Part shown: piece by piece, positions 1 through 64,000 of the stretch | How the letters are laid out: the number at the start of each line of letters is the position of its first letter | How positions within the stretch are numbered: position 1 is the stretch's first letter | Origin: a virus | Reading direction: 5' to 3' (one strand) | IMG/VR virus record: IMGVR_UViG_3300037104_000796 | Location: 32,001 to 96,000 of that record | DNA: 64,000 bases | Translations under genes and position numbers: made by a program | The notes under the pieces: generated by a model | Database searches by the model: none | Seen by the model: only the letters and a program-made list of their open reading frames with translations | Told to the model about the DNA's origin: nothing

Positions 1-29
1 CAATAGATAATTGTCCCTTTCTAAAAAAA

Positions 30-70
30 GATATATAATAAAAAAGAGCAACTATCTTTAGAATAAATAA
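30..70 (+). promoter_or_regulatory. Putative late promoters (GATATATAA at 30-38 and GAATAAATAA at 61-70) upstream of tail sheath
   Basis: The same R-ATA[T/A]ATA-A motif recurs upstream of most structural genes and resembles the T4 late promoter TATAAATA; a gp55-like sigma is in the window. Confidence 0.55.
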
Positions 71-99
71 AATAAATAGAATAAAAATAACTTAATAAT

Positions 100-2556
100 A
101 TGGCAAGAATCGCATTAAATTTATCACAATTTAAGTCAGCCGGAGTTTACACTGTAGAAATTGACAATTCACAACGTATCGTAGTGACTACGCAATCACT
201 AAGATTGCTTCCAGGATTTGCAGCTCAAGGTCCTTATAATACACCTGTATTCATAACTTCAACTCGAGACCTTCAAAGATTTTATGGCGACATTGATCCT
301 AAATTAGAAAGAAAAGGTTCTTTCTTCCAAAGATCAATAGGAACAAGTTTATTGGCAGCTCCTGTATTTGCAATTAACTTATTAAAAACTCTTGATACAT
401 CTGTAGGTGATAAAGTTCAGGCTGCAGCATTTTCATTAGACTCGAGTACAATTTCAGCACAATTAGGTACGGATTCATCTACATCAGATTTATACGTTAA
501 TTTCTTTAATCGTCAAAGATTCTGGACTCCTGATCCTGATTTTCTACAAGGTGTAATAGTTAATAAAGGCGGATATGGAACAATTTATAATGCTCCGTTA
601 TTTGATCTTGTTAACATTGGAATAAAAAATCTTTCATTTATTATTAGAAAAGCACAAAACTTAACACAATATAGTGTTTATGCAAAAGATTGGTACGGCT
701 CAAAATCAAACATTCCTTATGAATGGATTAGAGAATATGATTATATAAAAGACTATTTTATTCAAGTTATTGCAGTTGAAGGTGATTGGACAAATTATAC
801 TAACTTAGCAACGGACCCATATTATTCACAATTCTTTAATGTAAAGGGAATAATTCCAACACAACTTCAAAACTTTTTGAATTCGTCAAATGTTAATTTA
901 ATTGGTTCTTGGACAGGATGTATTATTCCTGATTTCAGAGATCAAACTGGTTCAGAACAATATATTGAAACTGTTATTAATGCAGCTACTCCTTTAACAG
1001 GTGTATTATGCAATATTAACCAACAAGCACTTGACCAATTAAATTGGAATCAAGATGTTAGTTTATGGACATTAGGCGAAGGAACAACACAAGCACCATT
1101 TATGGTTGACTTAGTAGGACACGATTTGATTAGTGCTACGGGCGATGTTTCAACAGGATTCTTAAGCTACAGCATTGATGTAAGCAACTTAGTATTCCAC
1201 ACAGACGTAAGTCTTGTCACATATCCTGCCGGCGATACAACAAAAAGATCATTTTATGTTGGCAATTCTTCAACAGGATTAGCTAATACTACAGTAAATG
1301 TAGGTTCTCTTATTCAAAAAGCAAATTCTGAAATTCCAGGTGTAACTTATGTAACTGGAAAAACTTATGATGCATCATTCGGATATCTTATCACAACTGC
1401 TGAAGAAGTAACTGCTGGTACAGTAACTATTCAAAAAACTATTGATGATCCATCAATTGCAACAGCATACAAATTTATCAAACTTAATGGATTGACTCTT
1501 AAACTAAGACATCTTCCAGGATATAATACAGCTGGTGCACAAGATGCAGAAGCAGGTGTTTCAAAAATCTACGGAATGCTTGAAGATTCAGGAATTCAAA
1601 GAGGTTTAACAAACAAAGACATGATCAGCTTCAGATATGTAGTTGATACAATGGCTTATGGGCTTCAAGCTGAAATGGGTGGAAAAGCCTATCTTTCAAG
1701 ATTAGCAAAAGCAAGAGGTAAATGTACTGCAATTTTAAGTGCTCCTTCAATCGCACAATTTGCAGCATCAACTAATCCTTATTTCTGCGATATTTTCGTA
1801 GCAGGAGTAGACCCAGTTCCTGTATTTGATACAGCATTTATTCCAGTAGGAGGTAATCCAAATATGCCAAGAGCATTCAGATTCAGTTTTCCAACTGAAG
1901 AAGATGGAGCTAAATACTGCGGTGTATTCGGACCATTCTTGAAATATAGTGACGGAGGAAAACTTATCAGTATTCCACCAGCTGCAGATGTAGCAAACGC
2001 ATACGTACAAAAATTCTTAGGTGGTAACCCATTTGCAATCGTAGCAAACCAAGCAGGTATACTTTCAAATCCAAATCTTGCAGGTCTTGAATATATGATT
2101 GATAAAGTTGATAGAGATTCTCTTGAACCATTTGGTTATAACTCAATTATTCAAAGAGCATCAAGTGGGCAAATAATGATTTATGCTAACACAACTGCAT
2201 ATCAACTTGTTAAGAGTGACTTCAATAACTTACATGTTAGAGAATTACTTAATACACTTGAAATTCAAACTGAAGAAGTTCTTGAACCTTATGTATTTAC
2301 ATTTAATAACCCTGTTACAAGATTGAACATTATTAATTCACTTACCCCAATTCTTGAAACAACAAAAGATGCAGGTGCATTACTTGATTACAGTATTGTT
2401 ATGGATGAAACAAACAACACTGCAAGTATTATAGCTGACGGATTCGGAATCGTAGACATAGGTGTAACTGTAACAGGTGCACTTACAAAAATTATCAATA
2501 GAGTTACAGTTAATACAATAACCGGAGCAATTTCTTCTGGAGGATTTGTATTCTAA
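100..2556 (+). CDS. Contractile tail sheath protein (T4 gp18-like)
   Basis: N-terminal SAGVYTVEID motif; C-terminal sheath signature LHVRELL...YVFTFNN...IVMDETNNT; followed by a tail tube gene. Confidence 0.92.
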   Translation: MARIALNLSQFKSAGVYTVEIDNSQRIVVTTQSLRLLPGFAAQGPYNTPVFITSTRDLQRFYGDIDPKLERKGSFFQRSIGTSLLAAPVFAINLLKTLDTSVGDKVQAAAFSLDSSTISAQLGTDSSTSDLYVNFFNRQRFWTPDPDFLQGVIVNKGGYGTIYNAPLFDLVNIGIKNLSFIIRKAQNLTQYSVYAKDWYGSKSNIPYEWIREYDYIKDYFIQVIAVEGDWTNYTNLATDPYYSQFFNVKGIIPTQLQNFLNSSNVNLIGSWTGCIIPDFRDQTGSEQYIETVINAATPLTGVLCNINQQALDQLNWNQDVSLWTLGEGTTQAPFMVDLVGHDLISATGDVSTGFLSYSIDVSNLVFHTDVSLVTYPAGDTTKRSFYVGNSSTGLANTTVNVGSLIQKANSEIPGVTYVTGKTYDASFGYLITTAEEVTAGTVTIQKTIDDPSIATAYKFIKLNGLTLKLRHLPGYNTAGAQDAEAGVSKIYGMLEDSGIQRGLTNKDMISFRYVVDTMAYGLQAEMGGKAYLSRLAKARGKCTAILSAPSIAQFAASTNPYFCDIFVAGVDPVPVFDTAFIPVGGNPNMPRAFRFSFPTEEDGAKYCGVFGPFLKYSDGGKLISIPPAADVANAYVQKFLGGNPFAIVANQAGILSNPNLAGLEYMIDKVDRDSLEPFGYNSIIQRASSGQIMIYANTTAYQLVKSDFNNLHVRELLNTLEIQTEEVLEPYVFTFNNPVTRLNIINSLTPILETTKDAGALLDYSIVMDETNNTASIIADGFGIVDIGVTVTGALTKIINRVTVNTITGAISSGGFVF

Positions 2557-2568
2557 TAATTAACAAGT

Positions 2569-3273
2569 ATGAATCATCAAACAATATATGATGAAATAAT
2601 TCGAAAGGCACAACTGAAAAACAGAATTAAATTAAACAACAAAGATTTGGCGTATACATATTACGAAAATCATCATATATTACCAAAATGTTTAGGAGGA
2701 ACAAACGAAAAAGGAAACAAAGTTTTATTAACACCAAGAGAACATTTTATTTGTCATAAATTACTTACATACATTCATCCACATCATTCTGGAATATCAC
2801 ATGCTTTTTTCAGAATGGTATTTGACAAAATAAAAAAACGCGAAATATCTTCAGCAGATTATGAATATGCTAGAAAATTATTAGCGATAAATGGATATGA
2901 TGATAAAACTAAACAAAAAATGAGTTTGGCGAAAAAAGGAAAAACATACGAAGAAATATACGGTGATGAAAAAGCAGAAGAACTAAAAACAAAACGAAGA
3001 GAAAGAAAACATACTAAAGAAGAAAAAGATAAAATTAAATCAGCTAGAAACAAATTAGAGTTAGATTCATCGTATAAAGAAAAACAAAAGAATTCTCGTT
3101 TAGGAATAAAAAATCCAATGTATAAAAAAACAGTTTATGACATCTGGGTTCAGAAATACGGAAAAGAAATAGCTGATAAAAAATACAAAAATTGGAAAGA
3201 AAATATATCTTTATCTTCAAAGGACAAAAGTAAACCAAGAAAATTAGTTAAAGAATATATAAATTATAAATAA
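2569..3273 (+). CDS. Free-standing HNH homing endonuclease with NUMOD3-like C-terminus
   Basis: ENHHILPKCLGG..N...LLTPREHFICHKLL HNH motif; KQKMSLAKKGK repeat; sits between sheath and tube. Confidence 0.85.
   Translation: MNHQTIYDEIIRKAQLKNRIKLNNKDLAYTYYENHHILPKCLGGTNEKGNKVLLTPREHFICHKLLTYIHPHHSGISHAFFRMVFDKIKKREISSADYEYARKLLAINGYDDKTKQKMSLAKKGKTYEEIYGDEKAEELKTKRRERKHTKEEKDKIKSARNKLELDSSYKEKQKNSRLGIKNPMYKKTVYDIWVQKYGKEIADKKYKNWKENISLSSKDKSKPRKLVKEYINYK
3253..3262 (+). promoter_or_regulatory. Putative late promoter GAATATATAA for tail tube, inside the HNH 3' end
   Basis: Matches the recurrent late motif about 27 nt upstream of the tube ATG. Confidence 0.55.
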
Positions 3274-3288
3274 AATAAACAAACAACG

Positions 3289-3885
3289 ATGGCAGATTTT
3301 ACGTCACAAGGTTCATTCGGATTATCACACTTTAGAAATTCTCGTGCATCACAAGAATTATACGAACCCGTATATTTGAATCTCTTTACAGTGCAGATTC
3401 AATTACCAGATGGTGTTGGTTCGACTCCTGAAAGTACTAATTTAATCTTAGAAAACGTACAAACGATAGGGGGTCTTAAATCGCACAAATTCCCTGGTTC
3501 GCCTATTGCTCAGTATTACAAATGGGCTGCAAGACGTTTCGCTGGTGCTAAACCTTCAGAAACAACAATGGATTTAACTTTAGATTTTCAAGTAAACATA
3601 GACAGAACACCAAGTGCTTACGTTCTCAAAACATTAAGAAAATGGTGCGATTTGGTTTACGATCCACTTACTGGACGTACTGGAATCAAAGCCGATTATG
3701 TTGCTCCTTGGATGTTAATTACTATGTACGACAGAGCAGCTCGTCCATTCTGGCAATGGAAGTGTTACAACGTATTTCCAATGACCGCTTTACCAGAACC
3801 CGCTTTAGGATATCAAAGTGAAGAACTTTATAGTATCGCAGGATTCGGAATAGCTTGTGACATGTGGGATGAAACGATTGTTTAA
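3289..3885 (+). CDS. Tail tube protein (T4 gp19-like)
   Basis: 198 aa downstream of sheath; EP..LNLFTV, LRKWCDLVYDPLTG...KADY, W..YNVFP pattern typical of gp19-like tubes. Confidence 0.85.
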   Translation: MADFTSQGSFGLSHFRNSRASQELYEPVYLNLFTVQIQLPDGVGSTPESTNLILENVQTIGGLKSHKFPGSPIAQYYKWAARRFAGAKPSETTMDLTLDFQVNIDRTPSAYVLKTLRKWCDLVYDPLTGRTGIKADYVAPWMLITMYDRAARPFWQWKCYNVFPMTALPEPALGYQSEELYSIAGFGIACDMWDETIV

Positions 3886-3907
3886 TAACTACTTAGGACA
3901 TTTATAT

Positions 3908-3938
3908 AAAGGATTGGTTTAATTACTGATCCTTTTTT
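3908..3938 (+). terminator. Intrinsic terminator after tail tube
   Basis: Imperfect hairpin AAAGGATTGG...CTGATCCTTT followed by a T tract. Confidence 0.6.
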
Positions 3939-3992
3939 GTGTTTATTTCTTAATTTATGAAACTTTTATGGGATGAGATATATAATATAAAA

Positions 3993-4805
3993 ATGAATCA
4001 TCAAAAAGTTTATGAATCTATAATTCAGAAAGCTAAATCTGAAAATAGAAAAAGATTAAGAAAAAATAATATCAATTATATTTATTATGAGAATCACCAT
4101 ATTCTGCCAAGATGTTTAGGTGGTAATGATAATAAAAATAATTTAATGTTGTTAACTGCTAAAGAACATTATGTTTGTCACAGATTGTTAACATACATTT
4201 ATAAAGGAAATTATAAAATCGAATGTGCATTTATATACATGTCATTTAGTAAAAAATATAATAAATGCATGTCATCTACAGATTATGTTTATGCAAAAGA
4301 ATTAAACGCAAAAGGACCATCAAAAGAAACATTGGAAAAATTAAAAAATAATCCATATATGAAAAATCGTCCATTTCCTTCTCCAGAAACTTGTTTAAAA
4401 TTAAGTGTAGCAAATACAGGGAAGGTTCGTTCTGAAGAATTTAAACATAATTTATCTATTCAACGAACAGGTGATTCGAATCCCGCAAAAACCACTGAAG
4501 CTAAAGCTCATATTTCTGCTAAACTTAAAGGAAAATTTAGAGGGGATGCAAATCCTATGTCAAAATCATCTCGCAAAAGAGAAAATTTAAATTTATTAGA
4601 AGAAAAAGGAATTAAATTAAAGGGTGATATGCATGAATATCTTCGCAAAAAAATTATATGCACTAATATTGAAACAAATGAAAATAATGTATTTGATGGT
4701 GTGCAAGAATTATTACATACATTAAAAATTAATAAAAGAAAATATTATTCTCATTTAAAAGATAACAAACCGATTTTAGGAAAATATAATTGCGTAGTCG
4801 TGTGA
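3993..4805 (+). CDS. HNH homing endonuclease (likely start MNHQ at 3993; ORF track starts at 3957)
   Basis: ENHHILPRCLGG..N..LLTAKEHYVCH; same MNHQKVY N-terminus as the paralogs at 2569, 31713 and 35816. Confidence 0.85.
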   Translation: MNHQKVYESIIQKAKSENRKRLRKNNINYIYYENHHILPRCLGGNDNKNNLMLLTAKEHYVCHRLLTYIYKGNYKIECAFIYMSFSKKYNKCMSSTDYVYAKELNAKGPSKETLEKLKNNPYMKNRPFPSPETCLKLSVANTGKVRSEEFKHNLSIQRTGDSNPAKTTEAKAHISAKLKGKFRGDANPMSKSSRKRENLNLLEEKGIKLKGDMHEYLRKKIICTNIETNENNVFDGVQELLHTLKINKRKYYSHLKDNKPILGKYNCVVV

Positions 4806-4832
4806 AACTTTGATGGTTTTTCTACATACTAT
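4804..4832 (+). promoter_or_regulatory. GAAACT-N17-TACTAT promoter candidate
   Basis: Variant of the AAAACT-N17-TATAAW family seen about 12 times in the window. Confidence 0.45.
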
Positions 4833-4868
4833 AATATATACTCTATAGAACCATAAAAATATTTAAAT

Positions 4869-5852
4869 ATGCAATTAGACGGCACAGACGAAAAGAAAGA
4901 AGAAATTCTCAAAAATTACGTTGAAGAACAAGAAGGCGTTACTCAAAATACTACAACCTTCGTTTCAACAGTTTCATCAATAGGTCCCAAAATCACCGAA
5001 ATCCCAGGCACAAATCTTCCTTGGGAAAAACAACGACCATTAGGCAATCAAATAGGATGGATTCCACTTCCAGTAGAAGACTTACCGACACGCGGTTTGT
5101 TTTATCCTGAAGGAACAGGTCTTGCTATTCGTTCTGCTACAGGCGAAGAAATACGACACTGGTCAATTTTGGAAGAAGCTGATCTTTCAGCTTTAGACGA
5201 TATGCTTAATTATGTTATCGAAAGATGCGTAACAATTAAAGCAAACAATCCCGAATCAGGTGTTTATTTATCGTGGAAAGATATCAAAGAAGTTGATAGA
5301 TTTTATTTACTTCTTGCTATTCATGAATTAACATTTCCAAATGGAGAAAATAAACTTCAGGTTAAAATATCAGAAAACAAAATGGTTGATGTTAAAAAAG
5401 ATATGGTAAGTTACATATCATTAGACCCTGTTTTAATGAGATATTACGATGAAGTTGAAAGATGCTTCGTTTTAAGAATTAAAGGCGGAAGAGTTCTTCG
5501 TATTGATATCCCAAGTGTTGGAGTAACTCAATGGCTTAAAAACTTTATAATCAGAAAACAAAGAGCTCAAGAATATTTTGAAGAAGATTATTTGAACTAC
5601 GCTCCATTTGTTATTCGACAATGGAAAGGTTTAAACGATGATCTTTACAAACAATTTGTTGAAGATTCTCATAAATGGGATATCACAACAATTTCATTGT
5701 TAGTTCATGTTAAAAAATTATTTGCAGATACAATCGATCCTGTAATAAAATTCAAGGACGAAGGAGGTGTGGAGCATATAGCTCCATTAAACTTTCAAGG
5801 CGGAATTAAATCTCTTTTCCTTATTTCAGATCCGTTTGGACAATTGGAATAA
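4869..5852 (+). CDS. Baseplate hub assembly protein / tail assembly chaperone (T4 gp26-like)
   Basis: LPTRGLFY..., DRFYLLLAIHELTF, C-terminal GGIKSLF; lies between tube and tape measure. Confidence 0.65.
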   Translation: MQLDGTDEKKEEILKNYVEEQEGVTQNTTTFVSTVSSIGPKITEIPGTNLPWEKQRPLGNQIGWIPLPVEDLPTRGLFYPEGTGLAIRSATGEEIRHWSILEEADLSALDDMLNYVIERCVTIKANNPESGVYLSWKDIKEVDRFYLLLAIHELTFPNGENKLQVKISENKMVDVKKDMVSYISLDPVLMRYYDEVERCFVLRIKGGRVLRIDIPSVGVTQWLKNFIIRKQRAQEYFEEDYLNYAPFVIRQWKGLNDDLYKQFVEDSHKWDITTISLLVHVKKLFADTIDPVIKFKDEGGVEHIAPLNFQGGIKSLFLISDPFGQLE

Positions 5853-6075
5853 GATCGAGTTCATATTCTGTCATAAACTTCATGTTTCTCCAGTTGATTT
5901 ACAACAATTAGAATTCTATCGCATTCAATACATTCTGAAAGAATTCGAAGAATACATTGAAAGAGAAAATAAAGAATATGAAAAACAAAAAAGGCATGCA
6001 GATGATCAATCAAAAATAAAACCACCCAGTTTCGGAGGTTTTCAAATGCCCAAATTTGATCTACCAAAATTTTAA
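5836..6075 (+). CDS. Small gp51-like hub assembly / tail chaperone protein (TTG start or frameshift product)
   Basis: KLHVSPVDLQQLEFYRIQYIL pattern; overlaps the gp26-like stop; directly precedes tape measure. Confidence 0.55.
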   Translation: MDNWNKIEFIFCHKLHVSPVDLQQLEFYRIQYILKEFEEYIERENKEYEKQKRHADDQSKIKPPSFGGFQMPKFDLPKF

Positions 6076-6102
6076 AAGACTCGAAAGAGTCTTTTGTTTT
6101 TT
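6074..6102 (+). terminator. Intrinsic terminator
   Basis: AAAAGACTC-GAAA-GAGTCTTTT hairpin with GNRA loop and T tract. Confidence 0.8.
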
Positions 6103-6135
6103 CTAAGGATATATAAAATAAATTCTATATACTGA

Positions 6136-8919
6136 ATGAAGACATCGCCCGAACTATTATCTGACATACTTGGCGTACTTGGGCAAATGAGTACAAAAAT
6201 GGATGCTGCGAATGCTAAAGGTCCTGCAACCAAAAAAGAAACAAAAGTTACGTTTGGTGCTGCGGGTGTATTAGGAACATTAATGGGACAAAAGGGTGCT
6301 GCAGCAAAAATGGCTGAAGATGTTGAAAAACTTAAAACAGCCATGAAAGGATTTAATCTTGTTCGATTAAATCAAATGATCGATAGTCTTCGAAAATACA
6401 ATGACGTTTCAAAAGAAGGAGCCAGATCTAAAAAAGTTAGTGGATGGGCAATGGCAGCTCAAGATATGGGTAAAGCTCTTGTTTATATCGCAGGCGGAAT
6501 AGGATTGTTTGCAGGTGTTATTGCCGCTTCTGGAGGCTTATTAGGTGTATCGCCTTTAGGTGTATTCGGATTTATTATGGGATCAATGATAGCTTTGTCA
6601 ATAACAATGATGATTATTTCTGGAGGCGACGCAGGTGCAGAAAAAATAGCAGGTTTTTTAGGAGGAAAATCATCAACATTAAAAGCTGCAAAATCTGATG
6701 AAGGACGAAATAAAAAAGCTATTCAGAATGCTAAAGATATGGGTATTGCTCTTATGTTTATAGCAGGTGGAATAATAGCATTTGGACTTTCAATGAAAGT
6801 AGCCGGAGCAGTTTTGGGTATTGGAGCCTTATTAGTTCCTGTAGCCATAATGGCAGTGATAGGAGTTTTAGGTTTAACAATGTTAGGATTAGCAGAATTA
6901 ACTGGTATGGGTGATAAAGCTGGAGCCGGAACAGGAAAAAATAAAGGCAAATCCAAAGATGCAATACAAAATGCAAAAGATATGGGACTTGCTCTTATGT
7001 TTATAGCAGGTGGAGTAGTAGCATTCGCAATTGGTATGGCATTAGTTCCTGTTATTTTGAAAAAAACTTCGGTATTGTTAGCAATGGGAGAAATAGTGTT
7101 AATCATTGGTGGAATGGCTGCTTTAATTGGCATATTAGGATTAGCACAAAGATTTATACAACCCGGAATTGCAGTCGCCAAAGGAATTGGAGTTGCTTTA
7201 TTAATTTTATCAGCCGGTGTATTTGTAGTTGCTCTTACATCAAAACTTTTACTTGAAATGTTTAAAGGTTCGAAAACAGTCACTGATGAACATGGTAAGA
7301 AAACAAAAGAAAGAGGTGGACCGCTCGCAGCTATCGGGAATGCTGCAGCAGGATTAGGCATATTTGGTTTATTTGTTGCAGGTTTAGGTGCTCTTTTATG
7401 GGTAATGGGTCTTCCAATTATTTCAGGACCAATTGCTTTAGGTTCTCTTGCTTTAATAGGAATGGCATTTAGTTTAATAATGACTGCTGTAGCTATTAAA
7501 AAAGTTACCGATGTAATGAAAACTATGGACGTAAAAACTATTAAGACAAATGTGTCAGATATGGTTGGTGGAGTAATGAGTGGAGTAATTGAAGGTGTAA
7601 TGGGTTCTGGAGTTGATAAAAATAATGATGGAAAAATAAGTATAAAAGAAGTAATGCAATTCAGAAGAGTTACGAGAATGGTTCGTATGCTTGGAACAAT
7701 TTCATCTTCAATATCAAAATTTGCAGATGGTCTTAGAGCTTTTGCAAAACTTGGCGAAATTGCTTCTTTGGAATATGAATATAATGAAGATGGAACTGTT
7801 AAGAAAGCAAAAATTGGTGAAGGTGGAAAAATACATGTTAAAGAAATAGCGCAATCAATTGCAGATACATTTGGATTGTTTATCAAAACTTTAGTTACAA
7901 GTACTGAAGGAATGACCAGAAAACAAGCTCGATCATTAAAGATTTTAGGAAAAGCTTTAACAGGTGATAGAGGTTTAATTTCAGGTGTAAGTCAATTTGC
8001 TTCTGTATTGAAACAATTTGCAGAATTTGGTGCTGAAGGAAGTATATGGGTACCACCTCAATATGAAGATGAAAAACAAACAAAAGTTAGAAAAGGAACA
8101 GGTGAAAGCGTTCCAATAACAGTTATTGTTAAAAATATTGTTGATTCATTTGGAAAATTTGTATCAGAAATTGCTTCTCATGCTTCTGATTTTGAAGTAG
8201 GTGGTAAAGTAGGAAGAAAGATGCAAAAGTTTACTGAAGCTTTAATGGGTCAAGAAAAAGGATTTTTACGTAGAGCTAAACCAGGCATTCTTTCAGGAAT
8301 AACAGGATTTAGTGATGTATTACTTTTATATGCCGATTATGGCGCTGGCGGAAAAATTCCTAAAAAAGATCCTAAAACAGGCGAAATAATTCCGGGACAA
8401 TTTATTTTAGTAGATGAAGTTGCAAGAAATATGGTAAGTGGAATTACTACATTTACTAATTCTTTAAGTGCTGCTCTTAACGGACAAGACTTAGACAAAT
8501 CAGCCAAAGCAATTGATAAGAAAATGGGTTCATTCACAGATATCATAACTCAATTTGATAAAATGGCTGAATCACAAGAAGGATTAGATAAACTCGCTAA
8601 TTCATTAGGATTACTTGCAACAAATATGGGATTACTTGTAACGAATATGGGTAGTTTAAATACTGATAAGTTGCAATCATTAGCTACTATGTCAGCACAA
8701 CATGCTGTAACTACAAAAGGTATTCCAATAGCTCCAGTAGGTTCTGCTGCAGCAAATACCTCACCGGCTTCATCAGGCCAAGCTGATTGGGATAAAATAG
8801 CAGATAGAATGGGTGACATAATTGCTGCTAAACTTTCAGGTGGTAGAAATGGTGAGTTCAATTTCACGTTTTATGATGGAAACTCAGGCGGGAAACTCGA
8901 AATAAAAGAAAATAAATAA
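6136..8919 (+). CDS. Tape measure-like protein with multiple hydrophobic helices and internal repeats
   Basis: 927 aa, Ala/Gly-rich, repeated AIQNAKDMG.ALMFIAGG units; follows the chaperone-like genes; late motif GATATATAAA at 6108. Confidence 0.7.
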   Translation: MKTSPELLSDILGVLGQMSTKMDAANAKGPATKKETKVTFGAAGVLGTLMGQKGAAAKMAEDVEKLKTAMKGFNLVRLNQMIDSLRKYNDVSKEGARSKKVSGWAMAAQDMGKALVYIAGGIGLFAGVIAASGGLLGVSPLGVFGFIMGSMIALSITMMIISGGDAGAEKIAGFLGGKSSTLKAAKSDEGRNKKAIQNAKDMGIALMFIAGGIIAFGLSMKVAGAVLGIGALLVPVAIMAVIGVLGLTMLGLAELTGMGDKAGAGTGKNKGKSKDAIQNAKDMGLALMFIAGGVVAFAIGMALVPVILKKTSVLLAMGEIVLIIGGMAALIGILGLAQRFIQPGIAVAKGIGVALLILSAGVFVVALTSKLLLEMFKGSKTVTDEHGKKTKERGGPLAAIGNAAAGLGIFGLFVAGLGALLWVMGLPIISGPIALGSLALIGMAFSLIMTAVAIKKVTDVMKTMDVKTIKTNVSDMVGGVMSGVIEGVMGSGVDKNNDGKISIKEVMQFRRVTRMVRMLGTISSSISKFADGLRAFAKLGEIASLEYEYNEDGTVKKAKIGEGGKIHVKEIAQSIADTFGLFIKTLVTSTEGMTRKQARSLKILGKALTGDRGLISGVSQFASVLKQFAEFGAEGSIWVPPQYEDEKQTKVRKGTGESVPITVIVKNIVDSFGKFVSEIASHASDFEVGGKVGRKMQKFTEALMGQEKGFLRRAKPGILSGITGFSDVLLLYADYGAGGKIPKKDPKTGEIIPGQFILVDEVARNMVSGITTFTNSLSAALNGQDLDKSAKAIDKKMGSFTDIITQFDKMAESQEGLDKLANSLGLLATNMGLLVTNMGSLNTDKLQSLATMSAQHAVTTKGIPIAPVGSAAANTSPASSGQADWDKIADRMGDIIAAKLSGGRNGEFNFTFYDGNSGGKLEIKENK

Positions 8920-8940
8920 TCATTCTTTTAACAAATACTT

Positions 8941-8968
8941 AAAACTCTTCAATCTAAGTACATATAAT
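8941..8968 (+). promoter_or_regulatory. AAAACT-N16-TATAAT promoter for the thyA operon
   Basis: Member of the recurrent promoter family, 15 nt upstream of ATG 8984. Confidence 0.6.
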
Positions 8969-8983
8969 ATCTAAACAACAAAA

Positions 8984-9739
8984 ATGAAACAGTACTTAGA
9001 TTTATTACAGAACATTCTTGATAATGGTGTAGAAAAAGAATCAGGCCGTGTGATGTATTATCTCTATATAAAAACGAGTCCTCTTGGATTAAAATATTTA
9101 GGAAAAACAACTAAAGATCCTTTTGTGTATATGGGAAGTGGAAAGATATGGTTAAGACATATAAAAAAACATAACTTAACTTTGAAAGATATACAAACAG
9201 AAGTAGTTTTTGAAACTACAGATGTTAACGCTTTAATTAACGAGGGAATAAAATTAAGTAATGATTTAAATATTGTTAAATCACCAGAATGGGCGAATTT
9301 AAGAGTTGAATCTGGAGACGGAGGAGATACATCAAAATTTATAGATTATTCTAATCCAATATTTCATGAAAAAAATCGATCTGATCACTTAAATGGAATA
9401 GGAAAAACTGAAGAAGAGAGAAAAACTTTATTCAAAGAAAGAAGTCAAAAAATTGATTATGAAAATATACAAAGACTTCAAAAAATAAAAGATAATACAG
9501 ATTGGGAATCTTGGTACGAATCTATTAAAAATCGAAAAACGGATTACGCTAAATCACATGAAAATTTAAAAAAACCTATTTTGGTTATTAATATCACTTC
9601 AAATAAAATAAATGAATACAAATCTCTGAAGGACGCTTCTGAAGAACTTGGAATAAAATCTGAAACTATAAGAAAAAGAATTCAATATAATAGAATAATA
9701 GATGGATGTAAATGGGTACACAAAAATGAAATAAAATGA
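8984..9739 (+). CDS. GIY-YIG homing endonuclease fused to a duplicated 22-aa ThyA N-terminus
   Basis: YYLYIKT...KYLGKT...YMGSG GIY-YIG core; NUMOD1-like C-terminus (YKSLKDASEELGI); first 22 aa resemble the ThyA start. Confidence 0.85.
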   Translation: MKQYLDLLQNILDNGVEKESGRVMYYLYIKTSPLGLKYLGKTTKDPFVYMGSGKIWLRHIKKHNLTLKDIQTEVVFETTDVNALINEGIKLSNDLNIVKSPEWANLRVESGDGGDTSKFIDYSNPIFHEKNRSDHLNGIGKTEEERKTLFKERSQKIDYENIQRLQKIKDNTDWESWYESIKNRKTDYAKSHENLKKPILVINITSNKINEYKSLKDASEELGIKSETIRKRIQYNRIIDGCKWVHKNEIK

Positions 9740-10770
9740 AACAGTATTTAGACGTATTAAATAAAATTTTAACAGAAGGTGTGGAAAAAGAGTCAGGAAG
9801 ACTTAACATGCCGAATACTATAGGAATTTCTAACGCTTTGATAAAAATGGATCTTAGTGAAGGTTTCCCATTATTGACTACAAAAAAGATGTTTTTGAAG
9901 GGAATAATTTATGAGTTACTTTGGATATTACGCGGCGAAACAAATATTAAATATTTAGTTGATAAGGGTGTTAACATCTGGTCGGGTGACGCATACAGAT
10001 GGTATTTAACATTAATGAAAGGTAGAGTATCATCAATTCTTCCAATTGAAAGTCAAGAACAATTTATAGAATATATTAAATCTGGGAGAAAATTTACAAG
10101 AACAGATGAAAAAGGAAACGTGATATATTCGTTGGGTGATTTAGGTAAGGTTTATGGATATCAATGGAGGAAACAGAATGGTGTCGACCAAGTTCGAGAT
10201 GTGATTGAGGGACTTCGAGACAATCCATATAGTCGTTATCATATTATAGACGCTTGGAACAAAGCAGACTTCAAATATATGGCGCTTCCTCCTTGTCATT
10301 TACTTTATCAATTTATCGTACGACCAATATCACCTGAAGAAAGAGGAAAAATTGGATATGATAAATGGGAATATTTAAGAAAAACTAAACCTAAAAATTA
10401 TGTTGATAGTGATGTTCCTAAATTTTATCTTGATCTCAATATGTATCAAAGATCATGCGATACATTCTTAGGAGTTCCCTTTAATATCGCTTCAATGTCT
10501 TTGTTACTTATGATATTTGCGAAAGTATCTAATATGATTCCGGGTGTTTCAACTTGGATAGGTGGAGATACACACATATATGTTGATCATATAGATGTTG
10601 TTAAAGAACAAATCTCAAGAAAACCTAAAAAATTACCTACATTAGAGATTAAAAAAGATTTAAAAACGTTAGAAGATATTTTAGCGTTAACGATCGATGA
10701 TTTTAATTTACAAGGATATCAATCTGATGATAAACTTTTTGGCGAACTATTTACAGGAAATAAAAAATGA
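9736..10770 (+). CDS. thyA: Thymidylate synthase
   Basis: GFPLLTTKK, ELLWILRG, LGKVYGYQWR, MALPPCH, YQRSCDTFLGVPFN, GDTHIY motifs. Confidence 0.97.
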   Translation: MKQYLDVLNKILTEGVEKESGRLNMPNTIGISNALIKMDLSEGFPLLTTKKMFLKGIIYELLWILRGETNIKYLVDKGVNIWSGDAYRWYLTLMKGRVSSILPIESQEQFIEYIKSGRKFTRTDEKGNVIYSLGDLGKVYGYQWRKQNGVDQVRDVIEGLRDNPYSRYHIIDAWNKADFKYMALPPCHLLYQFIVRPISPEERGKIGYDKWEYLRKTKPKNYVDSDVPKFYLDLNMYQRSCDTFLGVPFNIASMSLLLMIFAKVSNMIPGVSTWIGGDTHIYVDHIDVVKEQISRKPKKLPTLEIKKDLKTLEDILALTIDDFNLQGYQSDDKLFGELFTGNKK

Positions 10771-10774
10771 AATA

Positions 10775-11002
10775 ATGCCAATAGATTTTTCAGACACATC
10801 TAAATTAATAGATGAAATAAACGAAATGATTATGAAAGAAGAGATTGAAAACAAAGAAAAAACGGAAATTTGCGTTATTTGCGGAAAAGATACAGGAGTT
10901 CCTGTTAATCAAAATATAGATTTAAGAAAAACATATGTAGAAGGCGCAGGGCAACTTTGCAGTACTTGCTATAATAAACTTTATAATCCTAAATTAACAT
11001 AA
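10775..11002 (+). CDS. Hypothetical Zn-ribbon protein (likely start 10775)
   Basis: CVICG...YVEGAGQLCSTC; ATG just after the thyA stop. Confidence 0.6.
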   Translation: MPIDFSDTSKLIDEINEMIMKEEIENKEKTEICVICGKDTGVPVNQNIDLRKTYVEGAGQLCSTCYNKLYNPKLT

Positions 11003-11005
11003 TAT

Positions 11006-11728
11006 ATGAATAAATTTCATTATGTTTATATTACTACAAATTTAATTAACGGGCATCAATATGTTGGAGATAGAACTTGTAATTGTGAACCCGAAAAAGA
11101 TGCATATTTAGGAAGTGGCAAATTATTTACAAAAAAGAAAAAGGAATATGGAATTCAGAATTTTAAAAAAGAGATATTGGAATTATTTGAAACAAAAGAA
11201 AAAGCATTTAATGCTCAAGAAAAATATATCATTCACTATAATACTTTAATACCAAATGGATATAATATAAGTCCTAAGGGTGGATATGGTGTGCCGGGAT
11301 CATTTTTACATGAAGAAACAAAGAAAAAAATAAAAACATCTAATAAAGGAAAACATAAAGAACAAATTAAACTTAATAACAAAAAATATAAAAAAGGAAA
11401 AAATTATGAAGAACAAATGATTAATACTTATGGAGAAGAAAAAGGAAAAATAAAAGCGGTAGAATATCATAAAAAAATATCGGAAAAAACATCAAAAGAA
11501 AATAATGGTATGTTTGGAAATGGATATTTAATAACAGGAGAAAATAATGGTATGTTCGGAAAAATATCTCCAATGAGGGGAAAACAATTTAATATAGAAC
11601 ATAACAAAAAAATAAGTGAATCAAAAATTGGAAAAGAACGAAACACACATCTATGTCCATATTGTAATAGAGAAATTGGAGATGGAAATTATGAAAGATG
11701 GCACGGAGAAAATTGTAAACAAAAATAA
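11006..11728 (+). CDS. GIY-YIG homing endonuclease (Seg-like)
   Basis: YVYITTNLING.QYVG...YLGSG...F.KEILE...GYN; NUMOD3-like repeats; terminal CPYC...WHGENC. Confidence 0.88.
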   Translation: MNKFHYVYITTNLINGHQYVGDRTCNCEPEKDAYLGSGKLFTKKKKEYGIQNFKKEILELFETKEKAFNAQEKYIIHYNTLIPNGYNISPKGGYGVPGSFLHEETKKKIKTSNKGKHKEQIKLNNKKYKKGKNYEEQMINTYGEEKGKIKAVEYHKKISEKTSKENNGMFGNGYLITGENNGMFGKISPMRGKQFNIEHNKKISESKIGKERNTHLCPYCNREIGDGNYERWHGENCKQK

Positions 11729-11737
11729 AATAAAAAT

Positions 11738-12568
11738 ATGGGTCGCATAAAAAAATTATGTTATAATATAAACGCTTTTGATGCAAGCGAACTGCTTGAA
11801 ACTATGCTTACAGAGATAAAAGACGAAGTTAATTGCGTTAATGCTATATGGCAAGCAAAATCCTATTGGCAAAATCCTATGGATCCTATTGATATGGAAG
11901 AATTACATCGTTTAAAAAAAATAGGTTTAATTGATAATTTAATTGAATTTAAACCTGATTTTTTGGCATATGCTCGTCAACAAGAAACTGACAAAAGAAA
12001 TATGGGAATTATGTGGGCCAGAGAACATGGATATTCTCATGTGTTATCACTAGATGCCGACGAGCTCTACGACAAAGATCAATTCAAAGCTGCTAAAGCA
12101 GAAATTAATGCAAAAGGCTGGCCAATCACATACTGGAGTTACGTAAATTACTACAAAGATTTCAATCATTATTTAGTTTATCCGTTCAGGCCTTTCGTTA
12201 ATGGAATCCACTCAACTTATTTTACATATACCTTCAATGGTCCAGCTCCCGGACCCACTGATCCAACGAGAAGAATTTTGAATCCGCTTAATATAGGTAC
12301 CTATCTGTTTCCAGATGAAGTAATTAGAATGGCGCATGGAGCGTGGATAAGAAAGAATATTCGTAAGAAACTCGAGAACTGGAGTGCTAAAGATAATTTC
12401 AATAGACAACTTATTGATAAATGTGTACAACAATACGAAAATTGGAAAGAAGGTGATAATGCAGTAATGTTATTCAACGTTCCAGATAATAATGTATACG
12501 TAAAGAAATTGGAAACAAAAATTCATAAATTTGAAGTTCCGTGGTTACAAAACAAAAAAGAGGCTTAA
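11738..12568 (+). CDS. Putative GT-A fold (GT2-like) glycosyltransferase
   Basis: ETDKRNMG...HVLSLDADE (DxD motif) as in GT2-like families. Confidence 0.6.
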   Translation: MGRIKKLCYNINAFDASELLETMLTEIKDEVNCVNAIWQAKSYWQNPMDPIDMEELHRLKKIGLIDNLIEFKPDFLAYARQQETDKRNMGIMWAREHGYSHVLSLDADELYDKDQFKAAKAEINAKGWPITYWSYVNYYKDFNHYLVYPFRPFVNGIHSTYFTYTFNGPAPGPTDPTRRILNPLNIGTYLFPDEVIRMAHGAWIRKNIRKKLENWSAKDNFNRQLIDKCVQQYENWKEGDNAVMLFNVPDNNVYVKKLETKIHKFEVPWLQNKKEA

Positions 12569-12580
12569 GCCTCTTTTTTT
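12555..12580. terminator. Bidirectional intrinsic terminator shared by converging genes
   Basis: Perfect palindrome AAAAAAGAGGC-TTAA-GCCTCTTTTTT containing both stop codons. Confidence 0.85.
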
Positions 12581-13236
12581 ATGGGTGGATGAATTGATAT
12601 ATTTTTATTTTTATTCTTACTAAGTTTTGGTAAACTTTTTCTACGTTCTTGATCTTTTAATGTAGATTTGGCAGACTCTTCGGGTGATTCATCTTCATCA
12701 TTTGTAGATATTGATTCTCTAACTACTTTTCCTTTTCTAGCTGCTTCAATCTTTTCTTTTCTTCTACTTGGAATATTGTCTGTAGTTACACTTACATCAT
12801 CGTAATATTCAACAGGATCGAAGATAACAAGTTTTGTTGTTAGAGGATCAATTTTAACTGGAAGTTGATTATCTTGATCTAAAACAACATAATATTTTAT
12901 TGCGCCATCATCAGTTTGAGCAATTTTATTTACAATTCCAGTTACATATTTTTTATCTGGAGTAGCATTTGATCTTACGGCGATGCCTCTAATTTTTGAA
13001 CCTAACTGAATTTGTTCTACTTGAGAATTTGCATCAACAGTAGGTTTTTGTTCGAGAGTATGATTGAGAGGTTTAATTTCGTAGGTATACATAGAGTTTT
13101 GACCTCCAAAGTTACTAGCACCGCCAAAACCACCTCTGGTTGTGCCACCTAAGCCACCTTTAAAACTATTCATGCTGAAGCCAGCACCGTAGCCTTCTTC
13201 AATTATACTTTCTCTAACTATTTTCATATTATCCAC
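12565..13236 (-). CDS. Hypothetical protein with capsid-targeting-like leader (MKIVRESIIEE)
   Basis: Leader matches the MKLVRESLNE family; Gly-rich segment; second KVVRES near the C-terminus. Confidence 0.7.
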   Translation of the reverse strand: MDNMKIVRESIIEEGYGAGFSMNSFKGGLGGTTRGGFGGASNFGGQNSMYTYEIKPLNHTLEQKPTVDANSQVEQIQLGSKIRGIAVRSNATPDKKYVTGIVNKIAQTDDGAIKYYVVLDQDNQLPVKIDPLTTKLVIFDPVEYYDDVSVTTDNIPSRRKEKIEAARKGKVVRESISTNDEDESPEESAKSTLKDQERRKSLPKLSKNKNKNISIHPPIKKEA

Positions 13237-14893
13237 CCATTACATCTTCACGTTTTCCGAATTTAACATTTCCGAAAGCTTTTCTGAAGATGTCCATTGC
13301 TGGTTTGTATTTTTCTTTTCCTTTAATATCGCCTGTTTCTTGGTGTATGTAAGGATGTGTTTCAACGATTAACCATAAAGCTTTTGCTGCTAATGATGCA
13401 TCACCTAATTTACACCAATACGCAACATAATTTTCAAGTTCCTGCGCAGTTAATTTTTTATCTTTTGATTGTGAACAAGCTGCACCAATTAAAGCGTTAG
13501 CTTGAAGAATATCAAATCCAGTTCCTTTTGCTTTTGGTTTAGGAGCTTTATCAGGATCAGAAAAGATCATCAATATTTCTTTTGGTTTAAATGATTCTAA
13601 TAAAATAAGAAATGCGTTAAATGCTTCAACTGTAGATGAGTGAATTGTTCCAGCCATAACATTTTCCATATCTGATCTTGAAAATACAATATCACCATAA
13701 TTTTGGCATTCTGCAAGCATTTTTGAAAGTGCTTCCCATGTACGAGGAGTTGTGTTAACTTTTACTTCATTATCAAATAGATAATAATGATCTCTGTTAA
13801 AGTCTACGAATGTTAAAATTCTATCATCAATCTTAGCACCTTTTCCCCATTCAATCCATTCATCAACAGTAGGAACAAAATTCCAGTGTTGAAAACGGTT
13901 TGCAAGTGCGGAACCCATTTCAGTTTGACCGCCTTCAGGGTCATCAGTAGTTCTGTTAGATGCAGCAATTATCGCCCATTTACTTCCAAGTTTTCTATCA
14001 CCTACAATTCTTTCGTCAACTAATTTTAAGCAAGTATTTTGTACTTCTGCATTTGCTCTTGAAATTTCATCTAAGAAAATAACTCCGCCTTCGCCATCAT
14101 TTGCGATACTATCTCGTCTTGCATTTTCTTCTGGATCTTCATGAGGTTCGTATGTTGGAAGCCAATTTTTTGGAATATCTCTGGCTTCAATACGTTCTGT
14201 ATTATCTGGTGCAATTATTTTATAAACTGATGGTAATGACCAGTCGTCAGGAGCCATTTTTGATGTTTGAACGTCGATACATCTGTGACCTGGGCCTAAT
14301 GTTTTAATAACTGCTTTTGTAATTGCAGTTTTTCCAATTCCTGGTGCACCCCAAATACAAGGTGACATTAATTTAGGATTTTTTGTTTGTAACAAAATTC
14401 TTTTAACAAGAAAATCTGAACCTACGTTTCTAATTTTATCTGTTCCTGAATAAGGTAATTTAACTGCATCTTCATTAAGTCTTTTAATTACCATATATGC
14501 GAATCTTTTGCTTTCACTTAATCTAGCTAATTTACGATTTGCTTTATTTTTTGCAGCTTGTGCCAAATAATCAGCTTTAATTCTTTTTATAATTTGATCA
14601 CCTGTTTTCATTCCTGCCAAGCCGGGTTCCATTGAAACATCGCCATCATTTGGAATGTATGAAAGAAATTTAGGATTTTTATCTTTGCAAACAACTCCAG
14701 TGTTAACAGGAGGGCTTGCTGGCACTGGTTTATCTTTGTAAAAACCTACAAAGAAATTTCCCACTTTTTTAAAGATTCCTTTAATAAGATTTTTGGCTTT
14801 ATTAAACCAATTAGCTACTACACCTTCGTTCATTGCAGGACCTTCTTTAAGTTGTAAAGTTTCTTCTATTGATTCAGGTACTAATTTTTTCAT
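13229..14893 (-). CDS. MoxR-like AAA+ ATPase with N-terminal extension
   Basis: Walker A GAPGIGKT, Walker B IFLDE, IIAASN, ALANRF, TPRTWE; adjacent to a vWA/metallopeptidase gene. Confidence 0.88.
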   Translation of the reverse strand: MKKLVPESIEETLQLKEGPAMNEGVVANWFNKAKNLIKGIFKKVGNFFVGFYKDKPVPASPPVNTGVVCKDKNPKFLSYIPNDGDVSMEPGLAGMKTGDQIIKRIKADYLAQAAKNKANRKLARLSESKRFAYMVIKRLNEDAVKLPYSGTDKIRNVGSDFLVKRILLQTKNPKLMSPCIWGAPGIGKTAITKAVIKTLGPGHRCIDVQTSKMAPDDWSLPSVYKIIAPDNTERIEARDIPKNWLPTYEPHEDPEENARRDSIANDGEGGVIFLDEISRANAEVQNTCLKLVDERIVGDRKLGSKWAIIAASNRTTDDPEGGQTEMGSALANRFQHWNFVPTVDEWIEWGKGAKIDDRILTFVDFNRDHYYLFDNEVKVNTTPRTWEALSKMLAECQNYGDIVFSRSDMENVMAGTIHSSTVEAFNAFLILLESFKPKEILMIFSDPDKAPKPKAKGTGFDILQANALIGAACSQSKDKKLTAQELENYVAYWCKLGDASLAAKALWLIVETHPYIHQETGDIKGKEKYKPAMDIFRKAFGNVKFGKREDVMGG

Positions 14894-14926
14894 AATTATG
14901 ATTTGTGTTATTTTATTTTATATATC

Positions 14927-16597
14927 TTATGTCATATCACCTACAGATGTCTTTATAGCTCTTCCGAATGGTTTTTCCCATTCAAAATTGTCATAAACAA
15001 TCCAAATAAATTTGCCTGAATATTTTGGTGTTGCAGGATTACTTGCAAAACCATCAGTCAAAAATACACAAAGGCTAATTGCATCATGATATTCAGATTT
15101 AATCCAATCAAGAGGTTTTTGGAAGTTTGTTCCGCCACCACCCTTAACATTTTTTGGAAGCCAAATTTTAGATCCGCCATGAGGTTTAATAATTTGAATA
15201 GAGCCTTTATCGACTCCATCATCAAAGAAGATAACTATGATTTCTTTAATTTTCTTTGAGAATATAATTGCGTTTATTTCTCCAATAATCTTTTCAAATG
15301 TTTTTCCACCACCGCCACCACTGAATATTGATCCTGAAACGTCTACACAAACTACAACTTTTTTAAGAGCATCTTTTTTAATTTTAAGACCTCTCTTAAG
15401 ATATTCGTCACTTTTGTATAAATATTTTTTGGCACCAATTCTGTATTCTTTTTCAGGTGATAAAGCTGTTCCTACATATGCTTTTAATATTGACTTCCAG
15501 TTTGATGAGGATTTCAATATTTTTCCAATTCTACTAATCAATGCATCACCTCTGCCACTTCCGGCTTCTTTAGCTTTTTGAGCTGCTTTCGATATTTCCT
15601 TAGCATTTGATTCCCATTTGGCACGTGCATCATCTCCAGCTCTGGCTTCTGCTTCATCATACCCTGATGCTGCAGCAATCTGTTCTCCGGTACGTTTATC
15701 GATAATTGCACCGGCTCTTCCACCATCTATTTTTCCTAACTTACTAGCAAGACCTCTTGCATCTGCCGCTGCATCTTCTTGAGCTTGTTTTTGTTTTTTG
15801 GCTTTTTCAGCTTCTGCACCAGCGCCACCGCCTTGGCCTTGTCCAGGTTGCGGTTTTCCTTGACCCTGTCCTTGACCTGGCTGTCCCTGGCCACTACCTT
15901 GTCCCTGGCCTTGTCCCTGACCTTGTCCTTGTCCAGGTTGTCCTTGTCCGGGTTGTCCCTGACCTTTTTGAGGTTGACCATTTCCGGCACTTGGAGGTGG
16001 AGGTGGTAACTTAGGTGGATGTTTTAAAAGATCTGCATAAATTTGTTCTGCAGGGATATTTAAGTATTGTTTATCATACAAACCATGAATTTCATCTAAA
16101 ACAAACTTATCAGTAAAATCATCTGTTGTATCTACAATAATATCATTGATCTCATAATCTGCGGCTATATTGAATAATTCGTGATCAAAACCTTGACCTC
16201 TTTGATCATGCAATAAAATGCAATGCATAATTTCGTGAATGATAACAAATATTTTACCCATCCATGTAAGTTCTGCAGCAAATTCAGGGTTAACAAATAA
16301 TCTAATACCATCAGTAGCCATTGTTTTTATAATCCACGTATAAATAGTTGGGTCCATATCATGAACATAAGGACGATAAAGTGGAGACTGAGTAACAATT
16401 TTGTATTTTGCTTTCTCCATTTCTTCATGAACTTTCTTAACGTTAATAGTTTTTCCTGTGTATGGAGAAATAGCAGCTTCGCTCTCAACTAATTTAGGAA
16501 TTCCCGCAATTACTTCTTTACTTGCTACTTCGTTAATATTTCCTGATCTTAGTTTTTCGAGAAAATCTTCCAATAAAGGATAGTATTCTTGTTGCAT
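14927..16597 (-). CDS. DUF2201-like metallopeptidase plus vWA-like domain protein
   Basis: TMATDG, HEIMH (HExxH), NIAADYEIN; C-terminal DVSGS, GGGT, LTDG MIDAS-like residues; GQ-rich linker. Confidence 0.85.
   Translation of the reverse strand: MQQEYYPLLEDFLEKLRSGNINEVASKEVIAGIPKLVESEAAISPYTGKTINVKKVHEEMEKAKYKIVTQSPLYRPYVHDMDPTIYTWIIKTMATDGIRLFVNPEFAAELTWMGKIFVIIHEIMHCILLHDQRGQGFDHELFNIAADYEINDIIVDTTDDFTDKFVLDEIHGLYDKQYLNIPAEQIYADLLKHPPKLPPPPPSAGNGQPQKGQGQPGQGQPGQGQGQGQGQGQGSGQGQPGQGQGQGKPQPGQGQGGGAGAEAEKAKKQKQAQEDAAADARGLASKLGKIDGGRAGAIIDKRTGEQIAAASGYDEAEARAGDDARAKWESNAKEISKAAQKAKEAGSGRGDALISRIGKILKSSSNWKSILKAYVGTALSPEKEYRIGAKKYLYKSDEYLKRGLKIKKDALKKVVVCVDVSGSIFSGGGGGKTFEKIIGEINAIIFSKKIKEIIVIFFDDGVDKGSIQIIKPHGGSKIWLPKNVKGGGGTNFQKPLDWIKSEYHDAISLCVFLTDGFASNPATPKYSGKFIWIVYDNFEWEKPFGRAIKTSVGDMT
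15830..15980 (-). repeat. Low-complexity GQ/GQP coding repeat in the vWA protein linker
   Basis: GQGQPGQGQPGQGQGQGQ... in translation. Confidence 0.85.
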
Positions 16598-16613
16598 AAT
16601 TTTTATTTATTTT

Positions 16614-17264
16614 TTACTGTGAGTATATTTCGCCAGTTACATTACATATTCGTAATATAGTTGCTATGTCTGGAATTAATTTTGATCCTGTTATATGTAA
16701 GTCACCTTTAATTTCTTTAGGAAAATGTTCCAATGTGCCAATAGGATTATTTGACATATACAAATCTCCAATTTTTTCAGGCATAAATTCTAATGAATAC
16801 AAACTATTATCATTAATGTACACTTCACCTTCTATTTTTGTAGCTATTCCTTCTAATGATTCTAATCCGCAATTTGATGCAGCATACGCTCCTATTACCT
16901 GTTTTGGCCCGCCTATTAATCCTGAACTTTTAAGAGGATTGCCACTGCAGAAAAATGAACCCTGAACTAATTCAGGTCCACCTTTTAAATTTTCTAAACC
17001 ACAATTATTTACATGAAAACTTCCGTTAATGTGTGCAAATTTAATATACTCGGGAAATTCTTTAATTTGTTGATGCGAAAAAACAACTGAATCATCTCCG
17101 ATAATTCTCTTTTTGGGTGTTATTCTGTATTTATGTTTTGCTACGCCATGTTCACTCATCCATTTATGAATAAGTTCATCCATACCAATACCCATATTTT
17201 TTACAGGATCGCCATCTTCGGTGAACCCTAAATATTCATTTAAAGATTCTCGAACTAATTTCAT
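16614..17264 (-). CDS. Tagged-family protein with leucine-rich-repeat-like domain
   Basis: MKLVRESLNEYLGFTEDGDPVKNMGIG leader; repeats such as NCGLENLKGGPELVQGSF and NCGLESLEGIATKIEGEV. Confidence 0.75.
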   Translation of the reverse strand: MKLVRESLNEYLGFTEDGDPVKNMGIGMDELIHKWMSEHGVAKHKYRITPKKRIIGDDSVVFSHQQIKEFPEYIKFAHINGSFHVNNCGLENLKGGPELVQGSFFCSGNPLKSSGLIGGPKQVIGAYAASNCGLESLEGIATKIEGEVYINDNSLYSLEFMPEKIGDLYMSNNPIGTLEHFPKEIKGDLHITGSKLIPDIATILRICNVTGEIYSQ

Positions 17265-17265
17265 A

Positions 17266-18390
17266 TTATGCTATAATCATATAATCAAGTCTTACTGGAA
17301 AAGATTGTGGGTTAAATACATAAAATCCAGATATTAAATTTTCTACTTGTGACGATGCCGGGTCTTCAGCTGATAACCAAATTTGAAGAAGTCCTATTTT
17401 TTCCCATAAATTATATGAATTAACATAATCAAGATAATCTCCAGCACTGAATATTGCCGGATCGCAATTAACTTGTGAGTTTAATCCTACATCAACACTA
17501 CTAGTATGACTAATGAAGAATGATGATGAATCATAGGTTGCTTGAGTTTGAAATACTGAAACATCTAAAGCGTTTCCATTTATTGACGCGTCCCATAAAG
17601 ATACGTCTGTATATGTGGCAAAAGAACGAATAACACTAACATCAACAGGGGTAAAATATGTTAAATTATTCGTAACATGATTTACTTCTACAAATCTTTC
17701 TGAAAGTAAAATTCCATCAGGATAAGTTATTTTTAAAACATATCCTAACATTGCTCCATTTGGATATTTATATGCTGGAAGATCAGATGATGCATCATCT
17801 GGAAGAAGACCACCATAATACATCGTTCCTGTTGAAGGATTTGGAGTATTCCAAGTAGATGCATTAACTCTGGTTATATCGAAATAATATCCAGCTTTGG
17901 TACTTGAAAAGGATAATACACTAGCATCATATGATGCTTCTATATTAATTCCGTTATTGCCAAAAAGAATATTTAATGCTGTATCAAGAGAAACGCCAGC
18001 ATTATAATTTGATGATGCAGCAACGTATGTTGAAACATATCTAAAATTAGTGTAATAATTAATAGACATGTCTACACTCATAAAAGAATTATTATAACTA
18101 CTATCTAACAAAAAGTTTTGGGTTTTAAAACTAATGCCTTTTGTTAAACCAGCTATATATGTTACTTCTCCTGGCTCTAAAATTTTTGTTTGTATTGTCC
18201 ATGCATCGACATTTAACATTATGTCACCAAGATTCATAGCACCTAAAATGGTGTTACCAGAAACAATACCAACTTGATTTCCGGGTAAAAATTTAAAAAC
18301 ATCGTTTCCAGCACCGTTACTGTCAGGACACGGAGGTAAATCAGGAAAAATGTAATCGTTCGAAATATTATTAAAAAGGTCTTGATACAT
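17266..18390 (-). CDS. Hypothetical, probably virion structural beta-rich protein
   Basis: Ser/Thr/Asn/Tyr-rich, low Lys; late motif GAATAAATAA at 18410-18419; nine D-x-S tripeptides. Confidence 0.6.
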   Translation of the reverse strand: MYQDLFNNISNDYIFPDLPPCPDSNGAGNDVFKFLPGNQVGIVSGNTILGAMNLGDIMLNVDAWTIQTKILEPGEVTYIAGLTKGISFKTQNFLLDSSYNNSFMSVDMSINYYTNFRYVSTYVAASSNYNAGVSLDTALNILFGNNGINIEASYDASVLSFSSTKAGYYFDITRVNASTWNTPNPSTGTMYYGGLLPDDASSDLPAYKYPNGAMLGYVLKITYPDGILLSERFVEVNHVTNNLTYFTPVDVSVIRSFATYTDVSLWDASINGNALDVSVFQTQATYDSSSFFISHTSSVDVGLNSQVNCDPAIFSAGDYLDYVNSYNLWEKIGLLQIWLSAEDPASSQVENLISGFYVFNPQSFPVRLDYMIIA

Positions 18391-18458
18391 AATTACAGAA
18401 TTATTTTATTTATTTATTCAAGATTTAAAGATGCATATTGCTTTAACTCTTATTTCAT

Positions 18459-18481
18459 AAAAAAAGAGGCCATAGCCTCTT
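18459..18481 (-). terminator. Intrinsic terminator
   Basis: AGAGGC-CATA-GCCTCT hairpin with an A tract (T tract on the minus strand). Confidence 0.75.
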
Positions 18482-18782
18482 AATAATTCACAGATATTGT
18501 ATGATTACCACTATCCCATTCTTCTTCCGCATCAAAAGGATCATCTTCAACTCTTTCAGCATAAGGTTTAAGATCACTCCAATTCATGTTATTCTGAACC
18601 CAATCAAATATTTCAAATTCATCTTCTAACGCGTGATTTATTTCATCCAAATATTCTTGAGAATCTCTTTCATATCCATCAACTTCAGCATAATAATTTG
18701 CTCGTGATTCAGCTATTACAAATGCCGGTACTTCATAAGTTACACCTTTGTGGAATTTTATGATTAATTTTTTTTCTTTCAT
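18480..18782 (-). CDS. Small acidic hypothetical protein
   Basis: 100 aa, D/E-rich with several Trp/Tyr. Confidence 0.75.
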   Translation of the reverse strand: MKEKKLIIKFHKGVTYEVPAFVIAESRANYYAEVDGYERDSQEYLDEINHALEDEFEIFDWVQNNMNWSDLKPYAERVEDDPFDAEEEWDSGNHTISVNY

Positions 18783-18834
18783 ATTTTATCAAAATTTCTA
18801 TATTCTTTAGGATTTATTGGAATCCCGAATTTAT

Positions 18835-20454
18835 CTATTTTTGGTTCAAGTTTTTTTTTGGAATTGCTTTCGCGTCAATTACTTCAACACCGTCCAAAAT
18901 TACAGAAGCATAATCATCTTTAAGTTCTGGAGGCACCAGGATTGAATCTTGTGGATTCTCATTAACTATATTTAACGGAGTAATAGATTCCTTTTGCTTC
19001 TTTTTATCTATCTTCTCGAGTAACGCTATGACTTCGTCACCCTTAGAGAGTTTGTTGATCTCTTTAAGATTTTTTAACGGTTTTATTTTCTTTTCTTTTA
19101 GCTTTAGAGGATGTACGATTCTTTTTGTTTTTTGCGGAACCTTTACGGCCTCTTTTGGTAGAAGTTCCTGTTCTTTTTTTGGTTCAACCACTTTATTTTT
19201 ATCTTTTGGTGGTCGCCCTCGTTTTTTGATTTCTTTTTTTAAATTCTTATCAACTAACTCAAATTGCGGTAAATTTGCAGACGAAACAGGAGAAGTTTTT
19301 GGAAGTGAAGCAATTGTATCTACGTCAGTTGCTGTTGATTCATTCTCTAATTCTTCTGCATAATCATCAAGAAATTTTTCAATATCTTCAGATGTTTCTT
19401 CTTTACTGGTTGTTTTATCAATTGATTCATTTATTTCTTGAATAGCTTTTTCTGCTGCTGATTCATCATGAATTTCTAATGAATTATTAACATCAGGGGT
19501 TAGTCTTTCAGCCTCGCTATCCATATCATTTATCGCATCTTCTTCGATAGTAGTATTTTTGATATCTGTTTCTTTATCATCAATGATTTCACTCATTTCT
19601 GTACGAGGATTTTTTTCTCCTTTTAAAGATTGAGCAAATTCTTTAGTGGCTTCTTCTTCAGATTGCAAATTAATTTGAAAAGGCTTTTGAAGAACGGGCA
19701 ATCCATTCTCTTTATCAATTGGAGAATTTTTTTCTTTCGATGTTGCATTAGAAACTGTGTTAGCAAGAAGTTCATTTTTTAACGTTTCTAATTGTTCTTC
19801 ACGATCTGGAGCTGTAGATGGTTCTTCGAGAATCCAATCAGTTGGTTTTTCTTCTTTTTTAATGCCATCAACATATTCTTTAGACACACTATTATCGGAA
19901 ATAGGCAAGTTTTCAATAGGATAAGGAATAGATTCTTTTTCTTCTGGCTTTTCTTCTTTAGTCTCATTTTCTTCATTCATGAATTTCATATTCTGAGCAA
20001 CTAAAGCAGTCATACCTAAAGCAACAATAGGAAGTAAAGCACCTGATATCCACGATATAATCATTTGATATATTTCAGGATTTGATGATTGCACACCAAA
20101 TAAAATTGCTTTTTGCCAATATATCCAATCATTACTGCCGCTTTGAGCCATATATTTAAATGATGCATAAACGTTTGCAGTAACTTGTAAAGCAGTTAAA
20201 AGAAACATTAAAGCCCACGGCAAATATTTCCCTTTATTCTTTTCCGACATTAATATTGAAAACAATACTGATGCTTGACCTACTTCGTATGTCAAACCAA
20301 GAAGTACTGCTAAACTCATTGTATTTGCCAAGTGAAAGAATGTAATAGAGTGTAATGTTGATACAAACCCTACACACAAATACAAAAGCGCAAATGTTAT
20401 GATAAGTCCCCAATAGAGACCTCTGTTTGTAATTTTAAACTTTCCTAATTTCAT
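18835..20454 (-). CDS. Membrane protein: about 4 N-terminal TM helices plus long charged low-complexity tail
   Basis: Hydrophobic segments in aa 1-155, then acidic then basic disordered region. Confidence 0.75.
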   Translation of the reverse strand: MKLGKFKITNRGLYWGLIITFALLYLCVGFVSTLHSITFFHLANTMSLAVLLGLTYEVGQASVLFSILMSEKNKGKYLPWALMFLLTALQVTANVYASFKYMAQSGSNDWIYWQKAILFGVQSSNPEIYQMIISWISGALLPIVALGMTALVAQNMKFMNEENETKEEKPEEKESIPYPIENLPISDNSVSKEYVDGIKKEEKPTDWILEEPSTAPDREEQLETLKNELLANTVSNATSKEKNSPIDKENGLPVLQKPFQINLQSEEEATKEFAQSLKGEKNPRTEMSEIIDDKETDIKNTTIEEDAINDMDSEAERLTPDVNNSLEIHDESAAEKAIQEINESIDKTTSKEETSEDIEKFLDDYAEELENESTATDVDTIASLPKTSPVSSANLPQFELVDKNLKKEIKKRGRPPKDKNKVVEPKKEQELLPKEAVKVPQKTKRIVHPLKLKEKKIKPLKNLKEINKLSKGDEVIALLEKIDKKKQKESITPLNIVNENPQDSILVPPELKDDYASVILDGVEVIDAKAIPKKNLNQK

Positions 20455-20470
20455 AATATTTATTTTGTGT

Positions 20471-20782
20471 TTAATTTATTTTTTTCCACCCTTTTTCGTC
20501 AGTGTTAGGTGTGCATTCTTTTTCAATTGTAACATTTATATTTGCATAATCACCATATTTAATAGCTACAGCATCTTTAATAAACATTTCAAGATCAATA
20601 CCTTCAAATGGATTTGAATCTCCTAAGCATACAAATATTTCTTCTGTAAGTTTATTGAAATAAACATCACCATATTCTCCATTACAAATAATCGCAATAG
20701 CCTCAGCATATTCTTTTAATTTCCTAATATTAACTTTTTTGGACATAATTTCTTCATTCAAAGATTCTCTAATTAATTTCAT
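20471..20782 (-). CDS. Hypothetical protein with capsid-targeting-like leader (MKLIRESLNEE)
   Basis: Leader nearly identical to 17264; late-like AATAAATAAAA upstream. Confidence 0.75.
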   Translation of the reverse strand: MKLIRESLNEEIMSKKVNIRKLKEYAEAIAIICNGEYGDVYFNKLTEEIFVCLGDSNPFEGIDLEMFIKDAVAIKYGDYANINVTIEKECTPNTDEKGWKKIN

Positions 20783-20799
20783 TGTTTTATTTTATTTAT

Positions 20800-21357
20800 T
20801 TACCCTGGCCAAGGGCAATTGCCCGGAAGCCCGCATTCAGAACAAGTACAAAGCCCTAAAGTTTTTCCCTGGTCGCCTTTACAAGTTTTGCATGTTGAAG
20901 TTCTGCGAATATAATCTCGTAATTCAACGTAATCTTTTTGAAATTGTTCTGTTTGTCTTTTTTCACCTTTTATTTCAGATTCCAAATGTCCAATGTATGT
21001 TCCATCATCGCATGTGCAATAAACACAAATTTCTTCATCAAATAAAACAAATCCATCTTCATCATACAATACTTTTCCGTTCATAGGTTTATCACATGAT
21101 ACACGATACCAAGCTTTTAAACCTGCACAACGAGGACACACATTATATTTTCGAAAATCAAATTCTTTTCGATCAAGGTCTTCAATTATTGTGAAGTCTT
21201 TTATGTCTTTATTCGCATCTTTAAATACTTTATGTGATCTATAACTGTATAAATATTGGCCATCATTAGTAGTTCCTATAAAATGACCGCCAGCTAGATG
21301 CAAAAAAGATTTTACTACAAATGTATTCATACTATTGGATGATCGTAATTGAAACAA
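20800..21357 (-). CDS. Cys-rich hypothetical protein (multiple CxxC)
   Basis: CPRC, CVYCTC, CKTC, CTCSEC; true start may be the later MNTF. Confidence 0.6.
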   Translation of the reverse strand: MFQLRSSNSMNTFVVKSFLHLAGGHFIGTTNDGQYLYSYRSHKVFKDANKDIKDFTIIEDLDRKEFDFRKYNVCPRCAGLKAWYRVSCDKPMNGKVLYDEDGFVLFDEEICVYCTCDDGTYIGHLESEIKGEKRQTEQFQKDYVELRDYIRRTSTCKTCKGDQGKTLGLCTCSECGLPGNCPWPG

Positions 21358-21599
21358 TCTTCATTTGTACAGTAGTATTCAAGATCAGAAAGCCATGACT
21401 TTTTAACAATATTTGCATAGCATTTTGGACAAGCGCTTTCAAGTGTTGCCACTCTTTCAAAATCATTTACTGAAAGATCAGGATTATTTTTATGAAAATC
21501 TTGATCTGAAGAAAAATGATAAAGTTCTCGATTATCAATTCGAGATTTTCCTAAGGCTTTTCCGCCTTTAAGGATTTTATCGGATTTAATGATGTACAT
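21327..21599 (-). CDS. Hypothetical Zn-binding protein
   Basis: CPKC...YYCTNEDC. Confidence 0.6.
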   Translation of the reverse strand: MYIIKSDKILKGGKALGKSRIDNRELYHFSSDQDFHKNNPDLSVNDFERVATLESACPKCYANIVKKSWLSDLEYYCTNEDCFNYDHPIV

Positions 21600-21600
21600 A

Positions 21601-21753
21601 TTATTTATTATTTTTTAAAAAATTGGCTGAAGGACCTTCAAAAAGGCGCATTATTTCTTCAAATAATTCTTTCTCAGTATTTACATAAGGTTTCATAATT
21701 TCAATCATACCTTCTAATTGTTCAAGAGTAAAACTTATACATCTGACACACAT
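21601..21753 (-). CDS. Small hypothetical protein, 50 aa (not in ORF track)
   Basis: My translation: MCVRCISFTLEQLEGMIEIMKPYVNTEKELFEEIMRLFEGPSANFLKNNK*. The ATG overlaps the upstream TAA (TAATG) and the ORF fills the gap exactly. Confidence 0.55.
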   Translation of the reverse strand: MCVRCISFTLEQLEGMIEIMKPYVNTEKELFEEIMRLFEGPSANFLKNNK

Positions 21754-22088
21754 TATCTTTTCTTTATTGTATCTCTTTCAGCACCACGAACATTAACTGT
21801 TGTGTTTGCGCGTATTTTTTCAGCAACAGATTGTACAGCAGTTGCTCTTTTATCCGCTTCTTCTGCAGTTTTGCTTTGAAGTTTAAGTTCAAATTTAAGT
21901 TTTTCGATGGCAACATTATCTGTAGCTATTTTATTCTGTAATGAATCGATTGTATGAGTGTATTCTTTTTCGCTCATAGAAGTACTCATTCCTCTGGTGC
22001 AGCTTTGTACTGATTTGAATAAAAATAACACAAACAAAATAAGTGCTATCCATTTCATGTTTTTTGCAAAAAATTGTTCTGGTGTCAT
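21753..22088 (-). CDS. N-terminally anchored coiled-coil membrane protein (spanin-like topology)
   Basis: TM WIALILFVLFLF, then a heptad-rich region. Confidence 0.6.
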   Translation of the reverse strand: MTPEQFFAKNMKWIALILFVLFLFKSVQSCTRGMSTSMSEKEYTHTIDSLQNKIATDNVAIEKLKFELKLQSKTAEEADKRATAVQSVAEKIRANTTVNVRGAERDTIKKR

Positions 22089-22121
22089 AAATTGAATTAT
22101 TTTTATTATATATTTGCTTAT

Positions 22122-22160
22122 ATTATATCAACAAAAAAGACCTAAGTTTTAGGTCTTTTT
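22122..22160 (-). promoter_or_regulatory. Fused terminator/promoter: hairpin AAAAAGACCTA-AAACT-TAGGTCTTTTT containing AAAACT-N17-TATAAT
   Basis: -35 at 22145-22150, -10 at 22122-22127, exact 17-nt spacer. Confidence 0.7.
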
Positions 22161-22170
22161 TAAGTTTAAT

Positions 22171-22920
22171 TTATTTTACGGTGTAAATCACCCAAAAGTC
22201 ATCGGTTAAAGCAGGTGTGAAATACGAATAAGGAAGATAAAAATATCCTTTGTTACCCCAGTCAGGACCCCATGAGTTTCTTACAATAAACCATTGTTTA
22301 TTATCATCATAACCAGCTGCAGCAACTGCATGCCCTCCAAGAAGTTTTTCTGATAATTTTGGCATTGGAACAATACCGGTTTTTGCAACAGCATCAGATT
22401 CAAAACTTTCATAAACACTAAATCCGAATACAAATGGATATCCTTGAGCTAAAGCATTTTTATACATATTTACTCCTGATAATGCTTCATATTTTGTAAC
22501 AATATCTTTTAATGCTGCGTTATAGCATTTAACTGTAGGTTTCTTTGCAAATTTATCTACATTATAAGGCCAAAGTTTTTCATCACAAACGCCTTGTTTA
22601 ACAACAGTTTTTATGCCATCTCTTATCATTGCCCCAGAATCAGATTTAACTGAATGTTCAATAACTCTTTCGTTATAATAAATAAATAATCTTGAGGGAA
22701 CCCAAACAGGATGTAATTCTTTGATAAAATCATATTCAATAATTCCTGAGATTGCATTTCCTGTACATGATCCTAGTGTTGTTTGATCATAAACAGGAGG
22801 AAATTTTGATGTTAAATCAACTGCTATTGGATTAATTACCGATGTATTAATCGTAAATTTTAAATCGTGAATATCGGGTAACTGGGGTTTCCACCCATAT
22901 TTTCTTTTAATCTCTGCCAT
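22171..22920 (-). CDS. Papain-like cysteine peptidase (family C1A)
   Basis: DQTTLGSCTGN (Gln/Cys), GGHAV (His), RNSWG (Asn), GYFYLPY. Confidence 0.93.
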   Translation of the reverse strand: MAEIKRKYGWKPQLPDIHDLKFTINTSVINPIAVDLTSKFPPVYDQTTLGSCTGNAISGIIEYDFIKELHPVWVPSRLFIYYNERVIEHSVKSDSGAMIRDGIKTVVKQGVCDEKLWPYNVDKFAKKPTVKCYNAALKDIVTKYEALSGVNMYKNALAQGYPFVFGFSVYESFESDAVAKTGIVPMPKLSEKLLGGHAVAAAGYDDNKQWFIVRNSWGPDWGNKGYFYLPYSYFTPALTDDFWVIYTVK

Positions 22921-23074
22921 ATTTTTATATTATTTTAGTTTCTATATCTATTCACCAAAACAATATGACATAAAAAAAAGACCCAGTAGATCTTTTTTAA
23001 ATACTCGAAATTAATCGATTGAAGATTGCATAGAACGTGTTTTATCATAAAACAGTTCGAAAGGACTGAATATT

Positions 23075-23716
23075 TTAATCTTTGTTAGGTGTCATTACAA
23101 TTACTTTAGCATCACCTTCTGATTCAACCTCAGGTGTAGTTTGATCAGGTTCTGTTGCCGGAACTTCTTCCTTTTTTGGTTCAAGGTCTGCAAGGAAAAA
23201 TCCTTGTTCTGATGCCGCATATTTTTCTTGAAGATATTGAACTTCTTTAAGTTTTACACGTGCTTCTTCAACTTTGGTGCCAACAATTATTCCAATTTTT
23301 GAATATTGATCAGCAATTTTTTCAAATTCCATAGCCAATTCAAGACCTACACCACCGGGACTGGTCATCATATATGCGCAAAATTCAAGAGCCTGATAAT
23401 CTAAACAAAATGCTGTAGTTTCGTTAGCGGCATTCATTGCTTTTTTAACTTCTTCATCCATTTTTATCATACCCATCCAACCGGTTTTTGTCCAGAATCC
23501 GAATCGTTTCATATAATCCATAAGAAACATACCAACTACATTAGCTGCATAATTTCCTTTATCACTGATTTCCCATTTTGTTTCTTGAAAATCTTTAACT
23601 GCTGCTTCAAATTCTGCTTTAAATTTGGCTATTTCTTCAGGAGTGGGTTTGCTTATTTCTTTAACTTCTTCGACACCGTCTTTAACGATAGTAAGTTTTG
23701 TTTTTTCGTCTGCCAT
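23075..23716 (-). CDS. Hypothetical protein
   Basis: 213-aa ORF with normal composition, no recognised motif. Confidence 0.75.
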   Translation of the reverse strand: MADEKTKLTIVKDGVEEVKEISKPTPEEIAKFKAEFEAAVKDFQETKWEISDKGNYAANVVGMFLMDYMKRFGFWTKTGWMGMIKMDEEVKKAMNAANETTAFCLDYQALEFCAYMMTSPGGVGLELAMEFEKIADQYSKIGIIVGTKVEEARVKLKEVQYLQEKYAASEQGFFLADLEPKKEEVPATEPDQTTPEVESEGDAKVIVMTPNKD

Positions 23717-23730
23717 TACGTTTATTAATT

Positions 23731-24504
23731 TTAATTTTGTATCAAATATTCTTGTTTATTTTTTATATGATATTCACGTACTAAAGTTTTAAATTTTTCT
23801 TTAAAATCTTGTAAACTTGTACCCGAAAGATCAATTTCTTGTAACTGATCATTTTGCTTATCAACACAAAGTATTGAAGCTCGATTTATGATTATATTCT
23901 TTTCTTTATACATTTCATCTAATGCTGCAGCATAGCCACCCAACTGATAAAAATACTTCAATTCTTTTGTACTGCCTTTTTTAATTTTTCCATTTGAAGA
24001 TTTAAAGTCAGTTAATGAAAGACCAAACAATTTGTCTTTGAATAAAATATCTAACTTTCCACGATAAAATAATGAAGCAGAATAAATACCCATTTCTAAC
24101 GCAACTACATCAGAATATTTTGTAGGATAGTCTGAATAATAAAATTTGTAAAAGTATTTTCGTCCTTCTTCTATTTTATCATCGGGGATGTTATCAAGTT
24201 TAAGTGCCTTAGGAGATTCTTCTTGAGTGTATTTAAGTGCTTCTGATACATCTTTACTTTTGGAGTAAGTGGATATAAAATTTTCTATGAATAAGTGCAT
24301 GGATGAACCTCTATTGCCTGCAGCAATCATAATTGCATCTGCTTTTGCTTTACCTACTTGAGCAACGAAAGCATCCCATTCAGGATCGGGAATGCACTCT
24401 GCTAAAATAGTTGATACACTTGGAATTTTTATTTTATACACACATTCAGGAAGACCGTATGAGCCCTTCTGCCATTTTATATTTTCTTTATTAAATTCAA
24501 ACAT
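23731..24504 (-). CDS. PD-(D/E)XK exonuclease (Cas4/lambda-exo-like phage exonuclease)
   Basis: PSVSTIL, RGSSMH, E....YRGKLD...DFKSS, YFYQLGGYA. Confidence 0.8.
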   Translation of the reverse strand: MFEFNKENIKWQKGSYGLPECVYKIKIPSVSTILAECIPDPEWDAFVAQVGKAKADAIMIAAGNRGSSMHLFIENFISTYSKSKDVSEALKYTQEESPKALKLDNIPDDKIEEGRKYFYKFYYSDYPTKYSDVVALEMGIYSASLFYRGKLDILFKDKLFGLSLTDFKSSNGKIKKGSTKELKYFYQLGGYAAALDEMYKEKNIIINRASILCVDKQNDQLQEIDLSGTSLQDFKEKFKTLVREYHIKNKQEYLIQN

Positions 24505-24508
24505 ATTG

Positions 24509-24537
24509 TTTATATGAAAAATAAAACAAAAAGTTTT
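24509..24537 (-). promoter_or_regulatory. AAAACT-N17-TATAAA promoter for the exonuclease
   Basis: -35 at 24532-24537, -10 at 24509-24514. Confidence 0.6.
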
Positions 24538-25188
24538 AATGAGTATATAAAATATATAAGTATGTTCATTATGAGAAAATTAAAATATCATAAATTTTAT
24601 TTAATTTATAAAATTACAAATATATTTGATAACAAAAGTTATGTAGGTTTTCATTGCACTGATGATGAAAATGATAAATATTTTGGAAGTGGAAAATTAC
24701 TTAAGTTTGCTATTAAAAAATATGGGAAAGAAAATTTCTATAAATCTATAATAGAATATGTACAACCAGATAATTGGCAAAAAAAAGAAATATTTTGGAT
24801 AAAAGAATTAAAAACTCATATAAGTGAGGGCGGTTATAATTTAACGTATGGGGGTGATGGCATAATTCCAGCCCCAAATACAGGAAAAATTATGTCCGAT
24901 ATTACAAAACAAAAAATCCGCAATTCTTTAAGCTTAATTAATTCAGGAGAAAACAATCCAATGTTTGGAAAGCATCACTCTTGCGAATCTATTCAAAAAA
25001 TTAAAGATAACTTAGATACTAAGGGAGATAAAAATCCGATGTTCGAACATGTATATACTGATGATACTCTTCAACTAATGTCTGAATCACAAAAAAATAG
25101 GACAAAAATTCAATGTCCTATTTGTAAAAAATTCTTCGATCCTGGCAATTTTGGTAAATGGCACGGAAATAAATGTAAGTTACAATAA
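24514..25188 (+). CDS. GIY-YIG homing endonuclease (true start probably 24562 or 24571)
   Basis: LIYKITN...SYVG...YFGSG...GYNLTYGG; NNPMFGKHH; CPIC...WHGNKC. Confidence 0.85.
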   Translation: MKNKTKSFNEYIKYISMFIMRKLKYHKFYLIYKITNIFDNKSYVGFHCTDDENDKYFGSGKLLKFAIKKYGKENFYKSIIEYVQPDNWQKKEIFWIKELKTHISEGGYNLTYGGDGIIPAPNTGKIMSDITKQKIRNSLSLINSGENNPMFGKHHSCESIQKIKDNLDTKGDKNPMFEHVYTDDTLQLMSESQKNRTKIQCPICKKFFDPGNFGKWHGNKCKLQ

Positions 25189-25461
25189 TTTTTTATTATT
25201 GTCAACTTGTTTAATAAGTAAATTGATAAATTTTTCTAATGACTTATCCGTTGGTTCTTCTGAGCTATATGCTGTTATATCTTTTATTCTTACATTAGAA
25301 AGATTTTCAAGAAATAAATCTTCTTCTCCTACATCTTCAAGAGTTGCGCATGCTATAACATCCTTTGTAGTTTTAAGATCGATAGCATCTTCAGTATTAC
25401 TTAATTCAGGAGTATCTCCTTTAATTATTAAGTTTTTGTCAAAAATTATTGTGTTATTCAT
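25180..25461 (-). CDS. Hypothetical protein
   Basis: 93-aa ORF on the local coding strand. Confidence 0.55.
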   Translation of the reverse strand: MNNTIIFDKNLIIKGDTPELSNTEDAIDLKTTKDVIACATLEDVGEEDLFLENLSNVRIKDITAYSSEEPTDKSLEKFINLLIKQVDNNKKLL

Positions 25462-25491
25462 TTTTTAAAGTTTTAAATTATTTTACGTTGT

Positions 25492-26010
25492 TTAAATCAA
25501 ACTGGAAAGCCATGTGATAAGTAGTGTAATCAAATGAAAGTGTATTACTACATAGGCTAAGATTGCAAGGATGATCAAGGATTTGATTATCCATTTAATT
25601 GAAAAAGTTTCGAATCTGAAACGATAAACCATTAAGTAAGATAATGTAGGAAGTCCTTTATCATCTTCAAATTGATTAAATTCGCAGTTTAAACATTCAG
25701 CAAATCCAAGTTCATCATCCAAATATCTGTGTAAAGGATTAAGAGATTCAACTACTTTTGTTTTTTGAACAGCTTCGGGTAATTGAGCATCTACTTCATC
25801 AAGAGATACAATTGTGTAAATATCATAAAGTTTTGTTCGTGATAATTTCCATTGATTGTATTTAGACTTCGGATCTGCTTCCTGTTCTTTTACAACTCGT
25901 TTCCAATCAAAGAAATTTTCAAAATCTCTATAGACTTTAACAATTCCCCAGTTTCTTGGTTTTAGCCAGTTAAACATACTTGTTTTTTTATTCTTCGTCT
26001 TCATTTCCAA
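25492..26010 (-). CDS. Hypothetical membrane protein (C-terminal TM)
   Basis: Hydrophobic C-terminus WIIKSLIILAILAYVVIHF; overlaps the sigma gene end. Confidence 0.7.
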   Translation of the reverse strand: MEMKTKNKKTSMFNWLKPRNWGIVKVYRDFENFFDWKRVVKEQEADPKSKYNQWKLSRTKLYDIYTIVSLDEVDAQLPEAVQKTKVVESLNPLHRYLDDELGFAECLNCEFNQFEDDKGLPTLSYLMVYRFRFETFSIKWIIKSLIILAILAYVVIHFHLITLLITWLSSLI

Positions 26011-26620
26011 AATAAGAATCCACTAAATCTGGATATTTTTTGTATAAAACTCCGGCTACATCTTTACGTGCTTTACGAAGTCTTGTTTTTACAGTTGAAC
26101 AATTCCAACCCAAATCATTAGCAATAGTTTGAAGTTGTTTTTGATTAATCTCTCTTTCAATCATTACCGTTTTATATGGCTCATCTAATTGATGAATCGC
26201 AGAAATGGATGCGTCAAAAAGCTGTTGCGTAAGTTCTTCACCTGTTGGGCCCATACATTCAGTATTCATACTAAATACTGGGTTGTACATTTGAAGTAAC
26301 TTTGAATGATTATTCATATACTTATCAAAAGATAAGTTTTTGTTTTTGTTTCGTAAAATTCCGAGTGCTTCATTCTTTGCAATAGCATAAACCCAAGTTG
26401 AAAAATTATATTTTGGATTATATTGTTCTATTTTTTCCCAAAGAACTATAAAAGTTTGTGCTACAACTTCTTGTGCTAAATCACCATCTTTTACATATTT
26501 GTATGCAAATGATGTGAGACCCGGTTTTAAACGGCTTAATAAAATTGAAAAAGTTTCGTTGTTTTTGTTTTCTATAAAATTTAATGCAATACTCTGTATA
26601 CTTATAATTTTTTTGCTCAT
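25988..26620 (-). CDS. ECF-type (group 4) sigma-70 family RNA polymerase sigma factor
   Basis: Region 2: LAQEVVAQTFIVLWEKIEQY....FSTWVYAIAKN; region 4: LDEPYKTV...IANDLG...STVKTRLRKARK. Confidence 0.9.
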   Translation of the reverse strand: MSKKIISIQSIALNFIENKNNETFSILLSRLKPGLTSFAYKYVKDGDLAQEVVAQTFIVLWEKIEQYNPKYNFSTWVYAIAKNEALGILRNKNKNLSFDKYMNNHSKLLQMYNPVFSMNTECMGPTGEELTQQLFDASISAIHQLDEPYKTVMIEREINQKQLQTIANDLGWNCSTVKTRLRKARKDVAGVLYKKYPDLVDSYFGNEDEE

Positions 26621-26685
26621 AAAATTAGGTTAGTTTAGATATGTGTAATCTGTGTGTAAATGTGAATAAAGAAATGACAGACTGA

Positions 26686-27087
26686 TTAGTCTACCATAAC
26701 TTGTGTTACGTAGTTTCCAACGTTTTTGAGAATTGATTCAACTCTCATATATGGGAACTGACCTATAGCATTTACAATCTGTGTAAGTGTATTATGATCT
26801 AATATATCAACATCAATTGCATTTACAAGTCCTGCAATTTGGTTGAATGGCAAATCACCAATAGCTTTTAAAAGTGCTTGTTTAAATTCTGGTCTAACTT
26901 TATATGTTGGAACATAAGCGTTAGTTTCAATTGCTTGTTTTGCATCTACTTTTGGAGCTTCTACAGGAGTTTCTGGTGCAGGAGTTTCTGGTGCAGGAGT
27001 TTCTGGTGCAGGAGTTTCTGGTGCAAGTGTAGGAACTTCTTCTGTTTTAACAACTTCAGGGGTAGTTTCTTCTGATTCAAGTGTCAT
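26686..27087 (-). CDS. Hypothetical protein with APETP repeats and a duplicated AIGxxP[FY] helical unit
   Basis: Translation; promoter candidate at 27130-27158. Confidence 0.75.
   Translation of the reverse strand: MTLESEETTPEVVKTEEVPTLAPETPAPETPAPETPAPETPVEAPKVDAKQAIETNAYVPTYKVRPEFKQALLKAIGDLPFNQIAGLVNAIDVDILDHNTLTQIVNAIGQFPYMRVESILKNVGNYVTQVMVD
26964..27023. repeat. 15-nt perfect tandem repeat x4 (CAGGAGTTTCTGGTG), encoding APETP
   Basis: Four identical units read directly. Confidence 0.95.
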
Positions 27088-27129
27088 AGTAATGATTATT
27101 TTAGTTTAATAAATTTATTTTGTACTTAT

Positions 27130-27158
27130 TTTATATATCAAAGTTGAACTAAAGTTTT
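27130..27158 (-). promoter_or_regulatory. AAAACT-N17-TATAAA promoter overlapping a GATATATAAA late-like motif
   Basis: -35 at 27153-27158, -10 at 27130-27135; upstream of the operon containing the ECF sigma. Confidence 0.6.
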
Positions 27159-27225
27159 ACTTTGTATAGTAAATATAATACATTTTATGTGTTATGGTTT
27201 GTTAAGAAAGTTAATTGTTTGTTAT

Positions 27226-27522
27226 TTATGCTTCAACATATCCAACTGCTTTCAGGTGAGTCAATCGTGTTGCAACATCAGAAGCAATTATTTGACTCGA
27301 GTCGGTTATAATACCGCTTTTTGTTTTGTATGTCTTAACATATACGAACCACGGGTCTTCTTTGTCTTCTACAAAGACAATTGTCTGCGGTGAATGAGGT
27401 TTTGATAAAGTATAAAGAATTTTATTATCCATAAAATCTTTAATGTTTTCTGTGCTTTTTTCTTTAACGGTTTTTGCTCGATATTTGTTATACATTGGGT
27501 TTATTGAATAAAGTGTTATCAA
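27226..27522 (-). CDS. Hypothetical protein (start uncertain)
   Basis: ORF downstream of tmk. Confidence 0.5.
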   Translation of the reverse strand: MITLYSINPMYNKYRAKTVKEKSTENIKDFMDNKILYTLSKPHSPQTIVFVEDKEDPWFVYVKTYKTKSGIITDSSQIIASDVATRLTHLKAVGYVEA

Positions 27523-28219
27523 GATATTTTTTATAGGTATCGAATAATGCTTCTGGTGATAATGTTTCCCAAAGCACTACTTTTGATCCTGGGACTGTAG
27601 TTGTATGAGCGCATTCAACAATTTGATAATTTTGATAACCTTTAAGTGCTAAATAGTTATCACGAACTCTTTCCTGAAATTCAATATCATTTTCATGAAT
27701 ATCTACCTTTCCTTGAAGATAATCACGATTTTCTGCTATTTTTCTTTCTTTTAATCTTTCTTTTATAAAGTCAATTGGAACATCAAAGAAAATATTCAAA
27801 TCAGGATAAGGAAGTTCCAAAAATCCAAATTCAAATTCATCAATCCAATCTCTCATTATTTGAGATTGAGCTTCATTAAAATGTTTTGCTCCTTGAAAAG
27901 CCATGTTTGAAAATACATAGCGATCTAATAATACTACATCATTAGATAAAAGTTGTTTTTGAAGAGTGGGAAGATATAAAAATCTATCCATTGCATAAAT
28001 ATTAGCAACAAATATAGGATTGACATCATTAATACTTCCGTATTCTCCTCTTAAATAAGCTGAGATACAATTGCTAGCTTCATTATTTCCATAGATAGGG
28101 AAATGAATAAATTCATATTTAAGGCCATGTTCTTCAAAATATTTTTTAATCAGTTCAATTTGAGTAGATTTTCCACTCCCATCCAATCCTTCTAAAACTA
28201 TTAATTTTGCGCCATCCAT
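27488..28219 (-). CDS. tmk: Thymidylate (dTMP) kinase
   Basis: IVLEGLDGSGKSTQ P-loop, LLDRYVFSNMAFQG, PDLNIFFDV. Confidence 0.93.
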   Translation of the reverse strand: MDGAKLIVLEGLDGSGKSTQIELIKKYFEEHGLKYEFIHFPIYGNNEASNCISAYLRGEYGSINDVNPIFVANIYAMDRFLYLPTLQKQLLSNDVVLLDRYVFSNMAFQGAKHFNEAQSQIMRDWIDEFEFGFLELPYPDLNIFFDVPIDFIKERLKERKIAENRDYLQGKVDIHENDIEFQERVRDNYLALKGYQNYQIVECAHTTTVPGSKVVLWETLSPEALFDTYKKYLDNTLFNKPNV

Positions 28220-29106
28220 AATTCCTGATATTTATTTGTGAATATTAATTTTTTATCTTCTACCAATTGTTTTATTTCATTATGAGAAATAAGTTTTGTA
28301 CATTCTGTTAATTTATATTTAAAGTTATGTTGTTTACAAAATTCTATGGCAGCTTCTTTTTTTCTTTTTACACTATCACTATTCCATAAATTTTTTGGCT
28401 TAATTTCAACTAAAAATTTATCATTAATAAAAAAATCAGGATGATAAGTTCGTTTATTTTCTTTATAATCGACATAATCAACTTTATACTTTTTATTTTC
28501 GCCTGATTCCCATTTTAAATTAAATCGTTCTATAACATATATCATATAAGAAAGTTCTTTTAAAGAACGAAAAAACCAACTTTTATACCAGCCTGACCAG
28601 CCATTTCCGGAGCCTTGAGGTGAAGGTTTTCCAAACATATGATTGTTTTCACCTGAAGAAGCTAATGATATTTTGTTTCGTATTTTTATAGATTTTTCTA
28701 ATCCATAAATTTCTTCTAAAGTTTTTCCTTTTTGATGTAACGATGGATGATTTCCATGCCACGATCCATTAAAATTATGATTTTTTTCACCTGAAATACT
28801 TTTTGAGTGTTCAGCATTCATTTTAGACGCTAATTCATCACCATATAATTCTTCATAAGATTTTCCAGCCATTTTAGCGGCAGCACCTAATCCTGCGTTA
28901 ATATACTGTTTGTCTCTTACACCAGATAAAGCTTGTTCATGTTGTTTGCAACCTCTGCATAAATCTTTTGAATATTTTTTTAATCCAGCTTTTTGATTAC
29001 ATAAAGCAGATTTCCATTCTTTTCCACAAACATCACACTTTACAATAATAGATTGATAATTCGTTGTTGTTAAAGTTTTAAGTTGTTTAATTTCCGACAA
29101 AATCAT
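28201..29106 (-). CDS. Putative homing endonuclease, Zn-finger plus TnsA-like PD-(D/E)XK domain
   Basis: CDVC...CRGC; GKSYEELYG repeats; FRSLKE, YHPDFF...LVEIKP. Confidence 0.75.
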   Translation of the reverse strand: MILSEIKQLKTLTTTNYQSIIVKCDVCGKEWKSALCNQKAGLKKYSKDLCRGCKQHEQALSGVRDKQYINAGLGAAAKMAGKSYEELYGDELASKMNAEHSKSISGEKNHNFNGSWHGNHPSLHQKGKTLEEIYGLEKSIKIRNKISLASSGENNHMFGKPSPQGSGNGWSGWYKSWFFRSLKELSYMIYVIERFNLKWESGENKKYKVDYVDYKENKRTYHPDFFINDKFLVEIKPKNLWNSDSVKRKKEAAIEFCKQHNFKYKLTECTKLISHNEIKQLVEDKKLIFTNKYQELWMAQN

Positions 29107-29158
29107 GTTTTATTTTATATATTCATGATTTTTTATTCAGTAGTGTCAAAACCTTCAT

Positions 29159-29431
29159 TTAAGATTTATTGTTATAGAATAATTCCGATACAAATGACAT
29201 AAGTAGATTGATTGCTATACCTATGCATGCAACTTTCCAAAAATTCCAATCAGTATTAAAAATAATTTTTGTACTGTAGCCAAATATTAATACTTTGTAT
29301 ACAGTATATAACGCCAAGAATATTGCAGACAAAGATTCGACTACAGAATTTTTTGGAATATTCTCTGTAGTCGAATTTTTGTTATTTTTAAAGTCATTTA
29401 AACGGTCGCCTAAAGATTCGTTTTTAATCAT
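29159..29431 (-). CDS. Small membrane protein
   Basis: Two hydrophobic segments. Confidence 0.65.
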   Translation of the reverse strand: MIKNESLGDRLNDFKNNKNSTTENIPKNSVVESLSAIFLALYTVYKVLIFGYSTKIIFNTDWNFWKVACIGIAINLLMSFVSELFYNNKS

Positions 29432-30045
29432 TTCTTTTTGGTTTTAAGGTCAATTTTTTTAACCTCGGGTTTATCTTTTTCTTCTTCTTTCTTTTCTTCT
29501 CCAGGAGTTTCGCTAGCTTCGTGTTCTTCTTTCTTTTCTTTTTCTTCTGATTCGCCTTCTTCGTGTTCCTGGTGTTCTTTATTCTTTATATCATCTTTTG
29601 GAGCATTAGTTTTCGGTTCCCCTACTTTTGCTTCGCCAGGTTTTCCTTCTTTCTTTGGAAGTTCTTTTTTCTGAGCATTGCCTTCGTCACCTGCGAATGA
29701 TCCTTGTTCTTTTTTACCGTCTAAGGATGCAGGTTTTTTAGGATTTGGATTTTCAGCAGTTTTAACTTCTCCAAACATACCGGGTTTAAAATCTTTAACC
29801 GATTTAAGATCTGTTTGAAGATCATATCCTGGTTCGAATTTGGCACCACCCATGCTTATTTCAACTTTAACTTCTGTCTGTCCTTTTTGATATTCTCTTT
29901 TAAGCCAGTCATAAGACTTTTTATTTCCATCAGGAATAATTATGCCTTCGGCATCAGTTAAACCTTCTCCACCTGTCATCATAGGAGTTGATTCTTCATA
30001 AAGCTTGTCTAAATAGTCGTTGATGTTAAAATTACCTGCTTTCAT
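29428..30045 (-). CDS. Highly charged hypothetical protein, late-type; possible processed head protein
   Basis: Late motif at 30059-30068; N-terminal ...KLYEE; E/K/H-rich tail. Confidence 0.7.
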   Translation of the reverse strand: MKAGNFNINDYLDKLYEESTPMMTGGEGLTDAEGIIIPDGNKKSYDWLKREYQKGQTEVKVEISMGGAKFEPGYDLQTDLKSVKDFKPGMFGEVKTAENPNPKKPASLDGKKEQGSFAGDEGNAQKKELPKKEGKPGEAKVGEPKTNAPKDDIKNKEHQEHEEGESEEKEKKEEHEASETPGEEKKEEEKDKPEVKKIDLKTKKK

Positions 30046-30104
30046 AAGTATACTTTATTTTATATATCTTATATATTTTATATTAAAATGATTTTCGATT
30101 CTTT

Positions 30105-30779
30105 TTATTCGTCAAATGTTATGAATTCAAAATATTTATTCATGTTTTTTCGATCCGTTCTAAAAAAGTTAGTTTGATTAGCTTTCATGTTAGTTTCTGT
30201 ATGAAGACGTTTTATCGTATATAAAACAACTTTTACATCTTTTAATTTATCTGAAGTTTTAACATAATATACTGTTGCAAGGTTTTCATCGTATTCCGCT
30301 TTTAATACTATGATGTATTGTTTTTTATCAATTGCCTGATAATCATGTGAAGCGCCAAATCCCATATTTGGTATAAAAATTTTTATAAGCTTATTGCCTC
30401 CATTCGTATCCATGACTTCAAATTCATGTTTAGCACGAAGTATACTTCCTAATCGTAAATTATCAATGTTTCCTGTGCCAATACCCATATCTGTTATAGG
30501 ATCGCTTTCATCATTAAATTTTTCATGTAAATTTTCTTTAACTAATTTTGCTGTTTCTAAAGTATCATAAATTCTGTATTGACGATCTTTTTTACGCATT
30601 TCTATAAACTCTTTAATTTTGGCCTTTGTTCCTACAAATGTTCTATCAAATTCTTGATTATCCCAATTTCTAGTCCAAGCATAATCTATAGAATATATTT
30701 TTTTATCTATTCCTATTTTCATATCTTTAATAGGATCGCTTGCATCACTGAATTTTTCAAATACGAATTGAGCTCTCAT
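30105..30779 (-). CDS. Tagged-family protein with two tag copies (two-module polyprotein)
   Basis: VFE-KFSDASDPIKDMKIG at the start and LHE-KFNDESDPITDMGIG internally. Confidence 0.8.
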   Translation of the reverse strand: MRAQFVFEKFSDASDPIKDMKIGIDKKIYSIDYAWTRNWDNQEFDRTFVGTKAKIKEFIEMRKKDRQYRIYDTLETAKLVKENLHEKFNDESDPITDMGIGTGNIDNLRLGSILRAKHEFEVMDTNGGNKLIKIFIPNMGFGASHDYQAIDKKQYIIVLKAEYDENLATVYYVKTSDKLKDVKVVLYTIKRLHTETNMKANQTNFFRTDRKNMNKYFEFITFDE

Positions 30780-31237
30780 TATGTTTTAAAGAATTTTTCA
30801 TTAGGTTTTGGAAGTCTTGTTAATACCCATTTTTTATTATTTGGATTTTTATGACAATATGTGAGAAGTATTCCTTGAGGATATCTTTCTCCATGATTAC
30901 CATTATTACTACCTATAAGACGAGTATTCCAATGACCACGTGTTCTTCTTGCTGATGTGTCATACATCAATTTAGTTTTAGGATTGTAATTTCTAACGGG
31001 TTCTTTTTTCCAAAATTTTTCAGGATTATGTCCTTCACATTCAGTCCAAATGAAAAACTGTATTTCTGTAAGTGACGCACCTTCTTCGCCTTTTTCTTCA
31101 ATGAATTTTAGAATTTTCCAAGCTGCTCTATTCAATTGACTTTCAGGATACCCGATGTTCATATCTTTTATTGGATCTGTTACATCTGCAAACTTTTCAT
31201 TAAGGCATTCGTTGACATATTTTGCTTTCATTCGCAA
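30779..31237 (-). CDS. Tagged-family protein
   Basis: LNE-KFADVTDPIKDMNIG; late motif at 31249-31258. Confidence 0.8.
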   Translation of the reverse strand: MRMKAKYVNECLNEKFADVTDPIKDMNIGYPESQLNRAAWKILKFIEEKGEEGASLTEIQFFIWTECEGHNPEKFWKKEPVRNYNPKTKLMYDTSARRTRGHWNTRLIGSNNGNHGERYPQGILLTYCHKNPNNKKWVLTRLPKPNEKFFKT

Positions 31238-31248
31238 TCATAGTTTTT

Positions 31249-31713
31249 CTATATATTCAGGCAATTGTTAGGCCGTTTCCCTTTCATTCTTTCACTTTTC
31301 TTTTTATTTTGTTGCGTTGTATGTTTTCTTCCTACATTTTTTCCAATCATTGATTTACTTCGTTTTTTTCTTGTTTCTTCAGATATAGGTGTATTTGAAA
31401 GTAATTCTCGAGCATATACGTAATCTCTTGAAGAAATTTTATCTCTTCCATGTTTATCAAATGTCATTCTATGAAATGCCAAAGTAATTTTTCTATTTCC
31501 TTTATAAATATAAGTCAATAATTTATGACATACATAGTGTTCTCGAGCAGTTAATAAAATTCGATTAAATCGGTCATTACTTCCGCCTAAGCATTTCGCA
31601 ACAATATGATGATCTTCATAATAAACATACTTTGGATCGTTTTTCTTAAAACGCATTCTATTTTGAGATTTTGCGTTACTTATTATGTTATTATAGATTT
31701 TTTGATGATTCAT
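31249..31713 (-). CDS. HNH homing endonuclease (start MNHQ at 31713)
   Basis: EDHHIVAKCLGG...LLTAREHYVCH; ETRKKRSKSMIGK NUMOD3-like. Confidence 0.85.
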   Translation of the reverse strand: MNHQKIYNNIISNAKSQNRMRFKKNDPKYVYYEDHHIVAKCLGGSNDRFNRILLTAREHYVCHKLLTYIYKGNRKITLAFHRMTFDKHGRDKISSRDYVYARELLSNTPISEETRKKRSKSMIGKNVGRKHTTQQNKKKSERMKGKRPNNCLNI

Positions 31714-31734
31714 TTGTGCATGCATTACTTCAAT

Positions 31735-31764
31735 AAAAAAGCTGAGCATGTGCTCAGCTTTTAA
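31735..31764 (-). terminator. Intrinsic terminator downstream of tmRNA
   Basis: AAAAGCTGAGCA-TG-TGCTCAGCTTTT palindrome with a T tract on the minus strand. Confidence 0.8.
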
Positions 31765-32025
31765 AAGCCGGACATTGAGGCCGCCGGCAGTTTCCTGTAA
31801 ATGAGTGCTTCTTAAGCAGCCATTTTCATTTCATAAACTGTATTGTCGTTTATTTACGTATCAAGTACTATCTTTACTACTTCCTTATCGCTGTCAAATC
31901 TAAGTCATCCCCTAAAAACCGTACTAACGCGACGGGTTAGCGCAATAAAAGTGATAGTGGAGATGCCGGTTTCCGCCACCGGGTCCAAACGATAGTCTCT
32001 CGCAAATAGCTTTTTGCAAAGCGCG
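31765..32025 (-). ncRNA. ssrA: Circularly permuted (two-piece) tmRNA gene
   Basis: Minus-strand order: T-arm CCGGT-GGCGGAA-ACCGG plus acceptor 3' strand CATCTCC-A (31965-31958); then a 45-nt intervening segment; then the 5' strand GGGGATG (G1=31912, G3.U70 Ala identity) with ACTTAGATTTGAC; then the tag frame AATAAAC-GAC...GCT GCT TAA (31847-31812). Outer boundaries are approximate. Confidence 0.88.
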
Positions 32026-32028
32026 TCC

Positions 32029-32769
32029 TTAATATCTTTTTCCTATTTTAATTATAGGTTCATTTCTTTTAAAAATCAATTCTTCTATTTGTTCAAAATT
32101 GATATAATCATTCTCATCGACTCGAATTAAACGATAATCATTTTTTAAACACCATTCTTCAAGTAATTTGTCTTTTACTTGTTTTAGTTCCAATTGTCCA
32201 TTTATGTCTTTAAAATGCCAAATTCCATCATATTCAAAACAAACTTTTAAAATGTCTGAATACAAATCTCTTGTTAAACTTACATGATTAAATATCAGCC
32301 TTCCTCCTGTTTTCCAATGATATTGAGGATAAGTGATTTTAAAATAATCTACTATATTTCGTTCTGTTTTTGATGAGAATTTTTTATTTTTGCTTTGTTT
32401 TTCAAAATACGAATCATTATCATATTTTCCTTCTTTCCAGGCCTTTGCAACAGATTTGCTTGTTTGCGCTTTACTTTCTTCTGTTCTTTTTCGTAGTTTA
32501 TTAGCGCAAGAAATGCTACAAATTTGCTTTGTTATAGGCTTATTTTCTCGGTGTCTTACAGTAAATTCTTTTCCACAAATTACACAATGAAGTTTTTCTT
32601 TAATGATTTTTCCTCCATTTAAATTTTCTTCTCTTTCGATAAATTTGGCTCGAGAAAGTTCTTTGGATTTCAAATTTTTATATGCGTATCCTAAATGTTT
32701 CCATCTGTGATGATTTGCTTTTGCTTGAAAAGTTTCAAATTCAATTCCACATTCTTCACATTTATACAT
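32029..32769 (-). CDS. Putative homing endonuclease: C2H2/CxxC zinc fingers plus Vsr/DUF559-like nuclease domain
   Basis: CEECG..F......HHRWKH; SKTE, CFEYDGIWHF, KDKLL...YRLIRV. Confidence 0.75.
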   Translation of the reverse strand: MYKCEECGIEFETFQAKANHHRWKHLGYAYKNLKSKELSRAKFIEREENLNGGKIIKEKLHCVICGKEFTVRHRENKPITKQICSISCANKLRKRTEESKAQTSKSVAKAWKEGKYDNDSYFEKQSKNKKFSSKTERNIVDYFKITYPQYHWKTGGRLIFNHVSLTRDLYSDILKVCFEYDGIWHFKDINGQLELKQVKDKLLEEWCLKNDYRLIRVDENDYINFEQIEELIFKRNEPIIKIGKRY

Positions 32770-32856
32770 ATCTAAGGTTCGCAGTATATTTTTATTAGTA
32801 CAATATAATACAAATTTGCTTAATTATACTATTTATTCTGTTAAATTTTTGTTAAA

Positions 32857-33138
32857 TTATGCAGTTGGTGTTACAGGTGCAACTACTGTTAAAGCTGCTA
32901 AAGCTTTTTTCTCGGCTCTTCGACGTTTAATCTCAGAAATAAGAAGAATAACTCCCCATGCAATAAGAATAACTCCCACAAATTTACTTACTGTAAAGCA
33001 AATAAATACTGCTAAAGCTAAATAACTAAGTTGTGCACAATATGCATAACGCAAAAATTGTTTTACAGCTTTTACTATTTTATCAAAGATGGGTTTAAGT
33101 TTTGAACCATCCCACCAAATTTTAAGTTTTTTAAACAT
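32857..33138 (-). CDS. Small membrane protein (2 TM)
   Basis: Hydrophobic hairpin with a basic C-terminus. Confidence 0.7.
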   Translation of the reverse strand: MFKKLKIWWDGSKLKPIFDKIVKAVKQFLRYAYCAQLSYLALAVFICFTVSKFVGVILIAWGVILLISEIKRRRAEKKALAALTVVAPVTPTA

Positions 33139-33148
33139 GTGTTTAATT

Positions 33149-33241
33149 TTATTTTTGTTTACGTTCTGGTAATAAAAGTGCTATTGCAATAAGTACAATG
33201 ATCACTAATACTGGCCAAATTCCTTGTATTATTTCTAACAT
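33149..33241 (-). CDS. 30-aa single-TM microprotein (not in ORF track)
   Basis: My translation: MLEIIQGIWPVLVIIVLIAIALLLPERKQK*; fills the gap between portal and 33138. Confidence 0.55.
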   Translation of the reverse strand: MLEIIQGIWPVLVIIVLIAIALLLPERKQK

Positions 33242-33260
33242 ATTTTCTATTTTTTAATTG

Positions 33261-35075
33261 TTACAATCCTAAATCTGTTCCACCTGTGTCTCCACCTGTT
33301 TCACCACCAACTTCTCCACCACCTGCTTCACCACCCGGTTCTTCAGGTGCTCCGCCGCCTAAGTCCATTCCTGCACCGGCTCCAAAGTCCATTCCTCCAC
33401 CGCCTCCGCCAAGGTCTCCGCCGCCAGCTCCTTCATCTCCTGTACCTTTAGTAGCATTTACACGTTTAACAGCATCTGCAATACGGGTAAGTTGTTCTCT
33501 TCTTTCTTTCTTATATCTTTCATTGATCTTGATATCTTCATCAGTAAAGTTCATGTATCTTTCAACCAAGAATTTAGGGTCAAAATACATACCTTCATTT
33601 GTGATATTTCCTTCACCATCAACTTCTGGCTGATGTACACCCATAAGGGTATTGACCATTTCAGCACCTTTGCCATCAATATCTCTTTTCTTAGCTTCTG
33701 TAAATAAGTTTTCTTCAACGAATTCAAGACTGATTGCACCTCTTAAAGATTTATCTTTAATGAATACAGGGTGTTTGAGACAGAACTGAATCCATGTAGG
33801 TTTCATTAAAATTTCTTGCATAATAGAACGAATTCTATTGATGAAATAATTGAAACGAATTTCTTCTCTTGCAATACCTTCGCCACCTGATGACCAATTT
33901 GCTCCACCACCGCCTTCATCTCCAGTTGATTGGAATCTGTCTTTTGGAATTTTAGTTTCGATAATGAATCTCTTCCAGAAATAATCAAGTGCCATAGTTC
34001 CTGATAAGTCATATCCTGCAGGTTGAATAGAATCTATAATTGTTTCTTGACCTTCTTTTGAAGGTATAATGTATTGTTTTGCGAATGAGAAGTTTGGTGT
34101 TCCGTTAATTGTAACTTCACCACTATGATAATCAATTGTGATATCCTCTTTGTACATACCACGTAATTCAGAAAGTCTTGTTCTTGCTTTTACTTCTGAT
34201 TGTGTACCGATTGGAACTACAATTTTCATACGATATTGTGAGTTAACAACGTTCCAAATAATACGTGAATTTTCCATTGTACGTAACATATTGAATGCTC
34301 TTACAAGTCTTTCAACGTATGATAATCTTGATATGAAGTTTCCCCTAGCCCATGATATGTAAATTACGTTTCCATCAACTAATTCTCTTTGTCTTTCAGC
34401 ATCACCTCTAAACTGAATCCATACTCGATATTCATTATCATTTTCATCTTTACGAATTTCTGGTTCAAGAGAGCAAGGATCAAGTTCTTTAAAACCTAAA
34501 ATGTTTTTTGCATCTTCACTGTTTTCACCATCGTAAATAATTTCAAATGCCAAGAATCCATCAATAAGGAATTTTTTAGTGTAATGCCATCCATCATGGC
34601 CTTGATTAAATCCGAATGCATAATAAACTTTCTTATATGCTTCATTAAGGTCATCAACAATTTCTTTAGCTTTTTCAGCTTTAAGAACTGATTTAAGTTT
34701 TTGCGTATTAGGATAAGCAAAAAAGTTATTATCGTCCTGAACAATTGTTTCGTCTGCAATAACTTCGATAACGTGTTCTATTTCTCCATTCATAGCAAAT
34801 CTACGAAGGAAATCTCTTCTTGTAGGATATTCTTTATCAAAGAAAGCAATAAATTCTTTTGCTCCAATGTCCATACCTGATGCCAACTGATGTTGACCAT
34901 AAAGGCTATACATTGAATCTTCTTGTACTTCAGTAATACCAATTGATTTAGATTGCTTAATAATATTTTGATCCCATCGCATTCCGATAATTGACAAATA
35001 ACGAATATTTCGTTGAATGTTATCTATAAAAGAACGAGGTCCTCTGTCTAAATTTCTAAGTCCGAATCCGGCCAT
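33261..35075 (-). CDS. Portal protein (T4 gp20-like)
   Basis: EIEHVIEVIADE, FLIDG.L.F, SYVERLVRAFNMLRTMENSRIIW, IAREEIRFNYFINRIR; Gly/acidic C-tail; late motif at about 35093-35103. Confidence 0.9.
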   Translation of the reverse strand: MAGFGLRNLDRGPRSFIDNIQRNIRYLSIIGMRWDQNIIKQSKSIGITEVQEDSMYSLYGQHQLASGMDIGAKEFIAFFDKEYPTRRDFLRRFAMNGEIEHVIEVIADETIVQDDNNFFAYPNTQKLKSVLKAEKAKEIVDDLNEAYKKVYYAFGFNQGHDGWHYTKKFLIDGFLAFEIIYDGENSEDAKNILGFKELDPCSLEPEIRKDENDNEYRVWIQFRGDAERQRELVDGNVIYISWARGNFISRLSYVERLVRAFNMLRTMENSRIIWNVVNSQYRMKIVVPIGTQSEVKARTRLSELRGMYKEDITIDYHSGEVTINGTPNFSFAKQYIIPSKEGQETIIDSIQPAGYDLSGTMALDYFWKRFIIETKIPKDRFQSTGDEGGGGANWSSGGEGIAREEIRFNYFINRIRSIMQEILMKPTWIQFCLKHPVFIKDKSLRGAISLEFVEENLFTEAKKRDIDGKGAEMVNTLMGVHQPEVDGEGNITNEGMYFDPKFLVERYMNFTDEDIKINERYKKERREQLTRIADAVKRVNATKGTGDEGAGGGDLGGGGGGMDFGAGAGMDLGGGAPEEPGGEAGGGEVGGETGGDTGGTDLGL

Positions 35076-35093
35076 TTTTGATAGTTATTTATT

Positions 35094-35816
35094 TTATATA
35101 TTTAACGTGACATTTAGTTTTGTTTTATTGTCTACATTATAATGTTGTCCTCTTTTTGATTTAATCATATTTTCAATAAACATTTTATATTTTGAAGTTC
35201 CTTCAATTTCTCCATATTTTTCAATAAATCCTTGTAATCTTGATTTATCTTTTCTTTCTTTTAATTTACTTATATACGTATTATATAAAATTAATCCTTC
35301 AGTTTCTCCATATCTTTTTGAAAAATGATATAAATTATTTTTTCCTTCTGTACTGTGTTTGATTTTATCTATCGTTTTTTGTGTTACTATTTTTCCAATA
35401 TGCGAAATACTTAAATTGTGTTTATGATCTTCAGAAAAACTTTGTCCTTTTTTTCCATTACTTATTTTTTTTCGTGTTTCTGTTGACATTTGTAAAGACG
35501 ATAATAATTCTTTTGCGTATGCATAATCTCTAGATGAAACTATATTTCCATATCTTTTATTAAATGACATATAGAAGAATGCTTGAGCTATTTTTCTATT
35601 TTCTTTATAAATGTATGTTAGTAATTTATGACAAACAAAATGTTCTCTAGCAGTTAATAAAACTTTATTATTTTGATCTTCATTTACTCCAATACATTTA
35701 GGTAAAATATGATGATTTTCATAATAAATATAGCCTATTTGATTTTTCTTTATTCTAATTCTATTTTCAAATTTTGCTTTTTGAATTATAGTTTCGTAAA
35801 CTTTTTGATGATTCAT
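35094..35816 (-). CDS. HNH homing endonuclease
   Basis: ENHHILPKCIG...LLTAREHFVCH; ETRKKISNGKKG. Confidence 0.85.
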   Translation of the reverse strand: MNHQKVYETIIQKAKFENRIRIKKNQIGYIYYENHHILPKCIGVNEDQNNKVLLTAREHFVCHKLLTYIYKENRKIAQAFFYMSFNKRYGNIVSSRDYAYAKELLSSLQMSTETRKKISNGKKGQSFSEDHKHNLSISHIGKIVTQKTIDKIKHSTEGKNNLYHFSKRYGETEGLILYNTYISKLKERKDKSRLQGFIEKYGEIEGTSKYKMFIENMIKSKRGQHYNVDNKTKLNVTLNI

Positions 35817-35818
35817 TT

Positions 35819-36523
35819 TTATTTATTAGCGTTTTTATTGTCCCAATATGTTCTGTGAATTTCAGCTATGTTAATTTTCTTAAATGATTGCTGAGCATCA
35901 TAAAAAGGTATGTATTTCCATTCTTCATATTCAATCATTCTAAACTTTGCCAAATTTTGTAAGTGATATGATCGATAAGCATATTCAAAAAATGCTCCTT
36001 GTTGGTCATTAAATTGTTTAAAAAGTTGTGGGTTTTTACCTGTTAAAGAAATTATCATGTAATTTATGTTGACTGCCAATTTGTTATACTCTGTTTTCTC
36101 TTCTATTCTATCAAGAAATAATTTATAGTTATTAAAATATGCTTGTAAAAATTTCAATCTTTCTGAAGATGGCAACATCGTTAGATTCAATCCTTTCATT
36201 AAAGCTGTCATTGGATTAAATGAAGTACAAAAACAGATAGGTGTAAAATCGTGAAACTGAATAGTTTTTCCGGTTTTAAGATTTTGAAGTTCCTGTAAAT
36301 TATTAGGACTTAAATTGATAAATGTGTAAATCATTCCTGGGACAGGTCTTCCAAAAGCTAATCTTTTAACAAGTGATTCTTGATCTGTAGATTCAATATC
36401 AATTAGTTTGTGATCACCCTTTAAATCATATTTCAAATACGTATTAAACAAACGATCATACGCGACATCACGAATGTTATCTATATGTTTTAATTTTTCA
36501 TATGTATCTTTGGGTGAGTCCAT
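35819..36523 (-). CDS. DNA end protector-like protein (T4 gp2-like)
   Basis: PGMIYTF, FHDFTPI, GLNLTMLP..RLKFL pattern; near the gp4-like gene as in T4-like phages. Confidence 0.55.
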   Translation of the reverse strand: MDSPKDTYEKLKHIDNIRDVAYDRLFNTYLKYDLKGDHKLIDIESTDQESLVKRLAFGRPVPGMIYTFINLSPNNLQELQNLKTGKTIQFHDFTPICFCTSFNPMTALMKGLNLTMLPSSERLKFLQAYFNNYKLFLDRIEEKTEYNKLAVNINYMIISLTGKNPQLFKQFNDQQGAFFEYAYRSYHLQNLAKFRMIEYEEWKYIPFYDAQQSFKKINIAEIHRTYWDNKNANK

Positions 36524-37182
36524 TATGCATTATTTTGTTTGCAATTCTCTCCGTGATATTTTTTAAAATTTCCCGGATCAATTTCTCTATGACAGTGAGG
36601 ACATAATTTTTTGATACGTTTAAGTGCCCCTTTTTCATAATTTTTAATTTGTTCTTTTGTACGATGTTTCCCAGATAATGATTTTGAAAGTTTTAACGTA
36701 TATTCTTTCATTTTTTTATCAGCTTTTTCTTTTCCTAATGTGTTAAACCAATGATCATATACAGATATACCATGCATGCCATTTTTATTTCCCTTTCGAG
36801 AATTGCCCATTTTGTCTTTTGTTTCTTTTGATGCTGTTAACCCCGTATGAGCCTTACGTATTTTATTTTTTGATTCTTCTGAATGTTTAAAACAATTTTT
36901 AACACAAAGTCCGCCCGTAGGACTTATATTATAGCCTATAGGCACTAATGTGTTATATTTAACTATGTATTTTTCTTGTGCGTCAAATGCTTCTTTTTTT
37001 GTTTCAAAAAATTCTAGAATTTCCTTTTTAAAATTTTGTCTATCATATTTATTTAAAGCTCTAATAATATTTCCACTACCTAAATATGTATCATTTAAAT
37101 CATCAGTAGAATGATCACCCACATATTGCTTTCCGTTTATTGAATTTGTAGTAATATAAACAAAATTAAATTTTTTCTCCAT
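36523..37182 (-). CDS. GIY-YIG homing endonuclease
   Basis: FVYITTNSINGKQYVG..YLGSG..FKKEILE..GYN; CPHC...YHGENC. Confidence 0.88.
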   Translation of the reverse strand: MEKKFNFVYITTNSINGKQYVGDHSTDDLNDTYLGSGNIIRALNKYDRQNFKKEILEFFETKKEAFDAQEKYIVKYNTLVPIGYNISPTGGLCVKNCFKHSEESKNKIRKAHTGLTASKETKDKMGNSRKGNKNGMHGISVYDHWFNTLGKEKADKKMKEYTLKLSKSLSGKHRTKEQIKNYEKGALKRIKKLCPHCHREIDPGNFKKYHGENCKQNNA

Positions 37183-37222
37183 TTATATTTTAATTTATAT
37201 ATTCACAATTAATCGGAGAATT

Positions 37223-37810
37223 TTAGACGTTACCAGCCCAGAACCTTCCTATAAGCTTTTGAAGAGTGTCTTCTGTAAATACGTAAAATTTTGAATTGTT
37301 TTTTTCAGCCCAAGCATTCATAGCGGCATATTTGGCTTCATTTATTAAATATTCTTTTGCAAGTATGTTGAATCTTCTTTGTTCTTTTAAAGGAGCATTC
37401 ATATTAGGTGGGATAGGTTTTTTTAATTTGCTTGAAGGTTTTATTTCTATAAACATTTTTTGTATTTCTCCTTCGCCTTTATCTACTTCAATCCAGAAAT
37501 CTGTGTTGTAATATTTGACAGCCCAATTTTTAGGGTTGTTAGGATCCAAATTATTACGTTTGCATTCTTCTAATTTTGATACTCTGTCATAGTAAGGAAT
37601 ACGAATTGGTTCTGATGACCAACGAAGAATAGAAGGAGAAAAATCGCACCAACGACAAAAAGAATGTTCCCAAGACGAACGAAATATTACAAGACTTGAT
37701 TCTCCTATATACTTTTTAGGATTTTGAATTTTATAATATCCCTGGCGCGTCTTTGCATCAGGTGCCATATTTGGTCCGTGCCAACGCTTATATGACTCGT
37801 TAAAGGCCAT
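37223..37810 (-). CDS. Head completion nuclease (T4 gp4-like, TnsA-like)
   Basis: YKIQNPKKYIG, FRSSWE, WCD...WSSE, TDFW...IEIKP, NEAKY.A. Confidence 0.88.
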   Translation of the reverse strand: MAFNESYKRWHGPNMAPDAKTRQGYYKIQNPKKYIGESSLVIFRSSWEHSFCRWCDFSPSILRWSSEPIRIPYYDRVSKLEECKRNNLDPNNPKNWAVKYYNTDFWIEVDKGEGEIQKMFIEIKPSSKLKKPIPPNMNAPLKEQRRFNILAKEYLINEAKYAAMNAWAEKNNSKFYVFTEDTLQKLIGRFWAGNV

Positions 37811-37816
37811 TTTATT

Positions 37817-38167
37817 TTATATATTGTAGATTTTATTTCCGCTTACCGATATTTTTTTACTCTTTGGCATATTTCCATAAAGTTTTCTCCACCCCTTTGC
37901 AAATCCGTTCTTAATTATTTGGGTGAAATATGCAAATGCATTTTGAGATTTATTTGGATCATAACCTCTCCAATACTGAAAACAATCCATAACTGCAAAA
38001 GCAATGCAATCTTCTCGATCCTCAGGATAAATGTAATTTAGTTTGGTAGAGAACTTCTTAGCCATTAACATAAACATATCTAATGCTTCTCTCGTTAATT
38101 CATTAGTTGCTTTACATTTTATAATTTCGTTTCTGAGATCACTATTCTTAACGTGGTGCGTCGCCAT
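37817..38167 (-). CDS. Late transcription sigma factor (T4 gp55-like, compact)
   Basis: HVKNSDL, REDCI, YDPNKSQNAFAYFTQIIKNGF, matching the gp55 NPFAYFTQI signature. Confidence 0.85.
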   Translation of the reverse strand: MATHHVKNSDLRNEIIKCKATNELTREALDMFMLMAKKFSTKLNYIYPEDREDCIAFAVMDCFQYWRGYDPNKSQNAFAYFTQIIKNGFAKGWRKLYGNMPKSKKISVSGNKIYNI

Positions 38168-38194
38168 ACAATTAAATTTTAATTAAAGTTTAAT

Positions 38195-38232
38195 TTTATA
38201 TAACAAAAACGCGACATAGTTTTATCGCGTTT
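38195..38232 (-). promoter_or_regulatory. Fused terminator/promoter (AAAACT-N17-TATAAA) upstream of the gp55-like gene
   Basis: Hairpin AAAACGCGA...TCGCGTTTT; -35 at 38218-38223, -10 at 38195-38200. Confidence 0.7.
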
Positions 38233-38254
38233 TAAATATTTATCAATATAAGTA

Positions 38255-38719
38255 TTATTTAGTTGCTTTATCTAATGCTGTTTTAACTTCTTTCTCTTGT
38301 ATGCCTAAATCAACTTTTACCTGTGATTGAGTATTTTGTATATTTTTTTGACTTTGTATCAATTCGACATTGTCCTTTTTTAGTCCTGTTATATCTTTTT
38401 TGTAACTTGCATAAATCCCTGTTATAGTTCCAAATGTAAGTAATACAAATACCGCAATTCCTGTTAAAGTTAGTTTAGGATAACGAAAAGCCCAGAATAC
38501 ATCTTCAAGTTTTTTAGCATTATCTTCATCTGAAGTTTTTAATTTAGTAAGTTCTATTTGTATTCCGGCACGTTCTATTAATGATGCTGTAATCTGTTCA
38601 TCATGTTTTTCAATTTTTACATCAATTTTATTAAAGCGGTCGTGCACATTTATGAATTGGGCGTTCATTAGTGTAGTTAATCCTCGGATTTGCTCTGATA
38701 AAACGTCGTTTGTCATCAT
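38255..38719 (-). CDS. Coiled-coil plus single-TM membrane protein (holin-like possible)
   Basis: Heptad N-terminus, TM LTLTGIAVFVLLTFGTITGIY. Confidence 0.6.
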   Translation of the reverse strand: MMTNDVLSEQIRGLTTLMNAQFINVHDRFNKIDVKIEKHDEQITASLIERAGIQIELTKLKTSDEDNAKKLEDVFWAFRYPKLTLTGIAVFVLLTFGTITGIYASYKKDITGLKKDNVELIQSQKNIQNTQSQVKVDLGIQEKEVKTALDKATK

Positions 38720-38735
38720 AATAATGTCTTTTTTA

Positions 38736-39452
38736 TTAAACTGCTAATGTTCTTATCATTGATTTTGGAGCACTTTGAAATTCTTGTTCTCCGGATGGTG
38801 TTTGTTTAATTATTTTGATTGCATCTGCATCGCCAATGGCGTTTGTATAATCTATTGCGTTTACGAGAATGTTTTCAATTACTTGTTCTGTTGCTTCATC
38901 AATTAAAACTCCAGGAACATAATTATCTTCATTTGCAAAATCATTAAGGTCTTCAAGTATTTTAACTTGTGATTTGGGCATAAATACTGCTTTTCCTTCT
39001 ATCATAACTTTAACATTTTGATCTTCTTTTGCAGCTTCCCAAAGATTGTATTTCACATAACATTCATTCATTTTGATTGGAACATTGCCGTGATACACAC
39101 CACATCTAACCCATTGTTCGAATAAAAGTTTTTGAGTCTTTTCATCAAATTTCATATGAGGAACAGTAATAAGTTCAGGTTTCTTGTCATATTCTTTAAG
39201 TTCTTTAGGATCAACTAAATATGTTGAGCCCTGAACCATTACAATCAATTTTCCTTCAATTTCGCCAGTAACAAATCCGCGTTCCTTGTTTAAGATAACT
39301 TTATCAAGGATTTGAACTTCTTCATTAAGAACAGGTAGACTTCTTGACGATACTATCTTTTGGAAAAGTTCATATGCCTCAACATCAAACATAGCTTTGT
39401 CGGCTAGTGATTCACATATTTTATCTAAATCTTGTTCTGATAGACTAATCAT
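38736..39452 (-). CDS. Hypothetical protein (head region)
   Basis: 238-aa ORF coupled to 39455. Confidence 0.7.
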   Translation of the reverse strand: MISLSEQDLDKICESLADKAMFDVEAYELFQKIVSSRSLPVLNEEVQILDKVILNKERGFVTGEIEGKLIVMVQGSTYLVDPKELKEYDKKPELITVPHMKFDEKTQKLLFEQWVRCGVYHGNVPIKMNECYVKYNLWEAAKEDQNVKVMIEGKAVFMPKSQVKILEDLNDFANEDNYVPGVLIDEATEQVIENILVNAIDYTNAIGDADAIKIIKQTPSGEQEFQSAPKSMIRTLAV

Positions 39453-39454
39453 AA

Positions 39455-41671
39455 TTATATCTTTTTATTTGATTGAGTTTTTGTTGCATCTTTTTTGGGT
39501 CTTTTCAAGAATACCTTTTTGATTTTTTTAGGTTCTTCAAGATCATCGGGGTTAGCATCTTTATTGAAGTTTGTTCTTTCAAGATTCTTTTCTGGAGGAC
39601 CTGCTGCTTCTTTCTTTTCACCTGGTTTTTCTGATGGTTTTTCACCATTTTCTTCAGTATCTCCTTCTTTTCCAGCTGGTTCGTCTAATCCAAGATCTAA
39701 TTCTGCAGTATCACTTGATCCGCTATCGCCTAAATCTAATCCTTCTCCGCCTTCTGCTGGTGCAGTACCACCGCCACCAACTCCTGCTTCAGGTTCTGCA
39801 CCTGTATCACCACCGCCTTCAACACCTGCTTCTTCTTCACCTTGTGGGTTTTCTAATTCAGCTTCTGCATCTACTTTATCAGCGTATGCTTCAAGATCAT
39901 CAGCACCTAAGTCAACTTTATCGCCATCTTCTGATGGTTCATCGCTTAACATTTCTGAATCGTCATCGTCAAATGTAACTGCTGAAGAAGCACCACCGGC
40001 ACTACCTGGGGCGGTCATATTTGCCATGCCAACTTCTGTTCCAAAATCATCACCTTCAACATTACTATCGCCTTCTGCTCCACCTTCTTCTCCTTTAGCA
40101 GCCATTGCTCCTGTAGGAACAACTACTGTATAAGATTTACCTGATGAATCATCTTGAACTGTGATGTTTAAGTTTTCACTTACATCTGTAAATGATTCAA
40201 CTTTATTAAGATAATTTTTGTAATCGTTTTTAATATCGTTAAGTTCTTCAACAAGGGCATTTACAACTTCTGTTGCAGCTTTACCTGTTTCATTTGAGAA
40301 TTGTTCGATTTTTCCTTCTAACACGTGAATGTAATCTGTATATTCACGTTTTGTTGAATCAATTTCTGATAAAATTCTTTCTTTGTTTGGAAGAATTTCA
40401 GCAAATGTTTTTGATACATCAAATCTCATATGTTCCATCATAATCTTTTCGGCCTGAATAGGGTTGATATTACGATAGAAAGTTGATTTATTGTTAATAG
40501 GATCAAATGTTGTAATGAAAATGTTATCTCTTAATTTGAATACGTCAGCTGCATAATTAGTGTTTTCTTTAAGATAAACTCTTTTAACAAAATCAAGTTC
40601 TGCGATTTCGTCAAAGTTTTCTCTTAAAACTGCAAGTGTTTTGTAAAATTGTGTGTTTCCACCCCATTCTGCTATTGCTGCAGATTCGTTAATTTGATTT
40701 ACAGTAAATATTCCGCCATTAACATAAGTTTCATTTTCTGTTAAAACTGCGTTGTCGTCTCCAATATATACTTTTATATCTTTACGTGAAACTTCGATAT
40801 TTGGAAGATTGATTGTATCGCATAATGTAGTAAAAGCTTCATCAAGTCTGCCAACGTCTTCTTTTTTAAGTTTATTAACGTAATTATTCTTTTTAACATA
40901 ATATGTTCCATGAACATTAAACAAAGCTTCGTTTTCTCCTAAGTAAAGAATAGGTGAGAAAAGTTTGTCTTCGATATCACATTCTGCGTTTGAATATTCT
41001 AATTGAAGTTGAGTGGCATCCAACATAAGTGCATTAAGAATATCATGAACGAAAGGATCATAACTGAATTTGATCAAAGTTTCTTTTAATGAACTCTTTG
41101 ATTGTTCAGTTTTATCACTTAAATAATTATCAACAACATCTTCAATAAGTGGAATAAGGTAATTGCTGCGAGTTTCTTTCATTACCTCAATGATTTTTGT
41201 AATATCTATGTCATTTTTGTATTGTTTAACTTGACTAGCCAAAGCACTTAATTCTGTATCAACTGCACGTAATTGACTAAATCCAGACATAGCTGAAATG
41301 AAGGCTTCGTAAAGAAGTACTTCTGGAGTTGTTTCTAATTTATCACGAAAATCTTCAAGAACCATTTGAAGGGTTATGTCGAGTTTTGCTTCCTTTTCCA
41401 TTAACGTGTTAACAGCTTTTCTAACACCTAAATGTTTAAGTGCATATACTCTTTTTTGGTTAACAAGCCATTTAGCGATTTCTTTATCGCTTGTATATTT
41501 TGTTAAACCTTCAAAGAGGTTTGTTAACGCAACTCGTTCAATTTCAAGTTGGGCATCAGGAGTAACTCCGTTATAAATTGCCGAACTAATAGCACTGATT
41601 GTTGACTCGCATAATGCTTTTACTTCTTGAACTTGTGTAGTTTCTTTTAATTGATTAATTTTCGTGATCAT
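39455..41671 (-). CDS. Large acidic protein, possible prohead core/scaffold component
   Basis: Helical N-terminus with many L/I/M-x-E sites; very acidic Gly/Glu/Asp C-terminal third; near head genes. Confidence 0.5.
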   Translation of the reverse strand: MITKINQLKETTQVQEVKALCESTISAISSAIYNGVTPDAQLEIERVALTNLFEGLTKYTSDKEIAKWLVNQKRVYALKHLGVRKAVNTLMEKEAKLDITLQMVLEDFRDKLETTPEVLLYEAFISAMSGFSQLRAVDTELSALASQVKQYKNDIDITKIIEVMKETRSNYLIPLIEDVVDNYLSDKTEQSKSSLKETLIKFSYDPFVHDILNALMLDATQLQLEYSNAECDIEDKLFSPILYLGENEALFNVHGTYYVKKNNYVNKLKKEDVGRLDEAFTTLCDTINLPNIEVSRKDIKVYIGDDNAVLTENETYVNGGIFTVNQINESAAIAEWGGNTQFYKTLAVLRENFDEIAELDFVKRVYLKENTNYAADVFKLRDNIFITTFDPINNKSTFYRNINPIQAEKIMMEHMRFDVSKTFAEILPNKERILSEIDSTKREYTDYIHVLEGKIEQFSNETGKAATEVVNALVEELNDIKNDYKNYLNKVESFTDVSENLNITVQDDSSGKSYTVVVPTGAMAAKGEEGGAEGDSNVEGDDFGTEVGMANMTAPGSAGGASSAVTFDDDDSEMLSDEPSEDGDKVDLGADDLEAYADKVDAEAELENPQGEEEAGVEGGGDTGAEPEAGVGGGGTAPAEGGEGLDLGDSGSSDTAELDLGLDEPAGKEGDTEENGEKPSEKPGEKKEAAGPPEKNLERTNFNKDANPDDLEEPKKIKKVFLKRPKKDATKTQSNKKI

Positions 41672-41691
41672 AGTTAATAATTATTTTGATA

Positions 41692-42270
41692 TTAATAATT
41701 TTTTTTATATTTGCCCCTGGGCTTTCCTTTATGGGCTTTTCTTTGTTTATTCTTTGTTTCGTCTGATACTATATGATTCATTAAAGAATTACTTTGGTTT
41801 TTCTTTGTTTCTTCTGAATGTATTTTCCCTATATGAGATATACTCATTAAATGTTTTGTTTCTTCAGTTCTTGTTTTTCCAGTATTCTTTTTTACTCTTT
41901 TTTCTATTATTTCTTTGCTTTGTGTTAAACCTTTATTCCATGCAGGTATTCCTGCCATGTGAAAACTTAAATTTGTGTTAGGCAAATAACGATTATAGCC
42001 ATTAGGAGCCAATGTGTTAAATTTTAAAATATACTCTGATTCACTATTAAGCATATCTTTTGCATTTTCATAATCACTTTGCAAAATTTCCTTTTTAAAA
42101 TTTTCTTTTCCGTATTTTTCGTAATCTTTATTGAGATATTTACTTGATCCCCAATAAATGTCATCTTTTATTTTATCTCTGTAACATACTCTACTACCTA
42201 TATACTGCTTGTTTGTTATTATGTTTGTTATGATATATACGTAATAAAAACATACAGTTCTAGCCCTCAT
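41692..42270 (-). CDS. GIY-YIG homing endonuclease with NUMOD3 repeats
   Basis: YVYIITN..TNKQYIGSR, YWGSS, GYN; repeated EETK..MS.SH.GK. Confidence 0.87.
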   Translation of the reverse strand: MRARTVCFYYVYIITNIITNKQYIGSRVCYRDKIKDDIYWGSSKYLNKDYEKYGKENFKKEILQSDYENAKDMLNSESEYILKFNTLAPNGYNRYLPNTNLSFHMAGIPAWNKGLTQSKEIIEKRVKKNTGKTRTEETKHLMSISHIGKIHSEETKKNQSNSLMNHIVSDETKNKQRKAHKGKPRGKYKKNY

Positions 42271-42324
42271 ACGTTATTTATTTTATTTATATATTTATTG
42301 TTTTTTCTAAATTTTTTCCCATCT

Positions 42325-43680
42325 TTATACTATCTTAACTTGACGGGTAACCCCAAATGCTTCTGTTGAACTTGTTTGTACTAATGGGTCATTATAATTT
42401 GCCACAGAATTGACTACATATATATCTATCGTTTTGTAATCTACTATTCCCGGAAATACAATCGAGCCAAAAGGAACAGCTATATTTTGTATTTTATTAT
42501 CTTCTAAAGTAATGTTTATTGAAGCATCTCCTGAATACACTACTTGATTGGCTGTATTACGCATTTCCAATACGATATTAAATGAAGCATCAGCAGTAGG
42601 TGATAAGAAATAACCAGGATCAATAATTGTAAATGAAGATACATCTATTAAAGGCGGATTAGTAAGTGTTGGGAGTATACTTATTATCGGAGGACGATAA
42701 ATACTTACACTTACACTAGGATCATCCGGCCAAATAATGACAGGATTTTTATAAGTTGTAAATGTTTGTGGGATATTCCAAATATAATATTCATTATTAG
42801 GAACTCCTCTTTCAATAACATTTTTTGTATCTTCTCCGGTATTTGACCAAAGAATATCGACTTTATTAATAATTGTGTTTTCATCTTTATATTCCCATTC
42901 TAATAATAATGGATAACCCTTTGGAACTGTTTCTCCTTGATAATCTGTAACAAGCGTAATAATGCCATCATTTCGAGTTACATTATTATCAATCAATCTA
43001 TGACCAATTCCTACCATGTAGTCATTGTTATTTACTTCTGTGGTTGGATCGAATACAGGTTGATATGTTTCAACTTGTAAATCAAAGGTTATTTTGATTT
43101 TATTTTCAGGTTCAAACGAATAATTAATATTTTTTTCTAACGCAATATCTTCAGGAAAACCTACTGTTGAACCTACTCTCATCCCCTTGTAATAAACATA
43201 GAAGGTAATAGTTTTGTAGAAAAGTTCTCGTATCGCTTGTTCTATTTTTAATGCTGTGATTTGAGTATCTAACCAAAGTTCACAACTAAAATTAACATTT
43301 AACGGAATAGAATAAAGAAATGAACGCATTGTTTGAAGTTGTCCATTAACTTGTTTTAAGTAAGTTCCTTGTATATATCTTGAAGTTATTCTGGCTGAAT
43401 CAATCGGAGAACCCATATAAGTAACTACTCCTCTTGGAATAACATCAAAGTTTCCATCGACAGGTCTAGGTGGAAGACACCAGCCATAAAAAGTATAAAA
43501 ATCTTGCATAAATCTTTCATCACCAGACATATTATAAAACCAGGGAACTTTTACAGTTTCAATGTCTTCATTGCTCCATATTTGTTCATAAGTGATTTTA
43601 TTGTTAAGAATATTTAAAATTCCAGCAATTATCGCTCTTGACAAGATATTTTCATTATTGTATTTTTGATGTAGTGCCAT
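42325..43680 (-). CDS. Tail completion/sheath-terminator protein (T4 gp15-like) with Ig-like C-terminal extension
   Basis: VKVPWFY, IPRG, IPLNVNFSCELW, KIEQAI, ITFDLQVETY; C-terminal LLEW...VDILWS...YIWNIP. Confidence 0.65.
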   Translation of the reverse strand: MALHQKYNNENILSRAIIAGILNILNNKITYEQIWSNEDIETVKVPWFYNMSGDERFMQDFYTFYGWCLPPRPVDGNFDVIPRGVVTYMGSPIDSARITSRYIQGTYLKQVNGQLQTMRSFLYSIPLNVNFSCELWLDTQITALKIEQAIRELFYKTITFYVYYKGMRVGSTVGFPEDIALEKNINYSFEPENKIKITFDLQVETYQPVFDPTTEVNNNDYMVGIGHRLIDNNVTRNDGIITLVTDYQGETVPKGYPLLLEWEYKDENTIINKVDILWSNTGEDTKNVIERGVPNNEYYIWNIPQTFTTYKNPVIIWPDDPSVSVSIYRPPIISILPTLTNPPLIDVSSFTIIDPGYFLSPTADASFNIVLEMRNTANQVVYSGDASINITLEDNKIQNIAVPFGSIVFPGIVDYKTIDIYVVNSVANYNDPLVQTSSTEAFGVTRQVKIV

Positions 43681-43698
43681 TTTTATTTTATTTATTCA

Positions 43699-46440
43699 TT
43701 AAATTTTATTAGTATTCTTGAGTTCTTTTTTTAAAAAATCAGTCCATTCTCTTCTTGTTTGTTCATCTAAATCAGGATCACTTTCTATTTCCCAAATCCA
43801 GCCTTCCGGTCCGGACAACCATGACGCATCGCCTTCTTTAACTTTTTTATCAGCATAATTTTGAATAATTTTAAGTAAGCCAATGCGCATATCTCTTATA
43901 GGATCAGATTCTTCTGCAAAGGTTTCATTCATACGTAACTTAAAAATCCATCTATTTTGAATAGCCTTTTGTTTGTCAACATTATAAAATGCAGCTAATA
44001 TATGAATAAGTGCTTGTTCTGATCCTGTAAAAATTAATCCGGCAATACCTGATTTATATTCATCTTTCATTTTATATGTTACGCCTGATTTTTTAAAGAA
44101 GTCTCCAACTTCGTTGCCTTCTATACTTTCAATATCATTTTTGTCGGGTTTGAATTTGGTCATTCCATATAATGGAATTGTTCGATATCCTGAGCCAATA
44201 CCCATATCTTTAATAGCATCTGTATCTTCTTTGAATTTTTCATTTATCATATTGCCTTTATCGTCACACATCCATGATTGTAATTCAGGGTGAAGTTTTT
44301 TCAATGCCACGTGTACTTGTTCATAATTTACTACTTGAGGTTTGCTATTAACAGTTAAATACTTTTGAACATATTTTGCTAATCGATTCAGTTTTGATTC
44401 TAAATTTACTTTAAAATAGAGATAATAACTGCTATTAGTGTCATTTAAAATATTTTCTGGAAGATTTTTTATTTTAAGAATAGCTGATAACATTTCTGCG
44501 ATAAACATATCCATTGCTTTTTGAGATTTAAAATCATGAGGACCATATAAACCAATTCCCATACTATGAACTGGGTCTCCTTCTTCTGAAAACTTTTCAT
44601 TAACATGTGCATCAGCCATCACAATTGTTAATCGATTTAATTTTCTGGTCATTGCATCAACAGCAACACCTTTATCATTTTTAAAGCCTTTTACGTTAAT
44701 CATATGTTCTATTTCATCAAAAAATTTATTCTTTGAGTATTCTTTACATATAATCGTATATACTGTATTCCCTAATGCATTTTTATCATATTCTACTGTT
44801 GTTTCATCACCAAACAAAACATAACGAATGTAATCAATGTAATCAACTCCACCGTGTACGTATTTAACTGGAAATAAATTCATTATCTCTTCTTTGAAGT
44901 GATTAGCTCCAATATTCATATCAGCTATAGCATCACCTTCTTCTGAGAATTTTTCATTTACAGATTCTTTTAGGTTTTTTATTTTCCAGTTAGGAACGAT
45001 CTCAAGATATTTTTCGATAAACTCTTTATCTAATGACCATTGATGATAAACTAACTTATTTAAATGTTTTAATGATTTTCTTAAATCCATAAGATCATCG
45101 CAACTATAATAAAAAACACTGGTAATGTCTCCATCAAGATTTCTGAATATTTTATTAAGAATAACATATGAATTTTTAGGATGACTTTGGTTGATAGTTT
45201 TTTTAACTCGTACAATACTTCCTCGTTTTGCATCATCCCAATCGATATCGCCTATACCCATATCGTGAATTGGATCAGAATCAATTACAAATTTTTCATT
45301 TACATTTTTCTTTTCAAAATAAGGATTGACATCTAAGAAAAATTTAATTTCCAACATCTCTGCAACCTTTGTAAGAATTTTAAGTCTTATTTTAGGATCG
45401 TCATAGTCCTTCATTTTCATCTCAAGAGCAGTTATTTCTTCAAAAGATTTTTGAGGAGTTATACGTGGATGTTCAATTAAATTTTTAACAGTATGATACA
45501 TTACTCTTACAAGAGGTACTGCGTATCCTTCGTATTCTTTTGAACATGTTTTTTTGTAATATAATCGATATAAGTCCATGCAACTTCCCGGCGGAATCGA
45601 ATACAAAATCTTTTTTAAACGCTCAATACCACCAATATGCATATCTCTTATGGGATCGCCAACTTCTTCTGAAAATTTTTCGTTAAGGTCAGGATATTTC
45701 CACGATTTTAATTCAGGATGTTTTAATTTGAAAACATATGAAAAATCTAGCCAATCAAATATGTCTTTTCCGTCAACTCTAACGAAATCCTTTATATATT
45801 TTCTTAATGTATTAGCACAACGTCGTTGTTCGGCATAATCTTCTGCAAAAAATATGAAAATATTTTCTTCTGGATCATTTAAAATATTTTCAGGAATTTC
45901 ATCTATATCAAGTATTGCTGTTAAATTTTCAACAATAAATTCATACATTTTATTCGGCGTATCAAAATCTTTATGCGCATACAATCCTATTTTCATATCC
46001 TTTATAGGATCCGATTCTTCTTTGAATTTCTCATTGACTGATTCATTTACATTTATATCAATGCCAAAATGTTTTTTAAGAGCATTAGCAATATCTTTCT
46101 GTATTTCATATTTAGATGGATAAAGCCCCTCTACCAAATCAACAATGCCATTAGCCTTTTTTTTACAAGCTCTTTCAAATGCAATTTGAGGAGAATTTCC
46201 TTTAATTAAATATTTTAAAATATCACATAAACAATACATTTTTTGCCAAACACATTTGTCGCGTCTATTGATAGGTTTTTTTCTATCATCAAAATAGTCA
46301 TAATATACGCGAGATGGAGCTGCATCATTTATCTTTTTTGCATGTTCTTTCCATATTTTACGAGCGCCAATTCCCATATCCTTAATAGGATCAGATTGAT
46401 CTGTGAATTTTTCGTAAAGATTTTCTTTGATGGGTTCCAA
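43699..46440 (-). CDS. Eight-module tagged polyprotein (TTG start)
   Basis: Eight copies of xE-KF....DP[IV].DM.IG at about 120-aa spacing; late motif GAATAAATAA at 46456-46465. Confidence 0.85.
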   Translation of the reverse strand: MEPIKENLYEKFTDQSDPIKDMGIGARKIWKEHAKKINDAAPSRVYYDYFDDRKKPINRRDKCVWQKMYCLCDILKYLIKGNSPQIAFERACKKKANGIVDLVEGLYPSKYEIQKDIANALKKHFGIDINVNESVNEKFKEESDPIKDMKIGLYAHKDFDTPNKMYEFIVENLTAILDIDEIPENILNDPEENIFIFFAEDYAEQRRCANTLRKYIKDFVRVDGKDIFDWLDFSYVFKLKHPELKSWKYPDLNEKFSEEVGDPIRDMHIGGIERLKKILYSIPPGSCMDLYRLYYKKTCSKEYEGYAVPLVRVMYHTVKNLIEHPRITPQKSFEEITALEMKMKDYDDPKIRLKILTKVAEMLEIKFFLDVNPYFEKKNVNEKFVIDSDPIHDMGIGDIDWDDAKRGSIVRVKKTINQSHPKNSYVILNKIFRNLDGDITSVFYYSCDDLMDLRKSLKHLNKLVYHQWSLDKEFIEKYLEIVPNWKIKNLKESVNEKFSEEGDAIADMNIGANHFKEEIMNLFPVKYVHGGVDYIDYIRYVLFGDETTVEYDKNALGNTVYTIICKEYSKNKFFDEIEHMINVKGFKNDKGVAVDAMTRKLNRLTIVMADAHVNEKFSEEGDPVHSMGIGLYGPHDFKSQKAMDMFIAEMLSAILKIKNLPENILNDTNSSYYLYFKVNLESKLNRLAKYVQKYLTVNSKPQVVNYEQVHVALKKLHPELQSWMCDDKGNMINEKFKEDTDAIKDMGIGSGYRTIPLYGMTKFKPDKNDIESIEGNEVGDFFKKSGVTYKMKDEYKSGIAGLIFTGSEQALIHILAAFYNVDKQKAIQNRWIFKLRMNETFAEESDPIRDMRIGLLKIIQNYADKKVKEGDASWLSGPEGWIWEIESDPDLDEQTRREWTDFLKKELKNTNKI

Positions 46441-46463
46441 GAATTGATATTTGTTTTATTTAT

Positions 46464-48185
46464 TCACTCAACGATTACGATTCGTTTCATAAATTCTGGA
46501 GGAAATGCTTTTCGATTATTGTGTATTAAATCAGCCATTGCCCCATCTAAAATGTAAGTGACTGCCCAGTCATCTTCGCTTCTTACACTTCTACCAGTTC
46601 CTTGCAAAATATTGATGATCGCTTTCCAGCGATACCATTCGGGATTTATTTTTAATTTCGTTGCTACAAATTTATCGCCTAAAGACAGATATGGAACTTT
46701 AGCAAATATTGCAAACCTACTCCAATCATCTTTTAAGTCTAAACCTTCCAATAATGACGGACCCATAAGTACTTTATTTTTATTTACTTTTAGCATTTCA
46801 AGCACTTGTCGTTTTTCTTCTGTCCCATTATAAACTAAAATTCTTCTTTTATTTTTATGTGAAAGTCCATTATGAATTTTTAATGCAAGATCATATGATG
46901 CTGTATGAATGATTCCACTTTCGCCTACATGATTTTCAAGTATCTTATCAATAGTTTCATAAAGCCATGGAAGATTACCCTCTATTTGATTATAAGTCAT
47001 TCTTCTTTTGTTGTAAAAATAAATTGGAGACTTTGTAAAATCAAAATGCGAATCCATTTTAATGTACTTAGCAGTTTTTAAAGAAATACTTCTAAGATAA
47101 TTTGAAGGGTCTGCAAATGTAGCCGACATTAACACTGTGAATCCTGTCCATTGATGAAAATATTTATGCATCATATATGATTCTTCCAAACAATTAAATG
47201 TCAATTCATCTTTGCCTGTAGGATTTTTTACAATATTTCGAGTTGAAGTTTTTTCAATAATGTCATTATAGTCATCAACTTTGCAATGTAAATCTTTAAC
47301 CCAATCACATAAACGTAAAGCTTCCTTCCATTCTTTTGGAGGATCATCATGCGGATAATCAGTTTTAACTTTTTCTTTGAATTTCTCCCAAGTAACTCTA
47401 TAATTGTGCTGGAGATTGTTTTTGATCTCTATTAGGATTTCATGTAAGTTATCTTGATTATCTGTCTTATATAAACTACCAATATCTTCTTTAATATCGC
47501 TTAAGTCTTTATAATGATCATGCAATTTATAAAGTTTAAAAAAATCTGTAAGTTTTTGCAACTTTTCAATTGTCTTGGGATCAAATCGAGGTGAATAATG
47601 ATTTTGAACTATATCGAGAATTTTGTGGCCTTCATCACATATCGTAAAATCACGAGGTGGAAATGGAGTATCATCCATGCTTTGATTAACATAATTCATC
47701 ATTATCAACCAATATGCATAATTCAATAAAGCAGTTTCAGATCCTGAAGCTTTATCTCTTGCTGAAAAATAAGGACAATGATGATAACATGGCATTCGTT
47801 TTGCGGGTTTATTTCTTATACGACAAGTTCCTAAAGAATTCTTTTCCATATTGTCTAAGCAAATATAGTTGTCAATTCCCTTAATGGAACCCCATCTAAA
47901 ATTTCCTTTTGCAAAATCTTTTTCGTATTGTTCTTGGAGTGATAAATCTGATGCGAGAATAAATCCTTTCAATTCTTGTTGATTAAGAATCCATGCAACA
48001 GCCATGCCTATAATAGATTTTCCTGAACCTACCGGAGCATCTAATATAACTGTTTTAGTTTTATTATAATATGCCTTAATAATTTCGATTATTGCTTCTT
48101 TTTGTCCTTTACGCCAAACGAACTCATCGCCAAAAAATGTAGTGCGGAATTCTTCTATTTGTAACTCTAACTGTTCTATAGTCAT
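46464..48185 (-). CDS. DinG/Rad3 (XPD)-family helicase
   Basis: Q motif RKGQ, Walker A APVGSGKS, Cys cluster, DEGH, MSAT, EGLD, QGTGRSVRSEDD. Confidence 0.9.
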   Translation of the reverse strand: MTIEQLELQIEEFRTTFFGDEFVWRKGQKEAIIEIIKAYYNKTKTVILDAPVGSGKSIIGMAVAWILNQQELKGFILASDLSLQEQYEKDFAKGNFRWGSIKGIDNYICLDNMEKNSLGTCRIRNKPAKRMPCYHHCPYFSARDKASGSETALLNYAYWLIMMNYVNQSMDDTPFPPRDFTICDEGHKILDIVQNHYSPRFDPKTIEKLQKLTDFFKLYKLHDHYKDLSDIKEDIGSLYKTDNQDNLHEILIEIKNNLQHNYRVTWEKFKEKVKTDYPHDDPPKEWKEALRLCDWVKDLHCKVDDYNDIIEKTSTRNIVKNPTGKDELTFNCLEESYMMHKYFHQWTGFTVLMSATFADPSNYLRSISLKTAKYIKMDSHFDFTKSPIYFYNKRRMTYNQIEGNLPWLYETIDKILENHVGESGIIHTASYDLALKIHNGLSHKNKRRILVYNGTEEKRQVLEMLKVNKNKVLMGPSLLEGLDLKDDWSRFAIFAKVPYLSLGDKFVATKLKINPEWYRWKAIINILQGTGRSVRSEDDWAVTYILDGAMADLIHNNRKAFPPEFMKRIVIVE

Positions 48186-48206
48186 CTTTATAGGTTATGT
48201 ATAAAG

Positions 48207-48245
48207 ATTGTATGATAAAAAAAGGCTTAAGTTTTACTTAAGCCT
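48207..48245 (-). promoter_or_regulatory. Fused terminator/promoter (AAAACT-N17-TACAAT) upstream of the DinG helicase
   Basis: Hairpin AGGCTTAAG...CTTAAGCCT plus T7; -35 at 48230-48235, -10 at 48207-48212. Confidence 0.7.
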
Positions 48246-48485
48246 GTATTTTTTATGATGTGTTACTTTTTTATTTAGCCAATCTCGTAATTTAACATTT
48301 AATTTGTACAAATCCTCTTCATTGTGGATACGTGGATAAACAGTTTGTGTAATATGCGCTACTACGTTATCAAAATAATGATCAACAACTACACCCGATC
48401 TACTTGGACGACCAATACCCATATCTTTAATGGGATCAGATTCTTCTCTAAAATCTTCGTCAATATGTTCTTTTACAATATTCAT
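48234..48485 (-). CDS. Tagged-family small protein
   Basis: MNIVKEHIDE-DFREESDPIKDMGIG. Confidence 0.8.
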   Translation of the reverse strand: MNIVKEHIDEDFREESDPIKDMGIGRPSRSGVVVDHYFDNVVAHITQTVYPRIHNEEDLYKLNVKLRDWLNKKVTHHKKYRLK

Positions 48486-48955
48486 TCAAATTCTTCATTT
48501 ACAGTTTTTGCACGATCTCGTTTAACTCTTTCTGATTCAACCACCATATCGCGTAAAAAGATTTTTTTCATGCCACCATCTCGTAGTTTGAATAAAAATG
48601 CGTTACTTCCTATTTTAGCCATAGGAATTCCGTTAATAACTTTTGAAAGATCACCTTTTAGTCTAAAACGAACATTGGCGCGATTTGGTTCAAGCATTTT
48701 AACTTCATTGCTTAAAGCTTTGAATAACTTATCATCAAAAACATCTTCTTCAATTTCAATTGTATCGACATTAGCCATATCTGATACATCAACATCTAAT
48801 TCATCCGGATCTATTTCTTCTTCATCTTCAGGAGCATCCCATACGTCTGGCGCATCAATACCGCGTTCTTTCTTAAGTGGTCTTTTAACTTTTTTTGGTC
48901 TACCACGTTTTGCAAATTCATATAAAGTTTCTTCTATCATAGCTATCTTTTTCAT
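48482..48955 (-). CDS. Hypothetical protein with leader-like N-terminus (MIEETLYE) and AT-hook-like KRGRPKK
   Basis: Translation; ends RAKTVNEEFE, resembling the leader family. Confidence 0.7.
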   Translation of the reverse strand: MKKIAMIEETLYEFAKRGRPKKVKRPLKKERGIDAPDVWDAPEDEEEIDPDELDVDVSDMANVDTIEIEEDVFDDKLFKALSNEVKMLEPNRANVRFRLKGDLSKVINGIPMAKIGSNAFLFKLRDGGMKKIFLRDMVVESERVKRDRAKTVNEEFE

Positions 48956-48968
48956 ATTTATCTTTTAT

Positions 48969-50072
48969 TTATTTAAAATTCTTTAATTTAGTCATTGTGG
49001 CTGCATACGTATTTGAACCAGCATTCATTGAATTTGCTAAATAAACTGTGCTTCCATCTACTAACATACATTGTCCCTGACCATCATGATCCCAAGCCCA
49101 TACATATAATCCATATACACTATTATATTGAAGAGGATTTATTAAAACCGGTCCCTTTGTATCTAAAGACCATATTTCTGTATTTAGATCAAAATCAAGT
49201 AATAAATGTTCTCTGTTAACTCCTCCAAGACCATGAGAATAAACTCCTGTTACTCCTTGACCTCCCATTAATCCAAATACCTTTCCATTAACTTGATGTA
49301 TTGTTGGGCTATCTATTGGACCTCCCGTATTTCCCCAGTTAACACCGGCCGGAGTTGTAGAAGGTATGTTCACCTGATAATCTGTATAAGGACCTTCAAG
49401 ATTAGTTGATTTAGCCACTCTAACATTCCTATTAGGAACACCTGTAGATATATCCATCCACATCAAATGATAATAACTTCCTATTTTTACAACTGAACCC
49501 GAATATGCATTTGTTTTTAATGTAGCTCCTATTGTTAAACTAGAAGCATTTTGATCAAAATATATCATTTTTATTTCGGCAACAGAAGTAGAAGCATTAG
49601 TCATTGAGATATTAACATAATAACTACTATCAATTTGCCCTATATCACCGACAGCAATAACACTTGTGGCATTAAATAAATTTCTTGACCACCAAACACC
49701 TCCGCTATTTTGGACGGTCCATGTTGACATGTCTGTAGATGTTGCTAATCCTATCTGGTTATTACTAAATGGTGTAGACGATAATCCATAAAATAACCAT
49801 TTGAATGTAGATCCTACTTTGAATATTGGTCCTCCACCTGTATACATATCTCCCCATCCAGTTAAATTAGTAGGGTCAATGGTACCTTTTGTTGTTTGAT
49901 CACCGCAAAATTCGTAATTAGTAAATGGATTAAGTAAAGCAATATTGGTTCCTATTGCAAAATATGTTGAATTATCTTGAAGAGTAATTGTTGAATTTGA
50001 ATAATTAATAGATGAACAACGAGAAACTTTTTCCGATGCCTGATAAGTTCCTGATGTTATCATAGCAACCAA
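48969..50072 (-). CDS. Five-bladed beta-propeller (GH43/GH32-like) domain protein, probably virion-associated
   Basis: Repeats IGLATSTDMSTW, VAKSTNLEGPY, IDSPTI, W...GPVL; start may be the ATG at 50063. Confidence 0.55.
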   Translation of the reverse strand: MVAMITSGTYQASEKVSRCSSINYSNSTITLQDNSTYFAIGTNIALLNPFTNYEFCGDQTTKGTIDPTNLTGWGDMYTGGGPIFKVGSTFKWLFYGLSSTPFSNNQIGLATSTDMSTWTVQNSGGVWWSRNLFNATSVIAVGDIGQIDSSYYVNISMTNASTSVAEIKMIYFDQNASSLTIGATLKTNAYSGSVVKIGSYYHLMWMDISTGVPNRNVRVAKSTNLEGPYTDYQVNIPSTTPAGVNWGNTGGPIDSPTIHQVNGKVFGLMGGQGVTGVYSHGLGGVNREHLLLDFDLNTEIWSLDTKGPVLINPLQYNSVYGLYVWAWDHDGQGQCMLVDGSTVYLANSMNAGSNTYAATMTKLKNFK

Positions 50073-50317
50073 GAAGAAGGATCATTAAATTCTGAATAAT
50101 TCGGTAAATTAGGAACTGTAAGAATCATTCCTGTAGGTCCAGAAATATTGGTTATAGTTAAATTTGATGATCCTGCATCTCCAACAATGTTATTCATTTC
50201 TAGATTTCTAATAACACTTAATTTAAAATCTAATGATAACGGAACAACGCTGGGTGCGTATGTTCCGTATTTGCTGTTGTACACAACCATTTTGCCATTA
50301 TATAATGCATATGACAT
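50060..50317 (-). CDS. Hypothetical protein, possibly an N-terminal fragment of the propeller gene
   Basis: Same S/T/N-rich composition; ATGA overlap with the next ORF. Confidence 0.5.
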   Translation of the reverse strand: MSYALYNGKMVVYNSKYGTYAPSVVPLSLDFKLSVIRNLEMNNIVGDAGSSNLTITNISGPTGMILTVPNLPNYSEFNDPSSWLL

Positions 50318-50318
50318 A

Positions 50319-50933
50319 TTAAGTGTATTTTACTTGTTTTCTTTCTCGAGAATTTTGATTATGTATTGCACCAAATTTATCTGACCAATACCCTTGTTCA
50401 GCACAATGTTTACAAACCCCGTTTTCAAATTCACCAGGGTGGGTAGGTCTTCCACAAGCTTCACATTCAAGTTCTTCGTGTGAAATATCTGGAGATGGTT
50501 TATCACTGTCTTCATATTGAAGTCTTGTATCATTGTATAAACCTGTTACAGGTTGATTTCTGGCATTATTTGTAAAAGGCAAGACATGAACGCCTTCACT
50601 AATTTTTGAAATGATATAAGATTCCGGAACTCTGAGACCATTAATCTGATAATCAATTCTTCCCATAAATCCTCTTTGACGTTTGGAAATTCTTCCTATT
50701 TGATCTTTTCCTCTTTCAACTTTTGATGTTGCAGACATTTCAGATGCTTTATGCCAAGTTTGATATTTAACTTTATCACCTTTTTTGTATTTAGGTTTAG
50801 GATGACTTTTGTCATCATCAGCAGCATCTCCAATATAATTTGGATTCTCTAACGGATACTTTTGAGAAATAGGTTTGTTACCATCATTTCTAAAAGGCAT
50901 TTGCATATTTTCATGTACTAATTTAGCTCGCAT
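50319..50933 (-). CDS. Leader-bearing two-module protein (KOW/SH3-like plus Zn ribbon)
   Basis: MRAKLVHE leader; two PF.N...N.P units after VHE and ISE; KYKKGDKVKY; CEACG...CKHC. Confidence 0.7.
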   Translation of the reverse strand: MRAKLVHENMQMPFRNDGNKPISQKYPLENPNYIGDAADDDKSHPKPKYKKGDKVKYQTWHKASEMSATSKVERGKDQIGRISKRQRGFMGRIDYQINGLRVPESYIISKISEGVHVLPFTNNARNQPVTGLYNDTRLQYEDSDKPSPDISHEELECEACGRPTHPGEFENGVCKHCAEQGYWSDKFGAIHNQNSRERKQVKYT

Positions 50934-51282
50934 CTTTTATAGTTAATTTTTCATCTCCAAGAATATTGTAATAATTTCCGTCTTCATTTACTACACTTAC
51001 TGAACTTTCAAATCCATTTCTTTCTTTTGTATTTACTATTTTTTTAACTTTGATAGTCATATTATCCCAACTACCTCTTCGTCCTTTCCATGGACTTAAT
51101 CTTCCAGTAATTGTTTTTCCAACTAAAGAATCATTTAAAAGTTTTATCCATTCGTTTGCTGCTCTATCTTGGATTTCTGCATGCACATCATTAAGTTTTA
51201 CACCACCAATTCCCATATCTCTTATAGGATCAGAATCTTCTGTAAACTTTGATAATTGTTCATTAATGGTTTTAGCTCGCAT
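50923..51282 (-). CDS. Tagged-family protein
   Basis: MRAKTINEQLS-KFTEDSDPIRDMGIG; late motif at 51297-51306. Confidence 0.8.
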   Translation of the reverse strand: MRAKTINEQLSKFTEDSDPIRDMGIGGVKLNDVHAEIQDRAANEWIKLLNDSLVGKTITGRLSPWKGRRGSWDNMTIKVKKIVNTKERNGFESSVSVVNEDGNYYNILGDEKLTIKDAS

Positions 51283-51326
51283 TGAACAGTCTTTGTTTTA
51301 TATATCCCAAGCAAAAAGGAGAATGT

Positions 51327-53024
51327 TTATCCTCCTTCTAATTTTTCGACCGTTAAATCACTAAATCCTGCGTTCTTATTGATTTCTATTTTAAAATCAA
51401 AGAATTCAATGGGTAAAGGACTAAAGTTAATAACGAATATATTCATATTCATCTCTTTGGTTATTTTTTGAAGTAATCCAATGATGTCATAAATTCCATC
51501 ACCATCAATAGAAGAAAGTACTTCATCCAACATAAATATGTTAAGTCCAGGGTACTTACGTTTTAACATTCTTATGATAGAGATAAGAACTGCTAAGTCC
51601 ACTCTTTTCTTTTCGCCTGTGCTTAAAGTATCTACACTGATGTTTATTCCTAAGTGATACATATCAGGTTCGAACTCTGAATTGAATGTTAAACTGTAAG
51701 GAAAGTGAAGTTCATGTAACGTGAATTCAATCTCTTTATTGAGCGTAGGTAAATAACTTTCAAGAATTTTCTTCTTTACTCCCGCATCTGAATATAATTG
51801 TTCAAGAATCGCAAGGTATTTGAATTCATCATCAAATTTAACTTTCTCATCATTTCTCGATGTTAATGTAGTTGTGTTTTCTGATATGATATTTTGTATA
51901 CTTAAAAATTCTTGTGGTTTGTCAATCTTCAATCTGTTTAACTCTGATTCAATTGTACGATAAGTTGTTTGAACATTTATGATAAAATTATTAATAGTGT
52001 TTAATCCTGTGTTTAATTTTTGAAGCGCTGTTGAGTATTTCGCTTCGTCTCCTTTTAACATTTCCAGTTGATCATTTTGATTTTTTATGTCTTCTTGTAA
52101 TTGACCCTTGATTAAATCAAATCTTGTATCATTAAAAGGAGTAGCGCATGTCGGACATTGATCGTGATTAAATAAATCGATTTGATCATTTAAATGTTGA
52201 ATCGTATGAAGAATTTTCATTTTTTGTTTCACAAATAAATTCTGTGATTTAAGTATTTCCTCTTTTTTATTATCCCATTCAACTTTCTTATCATACCCTT
52301 CTTGGAGTTTTGGTTTGTATTCTTCCAACTTCTTAGTTAAATCGAGTATCTTAATTGTATTATCTTCATTAACTTTTTCTTGTAATTTTTGAAGTTCGTT
52401 AACAGCAACATCAATGTTGTTTTTAAGAGATATAATTTCACGATCAAATAAGTCCATATTCATTTTAACATCACGTAAATCTCGTCTTACGAGTTCGTTC
52501 ATTTTGTTAATGATTTCCATAGCGAACAATTTATCGATGATGATTCTCTTATCATGTGGTGTCATCGATATAAATGATTTAAAATCATTAATACTTAATG
52601 ATATGATGTTCGAGAAGATATGATAGGGTAGTCCAGTGACTTCGAGGTCGATATATGTTTGGTAATCTGTGATTCCCGCTTTTCCGATGTCATTATCGCT
52701 TGTACATTCTTCATCTTCGCCGTGCTTGTTAACGATTAAAGATGAAGGCGAAAAATTACGTTCTATAGTTACAAACGTATCGGGGGCAGTCTGATCTACT
52801 AATTTGAGATAACCGTGTTTATTGAGACGATTTGATATCTCATCTTTTTTGAATTTATCAAGTCTTCCATAATATCCTATTTTTGGTAAATTAACAAACC
52901 AACTTTTTCCTGCGCCATTACGCCCCAATACCATCCATAATCCCCCTTCTGGTGGAAGATCTAAATGTTGTAATTTATTTCCAAAAGGCCCAATATTTCT
53001 CCATTCTATAGATAAAGTTTGCAT
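51327..53024 (-). CDS. Recombination endonuclease ATPase subunit (T4 gp46 / SbcC-Rad50)
   Basis: GRNGAGKS Walker A, coiled coil with CPTC hook, LSTGE signature, MLDE Walker B. Confidence 0.93.
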   Translation of the reverse strand: MQTLSIEWRNIGPFGNKLQHLDLPPEGGLWMVLGRNGAGKSWFVNLPKIGYYGRLDKFKKDEISNRLNKHGYLKLVDQTAPDTFVTIERNFSPSSLIVNKHGEDEECTSDNDIGKAGITDYQTYIDLEVTGLPYHIFSNIISLSINDFKSFISMTPHDKRIIIDKLFAMEIINKMNELVRRDLRDVKMNMDLFDREIISLKNNIDVAVNELQKLQEKVNEDNTIKILDLTKKLEEYKPKLQEGYDKKVEWDNKKEEILKSQNLFVKQKMKILHTIQHLNDQIDLFNHDQCPTCATPFNDTRFDLIKGQLQEDIKNQNDQLEMLKGDEAKYSTALQKLNTGLNTINNFIINVQTTYRTIESELNRLKIDKPQEFLSIQNIISENTTTLTSRNDEKVKFDDEFKYLAILEQLYSDAGVKKKILESYLPTLNKEIEFTLHELHFPYSLTFNSEFEPDMYHLGINISVDTLSTGEKKRVDLAVLISIIRMLKRKYPGLNIFMLDEVLSSIDGDGIYDIIGLLQKITKEMNMNIFVINFSPLPIEFFDFKIEINKNAGFSDLTVEKLEGG

Positions 53025-53039
53025 AATTATAATTTTATT

Positions 53040-53080
53040 ATTATAATCATTAAAACTATTAAAGTTTTGTTAAATATAAA
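53040..53080. promoter_or_regulatory. Divergent overlapping AAAACT-N17-TATAAW promoters
   Basis: Minus: -35 53063-53068, -10 53040-53045 (gp46). Plus: -35 53052-53057, -10 53075-53080 (GIY-YIG). Confidence 0.65.
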
Positions 53081-53096
53081 ATTAAAGATATAATAA

Positions 53097-53708
53097 ATGA
53101 TTAATTTTGTATACATTACAACTAATTTAATTAATGGTAAACAATATATTGGTGACCATTCTACTAATAATTTAGAAGATGGATATTTTGGTAGTGGAGA
53201 TTTAATACTTTTAGCAATTAAAAAATACGGAAAAGATAATTTTAAAAAAGAAATCTTGGAAGAATTTAATGCAAAACAAGATGCATTTAATGCTCAAGAA
53301 AAATACATTAATCAATTTAACACATTGGTTCCAAATGGATATAATTTAAGTCCTAAAGGAGGCGCTAATTGTTCTGGAGGCTTAAGTAAAGAAAGTATAG
53401 AAAAATTAAAGAAAACTTTAAGTAATAGTTTAAAAGGAAAACCCCACTCAGATAAATGGAATGAAAATGTAAGTAAATCAAAAAAAGGAAAATCCTTTTC
53501 AAAAGATCATAAACAACACTTAAGCGATTCTCATAAAGGAAAAATTCCATGGATAAAAGATAAGCATCATTCTCAAGAAACAAAAGATAAAATTTCTCAA
53601 AAGGGTATAGGAAGAAAACACTCAGAAGAAACAATTGAAAAATTTAAGAAACGAATTCCTTGGAATAAAGGATTAAAATTAAACAAAGAAAAAAGCCACT
53701 ATTGCTAA
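53097..53708 (+). CDS. GIY-YIG homing endonuclease with NUMOD3 repeats
   Basis: FVYITTNLINGKQYIG, YFGSG, GYNLSPKGG; KHSEETIEK, IPWNKG. Confidence 0.88.
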   Translation: MINFVYITTNLINGKQYIGDHSTNNLEDGYFGSGDLILLAIKKYGKDNFKKEILEEFNAKQDAFNAQEKYINQFNTLVPNGYNLSPKGGANCSGGLSKESIEKLKKTLSNSLKGKPHSDKWNENVSKSKKGKSFSKDHKQHLSDSHKGKIPWIKDKHHSQETKDKISQKGIGRKHSEETIEKFKKRIPWNKGLKLNKEKSHYC

Positions 53709-53746
53709 TGGCTTTAATTGTTCGAAATTAATTTCTTCCATAATAT

Positions 53747-54025
53747 TTAACTATTTAAAACTTTATTAATCCACGCTTCAGCAATTTGATCACCAAATTG
53801 TAGGTTGCACATATCTTTTATATTATCATAAGGGATAAAAGATCTTTTGTTTTCTATTTCTACTAAAACTCCTAAATAATCTAAGTTGTCACCTAACATT
53901 ACTTGCATAGGAACTTTATCCGAAACTTCTCTATCAACAATAGTTACTTTTGTTCCTCCATTTACATTACGCATTTTGTATAAAGCAATCTGGAGAACAT
54001 TATCGTCAATTTCAAAGGATAACAT
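53747..54025 (-). CDS. Hypothetical protein
   Basis: Coupled small ORF in the gp47-gp46 interval. Confidence 0.65.
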   Translation of the reverse strand: MLSFEIDDNVLQIALYKMRNVNGGTKVTIVDREVSDKVPMQVMLGDNLDYLGVLVEIENKRSFIPYDNIKDMCNLQFGDQIAEAWINKVLNS

Positions 54026-54339
54026 TATTGCTTCTTTTTATATTTTTCCATGTCCTTAAACATTGTTCCGCCTTTTTTACATACGAAATATTCATCAACT
54101 ATCCACGAAGAATACCCTGGACCGTTTATTCCATTATCTTTTCGTTTTTCAATGTGATCCTTTGATGTTGATTTACATGAAGGGCATTTAATTTTTGCAA
54201 TTCGATCTTTTTCAGTTTTTCGTTCTGCCTCAACTTCAGCTTTACGTTTCGCCACTGCCTTTTCGTAACCTCCTGTCTGTAAAAAATCTTCTATAGCTTT
54301 AAGATCTACCGCCAATTTTTTAGGATCTGCTTTTTTCAT
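54025..54339 (-). CDS. Hypothetical Zn-ribbon protein
   Basis: CPSC...YFVCKKG (fourth Cys absent). Confidence 0.65.
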   Translation of the reverse strand: MKKADPKKLAVDLKAIEDFLQTGGYEKAVAKRKAEVEAERKTEKDRIAKIKCPSCKSTSKDHIEKRKDNGINGPGYSSWIVDEYFVCKKGGTMFKDMEKYKKKQ

Positions 54340-54340
54340 C

Positions 54341-54808
54341 TTAGTATTTTAATATTGAAAATAACTCTTCAGACATTGCGTCTAAAGATTGTAAAACAAT
54401 TTGATCGGGTTTTGCCAATTGAGTTTGAATGATTACATCCTGTTTTATTTCATATGCTGGATCAACACCCACAATCATAGGACGTTGGTTCGAATTTCCC
54501 CACATTCCAAGTTCGTAAAGAACGATAGGATTGAGTGAACCTTGAGCGAACCAAAATAAAACAATATCGGCATCTCTTAAATGATTGAATTCCCAAGTTA
54601 TTTGAGCTTCAGACGCATTTGGATTTTCAATGGGAAAATTCTTTCTACGTGGATTGTAGATTGTAAGATTAGGAATTTCTTTTATATCCTCTATTAACAC
54701 TGATTGCCAATCCGGACAATTTGTAATTCCTCCTCCCAAAAACAATTTAACGTTTTTGTTATTTTCTAATGAATAGATTTCATTAATTGCTTCAATTATT
54801 AGCGCCAT
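54341..54808 (-). CDS. Nucleoside 2-deoxyribosyltransferase-like protein
   Basis: LFLGGGI..CPDWQ, YNPRR, QITWE..L..AD..LFWF, PIVLYELG. Confidence 0.8.
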   Translation of the reverse strand: MALIIEAINEIYSLENNKNVKLFLGGGITNCPDWQSVLIEDIKEIPNLTIYNPRRKNFPIENPNASEAQITWEFNHLRDADIVLFWFAQGSLNPIVLYELGMWGNSNQRPMIVGVDPAYEIKQDVIIQTQLAKPDQIVLQSLDAMSEELFSILKY

Positions 54809-55247
54809 TATTTTTAGTTTTTGATGAAGATAACTTTGGGAATATCTTCTTTTCCTTTTTTTGTTTTAATTTTTTATTACATTTGATTACAGTTCGAGCT
54901 TTTGCCATCAATGTTTCAATAGGTTGTTTTTCATATCCGAATCTTGCATCACCTTCCATTAAAATGTATAAGTCTTCTCCTATTTGATCTGCAATATTCT
55001 TTAGATCATCAAATGCTAGTGTAACATTTAAATCACCATACCAAATTTTGCCTACTGAAGGTGCAATTACATTGGCGTTAAATATGATTAAATCACCTTC
55101 ATGTTCTTTACAATATGTGCTTTTTGAAGCCCCTATCATTCTGCCAAGAGTGAGTCCATTAGTCGCAAATACTACATAATAATGCGGATCGGTTTCGAAT
55201 TCGGATTCTGCTTCTTCGTATGGTGGTATGTATTCTTTTCCGGCCAT
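54792..55247 (-). CDS. Hypothetical protein
   Basis: GRMIGASKS.Y...IFNAN...WYGDL; coupled to gp47. Confidence 0.7.
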   Translation of the reverse strand: MAGKEYIPPYEEAESEFETDPHYYVVFATNGLTLGRMIGASKSTYCKEHEGDLIIFNANVIAPSVGKIWYGDLNVTLAFDDLKNIADQIGEDLYILMEGDARFGYEKQPIETLMAKARTVIKCNKKLKQKKEKKIFPKLSSSKTKNNGANN

Positions 55248-56359
55248 TAGTCTATGTCCTCCTTAGATGCTTTTTCATAATATCTTCTGTTCATTAATTT
55301 CAATTTCACTATAATTTCTATTTGATGCCCGAGATCATCTATACTCATTTCTAAAAGTGTTAAAATATCTCGAATATCAACTCCATCTAAGATGTTCGTT
55401 AAATCATCATCTATTTTCTTTCTTTCATTTGCAGTTTCAATCTTTTTGTATTTGCAGTCCTTTAGTATATCTATAAATTTTGTAAGATTAAATAAGTGCA
55501 CATATTTATCAGGAACAATAATATCAGTATAATTGTTCTCTAATAATTTTATGGTTTCTCTTAAAGAAAGTTCTAAGATTGCGTCTAAAGTTACTCTTTG
55601 AAAAGCAGGTGAGAAATTGTTAATTTTAAAATCATATGAATCAATAGATGGGTCAAATATGTATACACCCTTTTCATTTCCAATATCACTTCTTTTTGTA
55701 TGATATGGAGAACCTATGTAGATAAAATTTCCTATTTCCTGTCTTTTATGAATGTGTCCTGAGAATAACTTTTTGATACTTCTGAATTTTAAAAAGTTTG
55801 TTCCTGAAGTTCTAATTTCACGCCCGTTATCATATTTAAATCCATTAATATCTGAGTGCGTAAATACATAATCAAACTTATTAGTACGAACATAATTTTC
55901 TTCTGTTTCTCTATTTCCAATCCAAGGAAGAATAAGTATTTTTGAATCACCATTTGTAAGAATCAAAGGCTTTTCATATACAAACACATTAGGAATGTAT
56001 TTAAATGCTACAATTGAGTTAACATCAGTATCATACTTTTTATATATGTCGTGATTTCCTGTTAGAAAATGCACAGGAAGAATTTCTGAAAGTTCAAGAA
56101 CAATGTCTATCGAGCTATTCATAACATAAATATCTAGCAATTGTCTATTGTCAAACCAGTCTCCAAGAATAAAAAGTATATCTCCGTTTCTAACGTGTTT
56201 TTTAAGATATGGAATGTAAAACTTTCTAAAAAATTGTACTTGATTTTGAAGCCATTCAAGAGCATTTGCTCTTACTCCAAAGTGTAAATCTGATAATAAA
56301 AATATGCGTTTATATTGTATGTCTTGAGTTTCAACTTTGTATTGTTTTAAGTCGGGCAT
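55247..56359 (-). CDS. Recombination endonuclease nuclease subunit (T4 gp47 / SbcD-Mre11)
   Basis: SDLHFG, GDWFDNR, GNHD, SGHIH, YIGSPY metallophosphoesterase motifs. Confidence 0.93.
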   Translation of the reverse strand: MPDLKQYKVETQDIQYKRIFLLSDLHFGVRANALEWLQNQVQFFRKFYIPYLKKHVRNGDILFILGDWFDNRQLLDIYVMNSSIDIVLELSEILPVHFLTGNHDIYKKYDTDVNSIVAFKYIPNVFVYEKPLILTNGDSKILILPWIGNRETEENYVRTNKFDYVFTHSDINGFKYDNGREIRTSGTNFLKFRSIKKLFSGHIHKRQEIGNFIYIGSPYHTKRSDIGNEKGVYIFDPSIDSYDFKINNFSPAFQRVTLDAILELSLRETIKLLENNYTDIIVPDKYVHLFNLTKFIDILKDCKYKKIETANERKKIDDDLTNILDGVDIRDILTLLEMSIDDLGHQIEIIVKLKLMNRRYYEKASKEDID

Positions 56360-56379
56360 ATTAGTTTTGTTATTTTATG

Positions 56380-56856
56380 CTAAAACAGTCTCTTTGTTTT
56401 TATTCGTTTTGACAATCCGTATTTTTGGTTTAATTCTCTTAGTAAACCTTCTTTGTCCAAAACTCCAACTTCTGAATATAGCTGGTCATAATTAACTTGG
56501 AAAAATTCAGCAAACGCTATAAATATTTCCATGTTTGTATACTTTTTTTGTTCTAATAATTTTTGTTTGAAATAATAATACATTTTGATACGATCATTCC
56601 CATCTGCTCTTTTTGGCTTCTTATATTTTTCAAAATAAGGTGAAGCTTCAAAGATTGCATACATTTCGTCATCTAACATTTTTAACGTTCGATTTTCGAT
56701 AATGTTTTCTCCTAATTGGTCTTCATATAAAGCTAAGACACTATCATGAACTTTCATTACGCCACCAAAGTCTTCGTATGTTTGTTCACCTTGATTGTAA
56801 GAATTGTTAATGATCTTATCTTCTTTATGTTCAGCCGGGTCTTTTTTAAAATTCAT
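56380..56856 (-). CDS. Hypothetical protein; C-terminus resembles late coactivator gp33
   Basis: MEIFIAFAEFFQVNYDQL...KEGLLRELNQKYGL pattern; resemblance judged by eye only. Confidence 0.45.
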   Translation of the reverse strand: MNFKKDPAEHKEDKIINNSYNQGEQTYEDFGGVMKVHDSVLALYEDQLGENIIENRTLKMLDDEMYAIFEASPYFEKYKKPKRADGNDRIKMYYYFKQKLLEQKKYTNMEIFIAFAEFFQVNYDQLYSEVGVLDKEGLLRELNQKYGLSKRIKTKRLF

Positions 56857-56868
56857 TTTTTAAGTTAT

Positions 56869-58362
56869 TTAAAATAAGTTATTTCCTGTTATATTTGTGA
56901 ATTCTGTAGTTAAATTTAAATCTCTTTCTTCCCCAAGTGGTTGTTCCAATATGGAAGTGTTTTTATTAATTGCTGTATGTATATCTATAGTAGTTGATTT
57001 TCCGAACTGTCCTCTTGGATTTTTATGTCCTGCCATTATTTGATTGATGAAGAATTCCATGTCCTGAATAGGTGAATTTCGATCTTCTTCAATTCTTGCA
57101 TATTTCCAATCTATTGTATATCGTTTTCGAGTATTTTCATATCCTGCAACTCTATTGGCCAAACACTTTAAGTAATATTCGCCTCTTGCTTTCATTTCAG
57201 CATTTGTTACAATACCGAATAAAATATCAACAGTATGTAATAAACCAGCAGATTCTGCAATTGAACCAAGTCCTAAGTCATTAGCTTCCCATCCACTTCT
57301 ATTCGTTTGTGTTACTGAAATAATAGCCCAGTTATTTTGCTGACCCATTGCTCTAATATCCTCAGAAATTTGTTTGATTTTTATGTAAGTGTTTTCACTA
57401 TTAGGATTTCTCCAATTCTTCATAATGTTGATATAATCGATAAAGATGTTATCGAATTTATATCCTAAAATTTCCTGTGCTTTTAACAAATAAGCTGTCA
57501 TATCATTTGCAGATGCAGTTGAAGAAGGAAATTCTTTAACATGTAATTCACCTAAAGGCTTTAAAGCATGTTGTCTTAAATGCGTAAGTTTTTGTTTAAC
57601 TAAAGGTTGATCTTTAACAAATTCATCATATTCATCTAATGGAACATTTAACATATTTGCTCCAATTCTCATATTCACAAGTTCTTCTTGCAATTCTAAT
57701 GTGATATAAGCTGTGTTATGTCCTTGCATTACCGATTTTGCTGCCATATTACACATCCACATTGATTTACCAGATTTTGGCATACCAAAGAGAACCATAA
57801 GTGATCCTTTCCAATAACCACCTTTAGTACACAAGTCAATATATTCATAACCTGTAGATGTACGAGCTAATCTCGTTTGTAAGTGAGAAGTGGGATCGAA
57901 GAAATTCTTTCCTAAATCAAAAGTAAAATCAACAACTGTTTCGCTAGATAACATATGCCTTACTTTTTCAACTACTTCACTGGCATTTTCGGCACTTACT
58001 TTTGTAGTTTTCATATAGGCGATCGCTTTTCGCATAACCATATCCAAGTTTCGAACTTGAATCCACGGGCCTACATTATTATCTAACCATTCATTACCAT
58101 ATTGCGTTAGAAGTTGTTTCGAATTATAAAGACCATCAACCATATCAATGTTAAACTTTTCACTTAATCCTTTCATTTGAATTAACTGAATCATTTGATC
58201 TTTTGAAGGAGGCTCTTTATATTGTAGAGAATACTCTTTAGCTATCTCGAATATTTCTCTAATGTTCTGATTTGTGAAAAAATCAGGTTTTGCAGTATTG
58301 AGAAATATTGCGTTGTCTAAGATGTAATGATAGAAGATTTGTTCCTGATACGCCGATATCAT
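56869..58362 (-). CDS. Replicative DnaB-like helicase (T4 gp41-like)
   Basis: STGY, Walker A GMPKSGKS, YITLEL, VKEFP, FIDYINIM, TQTNR, AESAGL..TVD. Confidence 0.93.
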   Translation of the reverse strand: MISAYQEQIFYHYILDNAIFLNTAKPDFFTNQNIREIFEIAKEYSLQYKEPPSKDQMIQLIQMKGLSEKFNIDMVDGLYNSKQLLTQYGNEWLDNNVGPWIQVRNLDMVMRKAIAYMKTTKVSAENASEVVEKVRHMLSSETVVDFTFDLGKNFFDPTSHLQTRLARTSTGYEYIDLCTKGGYWKGSLMVLFGMPKSGKSMWMCNMAAKSVMQGHNTAYITLELQEELVNMRIGANMLNVPLDEYDEFVKDQPLVKQKLTHLRQHALKPLGELHVKEFPSSTASANDMTAYLLKAQEILGYKFDNIFIDYINIMKNWRNPNSENTYIKIKQISEDIRAMGQQNNWAIISVTQTNRSGWEANDLGLGSIAESAGLLHTVDILFGIVTNAEMKARGEYYLKCLANRVAGYENTRKRYTIDWKYARIEEDRNSPIQDMEFFINQIMAGHKNPRGQFGKSTTIDIHTAINKNTSILEQPLGEERDLNLTTEFTNITGNNLF

Positions 58363-58445
58363 ATGAATATATATTATATTAGTTTACTTTTATATGATGA
58401 AAAAAATAAATAGATTTCGAATGAACTTTAAAAAACTGTTAAATT

Positions 58446-59345
58446 ATGAAATGCCAAGAATGTAATAAAGAAGTAAAAAATTTAAAAGCTTTATCCACCC
58501 ATATTCAATTTAAACACGGAAATAATAAAAAGGAATATTATGACAAATGGTTAAAAACGAGTAAAGAAGGATTTTGCAAAATGTGTGGAAAACCAACCGA
58601 ATTTTATATTCTAAATTATGGATATAAAGTATATTGTTCTAATAAATGTATGAGCGACGATTATGTTAAAGAAAAAACTCTGCATAATCCGATGCATACT
58701 AATTCTGCTAAATTAAATCAACGAAATACAAATTTAAAACGATATAATGTAACACAAAATACAAAACGACCTGAAATTAAGCAGCAAATAATTGATACAA
58801 ATAAAAAATTATATGGTGTTAACAATGTTTCTCAAGATCCAACTATAAAAGCAAAAGCTTTAAAATCAAGAGAGGATACGAATATGAAAAATCATGGTGT
58901 TAAAAGTAGTTTTTCTGTTCCGTACGTTCGAACTAAAATTAAAAGAGCACTTATGTTAAATCATGGAGTTGAAAATCCTATGCAAAATCAAGAAATATTT
59001 AACAAATCGCAAAAAACTCGTTTTCTTTTACATAAATTTAAAAATAAAGATTTATATTATCAAGGTTCATATGAATTACATTTTTTAGAAACATTTTTTG
59101 ATAAATTTCCAGATATTACTAGAGGCCCTTCTATTAAATATGTGTTTAATAATAAAATTAAAATACATCATCCAGATTTTTATATTCCAAGTTTAAATTT
59201 GATTATTGAAATTAAAAATTCATATTTATATAAAAAATATTATGATTCTATTAAAGCTAAAGAAAAAGGCGCTCTAAAAGTCGGATATAAATACATAATT
59301 ATTGTAGAAAAAAATTATGATAAATTTTTAGATTCAATTAATTGA
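58446..59345 (+). CDS. Putative homing endonuclease: C2H2 finger, YGV.N repeats, PD-(D/E)XK C-terminus
   Basis: CQEC...LSTHIQFKH; YGVNNVSQ/HGVENPMQ; HHPDFYIPSLNLIIEIK. Confidence 0.78.
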   Translation: MKCQECNKEVKNLKALSTHIQFKHGNNKKEYYDKWLKTSKEGFCKMCGKPTEFYILNYGYKVYCSNKCMSDDYVKEKTLHNPMHTNSAKLNQRNTNLKRYNVTQNTKRPEIKQQIIDTNKKLYGVNNVSQDPTIKAKALKSREDTNMKNHGVKSSFSVPYVRTKIKRALMLNHGVENPMQNQEIFNKSQKTRFLLHKFKNKDLYYQGSYELHFLETFFDKFPDITRGPSIKYVFNNKIKIHHPDFYIPSLNLIIEIKNSYLYKKYYDSIKAKEKGALKVGYKYIIIVEKNYDKFLDSIN

Positions 59346-59575
59346 GTTAATGCTTTTTCTAATAGTATTGCTTTTCTGCCCTGTTTCCACGCTATATTAA
59401 TAATCATATCAATATCTACATCACCATTATTAAATTGTTTCCTGATATGTTCTTTCCAATGTTCACCGAATTGTGCAGTAACAAATGGTTTCTCGGCTTT
59501 TTTATCTATTTCTTCAATAAGTTCTTCAGTATTCATTTTTATAAGTGTTTTATTTGTTATATTCATTTTTCCCAT
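59315..59575 (-). CDS. Hypothetical protein (start uncertain)
   Basis: Short ORF on the local coding strand. Confidence 0.55.
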   Translation of the reverse strand: MGKMNITNKTLIKMNTEELIEEIDKKAEKPFVTAQFGEHWKEHIRKQFNNGDVDIDMIINIAWKQGRKAILLEKALTQLIESKNLS

Positions 59576-59838
59576 AAATGTTTACTTACTTTGTAACTCG
59601 AATATTTTCCTTTTTCTAAATATCCTAACTTAACCAATTCGTCAAGATCATCAGATAAAAAAGATGATAGTCTTACACGAGTTTTCATAAAAGCTTCATG
59701 TGTTTTGAATTCATCGTCATATCTTCTTTCAGAATCTAAAAAGGAAACGATTTCAAATAAGAGGTCTATAAGTGTTGGATTTTCAATTATCCCAATAAGA
59801 TTTTTGATTTTTACAACATTGTGATTTACGGGCTTCAT
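59563..59838 (-). CDS. Hypothetical protein, winged-helix-like
   Basis: LDELVKLGYLEK...SYKV wing pattern. Confidence 0.55.
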   Translation of the reverse strand: MKPVNHNVVKIKNLIGIIENPTLIDLLFEIVSFLDSERRYDDEFKTHEAFMKTRVRLSSFLSDDLDELVKLGYLEKGKYSSYKVSKHLWEK

Positions 59839-59854
59839 GTTTAAGTGGTTTAGA

Positions 59855-59895
59855 TTTATAATGAAAAAAAGGTCTATAGTTTTGCTACAGACCTT
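59855..59895 (-). promoter_or_regulatory. Fused terminator/promoter (AAAACT-N17-TATAAA) after uvsX
   Basis: Hairpin AGGTCT.TAG...CTA.AGACCT plus T7; -35 at 59878-59883, -10 at 59855-59860. Confidence 0.7.
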
Positions 59896-59916
59896 TAATA
59901 AAATGTTAAAAAATGA

Positions 59917-61275
59917 TTATATCTCGTAGGGAGTAGGTTCTTCACTAAATTCTCCAAAATCTTCAACACCATTATCATCACCAATGTTAATATCTCCCAT
60001 TTCAGCGTCATCCATAAGATCACCTGTAACTTCAGCTAAATCTTCAAGAGATTCGATACTTGGAAGCATAAAAGTCTTCTTGATAATATTATCATCTAAC
60101 AAATGAAGAACTTCTTCAGTAAATACTTTTGGTGTATATAGTTCAGCTATAGGAACTTCTCCGTGTAAATGTTCACAAACTAATTTACGAGCAGTATCTT
60201 TAGATTGAGCATATCGAGTTCCATCATCTCCAATTTTTAATCCTTCTTGGGGAATTAAAAAATCACGGCATTTCTTTTGTTCTGCCGCAGGAAGTTTATT
60301 GAATTCTTTTGGAGTTATCATATTTCCTCTTACTATTCCGCATGTGTCCCAATTTACGAATTTTTCAAGTCCTACGTAAGGATTTGGTTTTTTGTAGAAT
60401 GGAATATGAATTTGAACTTTAATAGGACGTGCAAATCTTTGTTTGAAAGGATGAACTGTAACAACAATACCAACTTTAGTGTATTTGTCAAGTCCTTGAT
60501 TTTTTACATGTTCTTCTGAATCTTTATCAGAAAGTTTGGATTTTGAAAGAACAAAAATAATTGATGAATTGTATTTTGTACCACCTCCACCAGAAATTTC
60601 ATCGCCAGGTCTAAATCCGCCAATAGCTGCATATACGTGATTGCATATAATAAATGGAATGCCATTCTTAGCAAAATCAGTTCCGATAACTCTAAACATT
60701 CTACGAATAGATTGTTGTTTAGTCATATCACGCTTTCCAGAACCTGCCGTTGTGTCTTCTTTTTCTTTCGTTGAAGATAAATTTCCAAGAGAATCAAGAA
60801 CTACCATAATTTTTGGAGGAGTTTTTCCCTGTCCTCTTATAGTTGCAATTGTTTCATTTAACTTAGCAGCTAAAGTAGCAAATTCTTCAATTGTGTTAAC
60901 ATTTTCAATACGAAATTTTGTGGTGTCAATTCCAAGACGTTTAACAAAGTCAACGTCAATTGAACCTTCTGAATCATAATAGATCGGAAAATAATCCATT
61001 GCTTGCGCACTTCTAACAATAGAACACGCAAGATATGTTTTTCCTGTTCCTTCTTGTCCTGCAAACATTAATGATCTTCGATTCGGCATACCACCAAATA
61101 ATGATCCGCTTAGTGCAGCGTTAAGAATGTACGAACCTGTGGGAATCCACTCATCGATTTTTGCATAAATACTATCCTCTATGATTGCTCCGTCTGGGGA
61201 GAATTTGCTCAACATATCATTGAGTTCACTGAATGAGGATTTTTGAGACTTTTCTGTAGATACTCGTTTGGCCAT
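59917..61275 (-). CDS. uvsX: RecA-like recombinase (T4 UvsX-like)
   Basis: IPTGSYILNAALSGS, AGQEGTGKT, YYDSEGS, VLDSLGNL, RDMTK, NHVY, SGGGG. Confidence 0.93.
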   Translation of the reverse strand: MAKRVSTEKSQKSSFSELNDMLSKFSPDGAIIEDSIYAKIDEWIPTGSYILNAALSGSLFGGMPNRRSLMFAGQEGTGKTYLACSIVRSAQAMDYFPIYYDSEGSIDVDFVKRLGIDTTKFRIENVNTIEEFATLAAKLNETIATIRGQGKTPPKIMVVLDSLGNLSSTKEKEDTTAGSGKRDMTKQQSIRRMFRVIGTDFAKNGIPFIICNHVYAAIGGFRPGDEISGGGGTKYNSSIIFVLSKSKLSDKDSEEHVKNQGLDKYTKVGIVVTVHPFKQRFARPIKVQIHIPFYKKPNPYVGLEKFVNWDTCGIVRGNMITPKEFNKLPAAEQKKCRDFLIPQEGLKIGDDGTRYAQSKDTARKLVCEHLHGEVPIAELYTPKVFTEEVLHLLDDNIIKKTFMLPSIESLEDLAEVTGDLMDDAEMGDINIGDDNGVEDFGEFSEEPTPYEI

Positions 61276-61295
61276 AATTTAATATTTTCTTTATT

Positions 61296-61324
61296 ATTCT
61301 ATTAAATTATAGCCAAAAAGTTTT
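61296..61324 (-). promoter_or_regulatory. AAAACT-N17-TAGAAT promoter for uvsX
   Basis: -35 at 61319-61324, -10 at 61296-61301. Confidence 0.6.
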
Positions 61325-61349
61325 AACAATGTGTATAATAATTTGACAA

Positions 61350-62225
61350 TTATGCCATACCTGTATTCTTTAATTTTTGTGCCATTTTGTAAGGTTGATC
61401 TTGACTATAATCAGTTTTGATAGCATCGTAAGCTTGTACAAGTTGTTGTAATCCTGAAATATTTATGCCAGCAACTAATTTTTTTCCAATTTCTTCTTTA
61501 CTAATATTGAATGAATATCCTCTTTTTATATCTGCGATAACATTTTCTAATGCTTTATCAAGAGTAGCACCCATTTGTGTTTTTATTTTATCAATTTCTA
61601 TTACAAGTTTTTTATCTAATACAGGTTTTTTCAAATCGCCATATTTTTTAGCTCTTGCTTTTTGTGCAACTGAAGGAATTGGATCACCCCATTGTGGTTT
61701 GTTTGTTTGTAACGGGTCTACTTTTTGTCTTTCTGTACCTCTTTGTAATGATAATTCCTGACGTTCTGCATCTTTTGAAATAGCTTCGACCGTTAAATCT
61801 TCAAAATCTTGATTCTGCATCATTTTATCGATAATATCAATGATTTGATTCATATCGAAAAAATCATTAGTAACTGATCTACGTCTTCTTCTCCCTGCAT
61901 AAAATTGTTCACCTTTAGCTTCAAATTTTCCTTTTCCGGGTGTAACTTCAAAAATACGAAATTTATTTCTTTTATCGTCATGAGGCGCAATCATAAAAAT
62001 TGGTTCGCCATCTTTTTTTCCAATAACAGCTATATTAGTTGCATCTTTTAAAGCTTTCTTTATCGTGTTAGGATCGAATTTCTTTAATGGGGTGATTGTA
62101 CTATTTTCTCCGGCATAATCATAACCATATCCATGTCCTTTGCCATAGCGATATGCTAAATATGTAATCCAGTGTTTTGGCAAACCCTTAAATACCGTGG
62201 CTTCATTAATATTTTGAATATTCAT
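61350..62225 (-). CDS. Hypothetical basic protein with short leader (MNIQNINE)
   Basis: I-N-E leader; RRRRR patch; co-transcribed with tagged genes. Confidence 0.7.
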   Translation of the reverse strand: MNIQNINEATVFKGLPKHWITYLAYRYGKGHGYGYDYAGENSTITPLKKFDPNTIKKALKDATNIAVIGKKDGEPIFMIAPHDDKRNKFRIFEVTPGKGKFEAKGEQFYAGRRRRRSVTNDFFDMNQIIDIIDKMMQNQDFEDLTVEAISKDAERQELSLQRGTERQKVDPLQTNKPQWGDPIPSVAQKARAKKYGDLKKPVLDKKLVIEIDKIKTQMGATLDKALENVIADIKRGYSFNISKEEIGKKLVAGINISGLQQLVQAYDAIKTDYSQDQPYKMAQKLKNTGMA

Positions 62226-62234
62226 TTATATGAA

Positions 62235-62924
62235 TTATTTTACGAATTGACGAAATGGAAATTTAACATAATATGTGCCATAGTTTTTGTATAAACTTAC
62301 ACCATTATTTCTTGCAGTTGTTGCTATTCTTGACATTGTACTACCCAAATATCTTTTATTATAGCCGGTAACATTCTCGGGTCCTCCTGAAGTATAGCCA
62401 CTATAACTTGCTCCTTCAACATGAGGAATATCAACGAATAAACCTTCATTACTCTCATAAGGATATGGCGACATAGTACTTATACGTACATCCATTCCAA
62501 AAACTCTTTTCATATGTTTAACAAACTTTTCTGCGAAAGGCATTACAATTGCTCTTTTTCTATCGAGTTCGGCTTCGTATTTTGCTTTATCATCAGCAAC
62601 TTTTTCTTTTTTAACGCTGCCGGCTTCTTCATGTCCTAACGATACTGCTTTTTCAAGAAATATCTGAGCAACTCTTGAATCTTTACCTGCAATTTGTGCA
62701 GCAGCTAAATAACGACGATAGGCTTTTTCTTTATCTTTGATTAACTTACACATCGTTTCAGCTAGATCAGTAGCAGAAACATGTCTTTTCTGTTGAGCTT
62801 TTGTAAAAATATCATTAACTCTTTGGATATCTTTAGCATCAGGTTTTTGTCCAATACCTAAATCATGAATAGGATCTGAATCTTCTACAAATTTTTCATA
62901 CAATTGTTCTCTTACTAATTTCAC
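62235..62924 (-). CDS. Tagged-family protein, paralog of 62934 with extra C-terminal domain (GTG start)
   Basis: MKLVREQLYE-KFVEDSDPIHDLGIG; LAETMCKLIKDKEKAYRRYLAAA. Confidence 0.8.
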   Translation of the reverse strand: MKLVREQLYEKFVEDSDPIHDLGIGQKPDAKDIQRVNDIFTKAQQKRHVSATDLAETMCKLIKDKEKAYRRYLAAAQIAGKDSRVAQIFLEKAVSLGHEEAGSVKKEKVADDKAKYEAELDRKRAIVMPFAEKFVKHMKRVFGMDVRISTMSPYPYESNEGLFVDIPHVEGASYSGYTSGGPENVTGYNKRYLGSTMSRIATTARNNGVSLYKNYGTYYVKFPFRQFVK

Positions 62925-62933
62925 AATCTTGAA

Positions 62934-63278
62934 TTATTTTATACCAGCAAGTTCGCCAGCTCTTTTAAGAAATACTCTTGTTACGTCCCAATGCTCGCCT
63001 CCAATCTTGGCAGCTGCAACATAACGTCTATATGCTTTTTTAGGGTCTTGAATTAATTTGCCCATGGTGGTTGCTAGTGAAATTTCTTTTTTAGAATTTC
63101 CTCCGGCTTTTGAAACAATAGCTTCGACACGCATTCTATCTTTTGGTTCAGGACTGACCCATCGATATTTTTTTTGTAATTCGTCTCTGTATTTTGGTAA
63201 TAGGCCGATGCCTAAATCCATGATAGGATCACTTTCTTCTGAAAACTTTTCGTATAACGATTCTTTTACAAGTTTCAC
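62934..63278 (-). CDS. Tagged-family protein (GTG start)
   Basis: MKLVKESLYE-KFSEESDPIMDLGIG; LATTMGKLIQDPKKAYRRYVAAA. Confidence 0.8.
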   Translation of the reverse strand: MKLVKESLYEKFSEESDPIMDLGIGLLPKYRDELQKKYRWVSPEPKDRMRVEAIVSKAGGNSKKEISLATTMGKLIQDPKKAYRRYVAAAKIGGEHWDVTRVFLKRAGELAGIK

Positions 63279-63288
63279 TTCATTGACA

Positions 63289-63693
63289 TTATTTTAGATT
63301 GACTAATAGTCGCTTTAATCTCCAAAAGATTCGCTTTTCAGCGTCTTCTTTTGTTAAAAATCCAGCCCAATCTATTTCGTCTTTTTGTAACTTGTCTTTG
63401 TCAATTTGTATTTGCTCGTTTAAAATTATGATATAAAAATAAACTTTTTTGTATATGTTGCCTTTTGGATCTGTATAACTTATATATCCTTCTGTAGTAG
63501 GATCAATTTGGTCAGCAGAAAATTCGATTCCTATTTCTTCTTTTGTTTCTCTTAAAGCTGCGGTAATTTTGTCTTCACCTTCTTCGATGTGGCCTTTTGG
63601 AATACTGTACGTATCATACCACTTTTGTCCTTTAGGATGTTCTAAAAGAATTTTATTGTCATAGATAATGACTAAACCTGCAGACTCAACCAT
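63289..63693 (-). CDS. Nudix hydrolase (likely start MVESAG at 63693)
   Basis: Nudix box PKGHIEEGEDKITAALRETKEEIG. Confidence 0.9.
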   Translation of the reverse strand: MVESAGLVIIYDNKILLEHPKGQKWYDTYSIPKGHIEEGEDKITAALRETKEEIGIEFSADQIDPTTEGYISYTDPKGNIYKKVYFYIIILNEQIQIDKDKLQKDEIDWAGFLTKEDAEKRIFWRLKRLLVNLK

Positions 63694-63694
63694 G

Positions 63695-63967
63695 TTAAAA
63701 AGTAGCAATCCAAACTTTATTAAAGTCAGCCCAATCATAAAGTTGTTGCCAAACAAAATCAAATTCATCTTCATCAGTTGTGCCTTCAAGATCATTTAGC
63801 ATATCTTCATAATCCATAGCTTCATCTTCATCAACTTTTTCTGTAACTTCGTCTTGTTTTGCTTTTAAAGCAGGAATTAATTCTGAAATAAAGCTTTCAA
63901 AATCATTATCGTCTTCATATTTTTGCCAAATTTCAGACACATCAATTTTAAATTTCCAATTTGCCAT
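63695..63967 (-). CDS. Small very acidic hypothetical protein
   Basis: D/E-rich with aromatic residues; late motif at 63982-63991. Confidence 0.75.
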   Translation of the reverse strand: MANWKFKIDVSEIWQKYEDDNDFESFISELIPALKAKQDEVTEKVDEDEAMDYEDMLNDLEGTTDEDEFDFVWQQLYDWADFNKVWIATF

Positions 63968-64000
63968 AATAAAGTTTTATTTTATTTATTCAACATCGAT

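Follow-up and report, generated by a model that had tools for sequence, protein, structure and literature searches.

A portable peptide tag follows predicted cleavage sites in a T4-like phage and is genomically linked to a MoxR ATPase and a metallopeptidase-vWA protein

Results

Gene content of the window

The window, as we call the whole analysed stretch of 64,000 nucleotides (positions 32,001 to 96,000 of IMG/VR record IMGVR_UViG_3300037104_000796), carries 8 ORFs in which 15 conserved residues, here called the tag, follow a predicted cleavage site; the resemblance among tagged proteins is thus not limited to the leader that would be removed. The genes relevant here are as follows.

13229..14893, minus strand: MoxR-type AAA+ ATPase (AAA_5), 554 aa, Walker A and B intact
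14927..16597, minus strand: DUF2201_N metallopeptidase and vWA protein, 556 aa, HExxH and DxSxS intact
16614..17264, minus strand: tagged LRR-like protein, 216 aa, leader ending at E10; tag 17184-17228
20471..20782, minus strand: example of a leader-only gene, without tag
30105..30779, minus strand: two-module tagged ORF; tags 30711-30755 and 30477-30521
30779..31237, minus strand: tagged ORF with one module; tag 31151-31195
33261..35075, minus strand: T4-type portal gene, about 40% identical to those of Lak megaphages
43699..46440, minus strand: polyprotein, 913 aa, eight modules (78-127 aa) that each start with site and tag; first four tags 46366-46410, 45985-46029, 45631-45678, 45250-45294; last four 44908-44952, 44551-44595, 44194-44238, 43879-43923
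48234..48485, minus strand: tagged ORF, 83 aa; tag 48411-48455
50923..51282, minus strand: tagged ORF, 119 aa; tag 51205-51249
62235..62924, minus strand: tagged ORF, 229 aa, paralogue of 62934..63278; tag 62850-62894
62934..63278, minus strand: tagged ORF, 114 aa; tag 63204-63248

The source phage is T4-like, belongs to an uncultured giant-phage group, and its nearest named relatives are the Lak megaphages, near which it is placed on account of the portal. The contig containing the window is 40% complete and lacks the protease, capsid and scaffold genes, which were tested in a complete relative, G001.

Census and conservation of the tag

All 16 tag copies listed in the first-pass annotation of this DNA were recovered in the same 8 ORFs, all on the minus strand, with per-ORF counts of 1, 2, 1, 8, 1, 1, 1 and 1. 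The strict pattern given there (DP[IV]xDM/LxIG) fits 12 of the 16, whereas 4 deviate, with D-A replacing D-P in 2 and S or N replacing the second D in 2. The family, described there as window-wide, is real within the window but not confined to it: the contig holds 24 tags in 15 ORFs, 7 of which lie outside, and a complete 405-kb relative has 88 tags. Scored with a position matrix, the 24 copies reach 36-60 bits, and the next best stretch −2; a degenerate DNA pattern for the tag gives 14 matches, compared with 0.00 in 100 shuffles. As annotated, a hydrophobic-x-E lies 0-3 residues upstream of every copy in the window, but the exact leader in the title of that annotation (MKLVRESLNE) is present only in 16614-17264. 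The claim that conservation acts on the peptide proved correct: at shared residues, codon identity is 0.58 versus 0.55 expected from genome codon usage, and 0.65/0.64 and 0.60/0.58 (observed/expected) in two relatives. Internal and N-terminal tags are equally near the consensus (10.0/9.7, 10.9/10.6 and 10.4/10.7 of 12).

The tag occurs in dialects that differ by lineage and share the core hydrophobic-G-[IV]-G. In dialect A, the first D is conserved in 100% and the second in 94% of copies, and the core reads [ML]-G-I in 84%; the dialect C tag contains no acidic residue. The tag is also optional, with close relatives and paralogues carrying the leader without it. Its profile matches 1,926 clusters at 50% identity; 62 of the 458 genes of one complete genome are tagged, and the tagged share of genes is 7-38% across the five tag-bearing contigs counted. 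Searches of Pfam, PHROGs and solved structures did not recognise the tag (no solved chain matched its profile), searching the literature for the motif strings yielded no relevant hit, and the tagged system had no sequence match among 50,697 phage records. What is new here is the optionality of the tag, its lineage dialects and its association with the MoxR ATPase and metallopeptidase-vWA pair. The first-pass annotation held that a tag common in cellular proteins would speak against its reading; an exact, narrow pattern, which variants could escape, matched twice in 185,579 GTDB genomes, both times on short contigs with genes of this phage group, and a cellular origin was rejected.

Tagged modules are diverse and shuffled

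The domains behind the tag are mostly unrelated, as first proposed, but 62235-62924 and 62934-63278 share 50% identity, and modules 2 and 6 of the polyprotein are likewise paralogues. Ankyrin repeats, in 15 ORFs, are the only confident Pfam families on 97 tagged ORFs; no enzyme family was matched in Pfam on these ORFs and most modules match nothing, while a few tagged homologues have HAD, 2H or DUF6267 domains. A search with the predicted model of 16614-17264 gave only weak LRR matches (E of at least 0.19). Polyprotein module 2 had no fold match in PDB, Atlas or a wide search (best Z 3.6), which does not establish a new fold. In two predicted models, the tag has a pLDDT of 45-69 and the adjoining domains mostly 85-97; as modelled, the tag is an element separate from the folded domain.

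At the slot of 43699-46440, relatives have 6 or 10 modules in changed order, and across orthologous polyproteins the module borders coincide with tags. The internal tag of 30105-30779 is preceded by a relic leader, as would be expected if two tagged genes had fused. A homologue of 50923-51282 from a dialect-B phage bears the B tag, and in one relative the domain of 62934-63278, at 43% identity, follows a leader only. Roughly 10-20 leader-only genes, depending on the pattern, are present on the contig. A search with gene 17266-18390 returned no loci.

Leader and predicted cleavage site resemble those of T4 internal proteins

The first-pass comparison of the leader and cut site with a T4 capsid-targeting sequence gains independent support from the capsid protein and protease-scaffold of G001. 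The leader, some 10 residues long and closed by hydrophobic-x-E, is like that of T4 IPI-III and Alt, whose capsid-targeting sequence is cut by gp21 (PMC9026906, PMC9958956, PMC12373910), and G001, like T4, has a gp21-type S77 protease and a gp23-type capsid protein; its capsid and scaffold proteins both bear sites of that type. In the capsid protein, L-N-E occurs at residue 43, with E43 invariant in 24 homologues, and this predicted maturation site is matched by the site before the tag. The protease-scaffold has 10 such sites versus 1.25 expected, and in another protein family a copy of the mature capsid N-arm begins directly after such an E. The 349 predicted modules have a median length of 109 aa and a median pI of 8.8, and none contains a membrane-like segment, compared with 33 of 256 other small proteins. 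Being small, basic and soluble, the modules are probably head cargo like the T4 internal proteins, which are also variable and accessory. Two results count against this reading as well as against the docking reading below: L-N-E occurs within module bodies about as often as expected (39 versus 38), and a putative late-promoter motif shows no enrichment ahead of tagged genes (21% versus 24%).

The tag is linked to a MoxR/DUF2201-vWA pair

The tagged gene 16614-17264 is the first of a three-gene cassette with the DUF2201 and MoxR genes. Residues H121, E122, H125, D419, S421, S423, T490 and D515 of 14927-16597 are invariant in 16 homologues, preserving both the peptidase HExxH and the MIDAS motif DxSxS-T-D; the PHROGs label of HNH endonuclease is contradicted by Pfam and these motifs. 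Adjacency of an AAA_5 ATPase with intact motifs and a vWA gene is typical of MoxR-vWA systems. Neither protein is tagged, but both have leader-like N-termini, with an I-N-E site in 14927-16597 and an E23 invariant in 18 homologues in 13229-14893.

Of 23 close loci (about 17 distinct phages), 22 have a tag on the gene immediately upstream of DUF2201, whereas the tagged share of genes was 7-38% on the contigs counted; of 8 distant loci, none has it, and no tags occur there. The 22 loci span two dialects, and a third dialect is arranged likewise; at the exception, L359, the upstream tag is merely a degenerate one. The cassette lies at a different genomic place in each of dialects A, B and E, relatives whose syntenic slot lacks it are tagless, and neither tags nor pair occur in a 323-kb relative (80% complete). 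A weakly resolved neighbour-gene tree calls for about 5 gain or loss events, of which at least 2 are forced. Dialect C and D contigs carry tags, and DUF2201 was not found in the 85 and 130 kb, of about 400, that they cover. Tags of dialects A, B and E all occur in the family of 16614-17264, from which the tag therefore probably originated.

Discussion

Proposed mechanism

We propose two steps, of which the earlier is the better founded. A leader of 8-11 residues would bring each protein into the prohead, where the T4-type protease would cleave after hydrophobic-[N/Y/F/D]-E, freeing every module, polyprotein units included, as a small soluble protein starting with the tag; we consider this loading and release likely. 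A second job for the tag after cleavage, already suggested in the first-pass annotation, is supported by the equal conservation of internal copies, the position outside the folded domain and the existence of tagless leader-only relatives. The partners named there (inner capsid, portal or tail) received no direct support, and the comparative signal favours the pair at 13229-16597. Because the tag travels with this ATPase/protease pair, it may be a handle that docks head cargo onto one machine, a reading that we hold tentatively and at somewhat less than even confidence. The freed tag would form a short acidic helix ending in G-I-G, with 14927-16597 as candidate receptor, and a conserved acid of the tag could fill out the vWA metal site, as MoxR-associated vWA domains engage targets via an acidic residue (PMC9976466). 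A complex prediction for the DUF2201 protein and tag peptide scored 0.02 (mark 0.32), the fold of the partner being uncertain, and weighs neither for nor against docking. The ATPase and its partner, with their leader-like N-termini, are probably packaged too. The machine might then remodel cargo for ejection or, after co-injection, employ modules of ankyrin, LRR-like and other types as exchangeable adaptors to its targets; ankyrin repeats being the only confident families, tagged proteins may be substrate adaptors.

Comparison with known systems

T4 Ip1-3 have nothing in common beyond the leader (PMC12373910), whereas here 15 conserved residues follow the predicted cut. This system also departs from T4 in the number of genes involved (dozens per genome), in polyproteins that reach 10 modules, in its ankyrin and LRR-like folds and in its linkage to the MoxR pair. 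A DUF2201_N and vWA protein beside an AAA_5 ATPase, motifs intact, resembles the MoxR/peptidase-vWA pair of group 2.2 jumbo phages, with a proposed role in virion assembly (PMC7824862), and NorQ/NorD (PMC9976466). In these two studies the clients are single complexes or structural proteins, neither study reports a portable multi-protein tag, and leader-like N-termini on both genes are a difference of the pair described here. Polyvalent proteins of phages and conjugative elements are similarly multi-domain and are presumed to be injected and then freed by peptidases, but are largely enzymes, often with an embedded peptidase (PMC5512222); here one fixed motif marks the junctions, and no enzyme family was detected in the 97 tagged ORFs. 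A parallel in logic, and in logic only, is a shared docking motif joined to a variable repeat domain and serving a proposed single catalytic machine. F-box adaptors, such as poxvirus ankyrin/F-box proteins, combine a common docking motif with a variable repeat domain in this way. No F-box was matched by Pfam on tagged proteins and, unlike in F-box systems, there is no ubiquitin system.

Alternative explanations

The linkage may reflect shared ancestry: the tag would first have been the N-terminal part of the LRR gene in the MoxR operon, and its spread would have had a different cause. The gain/loss tree is weakly resolved. Docking is further questioned by tagged dialects C and D without DUF2201 in their 85- and 130-kb fragments, the missing acidic residue in dialect C, the degenerate tag at L359, and the presence of the MoxR-vWA-peptidase pair in other jumbo phages (PMC7824862) and at tagless distant loci. 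Anchoring to the shell is an unlikely alternative in which the cleaved tag binds the inner face of the HK97-fold capsid and stops leakage of small proteins during maturation, much as an encapsulin targeting peptide or a mimic of the capsid N-arm would. Encapsulin peptides are likewise short, portable, built on a hydrophobic-G-hydrophobic core and part of an HK97-fold shell system (PMC7925596), this clade reuses its mature capsid N-arm, itself with G-hydrophobic-G, after a cleavage site elsewhere, and dialects roughly follow capsid-protein clades. Yet the encapsulin peptides of that study are C-terminal and bind an encapsulin (PMC7925596), whereas the tag opens each module behind a predicted cut and its core is preceded by F and D-P; the middle glycine is substituted in 16% of tags; and capsid proteins are 71-84% identical across dialects and tagless contigs, so the shell fails to explain presence, absence or dialect of the tag, and it leaves the linkage to the MoxR pair unexplained.

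We give a similarly low weight to the tag being the prime-side half of a long packaging or processing signal that strengthens binding to the core or protease and serves no purpose once cleavage is complete, each module retaining it so that every junction is cut. The invariable spacing of 0-3 residues past the E and the conserved internal copies would follow without a second function, but the tag is missing from the capsid protein, scaffold sites, leader-only genes and whole lineages, and in T4 the first 10 residues are enough for packaging (PMC9026906). Still less probable is an address for a host chaperone, protease or membrane site after injection, or for the portal or tail channel as ejection proceeds: soluble modules with a free motif at the N-terminus would suit it and dialects could track hosts, but no link between tag and portal or tail genes was found, and phages with and without tags have portals at much the same distance from that of this phage (77-86%). 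Retention of the repeat as a DNA recombination site for shuffling cassettes, with the peptide as by-product, appears very improbable. Module order does vary with borders at tags, and AAG is used in 79% of tags of genome G002 versus 17% genome-wide, a genome-specific codon choice; however, synonymous identity is at background in three genomes with residues nearly invariant, by which a pure DNA repeat is rejected. Cassette shuffling at the tags is more probably an incidental advantage.

Implications

Many proteins that are probably injected can be recognised by the tag. How T4-like phages deal with their head cargo once the leader is gone becomes testable with tagged and untagged variants, the dialects and a candidate receptor, and recombinant proteins suffice for such tests, without phage culture. 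In its boldest and, to us, doubtful form, docking would amount to a virion-delivered modular protein-targeting system, in which prohead cleavage exposes the short tag by which dozens of ankyrin, LRR-like and other adaptors dock on a packaged MoxR unfoldase and metallopeptidase-vWA protein, acting against host defence at injection as a phage counterpart to F-box adaptor logic without ubiquitin. If the adaptor reading is true, it would be a new route by which a phage attacks many host proteins with one enzyme.

A conserved tag in a T4-like phage group

Six-frame scans reproduced the 16 tag copies that the first-pass annotation had reported in eight ORFs of the window, and the whole 162-kb contig holds 24 copies in 15 ORFs, separated from the next best match by a wide score gap (36 versus −2 bits). 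The consensus is hydrophobic-[N/Y/F/D]-E followed by K-F-x-E-x-S-D-P-I-x-D-[M/L]-G-I-G, with which internal copies agree as well as N-terminal ones. A DNA pattern for the tag matched 14 of the 16 copies, with no chance match in 100 shuffles. Codon identity between copies equals the value predicted by genome codon usage in three genomes, upholding the earlier proposal of peptide-level conservation; judging by the codons, selection on the tag acts at the peptide level. In two predicted models, the tag is not part of the folded domain and is modelled at low confidence, with a single short helix. Two pairs of the downstream domains, first described as unrelated, are paralogous.

The family proved real and reaches far past the window: the tag profile matches 1,926 protein clusters. 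The annotated phage records searched gave no match, and the sole matches in GTDB were two phage-like contigs within MAGs. Genes of this phage group also lie on contigs L056 and L057, which are filed under GTDB MAGs of Peribacteria and Woesearchaeota and probably represent mis-binned phage DNA. The sheath, tube and portal of the window phage are T4-like, the portal being approximately 40% identical to those of Lak megaphages and LR756500. Its contig, approximately 40% complete, has no capsid or protease gene. G001, a relative with a complete genome of 405 kb (portal 77% identical; capsid protein 48% identical to that of Lak), carries 88 tags, and the 84-kb fragment G002 carries 58. The highest tag density seen is that of G002:C1:100-22862 (L041-L042), where approximately 50 tags fall within 22 kb of translationally coupled genes arrayed around the helicase.

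Two further observations concern the window. ARAGORN detected neither tRNA nor tmRNA anywhere in it, 31765-32025 included. The adjacent ORFs 8984-9739 and 9736-10770 share approximately 20 nearly identical starting residues; the former continues as endonuclease-like sequence, which suggests that insertion of a homing endonuclease duplicated the start of a thymidylate-synthase-like gene.

Leader, predicted cleavage site and probable head cargo

The reading of leader and cleavage site as marks of T4-type head cargo fits the relatives' genes. In G001, an S77 protease is fused to a scaffold, and the capsid protein, of gp23 type, has L-N-E followed by A at residue 43, the E being invariant among 24 homologues down to approximately 34% identity. 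With 10 [LVI]-N-E sites where 1.25 are expected, the protease-scaffold has more of them than any other protein of the genome. In T4, gp21 cleaves after L/I-x-E, and packaging needs only ten residues (PMC9026906). The 349 collected modules are small (median 109 aa) and basic, form approximately 100 clusters and include none with a membrane-like segment. Two results count against the head-cargo reading: the putative late-promoter motif is not enriched, and the cleavage site is not depleted inside module bodies. On balance, T4-type head loading and protease cleavage are probable.

The leader and the protease-jointed polyproteins follow the T4 precedent but, unlike in T4 internal proteins, similarity among the tagged proteins extends past the leader; we therefore treat them as a variant of the T4 type. 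A limited literature search found no earlier report of a tag conserved behind the cleavage site, of its dialects or of a MoxR link.

In four genomes, an unrelated, non-capsid protein (G000:C1:160436-161578, outside the window; G059:114797-115756; P0031; P0043) contains an internal stretch that copies the mature capsid N-arm and starts directly behind hydrophobic-x-E; the N-terminus of this protein is HAD-like in G000, P0031 and P0043. The P0031 copy, directly behind such a site, is 52-60% identical to capsid residues 43-90. As the T4 N-arm shifts from the inside to the outer surface during expansion (PMC9958956), the copy could, by analogy, be a shell-binding mimic.

Optional tag, dialects and polyproteins

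The tag is a separate, optional element after the cleavage site. G003, G004 and G005 (portals 79-83% identical), like the 323-kb G059, are tagless and possess leader-only genes, and the domain of 62934-63278 appears in G025 with the leader alone. In other lineages, F-E-R-G-x-D-P (B), S-G-L (C), D-D-L (D) or D-K-L (E) precedes the same hydrophobic-G-[IV]-G core; the distribution of the dialects roughly tracks capsid clades. Dialects A (that of the window phage), B and E are homologous, as judged from their alignment at one position within the LRR-like family of 16614-17264. The contig G015 (L210-L212) has no G-I-G tag; in it, several homologues of tagged modules begin with another shared motif, F-K-P-K-[ST]-x-x-E (genes near 18126, 18696, 20071, 39236, 50707 and 53328), possibly a second tag system.

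Tagged polyproteins with 2-10 modules are common, and three phages differ in the number (6, 8 or 10) and the order of the modules at the 43699-46440 slot. Relic leaders often precede internal tags, suggesting that polyproteins arose by fusion of tandem tagged genes. The uncharacterised 843-aa protein of G000:C1:102038-104569 bears a tag solely ahead of its last 92 residues.

A candidate partner of the tag

The tagged LRR-like gene is followed by a pair of genes (13229-16597):

16614-17264, tagged LRR-like gene
14927-16597, DUF2201_N/vWA gene
13229-14893, AAA_5 (MoxR) gene

The HExxH, MIDAS and Walker motifs of the pair are intact and the N-termini leader-like. PHROG 1314 and several RefSeq phage records label the family of 14927-16597 an HNH endonuclease, which we reject, the family being DUF2201 metallopeptidase-vWA. 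For group 2.2 jumbo phages, the same pair has been described as probably acting as an assembly chaperone (PMC7824862). Downstream of the ATPase, a conserved gene (12565-13236) with a leader and then a glycine-rich stretch occurs in tagged and tagless relatives.

The LRR-like gene and the pair are either all present or all absent at this slot, and loci without them have no dialect A tag; most contigs bearing the cassette carry further tags outside it, most of the contigs compared being fragments. Of 23 close loci, 22 have a tag on the gene directly upstream of the pair, as against none of 8 distant ones. Phages with dialects B and E have the pair at other genomic places, again amid tagged genes, and G059 lacks tags, LRR family and pair alike. 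The pair is the best-supported candidate partner of the tag, a reading we hold at somewhat below even confidence. One ancestral operon could also explain the adjacency; the neighbour-gene tree needs approximately five changes, two of them forced, with unsettled bootstrap. No DUF2201 was seen in the dialect C and D fragments. The vWA partners of MoxR ATPases contact targets via an acidic residue (PMC9976466), and the dialect C tag has none.

Docking of the tag on the pair, whatever the mode, is a tentative proposal drawn from comparative genomics. That the tag anchors cargo to the shell is unlikely, and so is an extended processing signal. A host or portal address appears less likely still, and a DNA cassette element, set beside the codon comparison, very improbable.

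In the proposed order of events, the leader would bring cargo, ATPase and vWA-peptidase into the prohead. Cleavage by the protease would then free the modules, each now starting with the tag, and the freed tag would dock on the vWA-peptidase. The machine would finally ready cargo for ejection or act on host targets after injection. An adaptor role is favoured because ankyrin repeats are the only confident Pfam families in 97 tagged ORFs, alongside a large LRR-like family; enzymes may still occur among the modules, since most are unannotated. The full model, in which tagged modules would serve as adaptors for the machine, is itself unlikely.

Follow-up and report, generated by a model that had tools for sequence, protein, structure and literature searches.

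The analysed window, a stretch of 64,000 nucleotides from a viral contig of 162 kb, encodes a circularly permuted tmRNA on its minus strand (32022-31735), which measures approximately 290 nt from leader to terminator (Table 1). The 3′ half of the tRNA-like domain comes first and is followed by a spacer, the 5′ half, the tag frame and a terminator. The features expected of a tmRNA are present: a 7-bp acceptor stem (GGGGAUG/CAUCUCC) with G3.U70 and discriminator A73, the determinants of alanine identity; a 5-bp T stem with a 7-nt loop of non-canonical sequence (GGCGGAA), accompanied by an unpaired D-loop analogue; and a 12-codon frame with a resume context, an xAA ending and a stop codon placed in a covarying hairpin. 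The linker following the 3′ strand of P2b ends in the resume context UAAAC (AAUAAAC). CCA is unencoded, with just one C of it following the discriminator A (the sequence reads A-C-U-A). All elements listed in an earlier note on the stretch were confirmed to the base, at its positions on the minus strand.

Table 1. Features of the permuted tmRNA gene and its immediate surroundings, in window coordinates.
Feature	Position	Strand	Remarks
Putative sigma-70-like promoter, TTGATT-17-TATAAT	32051..32079	-	10/12 matches
HNH homing-endonuclease gene, between portal module and tmRNA	32029..32769	-	PHROG HNH endonuclease families; context, outside the RNA
5′ leader hairpin GCUUU-GCAA-AAAGC, acceptor piece	32009..32022	-	GNRA-type tetraloop
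Acceptor-piece body	31958..32006	-	5′ strands of P2b and P2a, T-arm, acceptor 3′ strand, discriminator
P2b 5′ strand UUUGC	32006-32002	-	
P2a 5′ strand UAUCGUU	31994-31988	-	
T-arm CCGGU-GGCGGAA-ACCGG	31982-31966	-	
Acceptor 3′ strand CAUCUCC	31965-31959	-	
Discriminator A	31958	-	
Intervening spacer, 45 nt, predicted to be removed	31913..31957	-	Begins with C; holds CUAAC/GUUAG hairpin
Coding piece, 5′ part	31848..31912	-	Acceptor 5′ strand to resume-context linker
Acceptor 5′ strand GGGGAUG	31912-31906	-	With G3.U70
D-loop analogue ACUUAGAUUUGAC	31905-31893	-	
P2a 3′ strand AGCGAUA	31892-31886	-	
P2b 3′ strand GUAAA	31877-31873	-	
Tag frame GAC AAU ACA GUU UAU GAA AUG AAA AUG GCU GCU UAA	31847-31812	-	12 codons; gives (A)DNTVYEMKMAA
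P5-like hairpin UGCUU-AAG-AAGCA	31806..31818	-	Stop codon in and beside the loop
3′ tail of coding piece	31735..31805	-	CUCAUUUACAGGAAAC, conserved, single-stranded; then two hairpins with U-runs
Hairpin GCCGG...CCGGC + U4	31788-31763	-	Conserved loop motif GCCUCA
Second strong terminator hairpin + U6	31758-31735	-	Found in this phage alone; 11 bp by folding
Homing-endonuclease gene directly downstream of tmRNA	31249..31749	-	phrog_655, E = 7e-38; context only

The family to which this gene belongs comprises 21 unique permuted members. Their carriers, Lak-related megaphages of ~400 kb, form a monophyletic clade, and in them the tmRNA gene lies downstream of the portal. The candidate promoter lies within the 3′ end of the inserted HNH gene, which is missing at this place in most relatives (L145 has a homologue), and the downstream phrog_655 gene has no tmRNA adjacency in relatives. 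In the alignment, a TATAAT or TATTAT box and, after it, a GAUAUUGAG-like motif are kept upstream of the RNA in relatives. A hairpin occupies the leader position in 21/21 homologues, with differing stems and with loops of the GNRA, UNCG or another type, and a terminal hairpin with a U-run is equally universal (21/21). The terminator that had been described after the tag is recovered by folding as an 11-bp hairpin followed by U6; a consensus terminator scan flagged none under its own criteria, while folding nevertheless gives clear hairpins and U-runs. The ring of pseudoknots PK2-PK4 is absent from the gene, inspection by eye of the region between P2 and the resume codon yielded nothing convincing for PK1, and the 45-nt spacer has no second copy elsewhere in the genome.

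Two programs identify the locus as a permuted tmRNA. The Rfam model RF04321 (tmRNA_permuted) matches at 64.7 bits, its gathering score being 47 (E = 3.4e-10 in the 64-kb window, model positions 1-213), which is far beyond chance; the locus shows the order of 3′ half, spacer and 5′ half that belongs to this family, and no other Rfam family scores above threshold in the window. ARAGORN reported no gene under default settings, while its relaxed mode (-ps) yielded a single one across the 162 kb of the contig, namely a permuted tmRNA whose halves and tag, (A)DNTVYEMKMAA, are those of the earlier note. The central claim of that note, a phage-encoded permuted two-piece tmRNA with unencoded CCA and this tag, is thus upheld by both programs as well as by comparative covariation.

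Covariation was assessed across the 21 members. In the five helices 95.5% of cells pair, compared with a mean of 76.6% and a maximum of 80.3% among shuffles; for each helix 0/1000 shuffles reach the observed pairing, which collapses when partner columns are slid. The acceptor stem pairs at 7/7 positions in 21/21 sequences, and all 5 positions of the T stem are likewise paired throughout, with 11 extra pair types, such that the stem covariation on which the proposal had been staked is found together with compensatory changes. P2b is 94% paired, as is the P5-like hairpin, for which we counted 6 extra pair types and 0/1000 shuffles matching the observed value. G3.U70 and A73 are invariant across the clade. 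UAAAC precedes the resume codon in 18/21 members, the tag frame has 11-13 codons in 21/21, and MAA ends the tag in 16/21. Spacer length ranges between 16 and 186 nt, without sequence conservation save for modules common to close relatives; this hypervariability, set beside the pairing of P1, P2a and P2b between the pieces, lends indirect support to a cut, two-piece RNA. RF04321's gathering score was passed by 8/10 relatives tested, and a scan with the post-tag motif added one member (L176), most of its matches being unrelated high-GC contigs. Neither blastn of the locus nor megablast of 20 kb returned a match in 50,697 GenBank phage records; no phage genome deposited among these belongs to the clade, and the compact permuted tmRNA family is previously undescribed.

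Such conservation bears on whether the RNA takes part in trans-translation. Rejection of the locus by default-stringency ARAGORN, a T-loop without U54 and U55, the missing pseudoknot ring, the lack of an encoded SmpB and the selfish endonuclease genes on both flanks could each be read as marks of a decaying or non-canonical tRNA-like element without that function, either a decoy titrating SmpB (compare mycobacteriophage DS6A with its TLD-only RNA) or the remnant of an integration site. In Alphaproteobacteria, however, a T-loop with this core is functional, and two-piece tmRNAs that have few pseudoknots show activity (PMC3968760). Moreover, the gene is complete rather than a fragment, it has its own promoter-like site and terminator, its alanine identity elements do not vary, and the tag frame, resume context, hairpin-borne stop codon and xAA ending are kept in 21 diverged copies. 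We therefore regard a decoy or relic as highly improbable.

Two-piece tmRNAs are a textbook case of RNA gene permutation. None of the lineage models (alpha, beta, cyano) attains its threshold here; the beta and cyano types were compared through their Rfam models. At this locus RF01849 (alpha_tmRNA) attains 49.8 bits, just below its gathering score of 50, along model positions 40-274 of 355 only, and the beta model ranks below it. Like the alpha two-piece tmRNA (RF01849, Caulobacter type), the gene runs from acceptor piece through spacer to coding piece, places a leader hairpin ahead of P2, has few pseudoknots and, in this phage, shows a GGCGG T-loop core with UAG in the D-loop analogue; unlike that type, it is much shorter and is carried by a Lak-related megaphage. 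The earlier note gave GGCRGUA as the alphaproteobacterial T-loop type and compared the GGCGGAA loop to it. This loop type is correct: the RF01849 consensus reads GGCgGUA and GGCGGUA occurs in 68/69 alpha-type viral genes, and the likeness holds for this phage. These viral genes came from a scan of IMG/VR with a T-arm pattern, which yielded ordinary alpha-type genes only and no relatives, and which served as our comparison set.

One rival reading has the phage acquiring an alpha-type two-piece tmRNA from an alphaproteobacterium or one of its phages (e.g. a pelagimyophage), with later adaptation of the tag. Besides the shared loops, the RF01849 match aligns the leader hairpin, CUAU, the T-arm and the tag end; by string comparison the T-arm is identical at 26/29 nt to that of one alpha-type viral gene; and viral contigs often carry two-piece tmRNAs of the alpha type, which are also on record for phages (PMC9004378). 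Several observations argue against this origin. Firstly, the GGCGGAA loop occurs in this phage and L135 only, the other 19/21 members having canonical or near-canonical T-loops that include an intermediate state, GUCGGAU, in L141/G001. Secondly, the spacer of this phage is homologous to that of L137, whose T-loop is UUCGAU, and T-arm, spacer and 5′ half are contiguous, which indicates that the block was not imported whole. Thirdly, CCA is unencoded here, but is encoded in 69/69 alpha-type genes (as against 1/21 clade members and few Bacteroidota genes). The tags, too, are of Bacteroidota type, the highest lineage score of the relatives belongs to the beta and not the alpha model, and the terminal pairing regions of RF01849 (positions 1-39 and 275-355) are unmatched. 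An alphaproteobacterial source is thus quite improbable, although old shared ancestry with the alpha form may exist, as the leader hairpin followed by CUAU in RF01849 also matches the locus.

The atypical T-loop announced in the earlier note stands for this phage, but not as a trait of the family. Its occurrence in only 2/21 members, with one intermediate, most likely reflects convergence rather than alphaproteobacterial inheritance. The change in the T-loop is accompanied by a G-to-A change in the D-loop, the analogue here reading UAG as opposed to UGG in Bacteroidota one-piece genes, and GGCGGAA together with this UGG-to-UAG change is most likely a late convergent change in the sublineage of this phage. 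The recurrence of a GGCGG T-loop alongside an altered D-loop suggests that the SmpB-binding elbow of tmRNA has a second stable solution.

The carriers belong to the same phage lineage as Lak and the other huge phages of the Mahaphage clade (PMC7162821). In a portal tree built by quick search, with SH-aLRT as the only support measure, the permuted clade receives a value of 95, and its sister group consists of Lak, which has a one-piece tmRNA beside the portal, and G002; more distant branches also have one-piece tmRNA genes. As in Lak, the tmRNA gene lies near the portal, which it abuts in Lak, and as in the one-piece genes of Lak and Mahaphages, CCA is unencoded and a UAGUU motif stands upstream of the P2 strand. 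The tags of Mahaphage-clade one-piece genes likewise end in xMAA (GNNAEMRMAA in LR756500, DDEI[DE]FRMAA in Lak). Unlike the present family, however, the tmRNAs of Lak and Mahaphages have the standard order, ~390-470 nt and a pseudoknot region. The Lak gene stands upstream of the portal, whereas ours is downstream; as the portal alone is detectably conserved in synteny with Lak, this move is not reconstructable. Lak recodes TAG, in contrast to this phage, which uses the standard code: under table 11, ORFs of 100 aa or more cover 92.8% of the contig, and stop-codon recoding was accordingly rejected as a reason for the tmRNA.

The tags lead in addition to the Bacteroidota. A search of 185,579 species genomes for the pattern GENxY..MAA matched almost only this phylum, and the matches that were typed were one-piece genes with GENNYAMAA-type tags (89/89). 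The family resembles these Bacteroidota one-piece tmRNAs (RF00023; GENNYAMAA/GENTYAMAA) in tags that start with GEN-x-Y and end in MAA, in a UGG D-loop, in the canonical T-loop of most clade members and in a discriminator followed by C without CCA. It differs from them in that theirs have the standard order, four-pseudoknot size and tags two residues shorter, and are chromosomal genes accompanied by SmpB. Profiles compared by nhmmer lean towards Bacteroidota and megaphage one-piece genes, but the sets are biased, the Bacteroidota set having been chosen by tag pattern, which affects both the tag and the nhmmer comparisons; when the tag is left out only ~25 nt align, and the signal of origin outside the tRNA-like domain, itself conserved in all tmRNAs, is weak. 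The likeness of the tags may also reflect adaptation to host proteases instead of descent. Judging from the hosts of related phages (PMC7162821) and from the tags, the hosts of the clade are probably Bacteroidota. No permuted gene was found in the 151 Bacteroidota genomes searched (0/151). Two matches to RF04321 in Bacteroidota genomes scored below threshold, and both proved to be ordinary one-piece genes.

This distribution must be weighed against capture, once, by the ancestor of the clade of a permuted gene from the beta, the cyano or an unsampled bacterial lineage. The best lineage-specific score of the relatives is indeed that of beta_tmRNA (RF01850), phage capture of a host ssrA is documented (PMC9004378), and a tmRNA database holds sporadic genes labelled 'permuted (beta)' in many phyla, 23 of them in Bacteroidota (PMC11915505, Table S2); permuted tmRNAs attributed to Bacteroidota genomes in that database number 48. 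The scores in question, however, are 31-44 bits, far below the gathering score of 84, with beta-specific helices flagged as non-pairing, and for RF01851 (cyano_tmRNA) sensitive scans of the locus and four relatives listed no match, lower overlapping matches of the same clan being suppressed in that mode. In its tags, its lack of an encoded CCA and its UGG D-loop the family agrees with the one-piece genes of Bacteroidota; sister and outgroup megaphages have one-piece genes with the xMAA tag ending; and the sampled Bacteroidota genomes, as noted, have no permuted gene. We consider such a capture unlikely.

The earlier note had left the choice between independent permutation and horizontal acquisition open, and the evidence favors the megaphage lineage over acquisition from Alphaproteobacteria. 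Most likely, a one-piece tmRNA of Bacteroidota or megaphage type underwent a separate permutation that gave rise to the family, although no tandem-duplicate intermediate was found; the family is probably a new, independently permuted and minimal two-piece tmRNA lineage in phages. Taken together, our reading is that the locus is a functional permuted ssrA of a compact family confined to one Lak-related clade, permuted on its own and modified late by a convergent alpha-like T-loop, and to this we assign a probability of roughly 80%. A bolder version, for which we see about even odds, would make this, apart from mitochondria, the fourth independent tmRNA permutation and the first to be inferred for a virus lineage or for the gene pool of Bacteroidota, minimal in dispensing with PK2-PK4, with an elbow that approached the alpha solution stepwise (T-loop UUCGA to GUCGG to GGCGG, D-loop UGG to UAG). 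If true, it would amount to a natural replay experiment for the interface of T-loop, D-loop and SmpB.

A further permuted lineage is informative in that it is found in giant phages only, nested among one-piece relatives and with presumed hosts that have one-piece genes too; it would add an independent case from which to learn how permutation comes about, what favors it and what minimal size a working tmRNA can have. Two-piece tmRNAs in phages are not new as such, having been described in marine and aquatic myophages, namely Methylophilales phage Melnitz, pelagimyophages and cyanophages (PMC9004378). In common with those myophages, we find a virus with a permuted ssrA and without SmpB, in which the RNA presumably aids translation during infection. 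Unlike the present gene, however, theirs cluster with the lineage, alpha or cyano, of the broader group to which their hosts belong, and ARAGORN detects them, whereas here no lineage model fits, the carriers are Lak-related phages of ~400 kb and the presumed hosts have one-piece tmRNA. As a further difference from those phages, Rfam scans gave no match here to a glutamine riboswitch. Default ARAGORN and the older lineage models miss the gene, and such genes are therefore probably under-annotated in megaphages or mis-assigned in tmRNA surveys based on MAGs.

As to mechanism, the elements of the locus suggest a single transcript from ~32044 to 31735 that would comprise leader hairpin, 3′ half, disposable spacer, 5′ half, tag frame and terminator. 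RNase P is predicted to cleave on the 5′ side of G31912 and a 3′ tRNA-maturation activity to remove what lies beyond A31958 or C31957; pairing in the 7-bp acceptor stem and in helices P2a and P2b would hold the two pieces together. Host AlaRS would then charge the RNA by way of G3.U70 and A73, and host SmpB and EF-Tu would bring it to stalled ribosomes, where translation would restart from GAC and add the tag (A)DNTVYEMKMAA. The search for smpB that the earlier note suggested found no SmpB (PF01668) in the 162-kb contig or in the complete 405-kb relative G001, and we propose dependence on the host protein because this complete genome lacks its own. The RNA may in this way uphold ribosome rescue during infection, as the earlier note proposed. 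The 3′ end of the acceptor piece would be completed by a CCA-adding enzyme, and an enzyme of this type, a nucleotidyltransferase of 401 aa, is encoded on the same contig.

The locus is certainly a real tmRNA. RF04321 (tmRNA_permuted) was the sole Rfam family above its gathering score in the 64-kb window, scoring 64.7 bits against 47 (E = 3.4e-10, 64-kb window), and so supports the permuted form proposed in the earlier note. ARAGORN reported no tmRNA at default stringency, but with a relaxed threshold it returned exactly one gene in the 162-kb contig, a permuted tmRNA with the tag DNTVYEMKMAA and the same halves as had been read from the sequence. The minus-strand layout set out in the earlier note proved correct to the base.

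Features of the permuted tmRNA locus and its flanks (window numbering; tmRNA elements numbered in order)
Feature	Position	Strand	Remark
Permuted tmRNA	32022-31735	minus	sequence reading
1. Small hairpin GCUUU-GCAA-AAAGC		minus	first in order
2. Strands UUUGC and UAUCGUU		minus	partners in coding piece
3. T-arm CCGGU-GGCGGAA-ACCGG		minus	
4. Acceptor 3' strand CAUCUCC		minus	
5. Discriminator A	31958	minus	
6. Spacer, 45 nt	31913-31957	minus	
7. Acceptor 5' strand GGGGAUG	starts 31912	minus	
8. D-loop analogue		minus	unpaired
9. Partner strands AGCGAUA and GUAAA		minus	
10. Resume context AAUAAAC		minus	
11. Tag frame GAC...AUG GCU GCU UAA		minus	12 codons
12. Stop-codon-bearing hairpin		minus	
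13. Two hairpins with U-runs		minus	
Sigma-70-like promoter TTGATT-17-TATAAT	32079-32051		predicted; within 3' end of inserted HNH gene
Homing-endonuclease gene	35094-35816	minus	free-standing
Homing-endonuclease gene	32029-32769	minus	free-standing
Homing-endonuclease gene	31249-31749	minus	free-standing

The permuted tmRNA is a family, not a singleton. Relatives were retrieved from IMG/VR by their portal proteins (86% down to 38% identity), and among those with enough sequence downstream of the portal, ARAGORN detected a permuted tmRNA there in relatives of at least ~63% portal identity, with two exceptions. One, L194, carries a diverged copy found by profile only; in the other, the clade member L188 (IMGVR_UViG_3300032053_000163; 76% portal identity), the 4 kb that follow the portal gave no detectable tmRNA, which is a case of loss or relocation. 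The gene order in the clade is o234, portal, tmRNA, o152, o205, o90. We collected 21 unique permuted tmRNA sequences, and 8 of 10 relatives tested passed the RF04321 gathering score.

Stem covariation, on which the earlier note had staked its reading, is present among these homologous loci. With the spacer swapped for a fixed linker, 95.5% of cells across five helices were paired, against a shuffle mean of 76.6% and maximum of 80.3%; for each helix separately, the observed pairing was reached by none of 1000 shuffles, and it collapses when partner columns are slid. The acceptor stem (invariant G3.U70, four pair types at position 5:68) and the T stem (11 extra pair types) were paired in 100% of cells, P2b and the stop-codon hairpin in 94%, and P2a in 90%. 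All 21 sequences have a leader hairpin, with differing stems and stable tetraloops, as well as a terminal hairpin followed by a U-run. The tag frame spans 11-13 codons, is preceded by UAAAC in 18/21 and ends in MAA in 16/21. Spacer length ranges from 16 to 186 nt and conservation is limited to modules among close relatives, variability as expected of a discarded segment. Close relatives differ in the modules they have gained or lost: the spacer of L137 has one module in common with this phage (GCUAAYCYGUCGCGUUAGUAC) and another in common with L135. In the terminal hairpin (31767-31788 and homologues in 20 relatives), a loop motif of GCC(U/A)NA type is conserved while the stem covaries, which suggests a tertiary or protein contact.

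At this locus the alpha model reached 49.8 bits, under its gathering score of 50; most of that score came from the T-arm, and the model's terminal pairing regions were unmatched. Relatives with a canonical T-loop scored best on the beta model, at 31-44 bits against 84, with the beta-specific helices unpaired; no cyano match was listed among the Rfam matches. Since the clade splits between two models and falls below threshold on both, it does not qualify for either the alpha or the beta lineage on these scores. CCA is encoded in 69/69 alpha-type genes. In the clade, 20/21 genes have C alone after the discriminator, an ending also found in 72/89 Bacteroidota one-piece genes and in tRNA genes of G001 (IMGVR_UViG_3300027899_000001), a complete 405-kb relative with terminal repeats and the source of stretches L141 and L142.

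This phage is represented by a 162-kb IMG/VR viral contig, ~40% complete by CheckV, with 31% GC and a standard genetic code (under table 11, 92.8% of the contig lies in ORFs of at least 100 aa). The Lak portal genes L003 (Lak-A2) and L004 (Lak-B5) contain in-frame TAG codons, seven in Lak-A2, and translate only if TAG is a sense codon, whereas the clade of this phage uses the standard code. The nearest portal proteins, at ~40% identity, are those of the 462-kb huge phage LR756500 and Prevotella Lak megaphages, members of the 'Mahaphage' clade of predicted Bacteroidetes infectors (PMC7162821); deposited phage genomes held no DNA-level match to the locus or the surrounding 20 kb. SmpB, for which the earlier note had proposed a search elsewhere in the genome, was found neither in the 162-kb contig, where tRNA genes and a one-piece tmRNA were likewise sought and not found, nor in complete G001, which also yielded no one-piece tmRNA or PolyA_pol-family enzyme. 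G001 has ~38 tRNA genes in a single island at 313-361 kb, most ending in discriminator and C, then AAA, with CCA unencoded. Because the 162-kb fragment has no tRNA gene, the island of this phage probably sits in the portion of the genome absent from the contig. Elsewhere on the contig, outside the window, lies a gene for a 401-aa class II nucleotidyltransferase (G000:C1 ~137.1-138.3 kb; L158:754-1959, minus strand) that most resembles CCA tRNA nucleotidyltransferase, with a match at E = 2.8e-42 that does not reach the equivalog cut-off; G001 lacks a counterpart.

The permutation in this clade probably, though not provably, arose independently. In the portal tree all carriers of the permuted gene form one clade (SH-aLRT 95), sister to Lak and G002 (support 100 for both groups together), and deeper branches carry one-piece genes. 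Among near-complete outgroup genomes, G004-G007 have one-piece genes and G002 and G003 have no tmRNA; a permuted gene was never found in G002-G007. The outgroup one-piece tags have the same xMAA ending as the clade (GNNAEMRMAA in LR756500, DDEI[DE]FRMAA in Lak), but the Lak gene abuts the portal gene upstream, whereas the clade's tmRNA lies downstream. When one genome per prokaryote species was scanned for the pattern GENxY...MAA-stop, matches came almost only from Bacteroidota (Cytophagales, Chitinophagales, Flavobacteriales and others), and all 89 genes typed by ARAGORN were one-piece, with the tags GENNYAMAA, GENTYAMAA or GENSYAMAA. Clade tags such as GENSYALQMAA resemble these lengthened by two residues. 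Sequence profiles built on the coding and acceptor pieces gave better matches to one-piece genes of Bacteroidota and megaphages than to alpha-type genes, a weak signal from biased comparison sets. No permuted tmRNA occurred in the 151 Bacteroidota genomes sampled. Two sub-threshold RF04321 matches in Bacteroidota were considered as permuted genes and rejected, both being ordinary one-piece tmRNAs; these full-length matches of ~40 bits (G102 and G106; L398 and L399) call for caution in the automated typing of permuted forms.

Myophages from marine and aquatic settings are known to carry two-piece tmRNAs that match the alpha or cyano lineage (PMC9004378), and tmRNAs are known in huge phages (PMC7162821). 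In the literature we found no account of Lak-related megaphages with a permuted tmRNA, nor of any permuted lineage linked to Bacteroidota. Alpha, beta and cyano are the only classes of permuted gene in the 2025 tmRNA database, which has 48 sporadic permuted entries from Bacteroidota genomes (PMC11915505), possibly contigs from phages of this kind.

From the anatomy and established tmRNA biology (PMC3968760) we infer a working model. The sigma-70-like promoter would drive a single transcript ending at the terminators; RNase P would make the coding-piece 5' end at G31912, and trimming after A31958 or C31957 would fall to tRNA 3'-maturation enzymes. A CCA-adding enzyme, for which the 401-aa protein is a candidate, would complete the acceptor piece; G001 is without an enzyme of this type, and therefore the host enzyme must suffice there. 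Pairing in the acceptor stem, P2a and P2b would hold the two RNAs together, with host AlaRS, SmpB and EF-Tu carrying out the remaining steps. Plausible benefits are that ribosomes stay available while mRNAs are being cut over a long infection or, alternatively, that tagged proteins are steered by a tag unlike the host's.

The earlier note had likened the GGCGGAA T-loop to the alpha-type loop. The resemblance stands (GGCGGUA in 68/69 alpha-type genes from viral contigs, with UAGG in the D-loop analogue), but the loop is confined to this phage and L135 (2/21), both with a G-to-A change in the D-loop analogue (UGG to UAG). The other 19 members have canonical or near-canonical UUCGA-type loops and GG in the D-loop analogue, counting four with 6-nt loops and the intermediate L141 (GUCGGAU, positions 54 and 58 changed; GG). 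The two loops interact, and the interaction matters to SmpB binding (PMC3968760). In a permuted gene the T-arm, spacer and 5' half adjoin one another as a single block. The spacer of this phage shows clear homology to the one in L137, whose T-loop is UUCGAU, so the block was not imported whole. The simplest reading of these sequences is stepwise convergent change inside the sublineage of this phage. The portal places this phage as sister to L137, yet its tRNA-like core is common to L135, the result of homoplasy or else of exchange among co-circulating phages.

The three homing-endonuclease genes around the portal and tmRNA are lineage-specific insertions. The promoter-like site of the tmRNA is housed in the 3' end of an HNH gene, and a homologous HNH gene occupies the same place in L145.

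Follow-up and report, generated by a model that had tools for sequence, protein, structure and literature searches.

In phage T4, the internal proteins IPI-III, Alt and gp24 carry capsid-targeting sequences until the prohead protease gp21 removes them (Mullaney and Black 1996, summarised in PMC5694885); these sequences are propeptides of 10–20 residues (PMC5694885). Phages phiKZ, 201phi2-1 and SPN3US have processed paralogues of ejection or inner-body proteins, and in the phiKZ group propeptides are mostly 100–250 residues long, with a gp21-related protease cutting after the Glu of an (A/S/G)-x-E motif; giant-phage gp53 and gp54 share an identical N-terminal stretch with two candidate Glu sites, MANFVKSKLARESVE (PMC5694885, PMC10052503). 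Polyvalent proteins combine 2–15 unrelated domains in a single polypeptide and are encoded near late or virion genes; packaging and delivery together with the DNA are predicted for them, in some cases following proteolysis (Iyer et al. 2017, PMC5512222). The stretch of viral DNA that we analyzed (64,000 nucleotides; hereafter, the window) contains a 913-aa open reading frame (ORF) that can be compared with each of these systems. We propose, with a probability of roughly 0.4, that this ORF is a string of eight tagged, putative cargo cassettes which would be loaded into proheads via their tags and cut by a gp21-type protease.

The original prediction had described a 913-aa ORF with eight copies of one motif, and both the ORF and every copy were present where it had placed them. 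The copies match a near-invariant peptide of 19–25 residues, [LIV]-N-E-K-F-x-E-x-S-D-P-I-x-D-M-G-I-G, and lie 105–127 aa (315–381 nt) apart. Each of the eight module junctions carries a tag, and seven of the copies are internal. In all eight, [LIVM]-x-E directly precedes (K/T)F; the middle position is Asn in seven copies and Tyr in copy 1, and Asp-Ala replaces Asp-Pro in two. A regular expression for the motif found nothing when the window was shuffled 200 times (14 matches observed) or the residues of the ORF 2,000 times (8 observed). Neither the ORF nor the small tagged genes matched a family in Pfam or PHROGs.

Table 1. Features of the tagged ORF and of related genes in the window. Positions are nucleotides of the window unless given as residues (aa) of the 913-aa ORF.
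Feature	Position	Strand	DPIxDMxIG core	Remarks
Eight-module ORF, 913 aa	43699..46440	(-)		TTG start at 46440, stop codon ends at 43699
Class-L motif of this ORF, consensus (G/A)ATATATAAAATAAA	46447..46468	(-)		14.0 bits (PWM)
Tag 1, LYE-KFTDQSDPIKDMGIG	46366..46419	(-)	46366-46392	N-terminal copy
Tag 2, VNE-KFKEESDPIKDMKIG	45985..46038	(-)	45985-46011	
Tag 3, LNE-KFSEEVGDPIRDMHIG	45631..45687	(-)	45631-45657	One residue longer; low pLDDT (AlphaFold)
Tag 4, VNE-KFVIDSDPIHDMGIG	45250..45303	(-)	45250-45276	Low pLDDT (AlphaFold)
Tag 5, VNE-KFSEEGDAIADMNIG	44908..44961	(-)	44908-44934	
Tag 6, VNE-KFSEEGDPVHSMGIG	44551..44604	(-)	44551-44577	pLDDT 54-63 (AlphaFold)
Tag 7, INE-KFKEDTDAIKDMGIG	44194..44247	(-)	44194-44220	Low pLDDT (AlphaFold)
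Tag 8, MNE-TFAEESDPIRDMRIG	43879..43932	(-)	43879-43905	
Modules 1-4	about aa 8-134, 135-252, 253-379, 380-493			
Modules 5-8	about aa 494-612, 613-731, 732-836, 837-913			
Stand-alone tagged gene, 83 aa	48234..48485	(-)		Starts MNIVKEHIDE-DF..DPIKDMGIG
Stand-alone tagged gene, 119 aa	50923..51282	(-)		Own class-L motif, 20.7 bits
Tagged gene, 152 aa	30779..31237	(-)		Downstream of portal gene
Two-tag gene, 224 aa	30105..30779	(-)		Downstream of portal gene
Tagged gene, 216 aa	16614..17264	(-)		Starts MKLVRESLNE-YLGF..DPVKNMGIG
Tagged gene, DL variant	62235..62924	(-)		..DPIHDLGIG
Tagged gene, DL variant	62934..63278	(-)		..DPIMDLGIG
Portal protein gene	33261..35075	(-)		G001 orthologue belongs to Portal_T4 family; class-L motif 20.6 bits
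gp55-like late sigma factor gene	37817..38167	(-)		phrog_234, E 3.8e-16

Stand-alone genes starting with the same motif had also been predicted, and the window indeed holds 16 tag copies in 8 ORFs when the DM/DL variant is included; at least 21 copies occur in the 162-kb record from which the window is taken. A complete 405-kb relative (G001) has 88 tag hits and at least 53 tagged ORFs, amounting to a tenth or more of its genes, dispersed along the genome and in many cases adjoined by replication or recombination genes. Altogether, 1,481 representative proteins bear the tag, each with 1–10 copies. Across 543 instances the consensus is 92% hydrophobic, 66% Asn and 96% Glu, followed by K-F..S-D-P-I-x-D-M/L-G-I-G; in a set of 553 tags, for which Glu was the selection criterion, the first two positions were 99% hydrophobic and 67% Asn. 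Stand-alone tagged genes have leaders of 8–10 aa, and gene-start leaders read MKLVREHINE or MKAQFVFE. Because tag codons vary synonymously, using both Ser codon families, four Pro codons and four Gly codons, selection acts on the tag peptide; conservation at the DNA level, as a recombination linker would need, is ruled out by the same variation at synonymous sites.

No match was found among 50,697 GenBank phage records by tblastn of either the 913-aa ORF (E limit 1e-5) or the leader-plus-tag peptide (E limit 1), and a literature search with tag fragments returned nothing relevant; the tag marks a large family without earlier description. The window comes from an uncultured huge phage whose clade is related to the Lak megaphages, not to phiKZ. 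Lak-A2, Tenacibaculum phage pT24, LR756500 and LR756501 lack the tag.

The domains between the tags had been claimed to be mostly different, and in a module-versus-module comparison only modules 2 and 6 match each other (35% identity, E 3e-16). Structure prediction of single modules with AlphaFold gave distinct, confident folds for the two that were modeled: the body of module 3 is predicted to be all-alpha (pLDDT 81–94) and that of module 6 alpha/beta (pLDDT mostly 90–97 in 10-residue blocks, 82–97 overall). The tags flanking them are flexible, with a pLDDT of 42–63 and a single helical turn at DPxxDM, and in both models the folded domain starts immediately past G-I-G. For module 6, Foldseek against the PDB and BFVD and a wide VIA-align search brought up no relative, with a best E of 1.5 and a best Z of 3.1; Foldseek against the PDB found none of module 3, and phmmer against the PDB gave nothing informative for the 451-aa and 738-aa neighbor proteins. 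The module bodies are only slightly more basic than the genome background (median pI 8.8 vs 8.2).

Along with these models, the distribution of the modules supports their being independent cassettes rather than parts of one repeat fold. The ORF occupies a syntenic slot in which the order is helicase, polyprotein, a 450-aa gene and a gene of about 740 aa. On the question, raised with the original prediction, of whether module number and order vary across relatives, both do: the slot of the window has 8 modules, that of a second relative about 10 (1,203 aa) and that of a third about 5 (754 aa), ankyrin repeats included. The cassettes have been shuffled, with module families of the ORF found in other orders in other proteins and one family also found as a stand-alone tagged gene of 114 aa.

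A late-type promoter had been placed upstream of the ORF, and what lies there is a 22-nt match to a motif (class L) common to virion genes. This match, which overlaps the stop codon of the helicase gene, ends 6 nt ahead of the TTG start, and its score of 14.0 bits is equaled or exceeded at 30 of about 325,000 positions (162-kb record, both strands). The motif also precedes portal, head-closure, tail-sheath and tail-tube-like genes, and a class-L-like match lies ahead of all seven tagged transcription units of the record (five of them scoring ≥11.5, the lowest 7.4). The 913-aa ORF heads a gene run that leads to the neck and portal genes. Judging from these promoter-like sequences and from the gene for a gp55-like late sigma factor close by, late expression of the ORF is likely.

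The original prediction also required a Glu-specific prohead protease somewhere in the genome. On this point the outcome was divided: the 162-kb record, which is about 40% complete, contains neither a protease gene nor a capsid gene, but G001 encodes a gp21-type enzyme, a Peptidase_S77 domain (61 bits, E 2e-17) that is fused to a scaffold, is followed by a gp23-type capsid gene and has catalytic His and Ser motifs which align with those of T4 gp21. Two tagged genes sit directly upstream of the protease-scaffold gene, the position of gp67/gp68 in T4. This 781-aa protein contains 11 [LIVM]NE tripeptides against 0.9 expected (P 4e-9), and 120 scaffold homologues, which are related and thus not independent sequences, average 10.4 (observed/expected 7.8), the top value of all hydrophobic-x-E triplets. 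Many of these sites are invariant alignment columns. A site-rich scaffold has a precedent in T4 gp22, with 16 [LI]xE sites in 269 aa. Preferences at the middle position correlate weakly between tags and scaffolds (Spearman 0.40, P 0.08), with Asn first in both. In one protease-scaffold homologue, an ankyrin module is inserted in the scaffold. Complex prediction for the G001 781-aa protein and a 40-aa leader-plus-tag peptide, with alignments for both, scored 0.00 and gave no verdict. We also considered L-N-E at residues 41–43 of the G001 capsid protein as a maturation site of the T4 gp23 Glu65 type, but MAFFT does not align the two.

The tag is most likely an address-plus-cleavage signal for loading cargo into the phage head. 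The late-promoter motif, the protease, the scaffold enrichment and the T4-like leaders are circumstantial support for capsid loading; the T4 propeptides MKTYQEFIAE (ipII, ipIII) and MAKINELLRE (gp24) match the tag leader in length and pattern. In the mechanism that we propose, each cassette is headed by a bipartite peptide tag of the phage clade. The first part, hydrophobic-(K/R)-E-x-hydrophobic-N-E, resembles a T4 propeptide and would supply Glu sites to the gp21-type protease. The second part, KF-x-E-x-S-D-P-I-x-D-(M/L)-G-I-G, is predicted to be an unstructured linear motif and probably docks on one partner common to all, for which the prohead core and the shell interior are the most plausible candidates. 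The polyprotein would be made late and then recruited into proheads through its tags, where its exposed linkers would be cut at or near hydrophobic-N-E, releasing about eight small proteins of 9–15 kDa. These would remain inside the head and may pass into the host along with the DNA. The targeting, the packaging, the exact bond cut and the ejection are what we infer.

Several observations fit capsid loading poorly, among them the conserved KF..DPIxDMGIG half, the many tagged genes next to replication and recombination genes, the lack of a protease or capsid gene in the 162-kb record, the phages without the tag and the relatives that have the protease-scaffold but no tag near it. Lys stands right after the proposed cut in 90% of tags, but in scaffolds the commonest residues after [LIVM]NE are S, W, N, D and V, with Lys outside the top ten; and a single 405-kb genome with its 53 or more tagged ORFs would have to package very many protein species. 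We can be only tentative about the wider proposal, possible but on balance doubtful, that the tag is a clade-wide, putative bipartite sorting and processing signal, which directs single genes' products and polyproteins alike into the prohead and releases them through the prohead protease.

Another reading, which we hold to be unlikely but worth weighing in full, is that the ORF product stays uncleaved as beads on a string, its tags docking a non-capsid partner (for example a chaperone, a phage hub or a host protein) to form a multivalent effector array in the infected cell. A three-residue protease site cannot account for the fifteen further residues of the KF..DPIxDMGIG half, a core conserved far beyond the needs of such a site, and the predicted disorder of the tag is that of motifs which fold only upon binding. 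Yet hydrophobic-x-Glu is found in every tag, and it is this tripeptide whose enrichment stands out in the prohead scaffold of the clade. The genomic setting can likewise be read in both directions: tagged genes make up at least a tenth of G001, are dispersed and often lie beside replication or recombination genes, whereas a motif common to virion genes is present at tagged genes and some of them take the gp67/gp68 position of the head cluster. Sister lineages have the same head machinery without the tag: three relatives with protease-scaffolds of 58–71% identity have none in the 10 kb on either side of the protease gene; head assembly in the lineage therefore does not need the tag. Recognizable cargo in 51 tagged G001 proteins was limited to ankyrin repeats (7), a protein-binding fold that would suit docking, and one DUF. 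However, the same domains work as single genes, and multivalency is therefore not required.

Rather less probable is a true polyprotein that is not capsid cargo, in which another phage or host protease would cut elsewhere, for example after G-I-G as in double-glycine leaders, to give equimolar cytoplasmic or exported products. Cleavage there would free a domain that is folded directly after G-I-G in both models, but the first residue past G-I-G is hydrophobic in about 60% of tags and forms part of the domain's first structural element. In length and conservation the tag is similar to the leader peptides of dedicated proteases, and its spread, narrower than the S77 protease clade, would fit a separate clade-specific enzyme; no candidate for a second protease was present in the regions examined, however, nor was any signal-peptide-like or transporter context found.

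It is highly improbable that the tag is a self-acting separator, working through cleavage of a labile Asp-Pro bond or a 2A-like translational skip. Asp-Pro is kept in 96% of copies, but the Asp-Ala found in two of the eight copies of the ORF argues against dependence on that bond. Similarly, the tag has about the length of a viral 2A peptide and lies exactly at module junctions, but it has no D(V/I)ExNPGP, its consensus ending D-(M/L)-G-I-G instead. In stand-alone genes, moreover, separation would only remove a leader of 15–25 residues, with no obvious benefit. We know of no bacterial precedent for a self-separating tag of this kind. Finally, the regular spacing of about 105–127 aa might suggest a single repeat or solenoid structural protein with the motif integral to its fold, a reading with next to no probability and already contradicted, because modules 3 and 6 are predicted to be compact and to fold differently, with low-confidence tags outside and joining them, modules other than 2 and 6 lack mutual similarity, and modules occur singly and in other orders.

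To our knowledge, the selection and loading of the proteins carried in giant-phage heads is little understood beyond T4 and the phiKZ group. The tag would make this question directly testable, by providing a near-invariant peptide, hundreds of unrelated small domains, and a candidate protease and scaffold. Should the tag prove to be a signal for loading and release, sequence alone would suffice to define which effectors a widespread clade of uncultured phages injects, the use of polyproteins would be established for tailed phages, and a portable tag would be at hand for packaging foreign proteins. A multi-cargo polyprotein strategy would then be a first for tailed phages, and the tag would be a natural, modular means of loading anything into the capsid, its second half binding a putative receptor. 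If it is a docking motif for another partner instead, the effector family that it marks is large and shuffles fast all the same, with a common target worth finding.

Compared with T4, the likeness lies in a short conserved N-terminal leader of 8–10 residues that starts M-K, ends hydrophobic-x-Glu and is carried by small, otherwise unrelated proteins, in a clade whose head genes include those for a T4-type portal, a gp23-type capsid protein and a gp21-type protease, with some tagged genes lying between portal and protease, as gp67/gp68 do. By contrast, the leaders have no sequence homology to those of T4, the Glu is followed by a second element of 15 residues that is far more conserved and would remain on the mature protein, the tag is also internal (up to about ten times per protein), and tagged genes number dozens per genome rather than about six. 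The phiKZ group, whose large heads contain more than 50 protein species, resembles the tagged proteins in having cargo paralogues with common N-terminal stretches, but its reports describe neither a multi-cargo polyprotein nor a motif of the KF..DPIxDMGIG type (PMC5694885, PMC10052503). Like polyvalent proteins, the ORF joins several domains (here eight modules), has a class-L motif and lies in a run toward neck and portal genes; polyvalent proteins, however, have recognizable enzymatic or conflict domains such as peptidase, ART, ParB or methylase, often with their own peptidase, and lack a uniform junction tag, whereas the ORF has such a tag and its modules are small orphan domains. As in the polyproteins of picornaviruses and potyviruses, one ORF encodes independently folding units separated by a repeated recognition sequence for a virus-encoded protease, whose cleavage here is putative; unlike them, it belongs to a DNA phage, its modules would be accessory cargo and not proteins of replication or of the capsid, and separate genes for the same units exist besides. 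Encapsulin cargo-loading peptides offer a further likeness, in that cargo of diverse kinds carries a short, conserved peptide, disordered and with Gly in it, that would dock inside an HK97-fold shell, but they are terminal and single, whereas the tag is repeated and also internal, and the two have no sequence relationship. The tag architecture is a real and novel take on the capsid-targeting and polyvalent-protein themes.

The eight-module polyprotein (913 aa) is encoded by a real ORF, in which eight copies of [LIVM]-x-E-(K/T)-F-x(3-4)-D-(P/A)-(I/V)-x-(D/S)-M-x-I-G were found where the original prediction had placed them, with the Asp of the D-P core at residues 17, 144, 262, 389, 503, 622, 741 and 846. 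The motif did not occur in 200 shuffled windows or in 2,000 residue shuffles of the ORF. Further claims, that the intervening domains mostly differ and that the same motif starts stand-alone small genes, were borne out: modules 2 and 6 are the sole similar pair (35% identity), and the window holds 16 tag copies in eight ORFs, the D-M/D-L variant included. The record as a whole holds at least 21; just past the window, six tagged genes form a translationally coupled array, headed by a protein whose single tag lies 80 residues from its C-terminus.

The tag is real, widespread and undescribed. A profile built from 13 window copies and searched against 1.84 billion proteins (E up to 1e-3) matched 1,481 representative proteins, with the polyprotein and a 1,203-aa relative in the top ranks. 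G001, a complete relative genome (405,016 bp, terminal repeats), gave 88 matches; the 221 kb examined contain at least 53 distinct tagged ORFs, nearly all with the tag at the extreme N-terminus after a leader MKLVREHINE or MKAQYVFE. The consensus of 543 instances is hydrophobic(92%)-N(66%)-E(96%)-K(85%)-F(96%)-x-E-x-S(79%)-D-P(96%)-I(81%)-x-D(96%)-M/L-G(76%)-I(98%)-G, preceded by a weaker hydrophobic-(K/R)-E-x pattern, and the median tag-to-tag spacing is 124 aa. Both Ser codon families occur in the tag, as do four codons each for Pro and Gly; since synonymous codons are free to vary in this way, it is the peptide and not the DNA that is constrained. Three proteins carry the leader only, so the tag can be separated into its two halves; one of the three is a 554-aa ATPase. 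No tag was found in 50,697 GenBank phage records, it is absent from Lak-A2, Tenacibaculum phage pT24, LR756500 and LR756501, and we found no description of it in the searchable literature.

The original prediction looked to a gp21-like prohead protease elsewhere in the genome. Neither a Peptidase_S77 match nor a capsid gene was found in the window's own, ~40%-complete record, whereas the relative G001 does encode a gp21-type protease: the N-terminal domain of a 781-aa protein matches Peptidase_S77 (61 bits), and the protein aligns to T4 gp21 over the GEL(D/N)HP and (I/V)SSR motifs (E 1e-11). The remainder of this protease-scaffold is a long scaffold-like region with a weak Pfam Peptidase_S80 match. 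A gp23-type capsid gene, 48% identical to a Lak capsid gene, comes next, and two tagged genes lie directly upstream, in the position that prohead-core genes 67/68 occupy in T4. In the window, the portal gene is followed by two tagged genes and then by a hyper-charged 205-aa protein, a candidate scaffold or core protein. [LIVM]-N-E occurs 11 times in the G001 protein against 0.9 expected from the record background (P 4e-9); in 120 homologues it averages 10.4 per protein, an observed/expected ratio of 7.8 that tops all twenty hydrophobic-x-E triplets, and many of these scaffold sites are invariant alignment columns. One homologue, P0209, has an ankyrin module inserted in its scaffold, and five others (P0173, P0176, P0193, P0199, P0239) have unrelated inserts of 60-139 aa in roughly the same place, near residue 600, making this site of the prohead core protein a hot spot for accessory domains. 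These inserts show that the prohead core of this phage clade can carry accessory domains, ankyrin included. Ankyrin is the only recognisable cargo type among tagged ORFs (7/51). Separately, a C-terminal stretch of a 381-aa protein, LVKEDMGGVSAPMSTPMNTPGMG, matches residues 39-90 of the major capsid protein of G001 at 38% identity.

That the tag is a capsid-loading and cleavage signal is a plausible mechanism, to which we give a probability of about 0.4. A serious rival is that it serves for docking and has nothing to do with capsids. The fifteen residues conserved downstream of the tag Glu need an explanation of their own beyond a cleavage site, and tagged genes are numerous and dispersed, many of them beside replication genes; set against this are the tagged neighbours of head genes. 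We propose that these fifteen residues dock onto a common partner. Processing by another protease is also a serious rival. In 90% of tags the residue directly after the proposed scissile Glu is Lys, which is outside the ten commonest residues after scaffold [LIVM]-N-E in the 120 homologues; therefore the exact scissile bond is uncertain, and the upstream hydrophobic-(K/R)-E-(S/H) is an alternative cleavage site. In three relatives with a 58-71% identical protease-scaffold, no tag lies within 10 kb of that gene. Because these close relatives lack a nearby tag and more distant ones lack any, the tag is a clade-specific addition to older head machinery.

The reading of the motif as an integral element of one solenoid fold was removed by structure predictions, which place the tags outside the folded bodies of modules 3 and 6. 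Module 6, modelled with both flanking tags and 29 homologous modules as input, has a predicted compact alpha/beta body (block-mean pLDDT 82-97, mostly ≥90), and its tags are coil apart from a single helical turn at D-P-x-x-D-M (pLDDT 54-63). Module 3 (15 homologues as input) is predicted to be all-alpha (pLDDT 81-94), beside tags with the same single turn (pLDDT 42-51). Since the two modules fold confidently and differently between low-pLDDT tags, the models make the tag a flexible linker joining unrelated folded domains. Structure searches recognised no relatives of either module.

Module number and order vary, as anticipated, with 1-10 copies per protein, and the modules behave as cassettes. 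Polyprotein modules 4 and 1 are modules 1 and 7 of another protein, P0003, modules 5-7-8 reappear as modules 1-2-3 of P0040, and P0076 is made up of modules 3-5-7; G001 has a 114-aa stand-alone tagged gene of the module 2/6 family. Three relatives share the gene order SbcC, small genes, helicase, polyprotein, 450-aa gene, ~740-aa gene, with eight modules (913 aa) here, ~10 (1,203 aa) in the second and ~5 (754 aa, ankyrin repeats included) in the third.

The window (bases 32001-96000 of a 162,358-bp IMG/VR virus record) encodes portal, head-closure, tail sheath and tube-like proteins, a gp55-like late sigma factor and many homing endonucleases. Between the structural genes, those of the GIY-YIG and HNH types are unusually dense, and the late-type motif accompanies several of them. 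The helicase shares 44% identity with its counterpart in a 462-kb uncultured phage and ~31% with Lak megaphage helicases. ARAGORN reported no tRNA or tmRNA in the window.

The motif (G/A)ATATATAAAATAAA lies 0-20 nt upstream of ~45 start codons, those of structural genes and of most homing-endonuclease genes among them. It resembles the T4 late promoter, TATAAATA; because of this likeness and the encoded sigma factor, the motif is most likely the late promoter. A weight matrix of this class-L motif (25 seeds) scored portal at 20.6 bits, head closure 17.0, tail sheath 14.0, the tube-like gene 17.0, a highly charged scaffold-like protein 21.4 and the 451-aa neighbour of the polyprotein 16.5. For the polyprotein itself, the predicted late-type promoter is supported by a match of 14.0 bits that stops 6 nt short of the start codon, a strength reached at no more than 30 positions of the record. 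Each of the record's seven tagged transcription units is preceded by a class-L-like match (five at ≥11.5, lowest 7.4). A second conserved upstream element, present at ~10 intergenic sites in the record, could represent an early or middle class of promoters.

Coordinates of features in window numbering, unless a record (G000, contig C1) or its part beyond the window (L078) is named
Feature	Position	Strand	Remark
Polyprotein ORF	43699-46440	-	TTG start
gp55-like late sigma factor	37817-38167		
Homing-endonuclease genes	28201-29106, 31249-31749, 32029-32769, 35094-35816, 36523-37182, 41692-42270	-	GIY-YIG/HNH
Homing-endonuclease genes	2569-3273, 3957-4805, 8984-9739	+	GIY-YIG/HNH
205-aa charged protein	29428-30045	-	low complexity; strong late-type motif
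Leader-only protein, MKLIRESLNEE..	20471-20782	-	without KF..DPIxDMGIG
Leader-only protein, MKKLVPESIEE..	13229-14893	-	without KF..DPIxDMGIG
Leader-only protein, MKIVRESIIEE..	12565-13227	-	without KF..DPIxDMGIG
(G/A)ATATATAAAATAAA	35085-35106	-	before portal gene
(G/A)ATATATAAAATAAA	30051-30072	-	
(G/A)ATATATAAAATAAA	51289-51310	-	
ATTTGTC(G/A)(G/A)N5-6TTGTTATATTTA	64647	-	example, just past window end; other sites outside window
843-aa protein, no known family	L078:4039-6570 = G000:C1:102038-104569	-	beyond window; heads array with five further tagged genes
Capsid-like stretch	G000:C1:160682-160804	-	outside window

Three known systems come closest: the capsid-targeting sequences of T4, the ejection-protein paralogues that are processed in phiKZ-like phages, and polyvalent proteins as described by Iyer et al. 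(PMC5512222). T4 propeptides are 10-20-residue capsid-targeting sequences removed by gp21 (PMC5694885); MKTYQEFIAE (ipII, ipIII) and MAKINELLRE (gp24) have the length and Glu pattern of the leader MKLVREHINE, and the T4 scaffold gp22, which gp21 degrades, has 16 [LI]-x-E in 269 aa, a precedent for a Glu-site-rich scaffold. In SPN3US, the N-terminal 15 residues are identical between cargo paralogues and include two candidate Glu sites (PMC5694885). In contrast to these systems, the tag has no homology to T4 leaders, carries an extra conserved motif and occurs internally and repeatedly, and its modules are orphan domains whereas polyvalent proteins contain known conflict enzymes (PMC5512222). 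For these reasons the tag is a member of none of the three systems, although in concept it resembles them all.
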